A DNA stretch of 64,000 bases from Piromyces finnis finn (GCA_002104945.1 MCFH01000101.1:8373-72372); one strand, 5' to 3'. Shown: positions 1 through 64,000, counted from the first letter of the stretch. Notes: generated by a model from the sequence alone, not told the origin. Translations and numbers: made by a program.

Positions 1-47
1 TAAGCCATTTCCCTTTGGGAGCGCAGGTTCGAGTCCTGCAGGTGACG
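1..47 (+). tRNA. tRNA-Ser, 3' part (probably anticodon GCT; 5' half outside window)
   Basis: 3' anticodon stem, long variable arm (TCCC-TTT-GGGA), T arm GCAGG-TTCGAGT-CCTGC, acceptor AGGTGAC plus discriminator G. Confidence 0.8.
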
Positions 48-57
48 AAATATTTAT

Positions 58-130
58 GCGAAGTTGGCGCAGTCGGCAGCGCGTAAGTCTCATAATCTTA
101 AGGTCGTGAGTTCGAACCTCACACTTCGCA
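58..130 (+). tRNA. tRNA-Met(CAT), elongator type
   Basis: GCGAAGT/ACTTCGC acceptor stem, CT-CAT-AA loop, TTCGAAC T loop; identical to 42489-42561. Confidence 0.95.
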
Positions 131-227
131 TATTATTTTAAATAGAATTTTTTTTTTTTCTTTATTTTAAAAACCATGCATAAATATTAAACTATAAAGC
201 AATATACCGATATATAATAATAATAAA

Positions 228-398
<171 letters not shown>

Positions 399-768
399 AA
401 TAATAATAATAATCATTATCGTCATAATCAAATGTTTTTTTATTTAGTTATTTTTTTTTTTTTATTTTATTTTAAATAATAAACTAATAAAAAAATTTTT
501 TACTTAATTTTATTTGGTTATTTATAAAATATATTCATTATTAGTTTTGCTTATTAAGTTATGCTAATGTTACTAATATTTTATTAATTATATTATTAAA
601 TTGCTAATCTTTCAAAGAACTTCAAAAACTACTTTAATTCTTTGTTTAAACACTTTTTCTTACATTTAATAAAAATGCATTGATATTAATAATAAGAATA
701 AAAATAAAAATAGAAATAAAATTATAATTTTAAACTAAATATTAATATTAATATTATATAATACGAAT

Positions 769-1410
769 TGTCATAAAATTGTGTAAAGCTAGACACAAAA
801 TCGAATAGATTACGACATCTAATCTTTTACAGTAACAACACAGAATAAAATATGTTTTTATATAAATTTTTTTTATTAATTTACTGTAATAAAATTGTTA
901 ATCACAATTACATCGATAAAATGATGAAAAATACCTTCTATTTATATTTTTCCTAAATACATTTATATTATATTATAACTATTTATTTAATATTGATATA
1001 AAATATAAATTATAAACCTTAATTATTATAAATTGGTAAATATATAATAATTACATAAAATCCATAAATTTATTTACTACAAAAATCTTAAGTTTACATA
1101 AAAAGTTATAGTCGTGGCGTATATTTAAATTATGATTATCACGAGATATTATTGTACATAAATAAATGTTATTTCTTATTTCATTAATGTTTCTATATTT
1201 ATTTTATATATTATTACTAATTTTATTATATTTATATTATTTCTAGTTCTAAATTAAATTTTATATTACTTATTCTTAAATTAAATATTTAGTATATATT
1301 ATGGAAAATATGAATTATTGAAAACACGTTTTGTATTATTAATATTAATAATCAATAAAGTATTTAATCACAAAAACCCTTGAAAAATAAGATTGAATTG
1401 AACCGTGTTA
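769..1410 (+). repeat. Putative 5' LTR of element 1 (related to families N and B, reverse orientation)
   Basis: Starts TGTCAT; 895-965 matches the reverse complement of family-N LTR sequence (ACAATTACATCGATAAAATGA...TTTTTCCTAAATACATTTATA); followed by a PBS-like motif. Confidence 0.55.
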
Positions 1411-1417
1411 TATTATT

Positions 1418-1432
1418 TGGTGGAGATATCGG
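1418..1432 (+). promoter_or_regulatory. Primer-binding site, tRNA-Ala-like
   Basis: TGGTGGAGATATCGG is complementary to a tRNA 3' end ...TCTCCACCA typical of tRNA-Ala; lies between the putative LTR and gag. Confidence 0.6.
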
Positions 1433-1558
1433 TTCTTTTAAGGGAGGAGTGATTGTAGTTGTATTTTAATTATTTTGAATAGTAGTTGCTGATTTAAAAT
1501 AATTTTACTTTGTGTTATTTATATATGTATATATATATAATTGTATTCTATTATAAAA

Positions 1559-3930
1559 ATGCCTGAAGAAGCTTTAAGACAACAAAATAAAATCCTCACA
1601 CTTCAACGTGTCACTGGCATCAGTGATAAAGATAATGATGTTGACATGTGGTATGAACAAATATGCACGCTTGGACGGACCTTCACAAGATCGACGACAA
1701 GAAGGAAATCTACGAATGGTGCTTACTTACTGTCAAGGGTAGCGGTGCCAAGGAGATTAGAAGATGCATTACTCATGGTCCAAATGGAAAAATCTACCCA
1801 GACTTGGAGACCATAAGAGATATTCTCAAAAATTTGTACGACCTGGAATACAAGCCGGAAGATATAATTGACGACTTAAAGTAATTAAAAATAGGCAACA
1901 AAGAGGATATCAAAGAATTCAATAAAAAGTACAAAAGTAAGTATAATCAACTTGAATCTTTTGATCAAAATGGTATTACTGTGGCCGACTATTTAAATGC
2001 AATTAAATCAAGAACGGAATTATGGAAAGGTGTTAAGCTAACTGGTAGATGGATCAAATTAAATGAAGCATTCAAAATTGCAGAGTTATATGACAAAGTT
2101 GATAAGAAAATGAAGAATAAATCTACTAGTAAGTCTTCTTTTGGCTCCTCTTCTCGAGTAAATAGTGGTAGTGGGGGAAACTCTAGTTTTCAGAAGAAAG
2201 CCAATATTAATAAGCCTGAAGAATATAGTGAGAGGATTAGTAAAAAATAATACCAATCCTTTCAAAGTTCAATTTTGTTATTTCTGCTGTAACTCTGGTC
2301 ACATCTGGTCACAAGAAGAGTAGTTGTCCTGAGTATTCTAAATATGAATGTATGAAATATCAAGATATGATGAGTCGCAGTAAACATAACAATAACTTTG
2401 AAGAAGAACACTCTAGTGACTCCGAAAATGATTCTTTAAACTATTAGACGGGAGTGAGCGTTCTCCCGTAAATAATAACGCTCCAGAAGAAATGAAATAT
2501 TATTATGTGGATAGTATCAAAAGAAAGAAGATGTCCTCAGAATCTGAAGTTGAAATTAAACATCCTAAAAAGTAAGCAAAAGAAAAGAAAAAGGTTCATT
2601 TAGATGAAAATATTGAAGGAGACAAAAAGAAAACTTCTCAAAGTAATACAAAAAAACCAAAAAGGAAAATATTACTACCTCTCCTGATGAAAGTCTACTT
2701 GATAATATTAATAATTTGGATGCATCAAATCCAAATAATATATTCATTAAGACGCATGATAGTTAATAATTAATTAAATAATTATTAAATAATAATTTTG
2801 ATATTTTAATGAAAAATTAATTATAAAATTTATTGTATAAATTTTATGGAATAATTAAATAAAGATTAATTTTAAAATATCAAAGTTAGAAATGAAATTT
2901 GGATAAATATTTAAATTAATGGATAATTAAATTTAAATATTTTAAATATTCAAATTAAATCTTAAAAAGTTTTTATTTAATTAAAATTAGTTTAATAACT
3001 TTAGCGTAGTTTTAAATTAGCATTTTTTTAATAGCAAAGATATAATAAATAGTATTATTAATATTTAATTAATATATAGGTAATACATGGACTGTATTTA
3101 ATTTATAGTTTACTCAAATTGAATCAAAAGTGTATTTAATTAGTTTTAGTTTAGTTTTATTATTTTATTATTTAATTAAATTAGTATTAATTTAGTTTTG
3201 TTTATTTTCTATTGAATATATATATAATTAAATAGAATAGTATATTAAAGTATATTTTACAAAAAATATAAATACATGTAAAAATTTCAAAATAAAACAA
3301 TGTAATTGTTATTGACTATTATTTAGTTAATAACTAAATAAAATTAATAAAAAGAGATATTTAAACATATTTTTTTTTTTTTTTTTTTTTTGTTTTTTTT
3401 TTATTTTATTTTTGTGTTTTTGTTTTATTGTAAAATTTTATAATCTGTTTTAAATTTTTATAAAACTTTTACAAATAGTGATAGCGATATTAAAAATAAT
3501 AGTAATGGTGTAGATCATAAAAATTTTAATAAAGAAGATATTAAAAACTATATTTATGAAGTATCAAATATAAAGAATAATAGTAAGAGTAAGTTTAAAA
3601 CATCCAAAAAGGAAATAGATATTAGTACAGAACATAATAAATTAGGAAATAGTAAAATTAAGGAAAGTAGTACTACTCCTAATTTGGAAAGTAATCAAAA
3701 TAATTATGTTCCATACATGGAAAGTAATATATTTGAAATTTGAAAAGAAAATTTTGTCACAAGGCAATTCACGTGATAACATAAATTGTAAGAATATGGC
3801 AGACATACCAAATGTTGTAAAACAGGAAGAAGTGTCAAATTATAACACCAGACATACGGTGTTAGCAAAAGTTAATAATATGGAACCACATGATATCAGT
3901 AAAGATTTGATAAATACTAAATGTAATATT
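1559..3930 (+). pseudogene. gag: gag of element 1 (frameshifted, split by a family-B LTR)
   Basis: MPEEALRQ start, capsid-like segments, CYFCCNSGH...C knuckle at about 2277-2330; frame rejoins across the 2761-3473 insertion (THDS/DSDIK). Confidence 0.75.
2761..3473 (-). mobile_element. Family-B solo LTR lacking one terminus
   Basis: Nearly colinear with 7345-8076; ends ...TTTTACA; about 30 bp missing at the other end. Confidence 0.8.
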
Positions 3931-3934
3931 ACAT

Positions 3935-4576
3935 TTGGACAAGTTTTGGACAAGTTTTGGACAAGTTTTGGACATATGTCCAAAATTAAGAAATGAACTA
4001 TTTAAAAATTTAAAATTAGACAAAGTTCAATTTATTGGTTCCATTGATAAAGATAAAGGATCATTTCTTTATAATATGAACAATACACACAAGATTCCTA
4101 ATAATTTTAGAGAAGACGACCTTGGTGTTGTAGCCTGTTCTGTGGATGGTGTAAATGGGAAATTATTAATTGATTCAGGAAACAATTTGGATTTGGTAAC
4201 ATACAGTTACTTAAATAGTCTCCCAGGACAGTATAAACTAGTTGGCTTCTGTAGAGGTCGTATATCCGAGACTCTAGATGATAGTACTATTGCTGATGCT
4301 ATTGTAGTCCGTTTATGCGTTAAAATAAATAATTATGAATTTGCAGCTGATTTTTGTGTTGTTAAACATAAAGCTACATATTTTGATGTTCTTCTAGGTT
4401 TGAAGTCTACTACTGATAATGTTTTTTTAATTCATCCTTTTACCAAATCGTCATGTAGGTTTAAAGACATCAATAACTTCGAGAATATTTCTCCATTACT
4501 CGAGAATCAAGAATTGCCTATTATCACTTGTTTTGTTAAATATATAGGTCCAACCAAGAATTGTTTTTTCTCTTAA
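3935..4576 (+). pseudogene. pol: Aspartic protease of element 1
   Basis: LLIDSG motif in GKLLIDSGNNLDLV. Confidence 0.88.
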
Positions 4577-4623
4577 TTGGGAAGAAGAGATTTCCGATAA
4601 TGATATGGTTACACCAAATATGA

Positions 4624-5493
4624 ATGTTGGTGCGAAGTCCTTGTCTCCATATGATTATATTAGGTATATTAGGAATCCTGAATTTTTTGTCTGGTTTAGA
4701 CCCAGCTTATAGAAAGAATGTTACTAACCTTCTTAGTGAATATATTGATGTGGTAGCTACATCTACAGAAGAATTAACTCCATCTAAATTAAACCTGCAC
4801 CACATCGAATTAAAGCCTGGTTCCGTTCCGTTCAAGAGTCGTTTTTATGGTCTGAATAAGGCTAAGTCAGATATTCTCAAGGAAGAGTTATCAAAACTCT
4901 TAAATAAAGGACTAATTAAACCTTCGAAGTCTTCTTGGTCATCTCTTATTGTTTTAGTCTCAAAGAATAATGGTAAATGGCGCTTGTGTTGTGATTATAG
5001 AAAATTAAATGGTATGACAGTTCCTGACTCATATTCAATTCCAAATATTGATGAGATTTTTCATAGTCTCCATGGCGCAAAGGTATTCTCTACGCTGGAC
5101 TTGTTCTCTGGTTACCATTAAATTCTTATGGATGAAGGAAGTAGAGATTTAACTAGTTTTACTACAAAGTTTGGTAACTTTGTATATAAGGTAATACCCT
5201 TTGGTCTAACTGGTGCTCCTGCAGCTTTTCAAAGAAAAATGAATCGAATTCTCTTTGATCTTCTGGGAAATTGTACTTTTGTTTTCATGAATGATGTTCT
5301 AATTTTCTCTAAAAATGAAGAAAATCATATTAAATATATTACACAAGTCCTATCCACTTTTAGGAAACATAAAGTTAAAATCAACATTGAGAAATATTGC
5401 TTCTTTAAGGAGGAGGTGGAGGTGCTAGGACATGTGGTTTCTAAGGATGGGTTAAAAACAATGAAATCAAGAATTGAAGCAATAAAAAATTGA
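4624..5493 (+). pseudogene. pol: Reverse transcriptase of element 1
   Basis: WRLCCDYRKLN, FSTLDLFSGYH, PFGLTGAPAAFQ; YxDD degenerated to FMND. Confidence 0.93.
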
Positions 5494-5598
5494 ACAAAAC
5501 CAGAAAATATTAGTGAACTCAGATCCTTTCTAGGTACTGTAGGATATTACAGAAAATTTATTAAAGATTATACTAAACTGGCTGCTCCATTAAACAAA

Positions 5599-6856
5599 TT
5601 GTTAAGAAAGGACGAGCCATATATTTGGGAGAAAGATCAACAAAATAGTTTTAATGTATTAAAGGATGCAATTATTAGTGCACCAATTTTGAGATATCCA
5701 GATTATAATAAACAATTTATTATTAGGACAGACGCTTGCTTAGACGGTATTGGAGGTGTGCTACTACAAGTGGGTGAAAAAGACAATTTAGAACATCCGA
5801 TACACTTTGTCAGTAGAACTCTAACGAAGGCAGAAAGAAATTATAGTATTACTGATCTAGAAGGAACTGCAGTATACTATTGTGCAAAGGAGTTTAAGTA
5901 CTACATATCTGGGAATAAATATGAAACTCTTTTATATGCAGACCACAAACCATTAGTAGGTCTGTTTGACAACAAAGAACCAAACAGTATGAGGCACACA
6001 AGGTGATACATCCTCATCCTCATAAGTATGCTGATGTAAAGATATCAAACGCCACAGATTGATATCTTTAATGTAATTTAAGCCATAAATATTACTGTTT
6101 AAGTTACACGAATTATATTACAGAAAAAGAAAATGGAACATAACTTATTTATCAATAATTTAAGTCTAAAACAAAATAAATTATTAATTTAGTTTTAATG
6201 TTTATCAAATAAATTAAAATTCTCAATTTAAACCCCTAGTTTTAGTATTGTTTTGTAATAGAAATAGATATATAGTATATAATTATTAAATGATTAACAT
6301 ATCAATAATACATGGGCACATATTCAAATTGAATAGTACTTAATTTGAATTGCCAATTGTATTTTACTAAAAATAGTTATAGTTTAAATATTTATTAATA
6401 ATTAAGATTTTAGGTGTAGATTTTAAATAATAATATATAAGAAATAAATAATTATAATATAATATAATATAATATAATATAATATAATATAATATAATAT
6501 AATATAATATAATATAATATAATATAATATAATATAATATAATATAATATAATATAATATAATATAATATAATATAATATAATATAATATAATATAATAT
6601 AATATAAATGTATTTAGGAAAAATATAAATAGAAGATATTTTTTATCATTTTATCGATGTAATTGTTATTAAAAAATTCTATTATAATAAAAGATATTTT
6701 TATAAAACAAATTTCTATTTTTATTTTCAATTTAGTGTTATTGTAATAGAACAGATATCTTAATTTATTCTTTCCATGTTTATATTACAGCTGAGAATAA
6801 AAATTAAATATCAGCAAGGGAAAGAAAACTCTCTAGCGGATGCCTTATCTAGGATT
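5599..6856 (+). pseudogene. pol: RNase H of element 1, split by a family-N LTR
   Basis: FIIRTDAC, YSITDLEG, DHKPL; frame resumes after the insertion as RIKIKYQQGKENSLADALSR. Confidence 0.9.
6035..6789 (-). mobile_element. Family-N solo LTR, TSD GCTGA
   Basis: TGTAAAGATATC...ATATTACA; GCTGA at 6030-6034 and 6790-6794; homologous to 22639-23257; internal (ATATA)n expansion. Confidence 0.9.
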
Positions 6857-7344
6857 AAAATAATCGAAGAAAAAAAAAAAACAGGGACAGGAAATAAAGG
6901 ACAATTCAATAAAAGTCAATCAAATAAAGTTTAAGAAGAAGAAGAAGAATATAGACTTTAATGCTTGTTGAGACAAACATTTTAATAGCAAAATCAAAAA
7001 TTTAATTAATTGATATTAATCATAAATTTAAAAATTTACTCAATTTGGAAAAATTGAGGGAAATTGGAGGGTATATAAAAAATTTGAAATTTGAAAATTT
7101 GGAAAATCAAAAATGTGAAATTGGAGAAAGATTTCAATTTAAAATTTATTATATGTATGATCAATATATATTAGTGAATTGATACATATATTAGATGATA
7201 TATCTAAATACATTGATAATATATTAGACAATATAAAAATTGGTTCCAATATATATCGATTAAATCAAAATAAAATAAAAAAATTTTTAATTAAATTAAA
7301 TGGAAAGTAGATATATTAAAATATATGATAAATCAATTGATACA

Positions 7345-8076
7345 TGTAAAGATATAATATATATCTTTAAATTATTTAATAATTAATTAATAATTATTAA
7401 ATAATAATTTTGATATTTAATGAAAAATTATTTATAAAATTTATTATATAAATTTTAAGGAATAATTAAATAAATATTAATTTTAAAATATCAAAATTGG
7501 AAATGAAATTTGGATAAATATTTAAATTAATGGATAATTAAATTTAAATATTTTAAATATTCAAATTAAATCTTAAAAAGTTCTTATTTAATTAAAATAG
7601 TTTAATAACTTTAGCGTAGTTTTAAATTAGTATTTTTAATAGTAAATATATAATAAATAGTATTATTAATATTTAATTAATATATAGGTAATACATGGAC
7701 TGTATTCAATTTGTAGTTTACTCAAATTGAATCAAAAGTGTATTTAATTAGTTTTAGTTTAGTTTTATTATTTTATTATTTTATTATTTAATTAAATTAG
7801 TATTAAATTAGTTTTGTTTATTTTATATTGAATATATGTATAATTAAATAGAATAGTATATTAAAATATAATTTGTAAAAAATATAAATACATGTAAAAT
7901 TTCATAGTTAAACGATGTAATTGTTATTGACTATAGTTTAGTTAATAACTAAATAAGAATAAATAAAAGAGGATATAAATAAATTTTGTTTTGTTTTTAA
8001 TTTTTTATTTTATTTAGTGTTTTTTGTTTTATTGTAAAAAATTTTATAATCTGTTTTAAATTTTAAAATTTTTACA
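7345..8076 (-). mobile_element. Family-B solo LTR, TSD ATACA
   Basis: TGTAAAGATA...TTTTACA; ATACA at 7340-7344 and 8077-8081. Confidence 0.88.
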
Positions 8077-8220
8077 ATACATATAGAAAACAATATATTA
8101 CAATGTAATACAAATCTGATTAACATGAAATACATAAATCTATGAATTTATGTAAAAATAAGAAACAATTGTACCAACATTATACCAATATATTAAATTA
8201 TATGGATAATATATTCAACA

Positions 8221-9075
8221 ATAAGATGAATAGTTACTTAGAGAAGAATTTTAAAATAAACTCAATAAATAAGGGAATTCAGGAAGGTGTTAATAGTCCG
8301 GTAGCTAATGAAAATGAGAATATGGTTGACCTTACGAAGTCTTTTGTTGAGGAAAATATAGTTAAATTAAATGGAAAAAAATATTTTAAGGATAAAGACT
8401 ATTACAGAAAAATAATTAGTTTACCAGAAGAAAAATTTAAAATAATATGGAAAGCTCACTCAATAGGACATGAGGGCTTTGAAAAGGATTATGAAAGTAT
8501 TAAGAAGAATTATTACTGGAGGGGAATAATGACATAAAGAGAATTATTAAAGGATGTCAAACCATGTCAAACCATGTCAAACCTGCCAGTTAAATAAGAA
8601 AAATGAAGTGCCAGACCCTACAGAGAAATATGCCACTCTAGTAGAGGCTCCTTTCACTCATTTAGGATTAGACATTATTGGTCCACTCCCTATTACTATT
8701 ACAAGTAGAAATAACCAGTATATTATTGTAAGTGTAGATTATTTTACAAAATGGGTAGAGGCTGAACCTTTAACGACAGTTACAGCAAGAGATGTAGTCT
8801 ACTTCCTGACTAGGGTATTTTCCAGGCATGGGATTCCTTCAGTAGTTACAACTGATAATGGGGTTCGGCTTACAGCAGATTATACCAAAATCTTTCTGGA
8901 TATGTATGACGTATACATTAAATTTATTGTAACGTATCATCCAGAATCGAACGGACTAACAGAAAATAGAAATAGGGAGATAGGTAAACTACTTAGACTA
9001 CTGGGAAGTAAGGAGAAAGATTGGGATTTGGTCTTACCTTCGACTTTATGAGTATTGAGAACTTCGAAGAATACT
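8221..9075 (+). pseudogene. pol: Integrase of element 1 (truncated)
   Basis: H..GHEG / CQTC zinc site, LGLDIIGP, TDNG, ENRN (DDE core). Confidence 0.92.
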
Positions 9076-9283
9076 AGAGTTATTAAATGATAATTGTAAT
9101 TTTATAATTATATAAAGTAAATTTTATACTATAAAGCTAACACTTGCAAATGAACAAGTATAAATATCATTTATTCTTATTTTCTTTATTTTATTTTATT
9201 TAATAAATATAATATATTTAGATACAAGTATTGTCACTTTCTATATTTAATTATAGAATTAAGACAATATCTTCTATGTATCA
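9075..9283 (+). repeat. Family-A LTR 3' fragment
   Basis: Shares AGAGTTATTAAAT...AATGAACAAGTATAAA...TCACTTTCTATATT with 45200, 49775 and, inverted, 29181. Confidence 0.7.
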
Positions 9284-9286
9284 GCA

Positions 9287-10707
9287 TGTTACGATTCGAG
9301 GAAATTAATTTGTTTATAAAATATTAATAAACTTATTAATACTCAAAAATAATATTAAAATAAAATGAGAAAAAATTGTTTTATTAATAAGTTTGTTTTA
9401 TTAGGATATTAGAATATAAAATTATGAAGATAAAAAAAAGAAAACAATATATATTTCTAGCTCTTATAATACACACTCTTTTATTTTTTTTGTGGAAATT
9501 TAAGTAGTGTTAATTAAAAGAATTAGCATTTAATTATTTACATTAATTTTCTTATTTAAATTAATTTTAAATGAATAATACAATTGCATTACTATTATAA
9601 TAAATAATTATACATATTATTGAATTAATTAACATATATTAAAAGTTTACTTAAATATATTTAACTGAAGAATTATACTATTTTACAGAAATATTATTTA
9701 TAATTTAATTAATAAAAATTCATTAACTTGATAAATTAAACTAAAAGTTCAATAAACTACAATTTTTCAATATATTACGATTACTAAATTTATTTTTAGG
9801 TTTAATAAAATAAAGTTTAGATTTAATAAAATAAAATTTAGATTTAATAAAATAAAATTTAGATTTAATAAAATAAAATTTAGATTTAATAAAATAAAAT
9901 TTAGATTTAATAAAATAAAATTTAGATTTAATAAAATAAAATTTAGATTTAATAAAATAAAATTTAGATTTAATAAAATAAAATTTAGATTTAATAAAAT
10001 AAAATTTAGATTTAATAAAATAAAATTTAGATTTAATAAAATAAAATTTAGGTTTAATTATAATTCTAGACTATAATTAAATTAAATAAAGTTTAAATAA
10101 TATAGAATTTCATTTAATTCATTCAACAATGCTCAATTAAAATTATAATAAATAAAAAATTATCAAAAGAAATATTTAGATTAGTTTTAATATATATAAA
10201 TTAATTAAGTCACTAATATTAAAAAATAAGTTAATAATATTTTTCCAAAACCAAATTGGTTTTTTAATTATTTAATTCAACAAATAATTCTTCATGGTTT
10301 TCTTCTAGTCTTTTTTCCTAAAAAAAAAAAAAAAACACCAACTACACTAGAATCCAATAAAAAGTTATAGAATAACAAGTTATTAATCAATTTAATAAAT
10401 TAAAATTCTATAATTTAATATTAACAAACAAGCAAACAAACAAACAAATAAATAAATAAAACAAAAGGATAAAAGGCTCTTATTTTTCACTCTAGAAAAA
10501 TAAGAGTTACTATTATAAAAATTTTATAAAGAAATATAACGAATAAAAAACTATAACAAAATAAAAATTTCTTAAAAATCATTTTTTAACCCTTTACATC
10601 TAAGTGTCTAAATTATATATAAGTATTTTCTTTATTATATTTTATAATAAACTCTATTTTAGTGTTATCTTAGTTTCCTTTAGTTTGATATTAAAGGAGT
10701 TCCTGAC
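9287..10707. repeat. Putative LTR (family O) with internal 21-bp tandem array
   Basis: TGTTAC...CCTGACA termini; only approximate TSD (CAGCA/CAAGC); single copy in window. Confidence 0.4.
9795..10057. repeat. 21-bp minisatellite, about 12 copies
   Basis: Unit GATTTAATAAAATAAAATTTA. Confidence 0.92.
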
Positions 10708-10998
10708 ACAAGCATTGTAAGAAATAATAATTATTCTTAATTGAATAATTGCTATTTCTTAGTATTTAATAATAATTCATTTAAAACATTATTTTCATAT
10801 ACGCCAATTTTTAAATATGAAATTTATTTATTTATTTATTTATTATACTTTTAATTTATTTATTTATTTATTTATTTATTATACTTTTAATTTATTTATT
10901 TATTTATTTATTATATTTTTATATATTTAATTAGCATCGTAAATTTATTTAATTATTAGTCTTTATATACATTTAATTAATACGAATTATTTATTTAC

Positions 10999-11963
10999 TG
11001 TAAAGATACAATATATATCTTTAGAATATTTAATAATTAATAATTAATTATGAAATGATAAATTAATAGTTAGTAAAACTAATTATAAAGTTTTTGGAAT
11101 AAATTTTATGGAATAATTTAATAATTCCGTTAAATTTAAATTAAGATAAATATTTAAATTTAAGGAATAAAAGAATTTTAATTAAATTTAGATTAAGATA
11201 AAATATTTAAATTTAAGGAATAAAAGAATTTTAATTAAATTTAAATTAAGATAAAATATTTAAATTTAAGGAATAAAAGAATTTTAATTAAATTTAAATT
11301 AAGATAAAATATTTAAATTTAAGGAATAAAAGAATTTTAATTAAATTTAAATTAAGATAAAATATTTAAATTTAAGGAATAAAAGAATTTTAATTAAATT
11401 TAAATTAAGATAAATATTTTAAATAATCAAAATACTTTTTATTTAAATTTATAATAATTTAATAATTATAACTTAGTTTTAAAATAGATTTATTTATATT
11501 TCAATATGAAATATATTATGAATAGTATTAATAGTATTAATAATATTAAATTAATTTATAAATAATACATGGGCTTTTTTCAATTTTGAGTTTACTCAAA
11601 TTGAATTAAAAGTATAATGAGTTAGTTTTAGTTTAGCTTTATTATTCTATTATTTAATTAGGTTAGTTTTGTTTATTTTATATTAAATATATTTTTTATT
11701 TAAATAGACTAATATACTAGAATATAATTATGAAAAAATATATATACATATAGTTTTTGTTTGTTAAATCAATGTAATTGTTATTTTAATTTTTTAATTA
11801 TTAACTATTATATAGTTAATAATATTTATTAGAGTTTTAAATAAAATGCTTTTTTTTTTTTTTTTTAAATAAAAATTTAATGTTTTATTTTTTTTTATTT
11901 TTGTGTTTATAAAAATTGTTTTGTTTTAAGTATAAAATCTGTTTTAAATTTTATACTTTTACA
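10999..11963 (-). mobile_element. Family-B solo LTR, TSD TTTAC
   Basis: TGTAAAGATA...TTTTACA; TTTAC on both sides. Confidence 0.88.
11131..11419. repeat. 53-bp tandem repeat (about 5.4 copies) inside the family-B LTR
   Basis: Unit TAAATTTAAATTAAGATAAAATATTTAAATTTAAGGAATAAAAGAATTTTAAT. Confidence 0.9.
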
Positions 11964-12769
11964 TTTACATATTATTATTTTATAAATTTAATTTTTATAA
12001 TTAATATTCCTTATATTTATCATTTTAACGAATTAGTAATTACATATTAATTATATTTTAATTCTTATATTATAGATAAAATAAAAATCGGTATTTTAAG
12101 GTTTTTTCTGATTGCATATTAAGGAAGCATTCGGTTTTACTTAATTTACACGATGATCAATATGATTAGAATATTGATCGAAAATCATGTTTAGGTTTTT
12201 CTTCTAATTTTTTCCTAAGCATTTTATTTGTTGAGACTAGAGCACACTTTAATTAACCTTATTTTTTTAATAAAAATATAAATAGAACACTCTTGAAATT
12301 CCAAGAGTTATTATTATAAAAGAATAAATTATAATAAATAACACAAATACATTTTTCATCTTCTTTAAAATAATAAAACAAAAAACTTTTCTAATAATAA
12401 TAATTAATAATCTCAAACTCAGTTTAACTCTTGGTATTTTGTTGTTTATTATAAATCTTTATAATAAACTCGATAAGTCTTTATTAATTTTTATTTCTTT
12501 ATTCTAATTTATCAAACTATTATAATATATTGTTATATTACTACAATATTGATAATTAATATTATATTGTAGTTGTAATTTCTTTAAATTATTATAAGAA
12601 ATAACTAGAAATATTGATACAATATTTTCATAAAGCACCACAAAATAATTTATTTATTTTAGGACAAAGCAAATAGGGAATTATAAAATAATATATTCTA
12701 ATAAAGAAAGTTAATAATAGCAATTTCAATATGATTACTAAATAAAATAAAAAGAAAGAAACCTAGATT

Positions 12770-13459
12770 GTTAATTAATTAAATAAATGAAATGAATGAA
12801 TAAATAAAATTTTAAATAAATATTAATGTATTATTAATTTATTATTAATTTATTAATTAACTTTATTTATTAATAAAAATTTTATTTAAAGAAAAAATTT
12901 TATTTAAAGAAAAAATTTTATTTAAAGAAAAAATTTTATTTAAAGAAAAAATTTTATTTAAAGAAAAAATTTTATTTATTAATTATTATTATTATTAGGT
13001 TAAATATTTAGATTAATGAACTCTCGAAATTCCTAATGATAGGAATTTTCTTGAGTGTTTATACTATCTTTAATATTAAAAGAATATATTTAATATTTAA
13101 TACATGATTAATTGTTTATATTAATTAACTATTCTATAAATTAAATATATATTAATTATATATAATTATATATGACTATTAAATTCGAGTTATATTTAAT
13201 AATTTTAAAGTCATATTATAAATCATTTTCAGAAGGAATGATTGTTTTATAATTTAATTTTAATTTCCTTCATAATCAAATGGACAAAGGGGTATTAATT
13301 CAAGCATTAATAAATATAAAATTTTAATAATTATAAAATAATAATATCTCTTAAATATTATTTAATACTGTTTTATAATAAAATATTCCTAATTAATTAA
13401 ACAAATAAAACGTTACATTATTTAAATAAATAATCATGAATCCACTATTATTCATGGCA
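12770..13459 (-). mobile_element. Family-C LTR (one end truncated)
   Basis: Inverted near-copy of 19532-20242; ends ATTCATGGCA. Confidence 0.82.
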
Positions 13460-13466
13460 TATTATA

Positions 13467-14034
13467 TGCTAAGTTTTTGGGTTTGGTTATGCGGCGGTCA
13501 GGTCAGAATGTTATTAATTATATAGCAAAATGTTTTTTAAGAAATTTAATTTAATAATAATATAGCACTTAAAACTCCCCAATAAGAAAAATTAATATTT
13601 GTTTTTAAAGTAACTTTTTATAAATTTTTATTTATTTTTTAATAATAATAATATATATTTAATAACTATATACTTAAGATTATATCTATAATCTTTACAA
13701 AGAATAAGAATCGAATTCAATTCATTCTGTATTATATCCTTTGTTAAGATTATTAAATTGATAAGAATAGCAATAAAGTATTACATGTGATATATTAATA
13801 ATATAATAATAAATTATAAAAGTGTTGTTTGTTTGTTTGTTTGTTTTTGGTTAAGGGTTATAGTGTATTAACATTAAATTTTTGAAGTCATAACCCTTTA
13901 CTGAATCAAATATCAAAAGGTGACTTTTAAAAGTATTTTAAAATAATTATTGAAATTATTTAATTATAACTTTTATGTTTAATTCATTATAGACATTATC
14001 TGAATTTGTTATAAATCCGGTTAATATCTTCACA
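13467..14034. mobile_element. Family-F solo LTR, TSD TTATA
   Basis: TGCTAAG...GGTTATGCGG...ATATCTTCACA; TTATA on both sides; homologous to 38680 and 41301. Confidence 0.88.
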
Positions 14035-14093
14035 TTATATTGTAGATAATAATTATTAATAAATATATAGTAATAATTATTATATAATATAAA

Positions 14094-14593
14094 TGTAAAA
14101 GATTTTATTATATATTAGTTAATAAGTTATTATTAAAAGTTAAATTAAGTTAGGTATTACCCCTCTATAAGAGTTGAGTTAATAACTAAATAAAGTTTTA
14201 TAAAAAATAATAAAAGAAAGAAAATAAATATTATACACTAAAATAAATATTAGTAAATAAATATTAATAGTAAATAATTTTTATTTAAATAATTTTTATA
14301 GTTATATCTTTTATTTATTAATTATAATTATTATACATTAATTATTATTATAGTTATTAATTTACTTTAATACTAACGCCAAAGTATTTTAGCGTTTGTT
14401 TACATTGAACTATTTAACTATACTAGTTTATTTTCTTTACCGCTTGATTGGGTAAAGCTAATAAACTTCCTATTTAAATAATAAACATTAATATATGGTT
14501 ATGCATAATTTTTAACCAATAAATGCTAACCAGAATATATGGTTTCAATTGAAATATTTGTGGGCAATTTTATGGCCACAAATATTTCTTATA
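14094..14593 (-). mobile_element. Family-D solo LTR, TSD ATAAA, 13 bp upstream of tRNA-Val
   Basis: Homologous to LTR 62317-62808; ATAAA at 14089-14093 and 14594-14598. Confidence 0.9.
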
Positions 14594-14606
14594 ATAAACA
14601 GTCAAT

Positions 14607-14679
14607 ATCCAAATAGTGTAGTGGTTATCACGTTTCCTTTACACGGAAAAGGTCCCCGGTTCGAACCCGGGTTTGGGTA
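14607..14679 (+). tRNA. tRNA-Val(TAC)
   Basis: ATCCAAA/TTTGGGT acceptor, TTTCC-TT-TAC-AC-GGAAA anticodon arm, TTCGAAC T loop. Confidence 0.95.
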
Positions 14680-15781
14680 ATGATAAATATTATTTTAATG
14701 AAATATATTTTGATATGAATTTTAAAAATTGCATAAGGATAATATTTAAAGCTGACATACATCCCAAGCTGAATTTTTTTTTTTTTTCTTTATACTTTTA
14801 TTTAATAATTTTAATTTAAAATATTTCTAAATTTATTTATTTATTTATATACTATTTAAATAAATAAGTATACTTATTAGAATTTAAATTTTATCATAAC
14901 TACAACAACAACTATTATTATTATGATTATGATTATTATTATTATTATTATTATGATTATTATTATTATTATTATTATTATTATGATTATGATTATTATT
15001 ATTATGATTATTATTATATGATTATTATTATTATTATTAATATATATTAATATATATAAAATATATAAAATTCTTGATAAATGTTTAAATAATATTTTAA
15101 TATTTTTTTTTCAATTAGTATAAATTGAATTTTGATTTTTAATGATTTTATATATAGATTATTAATATTTAATATTTCATAATTTATTACTAAACATAAC
15201 AACTGGAATAATACTATAAAAATACTCTATATATTTTAAATTTTTCAAATATTTGCTTACAAATTAATAAATAATTATTATAATCTATAAATTTTCACTA
15301 ATTAAAAATTTTATATTTTATTTACATAATAGCTTTAGATTTGATTTTGATTAACTTTATGAACTTTTATTATCTTTATACTTATATCATCTTAATTGTA
15401 TTTTATTATAAAAGCATAGCTAATATAATATATCTTTTTAATGATTACAAGATATGTTTCATAGCATATAATAAAGTTTTTAAAATGCTAATTTTATTAA
15501 AGTTTGAATACATGTTTAAAACTTTTTTATTACCAAAAAGATTTGCTTGAAAATATTATATATTTAACATATAACTTTAAAAAGACTTTATAAGATTGAA
15601 TATTCTTAAAAATAATAAAAAAATATTTATAATTTGTAAATAATATAATGATACTTTTAAAAAATCCTTTTATTCTTTTAGTAGAATTAATATAATATAA
15701 ATTTTTAGTATTTAATATTAGATTTTTAGTAATTACAAAAGTTATTTAAAGAAATATCTCAAATTTTAAATTTCATCTTAT

Positions 15782-16060
15782 AAAAATAAAATAAAATAAA
15801 ATAAAATAAAATAAAATAAAATAAAATAAAATAAAATAAAATAAAATAAAATAAAATAAAATAAAATAAAATAAAATAAAATAAAATAAAATAAAATAAA
15901 ATAAAATAAAATAAAATAAAATAAAATAAAATAAAATAAAATAAAATAAAATAAAATAAAATAAAATAAAATAAAATAAAATAAAATAAAATAAAATAAA
16001 ATAAAATAAAATAAAATAAAATAAAATAAAATAAAATAAAATAAAATAAAATAAAATAAA
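15782..16060. repeat. (TAAAA)n microsatellite
   Basis: Perfect pentamer run. Confidence 0.96.
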
Positions 16061-16652
16061 GTAATGTTTAATAAATTTATTTCATACTAAGAAGTGAAAA
16101 ATATTAAGCTTTCTGTTAACTATACTTATTTTGATTTTTTTTAAAAAAAAATAAGCATTAACTCATTTTTATTGATTGATTTATTAATATATATAAAGTA
16201 TTCAAATAAGAATATATAAATTTATTAAGAATAATATTTATTATAATAAACCAAGTATTTATAAAAGCTAATTGTAAAAATAAAACTAAAAATGATCTAA
16301 TAAATACATCACTATCTGGAAATAAAAATAGAAATAATTATTTTAAGTTTGCATAATATTAAAAAATAAAACAAGTTTTATATATTTATAGTTTTTTTTT
16401 TTTTTTTTTTTATAATATACTAATATACTAACCACTTATTTTAGTAATTGATTTCCTTTTAAATTTAAATCATTTAAATCATATTCATTAATATTTATTA
16501 ATAAAATATTTTATGTAAAATTTCACAAAAATATGTTTAAATTGCATAAGTTATAACATAATCAATCTTCTTGATTTTATATACTAAGTTAATATTATTT
16601 TTTTTTTTTTTTTCTCCACCTCCAAATAGTATTTCAAAATATTAAAAATATA

Positions 16653-16724
16653 TAGCAGCGGTATGTTTCGATCATACGACCTGTGGGTTATGAGCCCACC
16701 ACGCTTCCACTGCGCTACGCTGCT
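16653..16724 (-). tRNA. Initiator tRNA-Met(CAT)
   Basis: A1:U72 pair (AGCAGCG/CGCTGCT), GGG/CCC anticodon stem, ATCGAAA T loop. Confidence 0.96.
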
Positions 16725-16736
16725 CTTAACTGCTTT

Positions 16737-17231
16737 TGTAAAAGGTTTTTTATATTATTAGTTAATAGGTTACTAATTAGTTAATTAAGTTAGTTATTAC
16801 CTCTCTATACGAGTTAATAACTAAATAAAGTTTTATAAAAAATAATAAAAGAAAGAAAATAAATATTATAACACTAAAATAAATATAAACACTTATATAA
16901 ATATTTTATGAAATAACTTTTACTTAAATAATTATATTTTAATTATATCTTTTATTTATTAATTATAATTATCTACATTAATTATTATTATAGCTATTAA
17001 TTTACTTTAATACTAACGCTAAAGTATTTAACGTTAGTTTTGACTATACTATTTAACTATATGAGTTTATTTTCTTTACCACTTGATTGGGTAAAGCAAA
17101 TAAACTTCCTATTTAATTAATAACCATTAATATATGGTTATGCATATATTTGGCCAATAAATGGTGACCAGAATATATGGTTTCAATTGAAATATTTGTG
17201 GGCAAACTTATGGCCACAAATATTTCTTACA
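16737..17231 (-). mobile_element. Family-D solo LTR, TSD GCTTT, 12 bp upstream of tRNA-iMet
   Basis: TGTAAAAGG...TTCTTACA; GCTTT at 16732-16736 and 17232-17236. Confidence 0.93.
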
Positions 17232-17241
17232 GCTTTGTCAA

Positions 17242-18041
17242 TGTAAGAAATAATAATTATTTGATACATAATTAATATTTCTTAGTTAAAATCATTAATT
17301 ATTAATCATTAATTAATGTTAATAATATTAGTTTATTTAAATAATTATTCTCATTTAAATTTATTTTAATTATTTATTTTCACTTAATTTTAATATCTTA
17401 AATTACATTTAGCCATTTAATTATACTATTCATTAATATTTTATTTAATATTTTTATTAATTATATTTATGCATTTAACTAATTAATTTAATTAATTACT
17501 TTTATTTAACTTTATATTTTTATCAAATATATTTAATTATTTATTTAATTAATTACTTTAAAATAATTATTCATTGTTTAGGAATCGATATTTTAAGGTT
17601 TTTTCCAATTTCTAAAATAATTGGTTTTACTTAAAATATACGATGATCAATATGTATAGAATGTTGATCGAACTTTGTTTAGGTTTTTCTTCTAATCTTT
17701 TCCTAAACAAAAAATTATTTTGTTAAGATTAGATAAAATTTTAATTTAAACTTTAAATTTATTAAATAATATAAATAAAGACTCTTGATTCCCTTCTAAG
17801 AAATCAAGAGTTATTATTATAAGAAACAAATTATAATAATAAAAGCGTTTTTAATTTTATTTTACTTAACTTAGTTATAATAAAACATATTAACTTATTA
17901 AAGTGTAAAATTATTTCTACTCTTATAATAAACTCGAACCTAAAGATAAGTATTAATATTTATTTTCTTTTTATTCTCAATTTATCAATAAATTGTAGTT
18001 AATAATTCTATTATATAATAATTTATAATGGAATTATTACA
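17242..18041 (+). mobile_element. Family-E solo LTR, TSD GTCAA
   Basis: TGTAAGAAAT...TTATTACA; GTCAA at 17237-17241 and 18042-18046; aligns with 61368-62306. Confidence 0.9.
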
Positions 18042-18095
18042 GTCAAAAGTTTATTATTGTAAAATATTGTATTAGTTAAATAATGTATTTAATCC

Positions 18096-18450
18096 TGTCA
18101 AGAATAGAAGACGATTAAAAAATAAATTAAATATTCAAATAAATAATTTAAAAATCAAAGTTATATTTCAAAAATTATAAAACACTTTTAAAAATAATTA
18201 AAAGATCACTTTGAAAAAATTTAATATTGAAAAGGGTTAAGGATCACAAAAATTTAATTTTCAATAAATTAACCTTTGAGAAAAAAATGCATTATACGAA
18301 ACTAGTGATAACTTCTGAATCTCGCGTCCTATTTTCATTTTCTAGAGACTTCAAATCAACTTTATTAGAAAGTACTAGTTGGGATCTATATTCTCACAAA
18401 TTTTCAGCTAATTTAGACCACTAGTTCTTGAGATATAGCTATTTAAAGAT
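18096..18450 (-). repeat. Family-K LTR (partial; right boundary unclear)
   Basis: TGTCAAGAATAGAA terminus; colinear with 24321 for about 350 bp. Confidence 0.72.
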
Positions 18451-19074
18451 TTATGTAAAATTTAATTTATTGATAAGATAAAGTTTTTTGATGATAAAAT
18501 AAAATTTTAAAATTAAATAATTTTTAACTAATAAATATTTGAGATAATAAAATTTTTTTTATAAACTAAGCCTCAAAATTAGAAATAAATAAGTTAAATT
18601 TATGTTTGAAATATAATCAACCACAAAGCAAATAAATCAAAACTTTATTTTAAGTTTAGAAAATTCTTTATTAAATAAATTGAATTTAAATAGTTTAATA
18701 CAAATAATTTCTTTTAATAAATGTATAAATGTAAACAATGTAAAATTATAATATTAAAACATGTATATTAGAATTAATTCAATTTATTTAAAAAAGTATA
18801 AATAAAGAAAATTTCTCAACTATTGAAACGATAGTTGGAAAATAGTAGTTGTTGATAATTAATTAATTAGTATTAATAATATTAGATTATTAATAAAGTT
18901 ATAATAAAACATTTTTTTTATTTTATTTAAAAAACCTGGTTACCTAGCGAAGGCTTTGGTCAAATAACCTTCGTGGTAAAGTAATCAGCAGTTGTCATAA
19001 ATTAGAGGAATAAAGTTATTTTATAAATAAAAAATTATTAAAAATTAAATTGGAAGTTTTTCTGTTGTTGTCTT

Positions 19075-19417
<343 letters not shown>

Positions 19418-19531
19418 TAAAAATAGAGTAGCACAGACCTAAATCCAATAATTTGATTTAAAGGTTAGATTTAAATTAAATATTTTACAATTATATTTTC
19501 TATAAGAGGAATAGATTTATATATTATTTTA

Positions 19532-20242
19532 CGCCATGAATAATAGTGGATTCATGATTATTTATTTAAATAATATAACGTTTTATTTGTTTAATTAATT
19601 AGGAATATTTTATTATAAAACAGTATTAAATAATATTTAAGAGATATTCTTATTTTATAATTATTAAAATTTTATATTTATTAATGCTTGAATTAATATC
19701 CCTTTGTCCATTTGATTATGAAGGAAATTAAAATTAAATTATAAAATAATCATTCCTTCTGCAAATGACTTATAATATGATTTTAAAATTATTAAATATA
19801 ACTCGAGTTTAATAGTCATATATAATTATATATAATTAATATATATTTAATTTATAGAATAGTTAATTAATATAAACAATTAATCATGTATTAAATATTA
19901 AATGTATTCCTTTAATATTAAAGATAGTATAAATACTCAAGAAAATTCCTATCATTAGGAATTTCGAGAGTTCATTAATCTAAATATTTAACCTAATAAT
20001 AATAATAATAATTAATAAATAAAAATTTTTCTTTAAATAAAAGTTTTTCTTTAAATAAAATTTTTCTTTAATAAATTTTATTAATAAATAAAGTTAATTA
20101 ATAAATAAAGTTAATTAATAAATTAATAATAAATTAATATTTATTTAAAATTTTATTTATCCATTCATTTCATTTATTTAATTAATTAACAATTTAGGGT
20201 AAAATAGTACGTTCCGACCCAACCGAAGTGAAAAACCTGTCA
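19532..20242 (+). mobile_element. Family-C solo LTR, TSD TTTTA
   Basis: CGCCATGAA (eroded TGTCATGAA)...CCTGTCA; TTTTA on both sides. Confidence 0.82.
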
Positions 20243-20247
20243 TTTTA

Positions 20248-21224
<977 letters not shown>

Positions 21225-22039
21225 TTTAATATAAAAAAATACTACAATAATAAATAAATAGCAACGTCTCATACAAGCTAATATTATAAATAATGTTTTT
21301 ATATTAAAATTTATAAAGAAATTAGTAATTATATAATGAATAAAACCATTTAGTTATATATAATAATAAATGTTTATTCGCTTTATTTCTCTTACTAATA
21401 TAAAGTATCTTTACCTATTTTAAATTAATTATTCTTTATTATGAATTATTTATTATGCTATTTTACTTTAATAATAACACTAAAGTATTAGCGTTTGTTC
21501 ACATGTTTTCTTTTATAATATTATTAATATGCATTATTGATTAATATTAAATAATATTATATACTATATAAATATTAAATTAAATATTTTTTTAAATATA
21601 AAATTAAATATTTTTTTAAATATAAAATTAAATATTTTTTTAAATATAAAATTAAATATTTTTTAAATATAAAATTAAATATTTTTTAAATATAAAATTG
21701 AATATTTTTTAAATATAAAATTAAATATTTTTTAAATATAAAATTGAATATTTTTTAAATATAAAATTAAATATTTTTTAAATATAAAATTGAATATTGT
21801 TTTAATATAAAATAGTTATTAGCATTTTATAATATTGTATATAATATTAAATTTTTATAATAAATTATAAATTATATCACATGAAATATTATATGATATA
21901 TATTTTGATATATGTTTCTTTTATGTTGTAGTAATTTAATGTATAGAGTTAGTATATATATGTTTTTTCTTAATCATTTATATATTTTTTATTTTTATTT
22001 TTTTTTAATTTATTTTTACTCCTTGAATAGTAATATGCT

Positions 22040-23830
22040 CTTAAAATTAACATTTCTTTCCAGATATTGTCCTGTAAGTTCATCTTGTAGTTTAGCTGTA
22101 TTCCAAGATATTCCTCTTATAATAAAAAGTCTGATAAAATAGGGTTCTAATCTATTTCTTCGTTAATTTCTAATCTTTATTTTATCCCTTATTTTATAGT
22201 TGTTTTTATTCATCATACTTTGCTGAGCTAATCTTCTACTTTTCCAATAATTTATTGTCTTTAACGTTTTACTGGCAGCTTGTTTTACTCATTTTAAAAA
22301 CATTTCCATTAATAATCCTTCTACTGATCTTTCTTTTATTATTAATATTGAATTTCTTATATTGATGTCAATTGGAATATTATCTGATCTTCCATGCAAT
22401 AGTTCAAAACTTGAATAACCAGTAGACACAGATTTACAAATTCGGATAGCCCATAATGCAATTGGTAGCAATACATCCCAGTTTTCATTATTATCAGTGA
22501 AATTTCTTAATTGCTTGCCAATTTTTCTGTTCCTATTTTCAATCAGTCCATTATATTCCGGATGGTATGTGCTAATAAAATGAATATATACGTCATATAG
22601 GTCTACAAATATTTTTGTATATTCAGAAACAAATTGAATGTAAAGATATCAAACGCCACAGATTGATATCTTTAATATAACTTAAGCCATAATCATTATT
22701 GTTTAAGTTACACGAATTATATTACAGAAAAAGAAAATGAGACATAATTTATTTATTAATAATTAAAGTTTAAAACAAAATAAATTATTAATTTATTTTT
22801 AATGTTTAACAAATAAATTAAAATTCTCAATTCAAACCCCTAGTTTTAGTATTGTTTTGTAATAGAAATAGATATATAGTATATAATTATTAAATGATTA
22901 ATATATCAATAATACATGGGCACATATTCAAATTGAATAGTACTTAATTTGAATTGCCAACTGTATTTTACTAAAAATAGTTATAGTTTAAATATTTATT
23001 AATAATTAAGATTTTAGGTGTAGATTTTAAATAATAATATATAAGAAATAAATAATTATAATATAGCATAAATGTATTTAGGAAAAATATAAATAGAAGA
23101 TATTTTTCATCATTTTATCGATGTATTGTTATTAATAAAATTTCTATTATAATAAAAGATATTTTTTAATAAAACAATTTTATTTCTTATTTTATTCATT
23201 TAGTGTTATTGTAATAGAATAGATATCCTAATCTATTCTTTTTGTGTTAGCATTACACTGTACATCATTATCTGACATTATTAATTGTGGAATTTCATGC
23301 TTGCTGAACACTTCAACTAAAAAATTGGTTACATCTTGAGAGGTAGTAGTTCTAACTGGTTTTTCTTCTACCCACTTTGTAAAATAATCTACGCGTATCA
23401 TTATATATTTGTTTCCAAGTGTAGTTTCTTTTGATGGACCTATAATACCAAAACCAAGTCTAACAAAAGGAGCTTTGACAGGTGTTCTAAATTTTTCCGT
23501 TGGTTTTGGTAGTAGTTTCAATTTGTTTAATTGATAGATTTTGCATAAGGAGACATATTTTTTTACATCAATAATTAAACTTTTTCAATAATATTTATTC
23601 TTGTTCCTTTCATATGTTTTTTGTACACCTTCGTGTTCTGTTCTATATTCCTTTGCAGTTATCTTGGTTTTTGTATAAGGATCGTCAATAATCTCTCAAA
23701 AATTATTATTATCTTTGAAATATAGTTTATTGTCAATAATGGCAATTTTATAATTTAAAAATTTTTTCATAAAATTGGAAACAACTTTTTCGTTTTCCCC
23801 CTCGTTAAAATTGGAACTATTGGTTTTATT
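22040..23830 (-). pseudogene. pol: Ty3/gypsy integrase fragment (element-1 lineage) split by a family-N LTR
   Basis: GFGIIGP, VDYFTKWVE, SDND, YHPEYNGLIENRN, LLPIALWAIR; many stops. Confidence 0.88.
22639..23257 (-). mobile_element. Family-N solo LTR (degenerate TSD)
   Basis: Near-identical to 6035-6789 without the microsatellite expansion; flanks TTGAA/CTGTA. Confidence 0.85.
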
Positions 23831-23850
23831 AGAGATATCAATATTGTCAA

Positions 23851-24150
<300 letters not shown>

Positions 24151-24320
24151 TTGTATAAATAAATGGAACAAAGAGTAACTTTAAAAGGTTCTTTATGAAA
24201 GGGTTCTAATAAATAATTTTTTTTCACACAGTAAAAATATAATAAAACAAATACATTAAATACTACAACTAAGAATTAATTTTGTATATAATTTTCTTAT
24301 TATATTTACAATATATTAAT

Positions 24321-25489
24321 TGTCAAGAATAGAAAACGATTAATAAATAAATTGAAATATTCAAACAATAATCTAAAAATCATCTTTATATTTCAAAAAT
24401 TATAAAATAATTAAAAGGACACTTTGGAGAAATTTAATATTGAAAAGGGTTAAGGATCACAAAAATTTAATCTTCAATACATTAATCCTTGAGTAAAAAA
24501 TACATTATATAAAACTAATGGTAACTTCGGAATCTCGCGTCCTATTTCCATTTTTCTATAAACGTTAAACTAACTATGTTAGAAAGTACGAGTCAAGATC
24601 AATATCCTCATGAATTTCCAGTTATTTTAGATCACTAGTTCTAAAGATATGACTATTTAAAGACCTAATTAGTACCAATTAATATATATTGAAATGATCA
24701 ATATTAATTTATATAATTAAAATCATTATTCAAGTCATCCAACTTTCTATAAATAATTTAATTTAAAAATTCTCCATTATTATTAAATAAGGTTAGATAA
24801 TAAGTATTCTTGATTACAAACCTAATCAATTATAAAAATTAATTAATAATTTCTCAAATAATTTTTGATTATTAACTTCAATCAAAACCAAACCAAAAAA
24901 CCTTTTGATCAAAAATCATTAGTAATAATTATTAATTAATTAATCATGAGAATACATAATTAGCATCAGCAATTGTTACTCTCAATTTATGATATTAAAT
25001 ATTTATAATTTAATATGTTTAAAATAATACTTTTTATTTAAAAGAAATCTAAAAGATTAATCTTAAGATCTATCATATGAATTCATATCAATATCAACTA
25101 TTAATATTTTAATTTAAAATTATTTTATTTTTATCTTTATTATTAATATCAATATTATATCAATGTAATTTTATTAATTGTAAGAAAAGTATTTAAACAA
25201 AAAATTGAAATCATTTTGAAATTTTTTGTAAGATTATTAATTATTAATTAGTATTTATTACAATATAACTTGATAAATATTATTTTAATTGACAAATGAT
25301 TAATAAATAAATTTTATAAATAATTTATATCAAATAAAAGAGTTTATATTAATTATAAGAAACCATTTAATTTTAAATTAGTATTGATTAGATTCTTTAA
25401 CCGTTTTAAAGAAATAGTTTAATAATAAACAAGTTTAATATTTTATTATTAAATTAAGTTATAATATAAAACATTCTAACCAAGTTGCG
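24321..25489 (-). mobile_element. Family-K LTR with adjacent PPT-like remnant
   Basis: Inverted homologue of 31282-32172; both are preceded on the sense strand by a similar purine-rich tract. Confidence 0.78.
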
Positions 25490-25744
25490 TACCACCCCAA
25501 GCCCACTTCACATTAATTCATGTTACGGATTTCACTTCAGTTAGGTCGGAATATACATATTTACCCTAAGTTTATTAATTTAATAAATAAATGAATAAAT
25601 AAATATTTTAAATAAATAACATTTTATTAATTAACTTTATTTATTAATAAATTTTTATTTAAAGAAAAATTTTTATTTATTAAATATTATTATAATTAGA
25701 GTAAATATTTATATTCCGACCTAACTGAAGTGAAATCCGTAACA

Positions 25745-25754
25745 ATGAACTCTC
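25745..25754 (+). promoter_or_regulatory. Self-priming PBS (family C)
   Basis: ATGAACTCTC directly after ...GTAACA is the exact reverse complement of GAGAGTTCAT in the LTR (26606-26615). Confidence 0.75.
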
Positions 25755-26180
25755 CACTCTACTACAAGACTTTGGGACTTCAAACTACTAGTTAGATCTT
25801 AAGGTTTTGTGGACTTCAAGTTGCCTTGGAATGTACAAATACATTTATTAAAGAAATAAACGCCACCTACGCCACATATGTTAACATATATTTTGGAAAA
25901 TTTTTTGAGAAATGAATTTGGTGGAATTTGAAATGGAATTATGAGATTTTTGAAATTTGAATGTTGGAGAAAGTTATTAATCTATCTTTGAATTAAGGAC
26001 TACTAAAATAAGTAATACTATTCTATCCTCTACTAAATGTAGAACTCCACATCCACATTGTGGATATAATTTTAAATTATACAAATTAAACTTAATGGTT
26101 GTCTCATGAAGATTTTATATATTTCATTATTAAATTAATTTATAAAAATTGCCTAGAATTCAATTTTTGTAGACGGGCAA

Positions 26181-26829
26181 TGTCATGAATATTAGTGGAT
26201 TCATGATTATTTATTTAATTAGTGTTCTATTCGTTTAATTAATTAGAAATATTTTATTATAAAACATAATTAAATAATATTTTAAGAGATATTAATTAAT
26301 TATAATTGTTAAGATTTTATATTTATTAAAATTAAAATTTGAATTAATATCTCTTTATTCATTTGATTAAGAAGGAAATTAAAACTAAATTATAAAATAA
26401 TCATTCCTTCTACAAATGATTGATAACATGACTTTTATAATTATTAAATTTAACACGAGTGAAAAGTCATATATAATTAATATATAATTAATTTATAGAA
26501 TAGTTAATTAATATAAATAATTAGTCATGTATTAAATTTAAAATGTATTCCTTAATATTAGAGATAGTATAAATACTCGAGAAAATTCCTATCATTAGGG
26601 ATTTCGAGAGTTCATTACATTTAATATTTACTCTAATTATAATAATATTTAATAAATAAAAATTTTTCTTTAAATAAAATTTTTTCTTTAAATAAAAATT
26701 TATTAATAAATAAAGTTAATTAATAAAATGTTATTTATTTAAAATATTTATTTATTCATTTATTTATTAAATTAATAAACTTAGGGTAAATATGTGTATT
26801 CCGACCTAACTGAAGTGAAATCGGTAACA
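26181..26829 (+). repeat. Family-C 3' LTR, 66 bp upstream of tRNA-Glu
   Basis: TGTCATGAAT...TCGGTAACA; homologous to 19532, 12770 and 48585. Confidence 0.88.
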
Positions 26830-26895
26830 ATACATTGTAGTTAAGAATTTGCATATATAATTAAAATTATATATTTAGATTACATATGAAGATTA

Positions 26896-26967
26896 TCCGC
26901 ATTGGTCCAGTGGCTAGGATTCCACGCTTTCACCGTGGCGGCCGGGGTTCGATTCCCCGATGCGGAA
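26896..26967 (+). tRNA. tRNA-Glu(TTC)
   Basis: TCCGCAT/ATGCGGA acceptor, CCACG-CT-TTC-AC-CGTGG anticodon arm. Confidence 0.96.
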
Positions 26968-26977
26968 ATCTTTAAAA

Positions 26978-27051
26978 GCTCGCGTAGCCTAATTGGATAG
27001 GGCGTCAGACTTCTAATCTGAAGATTGCGGGTTCGAGTCCCGCCGTGAGTG
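26978..27051 (+). tRNA. tRNA-Arg(TCT)
   Basis: GCTCGCG/CGTGAGT acceptor, TCAGA-CT-TCT-AA-TCTGA; 10 bp after tRNA-Glu. Confidence 0.96.
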
Positions 27052-27924
27052 AAAAAAAATTATTTTATAGAATATTCATTAAGATAAAATAGGTAGTTTT
27101 ATTTACTTATCATATCATATATGCATTACATTTCTTATTTTATAAATATATAATTCATTTATTCATTTGCCAAAATGAATTTTCTATATTATATTAACTT
27201 TAGAAGAATAAGTTATTAGGAATAGCAATTAAATAGTTAAATAACAAAAGGTTTTATTTTTTGTTTAATAATTTCTTTTTTATTTTAATATTTTAAATGA
27301 AATTTACGGTAGATTTGATTAATACTATAAGAGCATTATTATTAAATTTTATATAAATAATTAATCTTTTAAAAAGACGTAGGTTTCAATTCAACTTAAC
27401 TCAGCTCAACTATTATATATCTATCTATTATTTTTGAATTACTAAAGTTAAGTAATTTAAAATTTTATTCTAATTATTGGAGAGAATAATTTATAAAACT
27501 TATAAAAAGGGAAACTATTTTTGAATATTAAATCATTAAAGCATTAATAAAATTATAAAATACTGCATTTTATGAGTTTGTAGAGTGTATAGTTGATTTT
27601 AATATTTTAATATTAATATATATTATTCTACTATAGTTTAATTTATTATCAGCGTCAAATCCCAAAATATATTAACATGGTGTTTTTGTATTCTTAATGA
27701 GGTATAATTACTTCTTATTATGTGGAAATAATTCTATATAATTTTATACTCAAGGATTTATAATTTATGCCAAATTATAAAATTAAACTTAATGTTTTCT
27801 TGGAAATATCAAAGACTAGAATTATTTTCAAATATTCTTATTTCTTAAGACAAATAGATAATAGATGGAAGCATTTCTATTAAATGCTTTATAAATTCTA
27901 ATAGATATATCATATATATTATAC

Positions 27925-28248
27925 AAATTTAATATATAATACAATAATTACCATATTAAAATATAAGCTCTGCTATTAATTTAATATATAATACAATAAT
28001 TACCATATTAAAATATAAGCTCTGCTATTAATTTAATATATAATACAATAATTACCATATTAAAATATAAGCTCTGCTATTAATTTAATATATAATACAA
28101 TAATTACCATATTAAAATATAAGCTCTGCTATTAATTTAATATATAATACAATAATTACCATATTAAAATATAAGCTCTGCTATTAATTTAATATATAAT
28201 ACAATAATTACCATATTAAAATATAAGCTCTGCTATTAATTTAATATA
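27925..28248. repeat. 52-bp minisatellite, about 6 copies
   Basis: Unit AATTTAATATATAATACAATAATTACCATATTAAAATATAAGCTCTGCTATT. Confidence 0.93.
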
Positions 28249-28811
28249 TTGAATATATATGATTTTTATAACACTTTATATTTGTGAATTTCTTTTAACA
28301 TTTCTTGGAATTTTATTTAAATTATTTAAGGAAAAGATAATTTACAATATTATCCTTTAATATTTCTTGGGATTATACTTAAATTATTTAGGAGAAAAAT
28401 AGTTTACAATATTATTCTTTAATTTCTTCTAAGACAAATCAAATAAATGAGCGAATGTGCGGTTCTTTCTAATCGTAATTATTATTAAATATTTATGACT
28501 AATATAAAACTATCACTTAAATTGCTTTATTAAATATTTATATATATAAAAGCATTTCTAGTGAATTAAAGGAATAAACCTTTATTTAAATACATAGTCA
28601 TAAAAAATACTAATATTTCATAATTAAAATTGTTAAACTGGTGAGATTAATGATATATATTGTTTTTAATCTAATAATGATAAATGGACATTAATTAATC
28701 AATTCGATAATATTTAATTAAAATTTGTTTTTAAAAATACTTTCAGAATTCATGATTAGCAGGATCATATAACATTTCTTATATTATATATTTTGATTTT
28801 AGTAAAAATTT

Positions 28812-29047
28812 ATAAATATAAATATAAATATAAATATAAATATAAATATAAATATAAATATAAATAAATATAAATATAAATATAAATATAAATATAAATA
28901 TAAATATAAATATAAATATAAATATAAATATAAATATAAATATAAATATAAATATAAATATAAATATAAATATAAATATAAATATAAATATAAATATAAA
29001 TATAAATATAAATATAAATATAAATATAAATATAAATATAAATATAA
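28812..29047. repeat. (ATATAA)n microsatellite
   Basis: Perfect hexamer run. Confidence 0.95.
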
Positions 29048-29084
29048 TAAATAAAAAGTGGTATATTTATATTTTTTATTAAAA

Positions 29085-29156
29085 TGGAGAGTGAGTGATT
29101 CGAACACCCAACCTTCCGCTCTGGAGGCGGACGCGCTACCGTTGCGCCAACCCTCC
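29085..29156 (-). tRNA. tRNA-Trp(CCA)
   Basis: GGAGGGT/ACTCTCC acceptor, TCCGC-CT-CCA-GA-GCGGA anticodon arm. Confidence 0.95.
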
Positions 29157-29180
29157 CACTTCATTGACTTCTATTAATTT

Positions 29181-29790
29181 TGTTATGGTATGATATTACC
29201 TTAATTCTATAAATGAATATAGAAAGTGACAATCTGTATCTAAAATTTAATAAATAGAAATAAAAAAAAAAATAATAAATGATTTTTATACTTGTTCATT
29301 TGAAAATCTTTGTTAATTTAAAATATAAATTTATTTTATTTGTTCATTTGCAAGTCCTTGTTAGTTAAAAATATAAATTTATTTTATTTAATTATAAAGT
29401 TTTAATATTTAATAACTCTTGTATTATTAAATATATATATATATTATTATTATTCAATACATCTCGTATGTGTATTATTATAATTACAAATATTATTTTA
29501 TATAAATTATATATCTAATTTTACTGGATTATTAGGAACCATTTAATAAATTTAATATAATATATCTAATTTTGACGGATTATTAGGAACAATTTTTAAA
29601 ATAAAGTAATTCTAACACTATTTATACATTTATAGTATTTTAAAGTATTATATTAATAAACAATTAATTAGCTATTTAATTAATTAATAAATAAATAAGT
29701 AGTTTCTTGTTTACATTTATAATTTTAAAATTAATAATTTATATAAATACTTTAGTACTAATTTAATTATTTATTTGTGTTTAAAATAAT
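29181..29790 (-). repeat. Family-A LTR, terminus 24 bp upstream of tRNA-Trp
   Basis: TGTTATGG terminus matches the reverse complement of A ends (...TACCGTATCA); other end truncated. Confidence 0.7.
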
Positions 29791-29823
29791 GTTATTAATA
29801 AGTAGGGTTAGAGCATTATGACC

Positions 29824-29903
<80 letters not shown>

Positions 29904-29927
29904 GTAATAATAATAATAATAATAATA

Positions 29928-29986
<59 letters not shown>

Positions 29987-30299
29987 CTTTATAAAGAATT
30001 AATTTTATGAATTTAACTAAACTATTTATATTCTTTGTAAAATTTAATTTAATAATAAAATAACTTTCGATACATAATTTGTTTTCATAACATATTTAAT
30101 AATACTAAACTAAACATAAAAATAAAATATAATTTGTTAACTAGATATTAATAATATTAATAATACTAACTATTATATAAATAATTATTTATAGTTAAAA
30201 ATAGTATAATTTTTTAATTCAAAGATTATGAAATATTTTAATATTTTATTGAAATAATTATTATAAAATGAAGTTATTATCTTCCCGAGGATTAAATTG

Positions 30300-30697
30300 G
30301 AAAAGATAATTTAGTTTTACAGAATGATTTATGAGTGATACATCAGAAGTGATCATTCTCTGAATTATCAATAATCATTTGTGCATAAAAATTGTTAAAC
30401 ACGGTATCTCGCAAACCAGGAAAGATATCATGCTCGTGGCTTTCTAATGAACGTGGTTTCATCAAAGATAATTTCATCAAAAAACCAACATTCGTTGTCG
30501 AGCTATGAATGATTTTTGTTATTAAATTATGGTCTTAAGGGCTAAAGGTGTTTATAATAACCTTTATAGAGTGTTAAGATCGTATTACTTTAATTTTAAT
30601 ATTTACCAATATTGTTTTGTATTTTTTAAAATTTGATAAATATTAATTTTTTAATATTTCAAAAGTAATTTCACAACTTCAACTAGTATTCGTGACA
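30300..30697. repeat. Family-J LTR-like repeat
   Basis: Shares GTTGTCGAGCTATGA and terminal ACTAGTATTCGTGACA with 40930-41297; left boundary approximate. Confidence 0.55.
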
Positions 30698-30741
30698 TGA
30701 CCTGGAATTTATACTAAATATAGTATTTTCTGTTTGTTACA

Positions 30742-31255
30742 TGTCACAAATAATAAATAATTAAATTTATAAATTAAATATATTATTATAATGAAATTAT
30801 TTTAAACACAGATTAAAAGTAATTAAATTAGTATTAAAATATTTATATATAAAATCATTAGTTTTAAAATTATAAATGTAAACAAGAATTATTTTTTTTT
30901 CATTTGTTTATTAATTATCTATTTTAAAATATTAATATAACACTCTAAAATAGTATAAATGTATAAATAGTGATAGAATTAGTTTATTTAAAAAAATGTT
31001 CCTAATAATCCAGTAAAATTGGATATAAAATTTATGTTAAATAATATTTATAATTATATTTTACATACATACAAGGTGTATCAATTAATAGTATATAAAT
31101 ATTTAATAATGCAAGAGTTATTAAATATTAAAATTTTATACTTGAATAAAATAAAATTATATTTTAAAAAAAACTAACAAAGACTTGGTAAATGAAAAAG
31201 TTTATTTATTTTTAATAATTTATTTATTAAATTTTAGATATAGATATTATCACTG
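30742..31255 (+). repeat. Family-A LTR (3' truncated)
   Basis: TGTCACAAAT start; GTTCCTAATAATCC and CAAGAGTTATTAAAT motifs shared with other A copies. Confidence 0.65.
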
Positions 31256-31281
31256 TAAAGTGGGAGGGCTTGGGAGAGATA

Positions 31282-32172
31282 TGTAACTTGGTCAGAGCGT
31301 TTCTTTATTATAACTTATAACTTAATTCAATAATTAAAATATTAAATTTATTTATTATTAAACTTCTTCTTTAAAACGATTAAAGAATTTAAATAATAAT
31401 AATAATACGAATTTATAATTAAATGATTTTATAATTAAAACCTTTTTATTTAATATGATTATTTATAAATTTCATTTATTAATGATTTGATTATTAAAAT
31501 AATATTAATAATTGATATTGATATGAATTCATATGATAGCTCTTAAGATTAATCTTTAAAATTACTTTTAAATAAAAAGTATTGTTTTAACCATATTAAA
31601 TTGTAAATATTTAGTATTCTCAATCGAGAATAGAAATTAATGATACAAATTATATATTTTTATGATGATTAATTAATTAATAATTATTATTAATTACTTT
31701 TTGACCATAATGATTTTTGATTTTATTTGATTTTGATTATTGAGGTTATTAGCCAGAAATTATTTAAAATAAATACTAATTAATTTTTATAATTGATTGA
31801 TTAGATTTGAAATTAAGAGTAATTATTATCTAACCTTATTTAATAATAATGGAGAATTTTTGTGAATATTTGTGAGTATATAAGTTTTAACTAGTACTTT
31901 CTAACAAAACTAATTTGACGTCCCTAGAAAACGGAAATAGGACGCAATATTCGGAAGTTATTATTGTTTTCATATATTGTATATTTTGCATAAGGGTTAA
32001 TTTATTGAAAATCGAATCCTTGTGATTCTTAACCCTTTCCAATATTAAATTTTTCCAAAGTGACCTTTTAATTATTTTTAAGAGTATTTTATAATTTTTA
32101 AAATATAAAATTGGTTTTTAAATTATTTATTTGAATATTTAATTTATTATTAATTATCTTCTATTCTTAACA
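31282..32172 (+). mobile_element. Family-K LTR preceded by PPT-like GGGAGGGCTTGGGAGAGATA
   Basis: TGTAACTTGG...TTCTTAACA; inverted homologue of 24321-25489. Confidence 0.78.
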
Positions 32173-32894
32173 ATCACATTATATATTTATTTATAGAATT
32201 AAAATAATATCCACTTAGTATTATAAATTGTTGAGGTTCATAAATAAATTGTTGGAATAGTGGAATATCAATAAATAAGGTAGATAAATATAAAATAAAG
32301 TAAATTTATTAGTTATGCATAGGATTTATACTAGGATGGACTATACATCATTCACTTTACACTACAAAATATATTGTTATTTTACTTTAGTCCAATATAT
32401 TTTTAAATAATATAATATAATATTTTTAATAAATAATAAATTCTAGGATTTAGATGGAACAGTAAATTTAAAATAAAAGTGCGTTTTATAATTAACAAAT
32501 AAATCTCTTTAAAACTTAAAAAATAAATTTATCAATTATGCTTTTAAATTATCTCTTTATTATATTTTTATTATTTTTATTGTTTATTCATTGTCCCCCC
32601 CTTTTAAAGGAGAAATTTATCCTCCCTTTATGCATTTTTCATTTATTACATTTATTACATTTATTATTATTTTAACTATTTACTATTACTAATTACTATT
32701 GTTATTATTTGTTAAAATTAAAAGAATAAATTAAAATTATACTTTAGTATTATAAAATATTACTTATTTGATCCTCTTTTACTTCAGAATGTTTAAACTT
32801 AAAAAAAAGTTATTATTAATTATCATTAACTATCATTAAATGTATAATACCTTAAATAAAATAATTAAAATTTAAAATTAAAAGAATATTAAAC

Positions 32895-33146
32895 TAAAAT
32901 GAAATTAAAATGAAACTAAAATAAAATTAAAATGAAACTAAAATAAAATTAAAATGAAACTAAAATAAAATTAAAATGAAACTAAAATAAAATTAAAATG
33001 AAACTAAAATAAAATTAAAATGAAACTAAAATAAAATTAAAATGAAACTAAAATAAAATTAAAATGAAACTAAAATAAAATTAAAATGAAACTAAAATAA
33101 AATTAAAATGAAACTAAAATAAAATTAAAATGAAACTAAAATAAAA
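32895..33146. repeat. 22-bp minisatellite, about 11 copies
   Basis: Unit AAAATGAAACTAAAATAAAATT. Confidence 0.92.
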
Positions 33147-33683
33147 GTATCAATTATTATAAGCACTCATTTTATACAAAAACCAAAAACATAAAAGAAT
33201 TCTGTATTTTATCCTTAAAATTACTATTATTGTTCTATTTCCAGGTTTAAGTTTGTCACTTTTAGTAATAATTACTCAATTATTTAATTATTAGTTTTTA
33301 AATATAATTTTAAAAGAATTTTTAAGGGACATTTGGATAAACACTAGAATTAATAATTTGATATACACCATTTTATTTGAATTTATTCATTCATTTTTAT
33401 TTATTATTTTATTATTTTAATATACTAATACACTATTTAATTAAGTTGTTTTATTTAATAATTTATTTATATTTATTTCTATTAAGTCATTTTATTCAGA
33501 ATTTATTATTATTTATTTAATAAAGAGAATATTATTTATTTAAAAGGGTTATATTTTTATATAGTTATTATTCATTTATTTTAAAGGGTTATTGTTACTT
33601 ATTTTTATTAAAAGTCACTATGGGTTAAGTCGTGTTTATTCGGTTAGTTTTTATTATATTTTTGTGCGAGTAGCGTATCAAGA

Positions 33684-35165
33684 TGTAATAATTATTACTA
33701 TATATTTAATAATAATTATTATCTACAATATAATGATATAATATGTATTATTAAATTGAGAAGTTTCTTAAAAGAAAATAAAGAAATAAATACTTATCTT
33801 AAAGAGTTTATTATAAGTGAGCTATAATAAACAACACAAAATTTTAAAGATATTTTAGTTTAAATATTTTTATTAATATAGCTTTTTGAAAAAAGCTATT
33901 TACTATAATTGTCTTATAATAATAACTCTGGATTCTTTAATGGAATCCAAGAGTTCTCTTATTTATAATTTTATTAAAATTTAAAGTTAAATGAATAATT
34001 TCTAATCTTAACAAAAAATCTTTTTAGGAAAAGATTAGAAGAAAAACCTAAAAAGAAATTCGATTGATATCTTAGACATACCAATCATCGTAATATTAAG
34101 TAAAACTTAATAAAGGAAAAACCTTAATATCTGATATTTCTAATTTATTAAATAAAATAAAATAAAATAAAATAAAATAAAATAAAATAAAATAAAATAA
34201 AATAAAATAAAATAAAATAAAATAAAATAAAATAAAATAAAATAAAATAAAATAAAATAAAATAAAATAAAATAAAATAAAATAAAATAAAATAAAATAA
34301 AATAAAATAAAATAAAATAAAATAAAATAAAATAAAATAAAATAAAATAAAATAAAATAAAATAAAATAAAATAAAATAAAATAAAATATAATAAAATAA
34401 AATAAAATAAAATAAAATAAAATGTTACATAATTTATAATTTGTGAAATTTTTGTATAATAATTTTACTAATAAATAAATAAATGGAAATGGATTATTAA
34501 TCTCTAAATAAATACTATTAATTAAACTAAATATACGTAAAACCAATGTATTAAATAAATTTACTATATTATTTAAATGAATGAATAAATATATTTTAAA
34601 TAAATATTTATAATGTAATTAAATGAATAAGTAGTTAATGCATTAAGTAAACTTACTATATTATATTAATGAATAAATAAATATATATTAAATAAATTCA
34701 ATAAATTTTTATATAATGTTTAATTACATAATATAACTAAGAATGAATATTAAGTAATTTAATATTAATTCTTACATTGCTCCTCTTCAAATGATTCTTT
34801 AAGTTCAGGATTCCTTTTTACACATGGTTCTAATTGTGAGATATGAAATATAGGTTGAAGGTGTAAGTTTTCTGGCAACTCCAGGTGGTTATTCATTCTT
34901 TCCCTCTTCTCAATGATTTTAAATAGCCCTAAATATTGTGAAGATAATTTTTTAGAAGGTTCATTGGAAAAATAGTATCTCTTTAGTTAAACCATGTCAT
35001 TCACTTTAAAGTCAGAACCAGTAGATTTTTTTGGATTACCGAATTTCTTGAAATCTTCTTTAGCTTTGACTAAGTGGGCTTTTAAACCATCAAAATGAGA
35101 ATCCCAGTCACTAGAAAGTTTTGAAATATTATCCTTAAGGAGAATTGGAGGTGAGTCTATTATGC
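33684..35165 (-). mobile_element. Truncated family-E element: integrase C-terminus, PPT and 3' LTR (33684-34776)
   Basis: 34777-35160 is homologous to the 61000-61367 integrase tail; AAGAGGAGCAA|TGTAAG junction; LTR carries an (AAAAT)n expansion at 34148-34421. Confidence 0.85.
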
Positions 35166-35240
35166 AAAATTAATTATGATTTACAAAAAAAAAAAAAAAA
35201 AACTATCCAATAGGAATTTGAATTTTTTAAAAAATATTTA

Positions 35241-35311
35241 TGCGTTAACCGGGAATCGAACCCGGGCCATTTGCTTGGAAGGCAAATATTCTACCTCTAT
35301 ACTATTAACGC
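35241..35311 (-). tRNA. tRNA-Gly(TCC)
   Basis: GCGTTAA/TTAACGC acceptor, TTTGC-CT-TCC-AA-GCAAA anticodon arm. Confidence 0.95.
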
Positions 35312-35317
35312 CTCATA

Positions 35318-36132
35318 TGTTAATATGATAAATAATGAAATTAATAAATATAAAATTATTATTAAACCTTAAGTTAACCCTAAAAGTAACTTAAAATAAG
35401 TTATAGTTTAATTAAGTACTTTACCAAAATTCTTAAATAAAATTAATCCTAAACACTGCATATATTTTGATTATTGAAAGAAATTAATAAACTTTAATTA
35501 ATCGAGATCAAAATATATAACTTTTGTTAAATTAATTGTTAAATTAAATGTTTAATAACTTCGTTAGTAAATTACACTTTAAAAGTAAACAAATATAATA
35601 ATTCATGTTATAAAATAATATAATTAAACACCTTTATTAAAACATTAAAAATAATTATTACTTTAATTAATTGTAAAATTAACAACTTTTTATATTCTTT
35701 AACTTTTAATTATTTCTTTTATTGTTATTTCTAATTACTTTTATTACTTTTATTGTAAATAGTTATTAATTTTATTGTTTTAATGTAAATAGTTTAAATT
35801 TAAAAGAAAATATAAATACATGTAAATATCCTTATTTTAATCATTATTATTATTATTAATAAAGAAATATTATATAGTTTAGTTAATATTTTTTTAATTT
35901 TAATAATCACTTTTATACTTAAATAAATAAAATTTTAAATATTTAAATATTAGAAAAACGAGTGTTTCTAATAAAACAATTTAGTGTCTTAATAAAACAA
36001 TTTTATTAATTTTTATAAAAACAATTTTAAATTCTAATCCATATAACTTATATAGTTATACTCAAAGATATAATATAATAATCACTTTTTGAAGTAAAAT
36101 TCAAAATTAAGATTATTATCAAATTATATCAA
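35318..36132. repeat. Family-H repeat, uninterrupted copy
   Basis: Colinear with 37050-37821 plus 39681-39725; termini and TSD not clear. Confidence 0.75.
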
Positions 36133-36553
36133 ATATTGATACGTGACGAAAGGAAAATACTACTTTTGGCATAAACTCTAGGTCAATTCACATAAGGGTC
36201 AAGATAATAATAAATTAATACTTTTAATTAATAATAAAATTAATATAAAATTAATTAATAAAAAAATATTTAATATGTACTAATATAAATAATTAATAAT
36301 TAAATAATTTAAAATAATGTTCTTGATTTTATAATTAAGTTCCAAAGATAATAAGATATAATAAAATAATAAGTGAGAAGAATTTTAGTAATAGTTTAGT
36401 TAGTAATATTATTAGTGAATGAATAGTTTATTTGTATAAGAAAGATAATTATTTAAATATGTATTATTAATAAATAAATGTATAAATACTAAGTATAATA
36501 TATTTTAATAAATAAAGATAAATATTTAATAATAATGAAATGTTTCTTTTGTT

Positions 36554-36923
<370 letters not shown>

Positions 36924-37821
36924 AATAAATAAATAGTTAGTAAACATATCCCATAATTATTAATAACTGGAATATATTATTTCAGCATACTTCCTTATTA
37001 TCACAACCTTAGAATAAATAATAATATTATGATATTTTATTTCATATCGTATCAATATGATAAATAATGAATTTAATAAATATAAAATTATTATTATACC
37101 TGATTTTTAAGTTAACCTTAAAAGTAACTTAAAATAAGTTATAGTTTAATTAATTACTTTTACCAGAATTTTAAAATAAAATTAATCCTTAACACTGCAT
37201 ATATTTTGATTATTGAAAGAAAAAATAATAAATTTTAATTAATCGAGATCAAAATATATAACTTTTGTTAAATTAATTGATAAATTAAATACTTAATAAC
37301 TTCTTTAATAAATTACACTTTAAAAGTAAACAAATATAATAATTCATATTATAAAATAATATAATTAAACACCTTTATTAAAACATTAAAAATAATTATT
37401 ACTTTAATTAATTGTAAAATAAACAACTTTTTATATTCTTTAACTTTTAATTATTTCTTTTATTGTTATTGGTAATTGCTTTTATTGTAAATAGTTATTA
37501 ATTTTATTATTTATTTTAATGTAAATAGTTTAAATTTAAAATAAAATATAAATACATGTAAATATTCTTATTTTAATCATTATTAGTATTAATAATAAAG
37601 AAAATATTATATAGTTTAGTTAGTATTTCTATAATTTTAATAATCATTTTAATAACTTAATAAATAAAATTTTAAATATTTAAATATTAGAAAAACGAGT
37701 GTTTCTAATAAAACAATTTAGTGCTGTAACAAAACAATTTTATTAATTTTTATAAAACATTATTTTATAAATATAACTTATACAGTTATATCTAAAGATA
37801 TAATATAATAATCACTTTTTG

Positions 37822-38673
37822 TGTTAAATCACGCAGATTCGGGTTAGGTTTGGATTAATTAACTAGGTCGGGAATGGTTATAAACTAATAATAATAGAAA
37901 TTAATTTTCTTAATTATCCGGTTATTGGATTAAATTATATGCAATGGCTTTATTAACTAAAATAACACTTTAATTTCAAATTTCATTAAATTAAAATTAA
38001 GTTTAAATCAACTTTTATTTATAAAATTAGTTACAAGGGAAATCTAATGTAATTTATTAATCTTTACTATTATTAATTTATCTAATTAAAATTAATAATC
38101 TTACTACTGATCAACATTTAACTAAACTACTCTATTTATACTAATTTCACAAAGTTACAATTTTTACATAATTAATCATTAATCCACATGGCTATTTTAT
38201 TAATATTAATTAATTAATTTTTGTAACTATGATTTTTATAAACTGTTACGAGTAATAATAATTATTAATATAATATATTATTATTTTAAGTCATGAGTTT
38301 AAATAACTTCTCACAACTTTTATCATCTGATTACTAATTTAGTAATTAATAATTAAATTTATTATTAATAGTAATACTTAAACCAATATCTAAAAGTTTA
38401 GAAAAATTTTTATTAATTTTAAGTGTGAAATTTTTAATATTTAATTTATACTGAATTCCCTTTAATTGGTCATAAGTATCTCAACTTTTTGGAATATTGA
38501 TGATTTAAATGTACCAAAAGATAGCTTAGGCCTTTAGCTTTCTAATGTTCATAATATCATCAAAGTAATTTGATTTTTCCAGTAATTTTCTTGGGTTTCG
38601 TAATTCAAACTTCATTCAAGGGTTAAGTGTTTCACATCTATGGGATTATCTAAACCCACTTAGATTCATGACA
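37822..38673. mobile_element. Family-G solo LTR, TSD TTTTG
   Basis: TGTTAAATC...ATTCATGACA; TTTTG at 37817-37821 and 38674-38678. Confidence 0.85.
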
Positions 38674-38679
38674 TTTTGA

Positions 38680-39680
38680 TGTTAAGTTTTTGGATTTGGT
38701 TATGCGGCCAGGTCAGAATGTTATCAATTATATAGTAAATATGTTTTTAAGAAATTAAATTTAAATATAAAATAACCCTTTAAACTTCCAAATGAAAAAT
38801 TAATATTTATTCTTTAGAATAACTTTTTTTATAAAATTTTATTTATTTATTAATAATAATATAAATGATAATATATTTAATAACTATATAATTAAGATTA
38901 TAACTATAATCTTTACAAAGAATTAAAATCAAATTCAATTCATTCTATTTTATATTCTTTGTTCAGATTATTAAATTGATAAAAATAAAGTATTACATGT
39001 AATATGTTAATAATATAATAAGATTGTTTGTTTGTTTGTTTGTTTGTTTGTTTTGTCATGACATAAAATAAAATAAACATATGATTAATCATTTAAACAC
39101 TTGATCTATTAACCTATTTTATAATAATTAAAATTATTTAATTTATAAATGTTAACTGTTACACCTAAATGGTTTAGTTCTATTTTTAGTAACAGTCACT
39201 ATCATTAATTAAATTAATATAATTAGAATTTCTATTGATATCTTTTTAATTTTCGTCAAGTCATAAGAAATGTCTATGATCCATACTTGATATCATATTA
39301 ATTTTAATTTACTTATTAAAATCTTCAAATGATCATATCTTCCTTAAATGACCAGTTAGAAGGACCGCGATTATACCAAAATATAGCTTTTCCCTTAAGC
39401 TTTCTAATAAACCTGGTTTCACAACCGTAGCACTTACAGCCGTAGCGATAGTTTTTGGCGAGTTATGCGTAGTTTCGTATTTGTTTATTTTTGGCTAAGG
39501 GTTATAGTGTATTGATATTAAATTTTTTGAAATCATAACCCTTTCACTGAACCAAAATTTAAAAGGTGACTTTTAAAGGTGTTTTAAAATAATTATTGGG
39601 ATCATTTAATTCTAATTATTATGTTTAATTAATTATAGATATTATCTGAATTTGTTTTAAATCCAGTTAATATCTTCACA
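38680..39680. mobile_element. Family-F solo LTR, TSD TTTGA, with extra insert of about 430 bp
   Basis: TGTTAAG...ATATCTTCACA; TTTGA on both sides; 66 bp upstream of tRNA-Arg. Confidence 0.9.
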
Positions 39681-39746
39681 TTTGAAGTAAAATTCAAAAT
39701 TAAGATTATTATAAAATTATATCAACGCCTTTTTAAATTAATAAAA

Positions 39747-39820
39747 GCTCGCGTAGCCTAATTGGATAGGGCGTCAGACTTCTAATCTGAAGATTGCGGG
39801 TTCGAGTCCCGCCGTGAGTG
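39747..39820 (+). tRNA. tRNA-Arg(TCT)
   Basis: Identical to 26978-27051. Confidence 0.96.
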
Positions 39821-39902
39821 AATAATGAATTTTTTTTTACAAAAATTGCTGAATATTTTTATATTATTTTATATTGATTAAAATAAATGTCATTTATTTT
39901 TA

Positions 39903-39934
<32 letters not shown>

Positions 39935-40345
39935 TAATATGTTTTAAACTATAACAAAAAAGAAAAGAACAGAAAAAAAAAGTTTAAAAATTAAAAATTA
40001 TTGGAGTTAAAAGTTAATGTTAATCATTAAGTGGACTCTTAAAATTAAATAGATATTTGATGAACTTAAAATAAGATTAAAATTACTTTTATCATAAGCT
40101 TGCCAGATAAAATATAACGCAAGTCACAAAAATATACTATTTCAATATATACTAATATATTAATTGAAAAGTGAAAATATTTATTATTTATTTAAAAAGT
40201 ATTGTTTAAAGCTTATTCTTATTAAGTTATAGAATAAATAATTGATAATTCTAATTATAGATTCTCATAAATGGTTAATAATTGTTATTAATTGCTTCGA
40301 TCTGTTTCGATCAAATCAAACAATCTTTTGATTCTTTGATTAAAG

Positions 40346-40377
40346 TAATAATATTATTATTAATAATAATAATGATG

Positions 40378-40447
<70 letters not shown>

Positions 40448-40466
40448 TAATAATAATAATAATAAC

Positions 40467-40522
<56 letters not shown>

Positions 40523-40526
40523 TAAC

Positions 40527-40597
<71 letters not shown>

Positions 40598-40607
40598 TAA
40601 CAATAAC

Positions 40608-40652
<45 letters not shown>
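40346..40652. repeat. (ATA)n microsatellite with ACA variants
   Basis: Trinucleotide run. Confidence 0.93.
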
Positions 40653-40653
<1 letters not shown>

Positions 40654-40888
40654 GAAAATTTTTAAATGAAATTATTTTTCGTAAGTTAGATGACTTGAAT
40701 AATGATTTAAATATATATATTATCTTTTATTATATTATATATACTATTATTAATCAATTTAATATTTAATATAGTATATTGATATAATACTAATTAAATC
40801 CTTAATATAACTATACCTTGCTAAGTAATAGTGGAAATTGGGAAAATTAGCAGAAATTTTGTGATAATATAGATTTAAGTTAAGGCTT

Positions 40889-40922
<34 letters not shown>

Positions 40923-40929
40923 TTAAGCA

Positions 40930-41297
40930 TTGATATTTCATGAATCAGCAGAAATATCAAATCCATTTTAACATATGTTGTTGTTCACGAGTGTGACCCT
41001 ATCTAATAATCATAATTTTATGCAAAAATATTTTCATCCAAAAATTCACATTTGTTGTTGAGCTATGATTGTTTCTCTTTTGCTATTTATAATCTTAAAG
41101 GTTAAAAGTGTTTGCATTAATTTTTTATAAAAGGTAAAGGTCATGCTAATGCTGCTTTAATCTTTAACAAGTTTAATATTTCTTAACATTGTTATATAAT
41201 TTTAAAATTTGATAATAATTAATTTTTCTATATTTTAAAAGTAATTTTGCAATTTCAAGATCACTTGAAATTGCAGATTTCACTAGTATCCGTGACA
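40930..41297. repeat. Family-J LTR-like repeat
   Basis: Ends ACTAGTATCCGTGACA as at 30697; left boundary approximate. Confidence 0.55.
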
Positions 41298-41300
41298 CAT

Positions 41301-41768
41301 TGTTAAATCTTAGAGTTTGGTTATGCGGCCAAGTCAGAATGTTATTAATTACATAGTAAAAATGTTTTGTAAGAAATTAAATTTAATTATAATATAACCC
41401 TTAAAACTTCCAAATAAGAAAAGTCAATATTTGGTTTTAAAATAACTTTATTATAAAATTTTATTTATTTAATAATAATAATATAAAATGATAATATATT
41501 TAGTAACTATATAATTAATATTATAACTATAATCTTTACAAAGAATTAAAATCGAATTCAATTCATTCTATTTTTCCTCTGTTAAGATAGAGATAAGGTA
41601 TTACATGTAATATATTAATAATAGAATACTTACACTGAATCAAAATTTAAAAGGTGACTTTTAAAGGTGTCTTAAAGTAATTATTGAAATTATTTAATTA
41701 TAATTATTATGTTTAATTAATTATAGATATTATCTGAATTTATTTTAAATCCAGTTAATATCTTCACA
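41301..41768. mobile_element. Family-F solo LTR (internally deleted)
   Basis: TGTTAAATC...GGTTATGCGGCC...ATATCTTCACA; CACAT on the left and overlapping the right end. Confidence 0.85.
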
Positions 41769-41771
41769 CAT

Positions 41772-42420
41772 TGTCAAGAATCTAAGTGGATTTAAGTTTA
41801 TAATTAAGTCTACTAGGTTAGGATAGGCTTAATTATATAGTAAAGTAAGTGTTAAGATAAGGAATAATAAATATAGTTTTTAAAGAATTATTTTATTCAG
41901 CTTTTATTAATATATAAATATTAATTATTAATTTTTAAATATTGAATTTACTATATAAAAAAAGAGTATTAATAATCTCACAAAGAACTTCTTAAAATCG
42001 TTCTTTGTTCAACTTATTTATACTTTCATTTTTAATATAATATTGATATTAATAAAGTATAATAATAATAATATTTTTAAGTTATACATGTATAATAATA
42101 TAAATATAAATATTAATAAAATATAATAATATAATAATATAAAAATATAATTTTCTTTAAATATTGATATTAATAAGTTGTTAAAAATAATATTAATAAT
42201 TGTTTAAATGAATCATATTTTACTAATTGGTTTGTTTAATATTAATTAATTGTTACACTATTTATCTCCGGATAATAAATAGCTTCCCAATTAATATTTA
42301 TATTAAATCAACTATTATTAGTAAAATATTATTAAATTAATATTTTAATTAATTTAATTAATAATTTCAAAATTATGAAATTTCATGAAATGTCGAATTT
42401 CATGAATTGAGATTTTGACA
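41772..42420. mobile_element. Family-I solo LTR, TSD CACAT, 68 bp upstream of tRNA-Met
   Basis: TGTCAAGA...GATTTTGACA; CACAT at 41767-41771 and 42421-42425. Confidence 0.9.
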
Positions 42421-42488
42421 CACATATAAAAAATTTATATAGTTTTTATAATTTAGTTAATAAAATTTTCACGAAAAAAAAGTGTAAA

Positions 42489-42561
42489 GCGAAGTTGGCG
42501 CAGTCGGCAGCGCGTAAGTCTCATAATCTTAAGGTCGTGAGTTCGAACCTCACACTTCGCA
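42489..42561 (+). tRNA. tRNA-Met(CAT), elongator type
   Basis: Identical to 58-130. Confidence 0.96.
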
Positions 42562-42921
42562 GTTTTTTATTAATTGAAGCAATATAATATTTTTATACTC
42601 TGATGTTTTAACCTTTTCAAAAATTTTTACCCATAAAAATTGACATTTATAAATTTTTAATTATTTTAAATAAATTATTTGAATTTTTAAATTATTAGTA
42701 TTAATTTTAAAAGTTAAATTAGATAAGTGCTATTTGAAATTAATTTTGAATCAAATTAATGTCTTTACATTTTAATATTGTAGAGCTTATTTCTTTTTAT
42801 CTATAATACAATAAGCCTTTAATATTGATACGTTATTTTTATATAAAGTAACTTAAAATAATATGACAAGCTAGTTAAACGCTATAAATAATATATTAAT
42901 AATTTATTTTAATAAAAAGAA

Positions 42922-43321
42922 TAAAAATAATACTTGTTATGAAAATAGAGTAAATAATAAAAACAATGAAAAAAAAAATAAAAATAATACTTGTTATGAA
43001 AATAGAGTAAATAATAAAAACAATGAAAAAAAAATAAAAATAATATTTGTTATGAAAATAGAGTAAATAATAAAAACAATGAAAAAAAAATAAAAATAAT
43101 ACTTGTTATGAAAATAGAGTAAATAATAAAAACAATGAAAAAAAAATAAAAATAATACTTGTTATGAAAATAGAGTAAATAATAAAAACAATGAAAAAAA
43201 ATAAAAATAATACTTGTTATGAAAATAGAGTAAATAATAAAAACAATGAAAAAAAAATAAAAATAATACTTGTTATGAAAATAGAGTAAATAATAAAAAC
43301 AATGAAAAAAAAATAAAAATA
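42922..43321. repeat. 56-57-bp minisatellite, about 7 copies
   Basis: Unit contains TACTTGTTATGAAAATAGAGTAAATAATAAAAACAATG. Confidence 0.92.
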
Positions 43322-44919
43322 TATATATATATAATATTATTTATTTTCTTTATTTTTATTTTTTTTTTAAACTTTCTTTATATTATGTTATTTCATATTG
43401 CTATTTTTATTTAATGCTATTGGTATTATATTTAATTTATTTTATTTCATTTATATCAACAGTATGTTTCATAATAATACATATATAAATTTAAAAATAT
43501 ATATTTTTTTTTTAATTTAAAAATTTTTAATATAAAGGTTAAGCTTTTTTAAGTATATAATAAATAAAATTATTCTAATCCTTTTTATTAAATTTTCAAA
43601 AATTTTATATTATTAAAAATTTAAAAATTTAGAAATTTACAAAAAATTTTATATTTTAACAATTTGAGATATTAAGCATTTATAACATTTATAATAATTA
43701 TAATAGCTAAATTAAAATTGTAATAATTTATATTATATTATTCATATATAAAAATAATATTTTTTCAAAAATTATAAACCTTTAGAGTTAGTCATTTATT
43801 TTCTTAACCTAAATCTATTTTAAGTTTACAATAAAATTTCTTGATACAATTTAACTTAAGTTGGTATTTAGATCATTTCCGGAAAATAAAAATGCTAATG
43901 CTAATAATATTTTTATATAGATGTCATTAGCCTCAAGCCATCTTCAATAAGAAAAAAGTATTAAACTAATTATTTAATTTAACTTGCTGAGTTTTAAATC
44001 CAAACTATGTCAAAATAAGCATTTACTCTAAAACTTCAAATATAGTTATCTCATTTATAAAAATAAATTAATTAATTATTTATTTACTTACTAATATTCA
44101 CTAAACTACTCCTAAAATGAGCCATTACTTATTTTATCCAATATGGAGCTTGATTATAACTTTAAGAGTGGTATTTAAATTATTTAATTATTAATTATAA
44201 TATATATTAGTACATATTAATTTAATATTAATTAAATTTATTATTAATTAAATATATTAGTAAAATTAAACTTGCTATTAGTTTATCATTATTTTAACTC
44301 TATATTAATTGACTGTCGAGTTGTAGTAGTTAGAACGTAATTTAATCCGAATGTTTTATTTAATTTAATATAGTAATTGATAAAGATTACAATTAATTAT
44401 CAGACTAACTAATTAAACTTTCTTTTTTAAACAATGAAAAGTATTGTTTAAAGCTTGTTTAAATAGAAGAATTATATAATTGAATTCTGAAAGAAAATGA
44501 CACGTATTCAAATATATTTTAAATTTTAAATATACTTAAAAAGTGATATATATGTATATTTTTGAATGATTTATTTTTACATATACGCTTGTTATACATT
44601 ATATTACTATTATAATATATGCAAATAAATTATAATGTATTATAAAGTTTATTGTTATTGTAATTATTAGAGTAAAAATATTTAAATTAATGAATTCTCG
44701 AGATTCCTAATGATAGGAATTTTTTTCGAGTATTTACACCCTCTCTATTTTTAAAGATTACATTTTAAATTTAATACATGATCAATTATTTATATTAATT
44801 GTCTATTCTATAAATTAAATATGTATTAATTACATATACCTTTTTTTAAAACCTCGTATTATATTTGTACATAATAATTATAAAGTCATAAGAAAAAAAA
44901 AAAAATTTTTTTATAATTT

Positions 44920-45165
44920 TTATAATTTCTATAATTTTTATAATTTCTATAATTTTTATAATTTCTATAATTTTTATAATTTCTATAATTTCTATAATTT
45001 TTATAATTTCTATAATTTTTATAATTTCTATAATTTTTATAATTTCTATAATTTTTATAATTTCTATAATTTTTATAATTTCTATAATTTTTATAATTTT
45101 ATAATTTTATAATTTTTATAATTTCTATAATTTTTATAATTTCTATAATTTTTATAATTATTTCT
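44920..45165. repeat. 9/18-bp minisatellite
   Basis: Alternating CTATAATTT / TTATAATTT. Confidence 0.88.
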
Positions 45166-45199
45166 ATAATACATACCAAATGTAGTAATTTTTAATTAT

Positions 45200-45435
45200 C
45201 TAATAATACAAGAGTTATTAAATAATACTATAATTTTTATAATTAAATATAGTATATTTTATATTTTAAAAATTAACTAACACTTGAAATGAACAAGTAT
45301 AAAAATCGTTAATTTTTTAATTTATTTTTCTTTATTTATTTTTAATAATTTATTTATTAAATTTTAGATACAAATATTATCACTTTCTATATTCATTTAT
45401 ATTTATATAATTAAGATAATATCATCCTTATATCA
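45200..45435 (+). repeat. Family-A LTR 3' fragment
   Basis: Homologous to 9075-9283 and 49775-49975. Confidence 0.68.
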
Positions 45436-45442
45436 AAATTAT

Positions 45443-46124
45443 TGTAAAAGGTTTATTATATTTTCTATAAGAGGAATAGATTTATATATTATTTTATATA
45501 AAAAAATATTATACTAATAAATAAGTAACAACCTCTCATACGAGCTAATAGTATAAATAATATTTTTATATTAAAATTTATAAATAAATTAGTAATTAAA
45601 CAATGAATAAAGTCATTTAGTTATATATAATAATAAATGTTTATCATCTTATTTCTCTTACTAATATAAACTATCTTTACCTACTTTAAATATAATTATT
45701 CTATATTATTAATTATTTATTATAATATTTTACTTTAATACTAACGCTAAAGTATTAGCGTTTGTTTACATGTTTTCTTTTATAATATTATTAATATGTA
45801 TTAACTATTATTAATTAATATTATTAAATATTAATTAATAATATTATTTACTTACTATAATAATACATGTTAATTATTTAAATATAAAATATTATATAAA
45901 TATAAAATATATAAAATATATAAAATATTATATAAAATATATAAAATATATAAAATATTATATAAAATATATAAAATATTATATAAAATATATAAAATAT
46001 TATTTAAATATATAAAATATTATTTAAATATAAAGTAATTATCAATATTTTATAGTATTTTATAATATAATATTAGTAAATAAATTATATCACATGAAAT
46101 ATCATATCATATGATAAATTAACA
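45443..46124. repeat. Family-L LTR (D-related), uninterrupted
   Basis: TGTAAAAGG start as in D; CTCTCATACGAG and ACTAACGCTAAAGTATT motifs shared with D; right end tentative (62 bp from tRNA-Glu). Confidence 0.65.
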
Positions 46125-46186
46125 TAAATATATGTGATTATATATTATAGCATTTAGTAATATTAATCCGTTATAGATAAAGAGTA

Positions 46187-46258
46187 TCCGCATTGGTCCA
46201 GTGGCTAGGATTCCACGCTTTCACCGTGGCGGCCGGGGTTCGATTCACCGATGCGGAA
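46187..46258 (+). tRNA. tRNA-Glu(TTC), one T-stem mismatch
   Basis: As 26896-26967 except C>A at 46247; B box intact. Confidence 0.88.
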
Positions 46259-46267
46259 GTCTTTGAA

Positions 46268-46341
46268 GCTCGCGTAGCCTAATTGGATAGGGCGTCAGAC
46301 TTCTAATCTGAAGATTGCGGGTTCGAGTCCCGCCGTGAGTG
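46268..46341 (+). tRNA. tRNA-Arg(TCT)
   Basis: Identical to the other two copies; 9 bp after tRNA-Glu. Confidence 0.96.
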
Positions 46342-48450
46342 AGGATTTTATTTTATAGAATGTTCATTTAAGATAGTAGTTTTATTTAATTATCATATAT
46401 ACATTTCTTATTTTATAAATATATAATTCGTTTATTTAAATAAATAATTTTATAATTTTTTTTTCTAGTATAGTAATAAAATAATAAAATTGAAAAATCA
46501 TAATAATGAATAATAGTATAGTATAGTATAGTATAGTATAGTATAGTATAGTATAGTATAGTATAGTATAGTATAGTATAGTATAGTATAATTTATTATG
46601 TGGAATTGTGTTTTCTGTTCTAATAAAGAATAAATAAAAAACTAAAACAATATTTAAGAAAAATGAATTATATATTAAATCATTAATTTTTTTTATATTT
46701 TATATTTTTATATATTTATATATTTGTATTTTTATATTTTTATATTTTTATATCTTTATATTTTTATATCTTTATATTTTTATATCTTTATATTTTTATA
46801 TTTTTATATCTTTATATTTTTATACTTTGATACTTTAATATGTGATATTAAAAAATTGCTTTTATGTATAAATATTAAATAACTAAAAATTACACATATT
46901 TTGACTTGAATTAGATATAATTATAATAGTGGTAGAAAAACAGAAAACCCTTTTATAAATTTTATTATTTTGTTTTGTAATAATTAAAAAAAAGTTAAGA
47001 AAAAAAATATTTTTGTTTCTTGTATCTAGCATTCTATTAATAAATTTAAACTTAAAAGAAATAGTAATAATTAAAAATTTTATATTAATGCTATTTAAAC
47101 AATAATAAATAAAATTGAAAATATTTATATATGAATAAACTTGAAATTTATTATGTAGTATACTTTACATTGCTAAGTTAATAACATAGAATATATTATA
47201 TTCATTTTATTAAGCACAACACACTATGAAAGATCTATTTTAAAAATACTACTTTTTGTTAATTTTTCAAATTGATTTTTTCATTATTTCTTCATAAAGT
47301 ATTATGAATAACTGATTTAAACATTAAAAATAACAAAATATTTACATGCTTTCATATAAATTTTTTAAATTTAAATTTTAAAAATGCCTAAAAAAAAAAA
47401 AAAAAAAGACACTACTTTATGAAAATATATAAATTTTAATTTTAAAAATAAACACATTTTTAATTTAAATTATTATTTATAATTAATTAAAGGAACATTC
47501 GTTGTTACATACAGCAAGTAGTAATAAAAAGTAAAGTAATGGAAATTTTTGATTTGAAGTAAATTACTTTTAATTTTGGTTTTATAAAAACTTACTCTTA
47601 ATTAAATCAGTTATGATTTTATATTGGTAAATTTAATTACTATTTTATAGCAAATTATATAATCAAAGTTAGTTTAATCATTAAAAATTTATAGTTTTTT
47701 CTTATTAGTCATTCATTCATTCATTAATTTATTTATTTATTTATTTATTTTGGTAAAAATGTTTTTAATAAACACTCACTATTTTTTCGTATTTTATCAT
47801 TATCAATTAAGTGATTAGTCATTATATAGCTTATAATATGTTTTTAAATATAATGTTTAATTATTATTTATATATTATATGGAATCCTTTATTTCATTTT
47901 CATTAAATCTTGATAATGCATATAATAAAAGAAATAAACTCAGTTTTTAATTTTTTGTAAAGATTATATAATTATAATTTTAATTATATAACTAGTAAAT
48001 ATTCATACATATATTAAAAATCATAATAAAAAACATTTTAAAATTAATATTTATTCTATAAATATAATGTATATCTTTGAGATTATTTAATAATAAGTAT
48101 TAATGATTAAGTAATGATTTTACATTTTAATAAAAGATTATTTCATAAATTCATTAAATACGATTCGTGGAGTAATTAAATAAAAAATTGTTTAAATAAA
48201 AACAAAATTTTGATAAATATTTAAATTTATGGAACAAGTAAATTTATTCAAAATAACTATAAAATATTTTATTTTTTACTTTCACTTTATTTTAAATTAC
48301 TTTAACATATATAATGTAGTATTAAAAATAGGGATATATTCAAATTGGATCAAGAAATACATATTTGATTTGTTTTAATTAAGCTTTATTGCTCTGGTTT
48401 ATTAAATAATTATAATTTTTCCAATTAGCAATAATACTATTAATTAAAAA

Positions 48451-48522
48451 TGGAGAGTGAGTGATTCGAACACCCAACCTTCCGCTCTGGAGGCGGACGC
48501 GCTACCGTTGCGCCAACCCTCC
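48451..48522 (-). tRNA. tRNA-Trp(CCA)
   Basis: Identical to 29085-29156. Confidence 0.95.
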
Positions 48523-48584
48523 TACTTGTTCTCTCAAATAAATAATTAAATTTATAAATTACAAATTAATAATAATAACAATAA

Positions 48585-49210
48585 TGTCATGAATATTAGT
48601 GGATTCATGATAATTTATTTAAATAATGTTTTATACATTTAATTAATTAGGAGTAATAATTTTATAAAACATTATTAAACAATATTTTTAGAGATTTCTA
48701 TTAATTATAATTATTAAGATTTTATATTTATTAAAGTTTAAATAATATCTCTTTGTTCATTTGATGTGGAAGGAAATTTAAATAAATGAAATAGTTAGTC
48801 ATTCCTCCTCAAATGATTGAAATGGTTTAAGCAATTAAATAAAGGCAAGTCATAAGCTTAAAGTCATTATATAAATATTTAATATATTTTAATTTATAGA
48901 ATAGTTAATTATATTAAAATTGAAATCATGTATTTTATAATTAATGTAACTTATTAAATAGATTAATCATTTATTAATTGATTTAAAAATTATAAATACT
49001 CGAAATTGATTCAACAATTGAACTTTTCGAGAAATCATTAAGTTTGATAACTCTACTTAGTGAATTAATAAAATATTTGGTTAATAAGATGTATTAATAA
49101 ATTTATTAATAAATAAAAGTATTATAATAATACATAATTTATATTAAATTAATAAGTAGGGTTAGGGCATTCTGACCTAACTTACCTAAATTCATCTTAG
49201 ATCCTTAACA
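48585..49210 (+). mobile_element. Family-C-related solo LTR, TSD AATAA, 62 bp upstream of tRNA-Trp
   Basis: TGTCATGAATATTAGTGGATTCATGA...ATCCTTAACA; AATAA on both sides (low complexity). Confidence 0.8.
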
Positions 49211-49217
49211 AATAATA

Positions 49218-49303
<86 letters not shown>

Positions 49304-49337
49304 TAATAATAATAATAATAATAATAAAATAAAAAGT

Positions 49338-49379
<42 letters not shown>

Positions 49380-49387
49380 TAAAAAGT

Positions 49388-49426
<39 letters not shown>

Positions 49427-49434
49427 TAAAAAGT

Positions 49435-49469
<35 letters not shown>

Positions 49470-49538
49470 TAAAACAAAGATAAAAATTAAAATATTTAAC
49501 ATGTATAAAATTATTAAATTAAAAATTATAAATGTAAA

Positions 49539-49569
<31 letters not shown>

Positions 49570-49975
49570 TAAATTAAATAGTTTATATTTGTTTATAGTT
49601 ATACTTTAAAATAATAATTTTGTATAAATAGTAATAGAAACATTCATTTTAAAAGATGTTCCTAATAATCCGTTAAAATTAGATAATAATATTAAATTTA
49701 TTAAAATAATATTTATAATTATGTTCATATACATACGAGATGTATTAATAATAAAATATATATATATATTTAATAATACGAGAGCTATTAAATATCAAAA
49801 TTTATAATTAAATAAATTTATTTTATAAAACTAACTAATACTTGAAAATGAACAAGTATAAAAACATTTATTTTTATTTTCTTTATTTTTATTTATTAAA
49901 TATTTTTTTTAGATACAGATATTATCACTTTCTATATTTCATTTATAGAATTAAGATAATATTCTTACCGTATCA
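49470..49975 (+). repeat. Family-A LTR (5' truncated)
   Basis: GTTCCTAATAATCCG, GAACAAGTATAAA; ends TACCGTATCA. Confidence 0.7.
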
Positions 49976-50236
49976 TTTCTAATAAAGAATAAAATTTATA
50001 AATAATCAATCAATATAAACTCTGACTTAAAAATTTTATTATAAATCTAATATTAAATTAAAATAGCAAACAATTAAGATAATGTAAATATAAATATTTA
50101 ATTAAATTTTAAAAATGTAAAATATAAACAATTTTTGTTTATAAACAAACTTAAATGTAATTAAATAGTATAAATTGAAATAGAAAACATTATTTTAAAA
50201 ACTGTTACTAATTAGCCAGGAAAATTAGAATATTTT

Positions 50237-50440
50237 AAAAAACTTACGACCCATTTGACTCTTTGTGTTTGGTTGTTTATTATAAATCTTTATAATAAAC
50301 TCGATAAGTTTATTTTTACTTTCTATTTTCTATTCTAATTTGTTCAATACTTCTTATTTCCGCATAATAATACTACAATATTATTCGTTAATATTATTGT
50401 AGATAGTAATTTCTGTAAACAATAATAAGAAATTACTACA
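50237..50440 (+). repeat. 5' LTR remnant of family-E element
   Basis: Essentially identical to 62103-62306; the upstream part of the LTR is absent. Confidence 0.92.
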
Positions 50441-50452
50441 ATAATAACTCTT
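50441..50452 (+). promoter_or_regulatory. Self-priming PBS (family E)
   Basis: ATAATAACTCTT is the reverse complement of AAGAGTTATTAT in the LTR (61999-62010). Confidence 0.8.
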
Positions 50453-50769
50453 CTCGTATTTTGTTTAATTGGACAACAATAATATTAATACATTGATACA
50501 TTAAACATATTACAAAACAATATATATATATATAAAAAAAAAAAATTTTACCAATCAAAAAAAAAAAAAAAATTTTTTACCAATCAAAAAAAAAAAAAAA
50601 ATTTTTATAAAAAAAAAAAAAAAAAAAAAAAAAAGATAATTAAACAGTTTAACAAAGGAAAAAAGTCATTTATAATTTTTTTTTTTACTATTAAATATTA
50701 TTGACATACATAATTAAGACTAATTTTTTTTTTTCTTTTTATATATATTGTATATATAAACTAAATAAT

Positions 50770-53532
50770 ATGGATCATTGTAAGTTGGATAGTATCAACG
50801 GTACCACAGCAAGTTCTTACAAAGATGAGAGTCCAAATAATCAAACTGCTTCAAAATTAATAACAGCTATCACTGACTTTATTCTGCTTTTTTCTCACCA
50901 AACGGAATTTTGCTCAAAGAAAACGAAACAAAAAACCCTATTAACATCTTAGAAGCAATAATACAAGGGGAAACTTTCTTCAAAGAACACCCAGAATCCT
51001 TCAAAAATGATGAATCAAAAAATTCATTTATAATAAATAAGCTCAGCGGTAATGCTAGAAAGTGGGGTCTTTCACTTTTAGCTGATGGCATTCTAAAAAA
51101 ACTCAATTTCCAACAATTCAAAGATCTTTTACTAGAAAATTTTGACGTGGGAACTGAAAGAAAGCAAAAGTATATGATTATGGACAAGCTGTGGAAACTC
51201 AAGCAATCTCATCTTGGTGGTGCTGTGGAATATACTATCGAATTTCGCAGATTGGCTGGACGTCTAGGATGGCCCGACGAAGTTCTGACTGATATTATAG
51301 GAAAGGGCTTAGTAAACAATGTAAGAGAGGAGTTCGATAAGTTAGAGAAACCTAAGACTCTCTTTGAAGCTACGAATATCATCATCAGCCTGGACAAGAA
51401 GTGCCTTCTGGAAAGCCAGTTACGAGGAAAGGATAGAGATAATAATAAGAACAAGAAATCTTTCAGAAGGCGAAGACACGAATTAGCAAAAAATGAGAAC
51501 CAAGGGAAACACTTTCTCCGAAAAGATAGATTTAAAAACAATATTCTTTCAGCTAACTATACTCCAGATGGAAAACCATCGATTACCACAACATTTTATC
51601 TATCAGTTAATGGAAGAAATGTAAAAGTAAATCTCCTAATAGACTCTGGATCAGCTAGAAGTTTTATCTGCAAAAGCTTTGCCAATGCACACAAGCTACC
51701 AACTACAGGCCTTGCTTCCCCCATCAATATACAACTCCCAAATGGAAAGGGGATGACCATTAAACAAACATGTAAACCACTCAAACTAAAGATTATGGAC
51801 CATTCTGAAGTTTTCGAATTCTGCATAGCTAATCTGTCTCTTCAAGGAATAAATGGAATCCTTGGAAGGGATTGGTTAGCATTACATAACCCTTATATAA
51901 ATTACCACCTCAATAAGATCTTCTTTATTGGAAAGTTTTGTGGCTCTCACTGTCCTTCCTCTACAAGGAATAAATTCCTAAATCAAAACATAACTGCTTC
52001 AATGATAGATAAACCATTACAAGACGGGAAGAAATCGATGGATTCTATCATTCCAGGTATGATATCAGAGGATGAACTTTTCGATACAGAAGTGTGCGCA
52101 GTAATGGTCCAAGAAGAGGAAGAAAACCGCTCGGAGAATAATATGAATAACATGAATATAATCAGTAAATTTTATTCTAAATTTCATCTTGTATTTGAAA
52201 AGAAGGAGGCGGAAAAATTACCTCCTCACCGCGAATACGACATATCAATAGATCTCATTCCAGGTGGGCAACTATATTTCGGACCCATTTACTCTTTGAC
52301 TGTTAAAGAATTAACCACTTTAAAAGAATACATTCAAGAAAATTTGGAGAAGAAATTCATAAGAAAATCCAAGTCTCCTGCTGGAGCCCCGGTACTTTTT
52401 GTGAAGAAACATGATGGATCTCTCCGACTTTGTGTGGATTACCGTCGACTGAATGCTATTACAATCCGTAATAGTTACCCTATTCCTAGAATCAACGACT
52501 TAATAGAAGCCTTCAAGAATGCAAGAATATTTACAAGACTTGACCTTAGATCAGCATACAACTTAGTACGAGTCAAGGAAGGTCATGAATACCTCACTGC
52601 ATTCCGGACACCATTAGGTCATTTCGAATACTTGGTTATGCCTTTTGGTCTCCGAAATGCACCATCCGTATTCCAACGCTTTGTTCAAGATGTACTAAAT
52701 GACACCATAGGTCTGTTCGCCCAAGTATACCTAGATGATATTATCATCTACTCACGCTCCTTGGAAGAACATATAAATCATGTCCGACTGGTTCTTGATT
52801 TACTTCTAAAAAATGGGTTATATGTTAAATTAGAGAAGTGTGACTTTCATGTCACGGAAACTACGTTCTTAGGCTTTACAATTTCCACTAATGGACTTGC
52901 TATGGACAAAAATAAAGTTAAATCTATTATAGAGTGGCCCACGCCAAAAAATGTTAAGGAACTACAAAGTTTCCTAGGACTCTGCAACTTTTATAGGAAG
53001 TTCATCAAGGACTTCGCCTCTAACATGGAACCTCTCCGGAAACTCCTAAAGAAAGACAACGACTTCATATGGGATAAAGCCGCCGAAGATGCTTTCAACA
53101 AATTAAAAGAAGCTTTTAGAGTCGGTGAAATATTGATCTTTCCTGACCCAGAGAAGGTATTCACTGTGGAAACAGACGCAAGTGACTTCGCTGTTGGCTG
53201 TGTCTTATCCCAGGTCAGTGACATGGATAACCAATTACATCCAGTTGCTTTTCACTCCAGATCTTTAAATAAAGCAGAAGTTAATTATACAATATATGAT
53301 AAAGAACTTCTCGCAATAATAACTGCTTTTGACATCTGGAGACACCACCTAGAAGGATCCAAGTTTCCTGTTCAAGTATATAACGGATCACAAAAATCTG
53401 TTATACCTTAAAAAGCCCAACACCTAAATCAAAGACAAATCCGATGGAGTTTTCTATCAAAATTTGACTTTAGGATTGCTTACAGACCAGGCGCTAAAAG
53501 TGGAAAACCAGATGCTTTGTCTAGACGCCCGG
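50770..53532 (+). pseudogene. gag-pol: gag-PR-RT-RNase H of family-E element (few frameshifts)
   Basis: LLIDSGS, LRLCVDYRRLN, YLDDIII, VETDASDFAVG; gag and pol in one frame over 833 aa; ends DALSRRP at the nested insertion. Confidence 0.95.
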
Positions 53533-53970
53533 TGTAAAGAAATGTGTCTTTAACAATAAAACAAATTATAATATTTACTAAATAATTAGTAATATTAACA
53601 CTTTAAAATATTCTGTAAATTATTAATTTATAAAATATCATTAAAAACACATAGAATTTAACTTAATAAGTTAGTGTTTAATAATATAATTATTTATTAA
53701 TAAAATCTCGATTCTTTAAAATATTTGGGAAAATTCACTCGTATTTATACTAAAAATTTTTTAAATTAATTTATATAAATTTTTTCAACTTAAAATTCTT
53801 AACCAATCAATAATCTTCATATAAAATAAAATTTAAAAATAAAATAAAATAAAATAAAATTATAATTTTTTTAAAATAGTATCTATGAGGTCTCGAACTA
53901 GTGTCATTCAGACTCAAAGTCTTAGCTACTAACCACTAAGACAATTTAGTTATTTCTAGTATTCATTACA
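53533..53970 (-). repeat. 3' LTR of nested chromovirus
   Basis: Differs from 59618-60055 by a handful of mostly homopolymer indels; preceded on the sense strand by GGAGGAGGACCA. Confidence 0.96.
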
Positions 53971-54279
53971 TGGTCCTCCTCCAGGATTCGGATACCAGAC
54001 GAATCTAGAATTTTAATATTTAAATATATGTTTTTCTTTTTTAATAAACTAAACTAAGGAGTGAATTTTCTTAATTATAAAAATACATTTAATATAATAA
54101 AATACATTTTTTTTTTTAATATTACTAAAGTTAAAAATAAAATATTGATAAATTTGATATTAATAAATTGTTTAATAATAAAATTGATATTGATAATGAT
54201 ATTAATAAGTTTTGATAATAATAATAATTGTGATTTTAATTATTAATAATAAATATAATTTGAATTTTTTAACTATTTT

Positions 54280-57200
54280 TTATTTCTTTCTATTAAATTT
54301 TTTAAAGTAGGCCCCTTGCAATTTTAGATTTTCTTCAGGCTCCCACGAAGCTTCATTGATTGAATACCCTTTCCATTTAATCAGGTATTGTATTTTTCCG
54401 TAATGTCTTCTTTTATCCAGAATTTCTTCAACTTCGTATTCTTCTTCATTGTCAACGGTAATAGGTGGCGGTGGTGGTTGAGATCTTCCAAATTTATCTT
54501 CGACATATTTTCTCGAGATTGGATACATGAATAATGGATGAATCTTAATTAGATTTTGGGAGACTTAATTTAAATGTAACATTTGATATTTTTTCCAAGA
54601 TTTTGTATGGGCCGAGTTTTCTTGGCTTAAATTTTTTATTTCCTTTGTGGATAATTAAAGAACTATCCAGCCAAACTTTGTCACCAACTTTAAAATTCGG
54701 AGCTTCTTTTCTACGTTTGTCAGCATGCTTCTTCTGGGTTTCCATGGCAGATTTTAAAATTTTCTTTTAAGGTATTAATTAAAGTTTTAAAATCTCTTGT
54801 AAACTCTTCTGCTCTTGGGACTTTAGATAAGTCTGGAATAACTGGTGAATATTTTGGATGAAAGCCGTAATTCAAAAAGAATGGAGAAAATTTGGATGAT
54901 TCTTGAACCACGTTGTTATAACTAAATTCTGCAAGACTAAGAAAACTTTTCCAATTTGAACCTTTATAATTTGAGAAACATCTTAAATATTGTTCTATAA
55001 GGAGTTCACCCTCTCCGTCTGACCGTTTGATTGATGATGAAATGGAGTAGACAACTTAAGTTCAATGCCAAGGGAGGAACAGATGGATTGGAAGAATTTA
55101 GAGGTAAATTGAGAACCTCTATCCGAGACAATAGATTCAGGTAGGCCATGAAGACGGAAAATATTATCAATAAAGGCTGTGGCTGTTTCGGCGGCGGAAG
55201 GAATACTTTTGAAACGGAATGAGATGGAACCATTTTTGTAAGACGACAATCAACAAACAAGAATGCAAGTGAAACAGAAGATGAAGGCAAATCATGTAAT
55301 GAAATCCATTGAAATGGATGACCAAGGACGTTCAGCAATATCAAGAGGATTCAGAAGACCATAAGGTTTATGACGAAAGGTTTTTGAACGACAACAAACT
55401 TCACAAGAACGAACGTAGTCTTTAACATCAGAAGAAATAGAAGGCCACCAGAAGTCTCTAGCAATAAGAGAAGATGTTTTCTTTATTCCGAAATGACCCA
55501 GCTGAAGGAGAGTCGTGACAGAGTTTAAAGAATTGAAAGACGACCAATTTGGAGGAACATAGATTCTGTCAGTAAAAAAGGAGAAAACTATTGCTTAAGG
55601 AAAATTTGTCAATTTGAGGGTGAGGTATTGGAGGTTTCCTACAATCAAAGATATTCACAGATTTTATTGTAAAAGTCATCATTTATATATTCGGAAAGAA
55701 AAAGAATCACTAATGGACGAAACAGAAGTCACAATGGCACAAAAGTTTTCAGGGCGAAGAACAATTAAAAGGAACATCAGAAGAGGAATTCGAATTGATA
55801 GCATAATCAGGACGACGAGATAGGCATCAGGCTTACCGTTAGAAGAACCAGAACGATAAATAATAACAAAGTTAAATTCAGAGAGAAACAAAGCCCAGCG
55901 AACAAGACGTTGAGACATTTTTTCAGGTTTCTTTTGATAGAGTAAATTTCGATGATCCGAGTAAATCTTAAAAGTAGAAGAAGAGCCTTTAAGTAGATGA
56001 CGCCATGTTTCAAGAGCAGCAACGATAGCTAAGAGCTCTTTATCATATATTGGATAATTACGTTCAGGACCAGTAAGAGAGCGAGAAAAGAAAGCAACTG
56101 GATGGGTCATATTATCAATTGGAGAGACTTGCGAGAGAATAGCACCAATGGCAAAGTTACTTGAATCAGTTTCGACTATGAATGGAAGTTCACGATTAGG
56201 AAATATAAGAACAGGAGCAGAAACAAATAAGGACTTGAGTGAATCGAAAGCATCTTGAGCTTCTTTAGACCATACAAATTTAACATTTTTCTTCAAAAGT
56301 TTATGCAAAGGATGAGCGATCTTTGCAAAATTTGGAATAAATCGACGGTAGTAGTTCGCAAGACCAAGAAAAGATTGAACCTCTTTAACATTAGATGGAG
56401 TAGGCCAGTTTAAAATAGAAGAAACTTTATTTGGGTCCATGTGAATCCATCAGTAGAAATCCTATGACCAAGGAAATCAATAAAAGAAACAAAGAATCGC
56501 ATTTTTCCAAATTTAGCAATAGAGCCCAGCATCCCTCAGGAGTTTTCAAAACAGTTTTGACATGAGATATATGAGATTTATAATCAGAGGAAAAAATAAT
56601 AATATCATCTATGTAAGAGAAAGCGAATTTACCAAGAACGTCTTCAGACATCATTAATGAAATGTTGAAAAACAGCAGGTGCATTTTTCAACCCAAAAGG
56701 CATCAACCAGTATTCAAAATGACCTAACTTGCAAGTAAAAGCGGTTTTATATTCATCACCACTTTTAATCCTGACCAAGTTATAGGCAGAACGAAGATCC
56801 AATTTTGGAGAAAATCTTCCCTTTTCCAAGATGTTCAAGCATATCTTGTATAAGAGGAAGGGGATAAGAATCACGAATAGTTATGGAGTTTAATTGGCGA
56901 TAGTCAACACACATACGAAGTTGACCGTTTTCTTAGGTACAAACAGAATAGGAGCTCCCGCAGGCGATTTTGATTTTCTAATAAATCCTTTCTTGAGATT
57001 TCTTTTATATATTCTTCTAAAGCAATTGATTCGGTTTTCTGTTAGAGGATAAATCGGTCCATAAAAACAGTTTTGAATTTTCTTTGAGTTTTATTTCACA
57101 ATCGTATGGACGGTGTGGAGGAAGTTTTTCAGCATTAGATTCATTGAAGACATCAGCAAAGTCAGAGAGAACATCCGGAAGTATAATAGAAGAATTGGGT

Positions 57201-58735
57201 TCTGATTTAGAGTTTTGAATCGGATTTGAGAATAGAATTGGATTGAATATTAGAATCAGAAAAAGAAGTCAAAACAGAAGTTGGTTCTTGATTTGAGAGA
57301 GACGAAGTAGAAAAGTTAACAGAAGACTTCTTAGAAACAGAATTGTTAATATTTTTTGAAGAACCCGAACAGAGAATAGTACAAGTACGATTAGTTTCGT
57401 TTTGAGATTGGATGTTTTGTTTATCGACAAATATAGGGTAAGTGAATGAATCATGCGGAGGTTCGTAGGAAGGATCTTCCATTGCAGGAAAAGCAGATCT
57501 TTCTTCAGGAAATTCAGGGACATTATTGGAGAGTGTTATACAACGATTATAACAGTAATCGGATACAAATGAAATTTTGTTCTTTGTGAAATCGATAGAA
57601 GGATTGTGTTCTTTAAGCCAATCTATTCCAAGAATACAAGGATAATAAGGTAGATTCAGTTACATAGAATTGTGTTCGACAGAGATGATCTTTGTAGCGA
57701 AGATTCAAAGGAGATGTAATTCCAAAAAGAGATTGTCGACCACCGATACCAACGATATTTGGTAGGTTACCGTCATCATGATAAGGAATGTTATTATCGT
57801 TACAGTAATCTACATCAATTAAATTAAGTTTGGATCCTGAGTCAATAAGAATATCCGTATTTAGTTCATAAGAAAGTTTAAATTTAGTTGTCATTTTATT
57901 ATGAGTTTTGTTTTCTTCTTTAGGAGCGGATATAAGTGGTGGGAATAGATATTAGTGAAGGATTTTCACGATCTTTATTCTTTCTTTTTGGACAATTATT
58001 AAGCTTATGACTTGAAGCACCACAATACACACAAAGATTTTCTTTCTTTCTTCTTTCCTTTTCTTCGTTTGAGATAGGGCCATGGTTATTCCTGTTTGTA
58101 ATGGACTTTGTTATTTTTGAAGAGTGATGAAAAGATCTTTTCTTTCGGTTTTGGTCATTGTTTGAACCAGAAGGGAAAAAGGTATGATGTGTAGATAATC
58201 TTGAATCGATTCTTGAAGCAATAGTCTGTAATGAAAGAAGATCCCTAGGACCCGGAAACATTTCCAAAATACGAACGGCAACTTGTTGATTAAGGCCAGC
58301 TATAAATGCATCCATTTTGGCTTGTTCATTCCAGTTTGATTCATCAGCATAGCGGTTAAATTCCAAGATATAGCCTCTATTCCTCCTAATCGGCGTTGTT
58401 TTAAGGTTCTAAGCATTTGATTTGCAACATAGGTAGCATCGTTATATCCATAAAAAGCCTTAAATCTGTCAACAAAAGCTTGGTAGTTATTAAGACACGG
58501 ATCATGGTTGTTTATAGAGTAGCAGCCCAGTTCATAGCGTCTCCATAAAGTCTTGATATTATGTAGAGAATTTTGGTTGCGTCGTCTTGATACCGTTCAG
58601 GATATAGCATAAACACTAGCTCCACCTTAGCTAAGAAACCCTTCAGATACCTGCGATCCCCTGCAAAACCATCCTTAAGAGTTGCGTTTTCGAAATATTA
58701 TTATTATCCATGTGGTTGTTTTCGTTCTCTTCCAT
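54280..58735 (-). pseudogene. gag-pol: gag-pol of nested chromovirus (frameshifted)
   Basis: CVYCGASSHKLNNC knuckle, [30 protein letters not shown], chromodomain [25 protein letters not shown]...SWEP at about 54325-54447. Confidence 0.95.
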
Positions 58736-59607
58736 AGTACTTATGATGTTTTCTTTAATAAGCTTTAATAAATTTGTAAAAATAATAGAATAAAGTATTT
58801 AATTATATTTATTAATTGAGTAAATCTTTTTATTAAATAATAATATAAACCAGATTATATAGTGTTAAACCATCAAATATATAACCTGTTTTATTCTTTA
58901 TAATAAGTCCTTCGTAGCTCTTCACGATAACACGTATAAAGTCGATTGTTAATATTAATTAATTAATAAAAGAAAGGAACGGTGTAAAAATTTTTTTTAG
59001 TGTCTAACTTATTGTTAGCAATAAAAATTATTACAGGTTTTCTTTCCCTATATCAACCTTATCGAACGTAGAAGTATTATGTATAAGAGTTTAACATCTC
59101 ACGCTAAAGGAGTTATAAAGAATATTATTTTATATTATTACAATTTTAATAAATTGTCTTAACAATTAATAATTATAATTAGAAATTGTTTTATTAGAAA
59201 ACTTAATTTTAAAATGTATTAATTAAGAAATATTATTTTATTAAAGTAAGGCATTTCCGGCTATTTTCCGGTCTATAATCAAACAGCAAAAGATAGTATA
59301 CAACTATAAATCTCACGCCAGCTTGCTTATTACAGCGTCTTGTACGTGGTGTACCTCGGATTCTCCTACTTCCTTATTCAAAGTAGAATAGCTCAGAGCC
59401 TGCCAACCCAATTATTGTACAGGTTAAACTCGATCCCGTTAATCTTTTACTTTTTATAGTTTGAATTATATACCGCTTCTAAAGCGTACTAATTCTACTA
59501 CTTTAAGTAAAAATATTTCTTTAAAGAAAAGCTTCAACAATAAAACTTAAAAGTTTTATCTATAACAATTTCTTAAACACTAAGGTATTAAGCTTTTATA
59601 TTATAAG

Positions 59608-59617
59608 GAGATTTTAT
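59608..59617 (-). promoter_or_regulatory. Self-priming PBS of nested chromovirus
   Basis: Sense ATAAAATCTC abuts the 5' LTR and is complementary to sense GAGATTTTAT inside the LTR (59787-59796). Confidence 0.75.
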
Positions 59618-60055
59618 TGTAAAGAAATGTGTCTTTAACAATAAAACAAATTATAATATTTACTAAATAACTTAGTAATATTAACACTTTAAAATATTCT
59701 GTAAATTATTAATTTATAAAAATATCATTAAAAACACATAGAATTTAACTTAATAAGTTAGTGTTTAATAATATAATTATTTATTAATAAAATCTCGATT
59801 CTTTAAAATATTTGGGAAATTCACTCGTATTTATACTAAAAATTTTTAAATTAATTTATAAAATTTTTTCAACTTAAAATTCTTAACCAATCAATAATCT
59901 TCATATAAAATAAAATTTAAAAATAAAATAAATAAAAATAAATTATAATTTTTTTTTAAAATAGTATCTATGAGGTCTCGAACTAGTGTCATTCAGACTC
60001 AAAGTCTTAGCTACTAACCACTAAGACAATTTAGTTATTTCTAGTATTCATTACA
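59618..60055 (-). repeat. 5' LTR of nested chromovirus
   Basis: Paired with 53533-53970. Confidence 0.96.
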
Positions 60056-60060
60056 CCCGG

Positions 60061-61372
60061 ACTATAAACTCCATTTGCCATCTGAACCCGAAGCCATTTT
60101 AAAAGATAATGTTTTCTGCTGTTCTATGACAGATAATTTGGATAATATCATTAAAGCGCAGAAGTCTGATAAATTTTGTAGGGAAACTTTGGCTAAAGTC
60201 AAATCAAACTCTGACGGTTTTAAAAGTTCTTTGTTCAGCCTCGTCGATGGTGTTCTACATTTCCAAAAACGCATCATTGTTCCATCCTCACTCAAGGTTA
60301 GACTTCTTAAGTCCTTCCATGATGCTCCAACAAGTGGCCATCAGGGTGTAGATAGAACCTTTGAAAAACTTAAAAGATTTTACTGGTGGCCGAATATGAA
60401 AAAGGACATAACTAATTATGTGCTTTCGTGCGACATCTGTAGTAAAAGTAAAATACGGAGGCATAAACCTTATGGCAAACTATTGCCACTTCCTACTCTA
60501 CAAAACCCTGGGAAGTAATCGGTATTGACTTCATAGTCTCTTTGCCTCGTCTCAAGATTGCACTTGTATCATGATTGCCTCAGACCATTTAACAAAAATG
60601 GTTCATTTGGTTCCTTGTGCTGACGTCCCCTCTGCCGATCTTACTGCCAAGCTCTTGTTATTCCAAGTTTTTAAATTTCATGGATTCCTAAAATAATAGT
60701 ATCCGACCATGGCTCACAATTTTCCTCCCAATTTTGGACCTCTTTATGCTCGGCGTTACATGCTAAACCTAGTCTAGCTACTGCCCATCACCAGCAATCA
60801 AATGGGCAAGTTGAAAGAGCAAATGCTGTTATCGAACAATATCTTAGGTGTTATTGTTCCTCTTCTCAAAATGAATGGTGTTATTATCTTCCATTATGCG
60901 AGATTGCATACAACAATTCTATTCACAGGTCAATTAAGCAAACACCCTTTCATGCCAATTACGGTTTTCACCCTAACTTCTTTATTGACTCTCCTCCTAT
61001 ACTTCTTAAGGACAACGCCTCAGTTCTAACAAGGAATTGGGCTGCACATTTTGATGCACTTCGTCTCCATCTCATTAAAGCTAAGGAAGATTTCAAGAAA
61101 TTTGGCGATTCTAAAAAATCCTCAGGTCCTTCACTTCAAGTTAATGATTTAGTTATGCTGAAAAGATACTATTTTTCTAATGAACCTTCCAAAAAACTTT
61201 CATCACAATACTTAGGACCTTTTCGTATTTTAGAAAAAGGGAGAGAATGAATTACAGGCTGGAACTTCCTGATAGTCTACATCTCCATCCAGTATTCCAT
61301 ATATCACAGCTAGAGCCATATACAAAAAGAAGGGAAGATTTGAAAGAACAAGAGTTAAAAGGAGCAATGTAA
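60061..61372 (+). pseudogene. pol: Integrase of family-E element (no chromodomain)
   Basis: HDAPTSGHQG/CDIC, DHGSQF, ERAN, GPF...HPVFHISQLEPY, then stop at the LTR boundary. Confidence 0.92.
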
Positions 61373-62306
61373 GAAATATTAATTATTCATAATTGAATAA
61401 TTATTATTTCTTATTATTTAATACAAATTTATTTAAATTATTATTTTCTATACATTCAACTATTACTAATAATTTATTAAATTATTTAATATTTCATTCA
61501 TTTAGTTAATACTTATGATTTACTTAAAATATTAATTTTATATACACTTATATAAAATATAAAATTTATTTACTTGCTATATTATATATTTAATTAACTT
61601 TATAAATTTATTTAATTATTAATTTTTATGTACATTTAATTAATATAAATAATTTATTTACTTATTATTTATCTTATACATTTAATTTTGACTAACTATA
61701 TTCATTACACTTATTGTTTTAAATTATGTATTAATTATATTTTATGTATTGTATTAAGCACGGATAAAATAGGAATCGGAATTTTAAGGTTTTCCCGATT
61801 TCGCTTTAAAGAAGCATTCGGTTTTACTTAAAATTACACGAAGATCAATATGACTAGAATATTGATCGAAAATCATGTTTAGGTTTTTCTTCTAGTCTTT
61901 TCCTAAACATTTTATTTGTTAAGATTAGAACCCGTTTATTTAACCTTATTTTTTAATAAAATTATAAATAAAACACTCTTGAAATTCCTTAGAAATTCAA
62001 GAGTTATTATTATAAAGGAATACGTTATAATAAATAACATAAATACATTTTTCTTTTTAATTAAATAAAATATCCTTCTAATAAATCAGTAATTTAAAAA
62101 AAAAAAACTTACGACCCATTTGACTCTTTGTGTTTGGTTGTTTATTATAAATCTTTATAATAAACTCGATAAGTTTTATTTTTACTTTCTATTTTCTATT
62201 CTAATTTGTTCAATACTTCTTATTTCCGCATAATAATACTACAATATTATTCGTTAATATTATTGTAGATAGTAATTTCTGTAAACAATAATAAGAAATT
62301 ACTACA
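61368..62306 (+). repeat. 3' LTR of family-E element
   Basis: TGTAAGAAAT...ATTACTACA after the PPT. Confidence 0.93.
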
Positions 62307-62316
62307 CGAATCTATT

Positions 62317-62808
62317 TGTAAAAGGTTTTTATATATGTTAGTTAATAAGTTAATTATAACAAGTTAATTAAGTTAGTTATTACCTCTCTATACGAGTTAA
62401 TAACTAAATAAAGTTTTATAAAAATAATAAAAGAACTAAAATAAATATTATAACACAAAAATAAATATAACACAATAAATATTAATATGAAATATTATTT
62501 ACTTAAATAATTATTATAATTATTATCTTTTATTTATTAATTATAATTATCTACATTAATTATTATTATAGTTATTAATTTACTTTAATACTAACGCTAA
62601 GGTATTTAACATTAGTTTTGACTATACTATTTAACTATATGAGTTTATTTTCTTTACCACTTGATTGGGTAAAGCAAATAAACTTCCTATTTAAATAATA
62701 ACCATTAATATATGGTTATGCATATATTTGGCCAATAAATGATGACCAGAATATATGGTTTCAATTGAAATATTCGTGGGCAAACTTATGGCCACAATAT
62801 TTCTTACA
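62317..62808 (-). repeat. 3' LTR of family-D element
   Basis: Sense TGTAAGAAATATTGTGGCC...CCTTTTACA. Confidence 0.94.
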
Positions 62809-62829
62809 ATGCCCCCCTAAGGAGAAAAC

Positions 62830-63837
62830 CTAGGCAGGGTTTTGGACACTAACCATGAATTCCTGGTAGCATTTATCTTGAAATTCCTTGAGTAGCTTAT
62901 CATAGTGGGAGTTCTTGTCAATGATGTCAGCATCAACCCACTCTTGCCTACAGTCACTAAAGGTAGCTAAATATTGGTAGTTATCCTTCTTTCTTCTAGC
63001 ATTCATGATTTTGATTATTTTCTGGTAGCCCACTGGTGCTGGTGTTAGTTCTTCAGGTTTGTTATGGTAGGGTTCAAGTTCACTGATATGAAACACTGGG
63101 TAGACGTTGGGGAAAGGTGACTTGCTGATATCCAACCGGTAGTTAAGCTTGGTTTCATCAATTCCAATAACCTTGAAGGGACCGTACTTTCTTGCTTGTA
63201 GCTTGTAGAAGGGAAGAGGGTTGTAATTTTCTGGTTTTCTTAACCACACCAAATCCATGAGCCTAATTTTAGGGTAGTTAAGTTCTCTTCTCTGGTCCAA
63301 GTGGTCTAAGAACCGTGTTCTTGATATGTCCAGCATGTGCTTTAGGTTACCTAAGTTGTGAGCGAAGCTATCTAATATAGGAGCTTCACCAAGTGAGTGG
63401 ACAAGTTCTGAGTCTTGAGGGTTCATATGTACCTGGTAGTTATACAAGGCTAGGAATGGGGACTGCTTAGTAGAACTGTGTACTGCATTATTATAGCAGA
63501 ACTCAGCTAAGTACAAGTACTTTAACCATTCGTCGTCATCAAAGGTCTTCACAAAGCATCTAAGGTACATACTTACGTAGGAGTTATTGCGTTCTACCTG
63601 ACCAACTGTTTCATGATGGCCAGTAGTAGCAAGGTTTACTTCTACGCCAAAGAACCCCATAATGTCCTTCCACAACTTACTAGTGAACTGGACACCACGA
63701 TCCGTAGTAACCGATTTGGGACAACCATGTAACTTGAATACATGTTGTAAGTATGCTAATGCTGTTTCTTTAGCAGTAGGCATACTCCTAAATCCCACTA
63801 AGTGTATCATTTTGGTTAACTTGTCGCTACAAACCAT
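62830..63837 (-). CDS. pol: Integrase core, GPY/F motif and divergent chromodomain-like C-terminus of family D (upstream part frameshifted)
   Basis: TDRGVQF, ERNN, KYGPFKV, YPVFHISELEPY, then IIKIMNARRKKDNYQYLATFSDCRQEW. Confidence 0.9.
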   Translation of the reverse strand: MVCSDKLTKMIHLVGFRSMPTAKETALAYLQHVFKLHGCPKSVTTDRGVQFTSKLWKDIMGFFGVEVNLATTGHHETVGQVERNNSYVSMYLRCFVKTFDDDEWLKYLYLAEFCYNNAVHSSTKQSPFLALYNYQVHMNPQDSELVHSLGEAPILDSFAHNLGNLKHMLDISRTRFLDHLDQRRELNYPKIRLMDLVWLRKPENYNPLPFYKLQARKYGPFKVIGIDETKLNYRLDISKSPFPNVYPVFHISELEPYHNKPEELTPAPVGYQKIIKIMNARRKKDNYQYLATFSDCRQEWVDADIIDKNSHYDKLLKEFQDKCYQEFMVSVQNPA

Positions 63838-64000
63838 GATACAACTCTTCTAGTGACTTCTGGGGTTCTGAGGAACTACTACCTGGTTTTCTGCGTTCCT
63901 TAATAGGTAGGTTCGTCAGGAAGTCAATTTCTACTTCTTGCCAAGGTAAGTCTGCAACTTTTTACCCTAGCAGCGCTACCGTACGGCTTGTGTCTTGTTG

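Follow-up and report, generated by a model that had tools for sequence, protein, structure and literature searches.

LTR elements have repeatedly been placed at two precise distances 5' of tRNA genes in the 64-kb stretch of DNA analysed here (the window), an observation that is confirmed by our analysis. At the near site, a 5-bp target-site duplication lies ~8-17 nt ahead of the mature tRNA 5' end, with LTR edges at 12-17 nt; at the far site, the duplication lies ~62-69 nt ahead of the mature 5' end, and ten LTR edges at six loci fall inside 8 nt, eight of the ten being at 66-68 nt (a small sample). The two sites are ~54 bp apart, with their midpoint ~37 nt ahead of the mature 5' end, and at the far site the LTR points with its 3' end towards the tRNA in seven of the eight cases whose orientation could be called. 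As a whole, these observations are best explained if the tRNA cluster is a recurrent landing pad for LTR elements with two position-specific upstream sites, to which insertion would be directed by tethering to the Pol III machinery, and we consider this explanation likely.

The window contains 12 tRNA genes, on which ARAGORN and Rfam are concordant, and nine tRNA loci in it were assessable. It encodes no host genes, has no identical counterpart in the collections searched and is very AT-rich, with a non-coding GC content of 10-20%; this composition, together with the Orpinomyces match of the X polyprotein (see below), makes the suggested origin from a probable anaerobic gut fungus plausible. 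Distances were counted by script as the number of nucleotides from the terminal base of the LTR to tRNA position +1, after each younger insert had been taken out along with one copy of its duplication (de-nesting). The start of tRNA-Val was taken as 14607 (Rfam span 14607-14679), because T then occupies position 8, where U (U8) is the usual base in tRNAs. The features are collected in Table 1, in which families are designated by letters.

Table 1. tRNA genes and LTR elements of the window, with distances to mature tRNA 5' ends
Feature	Position	Strand	Observations
tRNA-Val(TAC)	14607..14679	+	D at 13 nt, F at 67, C at 69 (ARAGORN, Rfam, distance script)
Initiator tRNA-Met (iMet)	16653..16724	-	D at 12 nt, E at 17, K at 66
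tRNA-Glu(TTC) and tRNA-Arg(TCT) in tandem, 10-nt gap	26896..27051	+	C 66 nt 5' of Glu
tRNA-Arg(TCT)	39747..39820	+	F at 66 nt, G at 67
Elongator tRNA-Met	42489..42561	+	I at 68 nt, F at 66, P at ~66; stack on one CACAT site
tRNA-Trp(CCA)	48451..48522	-	C-like LTR at 62 nt
D solo LTR at Val	14094..14593	-	duplication ATAAA at -13 to -9
D solo LTR at iMet	16737..17231	-	duplication GCTTT at -12 to -8; orientation relative to tRNA opposite to D at Val
E solo LTR, X-like	17242..18041	+	duplication GTCAA; 17 nt from iMet after D removal
D element, runs off window	62317..64000	-	10 nt from X end; 3' LTR 62317-62808
X element, E-like LTRs, split by N	50237..62306	+	5' LTR remnant 50237-50440; 3' LTR 61368-62306
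N, complete chromovirus inside X pol gene	53533..60055	-	LTRs 97.7% alike; duplication CCCGG; canonical Chromo domain
F solo LTR at Val	13467..14034	+	duplication TTATA; 67 nt
F solo LTR at Arg	38680..39680	+	duplication TTTGA; 66 nt; later ~426-bp insert (~39054-39480)
F solo LTR at Met 42489	41301..41768	+	66 nt after I removal
G solo LTR, C-like termini	37822..38673	+	duplication TTTTG; 67 nt from Arg 39747
I solo LTR at Met 42489	41772..42420	.	duplication CACAT; 68 nt
C LTR at Val, 5'-truncated	12769..13459	+	no duplication; 69 nt
C element at Glu 26896	25521..26829	-	5' LTR 26181-26829, 66 nt from Glu
C-like LTR	48585..49214	-	62 nt from Trp 48522
K LTR-like unit	18096..18996	.	TGTCAAGAAT end 66 nt from iMet after D and E removal; far end approximate
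C copy 2 and I copy 2	19532..21224	.	C 19532-20242 (duplication TTTTA), I 20248-21224; one site inside J
P LTR-like unit, ends CGTGACA	40900..41297	.	3 nt ahead of F at Met 42489; start approximate

Every distance listed in the earlier note was re-derived by script and came out identical, i.e. 12 nt (iMet) and 13 nt (Val) for D, 17 nt (iMet) for E, 66 nt (iMet) for K, 67 and 69 nt (Val) for F and C, 66 nt (Glu 26896) for C, 66 and 67 nt (Arg 39747) for F and G, 68 nt (Met 42489) for I and 62 nt (Trp 48522) for the C-like LTR. All of its far-site cases hold, but two at Met 42489, F at 66 nt and P at ~66 nt, were missing from its list; D does occur in both orientations relative to the tRNA, those at Val and iMet being opposite. 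Nine LTRs are flanked by perfect (5/5) 5-bp target-site duplications: ATAAA and GCTTT for D at Val and iMet, GTCAA for E, TTATA and TTTGA for F at Val and Arg, TTTTG for G, CACAT for I at Met, TTTTA for C copy 2 and CCCGG for N. When repeat end points within 300 nt of tRNAs were counted on the two sides, 34 were found on the 5' side vs one on the 3' side. The idea that insertion is directed by tRNA genes, upstream only and into two discrete windows, is therefore borne out by the distance script as well as by the end-point counts. Given an end-point density of ~1 per 233 nt, measured over 12-50 kb, an 8-nt window is matched by chance with p ~0.034, so that matches at six of the nine assessable loci correspond to ~1e-7, a rough value uncorrected for the choice of window.

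One might argue that insertion into this gene-poor, repeat-rich region was untargeted and that only the copies sparing the tRNA promoter survived, leaving apparent boundaries. The window is indeed a repeat graveyard with many rearrangements, and relatives of these elements elsewhere sit in nests without tRNAs. Nevertheless, selection of this kind predicts a lower bound rather than a peak 3 nt wide, and leaves unexplained why younger elements lie on older duplications rather than inside LTRs of 500-1000 bp, why the near-site insertions fall within the supposedly protected zone, and why repeat ends are scarce on the 3' side; we therefore regard it as very unlikely.

The far-site edges represent separate insertions, since the 62-69-nt flanks are unrelated in sequence and the tRNA species differ. 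It is true that segmental duplications are present (at the Glu-Arg pair and the Trp loci, and in an M unit that includes 45 nt from the flank upstream of Arg), and the recurring distances could have arisen if units of LTR plus tRNA had been copied by segmental duplication or gene conversion. This is extremely improbable, as homology of the flanks across the six loci was looked for and found to be absent, the duplications also differ from locus to locus, and several distinct LTR families occur at equal distance. The seven families of the earlier note are not independent, because LTR termini are shared: the terminus TGTCAWGAAT is common to C, G, the C-like LTR, I and K (seven matches vs 0.6 expected), and the other terminus, TGTTAA, is common to F and G. 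With the terminus shared by D and E/X (see below), this is evidence for about two or three lineages.

Successive insertions have used identical sites or sites shifted by 1-2 nt, giving rise to stacks of P, F and I at Met 42489, G and F at Arg 39747, C and F at Val, and D and E at iMet; at Arg 39747, the duplications of G and F (TTTTG and TTTGA) have 4 nt in common. The D-10 nt-E spacing at iMet is seen again as X-10 nt-D at 62307-62316, and a 9-nt form of this junction is found in contig L010 of the closest relative found. Furthermore, the second copies of C and I form a stack at nt 50-54 of the D-like LTR J, and nt 54 would equal the far distance (12 + 54 = 66) if J had formerly stood 12 nt from a tRNA. 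The C element at Glu 26896 has ~430 bp of non-coding interior behind its 5' LTR, then, read on the minus strand, the first ~45 nt of a 3' LTR (25700-25745) and, in inverted orientation, a piece of LTR (25521-25679).

The reuse of the same 5 bp by successive insertions also bears on the possibility that chromatin, rather than direct TFIIIB contact, determines the far site, through Pol III-subunit binding as in Ty1 or through the first positioned upstream nucleosome, 62-69 nt being a favoured spot there. Ty1 and its copia relatives are described as targeting nucleosomal DNA 5' of Pol III genes (PMC5911963; PMC3545840). No coding sequence of the related LTRs that use the far site (C, G, the C-like LTR, F, I, K and P) was found in the 64-kb window, and a copia-type integrase is possible for the far-site elements because their coding region is not visible. 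Like the far-site elements, Ty1, Ty2 and Ty4 (Ty1/copia) are LTR elements that insert 5' of Pol III genes past the TFIIIB region; however, they do so via Pol III subunits such as AC40 over a broad window of ~1 kb, with an ~80-bp nucleosomal periodicity, whereas the far site here is a single one of a few nucleotides, and no second peak was seen in this small sample. A chromatin-set far site is thus unlikely.

Not every tRNA in the window fits the pattern. At Glu 46187, neither distance is marked by a clear edge; the H-family edge next to Trp 29156, at ~24 nt, lacks a confirming duplication; and the DNA flanking Gly 35311 is segmentally duplicated. Some copies of the far-site clade lie away from any present tRNA, namely two of K (at 24321 and 32172) and the C and I copies inside J. 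The pattern was not reproduced outside the window: in other assemblies, no tRNAs were found near related elements among the 28 loci retrieved, and Rfam returned zero RNA families on five of these; in the three loci where the outer ends of D-like LTRs are visible (L001, L010 and L028), a tRNA at 12-13 nt is absent, and two metagenome scans for the pattern came back empty.

Two Ty3/gypsy lineages, D and E/X, insert at the near site, and their LTRs have the terminus TGTAAGAAAT in common. They show the gag-PR-RT-RNase H-IN order (X), an integrase beside the 3' LTR (D), TG...CA ends and 5-bp duplications. In X, a single gag-PR-RT-RH ORF (50910-53411) holds gag, RVP_2, RVT_1 and RT_RNaseH, and integrase pieces (60045-61369) lie downstream of it, ahead of the 3' LTR; the best match of the polyprotein with an organism name is an Orpinomyces gene model (66% identity), closer matches being metagenome proteins. 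In the D element, a polypurine tract adjoins the 3' LTR, and the integrase (62833-63849), with rve, SH3 and a cryptic chromodomain fold, lies directly beside it. Its best PDB sequence match is Ty3 Gag-Pol (7q5b, E = 8.8e-15), which is also its best fold match, with ~20% identity to the Ty3 integrase in the fold alignment. The SH3_Tf2-1 domain is followed by a C-terminal part of 78 residues (model pLDDT 87), which in the predicted model matches chromodomains (target TM-score 0.78-0.81, rmsd 1.4-1.5 A), with zero Pfam Chromo matches for this C-terminus even at E <= 10. Such a fold without a Pfam match recalls the 'vestigial chromodomain' of Ty3, which sets the position of Ty3 on TFIIIB (PMC8632968). 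The X-family integrase, on the other hand, ends ~10-20 residues past SH3 without any extra C-terminal domain, so near-site targeting cannot rest on that domain in both lineages. A canonical chromodomain is absent from the tRNA-adjacent D and X; only N has one (Pfam E = 4.3e-15), and N is nested in X, away from a tRNA.

The near distance is known behaviour of Ty3 and DGLT-A, which insert at ~15 bp or 13-18 bp (PMC6101501). Ty3 of Saccharomyces cerevisiae (Ty3/gypsy, Metaviridae) inserts a few nucleotides ahead of the Pol III start and resembles D and E in its 5-bp duplication and in lying, whichever way it is oriented, ~15 bp from the mature tRNA; the distances of D (12 and 13 nt, in opposite orientations) and of E (17 nt) all fall within the Ty3-type range of ~12-19 nt in either orientation. 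Among solved structures, the Ty3 integrase is also the nearest to that of D, which has an SH3-type C-terminal domain and then a small chromodomain fold missed by sequence profiles. The host of Ty3, however, probably belongs to a different fungal phylum, and the E/X site is 4-5 nt further out and E/X lacks the extra domain. In Dictyostelium discoideum, 18 of 20 insertions of DGLT-A (Ty3/gypsy) lie 13-18 bp 5' of tRNA coding regions in either orientation (PMC5911963; PMC6101501), the same window as that of D and E, although the docking partner reported for it, contacted through RNase H and integrase N-terminal parts, is the TFIIIC subunit Tfc4 rather than TFIIIB. Tj1 of Schizosaccharomyces japonicus (Ty3/gypsy) inserts 1-10 bp ahead of tRNA start sites, and tRNA genes and LTR elements cluster in this species, with tRNA-rich centromeres (PMC4600332; PMC5911963); a far site is not reported for Tj1.

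For the far distance, on the other hand, an LTR precedent was not found in the literature searched: LTR elements at ~60-70 bp are absent from the table of a 2018 review, and the search agreed with the earlier note in finding no description of such targeting for Neocallimastigomycota. A second, farther upstream site is known from TRE5-A of Dictyostelium (40-54 bp 5' of tRNA genes) and NLTR-B of Polysphondylium (39-64 bp), and the TRE5 ORF1 protein binds TFIIIB (PMC5911963); in Dictyostelium, the genome in which this fixed site is used also carries an LTR element of the near-site kind. Those are nevertheless L1-like non-LTR elements that use target-primed reverse transcription, whereas the far-site elements here are LTRs with a sharper site further out (62-69), and their TG...CA ends and 5-bp duplications indicate that an integrase inserts them.

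Under the favoured explanation of two position-specific sites, the Pol III pre-initiation complex of the tRNA gene would serve as a tether for the incoming integrase complex. Near-site elements might dock on the downstream face of TFIIIB in a Ty3-like manner, so that strand transfer would occur near the Pol III start, and far-site elements might dock on its upstream face, with strand transfer a fixed distance beyond. Later arrivals would use the same phosphodiester bonds and displace earlier LTRs outward, producing nested stacks. The midpoint of the two sites (~37 nt) would approximate the position of TBP if the leader is ~10 nt long. In yeast, TFIIIB occupies positions -15 to -32 relative to the start site (PMC8632968), and it is by this yeast geometry that the near window may be equated with the Pol III start and the far window with the upstream edge of TFIIIB, as the earlier note had proposed. 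We tentatively suggest, as a possibility that we hold at somewhat less than even, that one genome harbours two integrase docking solutions on the same Pol III complex, one Ty3-like and downstream of TFIIIB, the other its rough mirror image upstream, ~54 bp off, accurate to within a few nucleotides and strongly biased in orientation. If true, this would provide a new measurable 'ruler' for integrase targeting.

In this one window, LTR elements have inserted at two fixed distances from tRNA genes, on the 5' side only, and the same target bonds have been reused. The window was compared with itself by masked megablast, the region upstream of each tRNA gene was read, LTR ends were set by comparison of copies, and the junctions were recomputed by script. 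Once younger inserts and one copy of each target-site duplication were removed, every near (12-17 nt) and far (62-69 nt) distance between an LTR terminal base and a mature tRNA start listed in the earlier note was reproduced, with the start of tRNA-Val placed by Rfam (see table; letters denote LTR units), as was its statement that D occurs in both orientations, which are opposite at Val and iMet. The target-site duplications, of 5 bp, are perfect at D (twice), E, F (twice), G, I, the second copy of C, and N. The 62-69-nt flanks are mutually unrelated in a script comparison, and the insertions are therefore independent events; the spread of insertions by segmental copying fits this pattern poorly. 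Between 12 and 50 kb a repeat end point is found roughly every 233 nt, and the chance that six of the nine assessable loci would show an edge within a single 8-nt window is estimated at ~1e-7, uncorrected for the choice of window. Within 300 nt of the tRNA genes in the window, 34 repeat end points lie upstream vs 1 downstream, and survival bias, i.e. the selective persistence of insertions at these positions, also fits poorly. A common target motif was considered and rejected, the duplications being merely AT-rich or, once, CACAT. The feature is real.

tRNA genes, LTR units and repeats of the window, with distances (nt) from LTR edge to mature tRNA start
Feature	Position	Near site	Far site	Remarks
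tRNA-Val	14607	D 13	F 67, C 69	
tRNA-iMet	16724	D 12, E 17	K 66	
tRNA-Glu	26896	none	C 66	
tRNA-Arg	39747	none	F 66, G 67	
tRNA-Met	42489	none	I 68 (F 66 once I removed)	
tRNA-Trp	48522	none	C-like 62	
G	37822-38673			duplication TTTTG
P at Met 42489	ends 41297			
F at Met 42489	41301-41768		66 once I removed	
I at Met 42489	41772-42420			
X	50237-62306			Ty3/gypsy; gag-PR-RT-RH ORF, integrase pieces, 3' LTR 61368-62306
N	53533-60055			complete chromovirus; canonical Chromo domain; duplication CCCGG
D LTR	62317-62808			minus-strand element; 3' LTR, polypurine tract and integrase adjoining
Tandem tRNA pairs	1-131; 26896-27051; 46187-46341			spacers 9-10 nt
Non-coding unit, ~700 bp	2760-3474; 7373-8077; 11391-11866			three same-strand copies, 75-90% alike
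Segmental duplication, ~0.8 kb	35313-36135; 37042-37821 plus 39682-39726			includes 45 nt of Arg 39747 upstream flank
Very long microsatellites	230-400; 15780-16060; 19060-19420; 20550-20830; 34150-34420; 36560-36910; 40350-40650			

The near site is used by D and by E, a solo LTR of the X kind, and the LTRs of D and E/X have the start TGTAAGAAAT in common. Among solved structures, the integrase of D finds its best match, in both sequence and fold, in the Ty3 integrase (entry 7q5b). Its last 78 residues are kept in relatives and have no match in Pfam; a model of this tail (pLDDT 87) aligns with chromodomains at a TM-score on target of 0.78-0.81 and an rmsd of ~1.4 A. The D integrase would thus end in a chromodomain fold invisible to Pfam, like the hidden chromodomain that sets the position of Ty3 on TFIIIB (PMC8632968). 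Ty3 and DGLT-A insert in the near window of D and E too (~15 bp or 13-18 bp). What is seen at the near site is ordinary Ty3-like behaviour, in a host lineage that is new.

The integrase of X stops ~20 residues past its SH3 region, as do those of full-length relatives. Among named relatives of the X polyprotein the best is a gene model of Orpinomyces (66% identity); closer matches in a large protein collection are metagenome proteins, at most 73% identical over the full length and 83% over part, and the closest match of the D protein there is at 67%. On the X matches, the host may plausibly be an anaerobic gut fungus. Of the X 5' LTR (50080-50440 region) the last 204 of ~939 bp are left, joined to a truncated copy of H; the sequence to the left of X was lost in a deletion, and with it the means of scoring a duplication for X. 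N sits inside the X pol gene, away from any tRNA gene. The two LTRs of N are 97.7% alike and the remnants of those of X 99.5%, a surprising value for the older of the two elements, perhaps due to gene conversion or, with only 204 bp compared, to chance.

The far-site LTRs carry no gene in the window. The terminus TGTCAWGAAT is common to C, G, C-like, I and K (7 hits vs 0.6 expected), and TGTTAA, at the other end, to F and G; because of these shared termini, the seven families counted in the earlier note do not stand as independent and come down to about two or three lineages. C is present at Glu 26896 as a short non-autonomous unit, whose LTR pieces are separated by ~430 bp. With the sense strand taken from this unit, the 3' LTR end, on our reading, points toward the tRNA in seven of the eight callable far-site cases. 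The sequence after its 5' LTR (26140-26180, minus strand), which occurs only once in the window, was rejected as a primer-binding site, having no TGG start and no match by eye to the 3' end of any tRNA in the window. Adjoining the internally deleted C element is a palindrome of the C LTR (25517-25749), made up of the initial 159 nt of that LTR (98% identity with 26671-26829) and then of its first ~45 nt inverted.

Several of these sites have been used repeatedly. At Met 42489 three units, P, F and I, are stacked at one CACAT site, P and F being additional to those previously listed, and at Arg 39747 the duplications of G (TTTTG) and F (TTTGA) overlap by 4 nt. The second copies of C and I share one site, nucleotides 50-54 of the D-like LTR J; if J formerly stood 12 nt from a tRNA, this site would lie at 12+54 = 66. 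The gap between the end of X (62306) and the edge of D (62317) is 10 nt, the same as that between D and E at iMet, which would suit insertion of X 17 nt, and of D 12 nt, from a tRNA gene beyond D, outside the window. In the contig of the closest relative found (L010, 9 kb), whose polyprotein has 83% identity in the shared part, a gap of 9 nt separates the end of an E-like LTR from the start of a D-like one. Ends of these two LTR kinds are packed there as tightly as in the window, 9 nt apart at 5128-5138 and 6 nt apart at 6860-6877. The F LTR at Arg 39747 contains an insert of ~426 bp (39054-39480) with no clear CA end or duplication, which has a motif in common with the P units at 30290-30697 and 40900-41297.

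The two sites are ~54 bp apart, with their midpoint ~37 nt 5' of the mature tRNA end, which would be near the position of TBP given a leader of ~10 nt. Yeast TFIIIB occupies -15 to -32 from the start site, and it is the downstream side of this factor on which Ty3 docks (PMC8632968). We infer that the integrase complex is tethered to the Pol III pre-initiation complex; far-site elements would then use the upstream face of TFIIIB for docking, a placement that the gap and the putative TBP position would fit. The main rival is a nucleosome-based mechanism such as that of Ty1, which, like Ty2 and Ty4, inserts in a ~1 kb window upstream (PMC5911963). Among the other LTR elements in the same 2018 review, Ty3, Tj1, Tyl3, Ylt1 and Tyl6 insert at the start site or a few bp (up to ~10) in front of it, Beta/Tca8 6-30 bp upstream, DGLT-A 13-33 bp upstream, and Skipper-2 downstream of the tRNA; the review table holds no LTR element at ~60-70 bp (PMC5911963). 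The far sites in that table belong to non-LTR elements, TRE5 (40-54 bp upstream) and NLTR-B (39-64 bp upstream) (PMC5911963), whereas the one described here, at ~66 nt, is integrase-driven. This far site represents a new variant, and a literature search returned no report of tRNA-targeted insertion in Neocallimastigomycota.

The surroundings of these sites are very AT-rich, with a GC content of 10-20% over 10-50 kb and ~30% at retroelement genes. ARAGORN and Rfam concur on 12 tRNA genes in the window. Genes for host proteins are absent from it, and every ORF of some size that Pfam matches is part of a retroelement. Tight tandem tRNA pairs occur, a Glu-Arg pair being present twice in the window, and at the window edge Met 58 is preceded, at 9 nt, by the 3' end of another tRNA; these pairs suggest dicistronic Pol III units, and the downstream gene of each has no space for a near or far insertion site. 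Microsatellites of great length (AAC, AAAAT, GTTTT around a poly-T core, and TAA) are often within or adjoining LTRs, which they have lengthened, e.g. I to 977 bp vs 649 bp. In the first 12 kb, copies of the ~700-bp unit split the gag, RT-RNase H and integrase regions of a degraded retroelement.

Four loci do not fit, one of them Met 58 with its close neighbour at the window edge. Before Glu 46187 stands a D-like LTR (J), whose 3' end could not be placed by copy comparison. At Trp 29156 an H-family edge, first placed at 34 nt and shifted by copy comparison to ~24 nt upstream, stays unconfirmed because it has no duplication. By tRNA-Gly 35311, the pair 35313-36091 / 37042-37821 was rejected as LTRs, being a segmental duplication that includes the 45-nt flank of Arg 39747. 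The copy by tRNA-Gly lies 1 nt from the 5' end of that gene and stops ~21 nt short of the expected position of the Arg gene, beside a TGATACG resembling an H-type LTR start.

Beyond the window, a 46-mer of tRNA-Arg and the D-like LTR terminus from L010 had no match in metagenome_contigs, nor did the D integrase and X polyprotein in viral_contigs. None of the 28 loci of related elements from other assemblies, L010 included, contains a tRNA; Rfam called no RNA family in the five of them searched, and no tRNA adjoins the visible outer ends of the D-like LTRs in L001, L010 and L028. These relatives are mild evidence that not all of the wider lineage has this targeting habit, or that the tRNA is to be sought at the unseen LTR end. 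Just outside the D-like 3' LTR of L028 (5735-5810) there is a perfect 10-bp hairpin followed by a GTTCGAAT motif resembling a B box, and neither ARAGORN nor Rfam called an RNA in this region.

Choosing tRNA genes as targets is the textbook route by which retrotransposons spare compact genomes, and it arose independently several times, in yeasts and in social amoebae. To these the window adds a lineage of fungi that diverged early and is very AT-rich. Should the pattern extend to the whole genome, two integrase "rulers" could be compared on one protein-DNA complex, the build-up of tRNA/repeat clusters in these poorly assembled genomes would in part be accounted for, and an LTR edge with a fixed spacer would serve as a practical marker for annotating such clusters.
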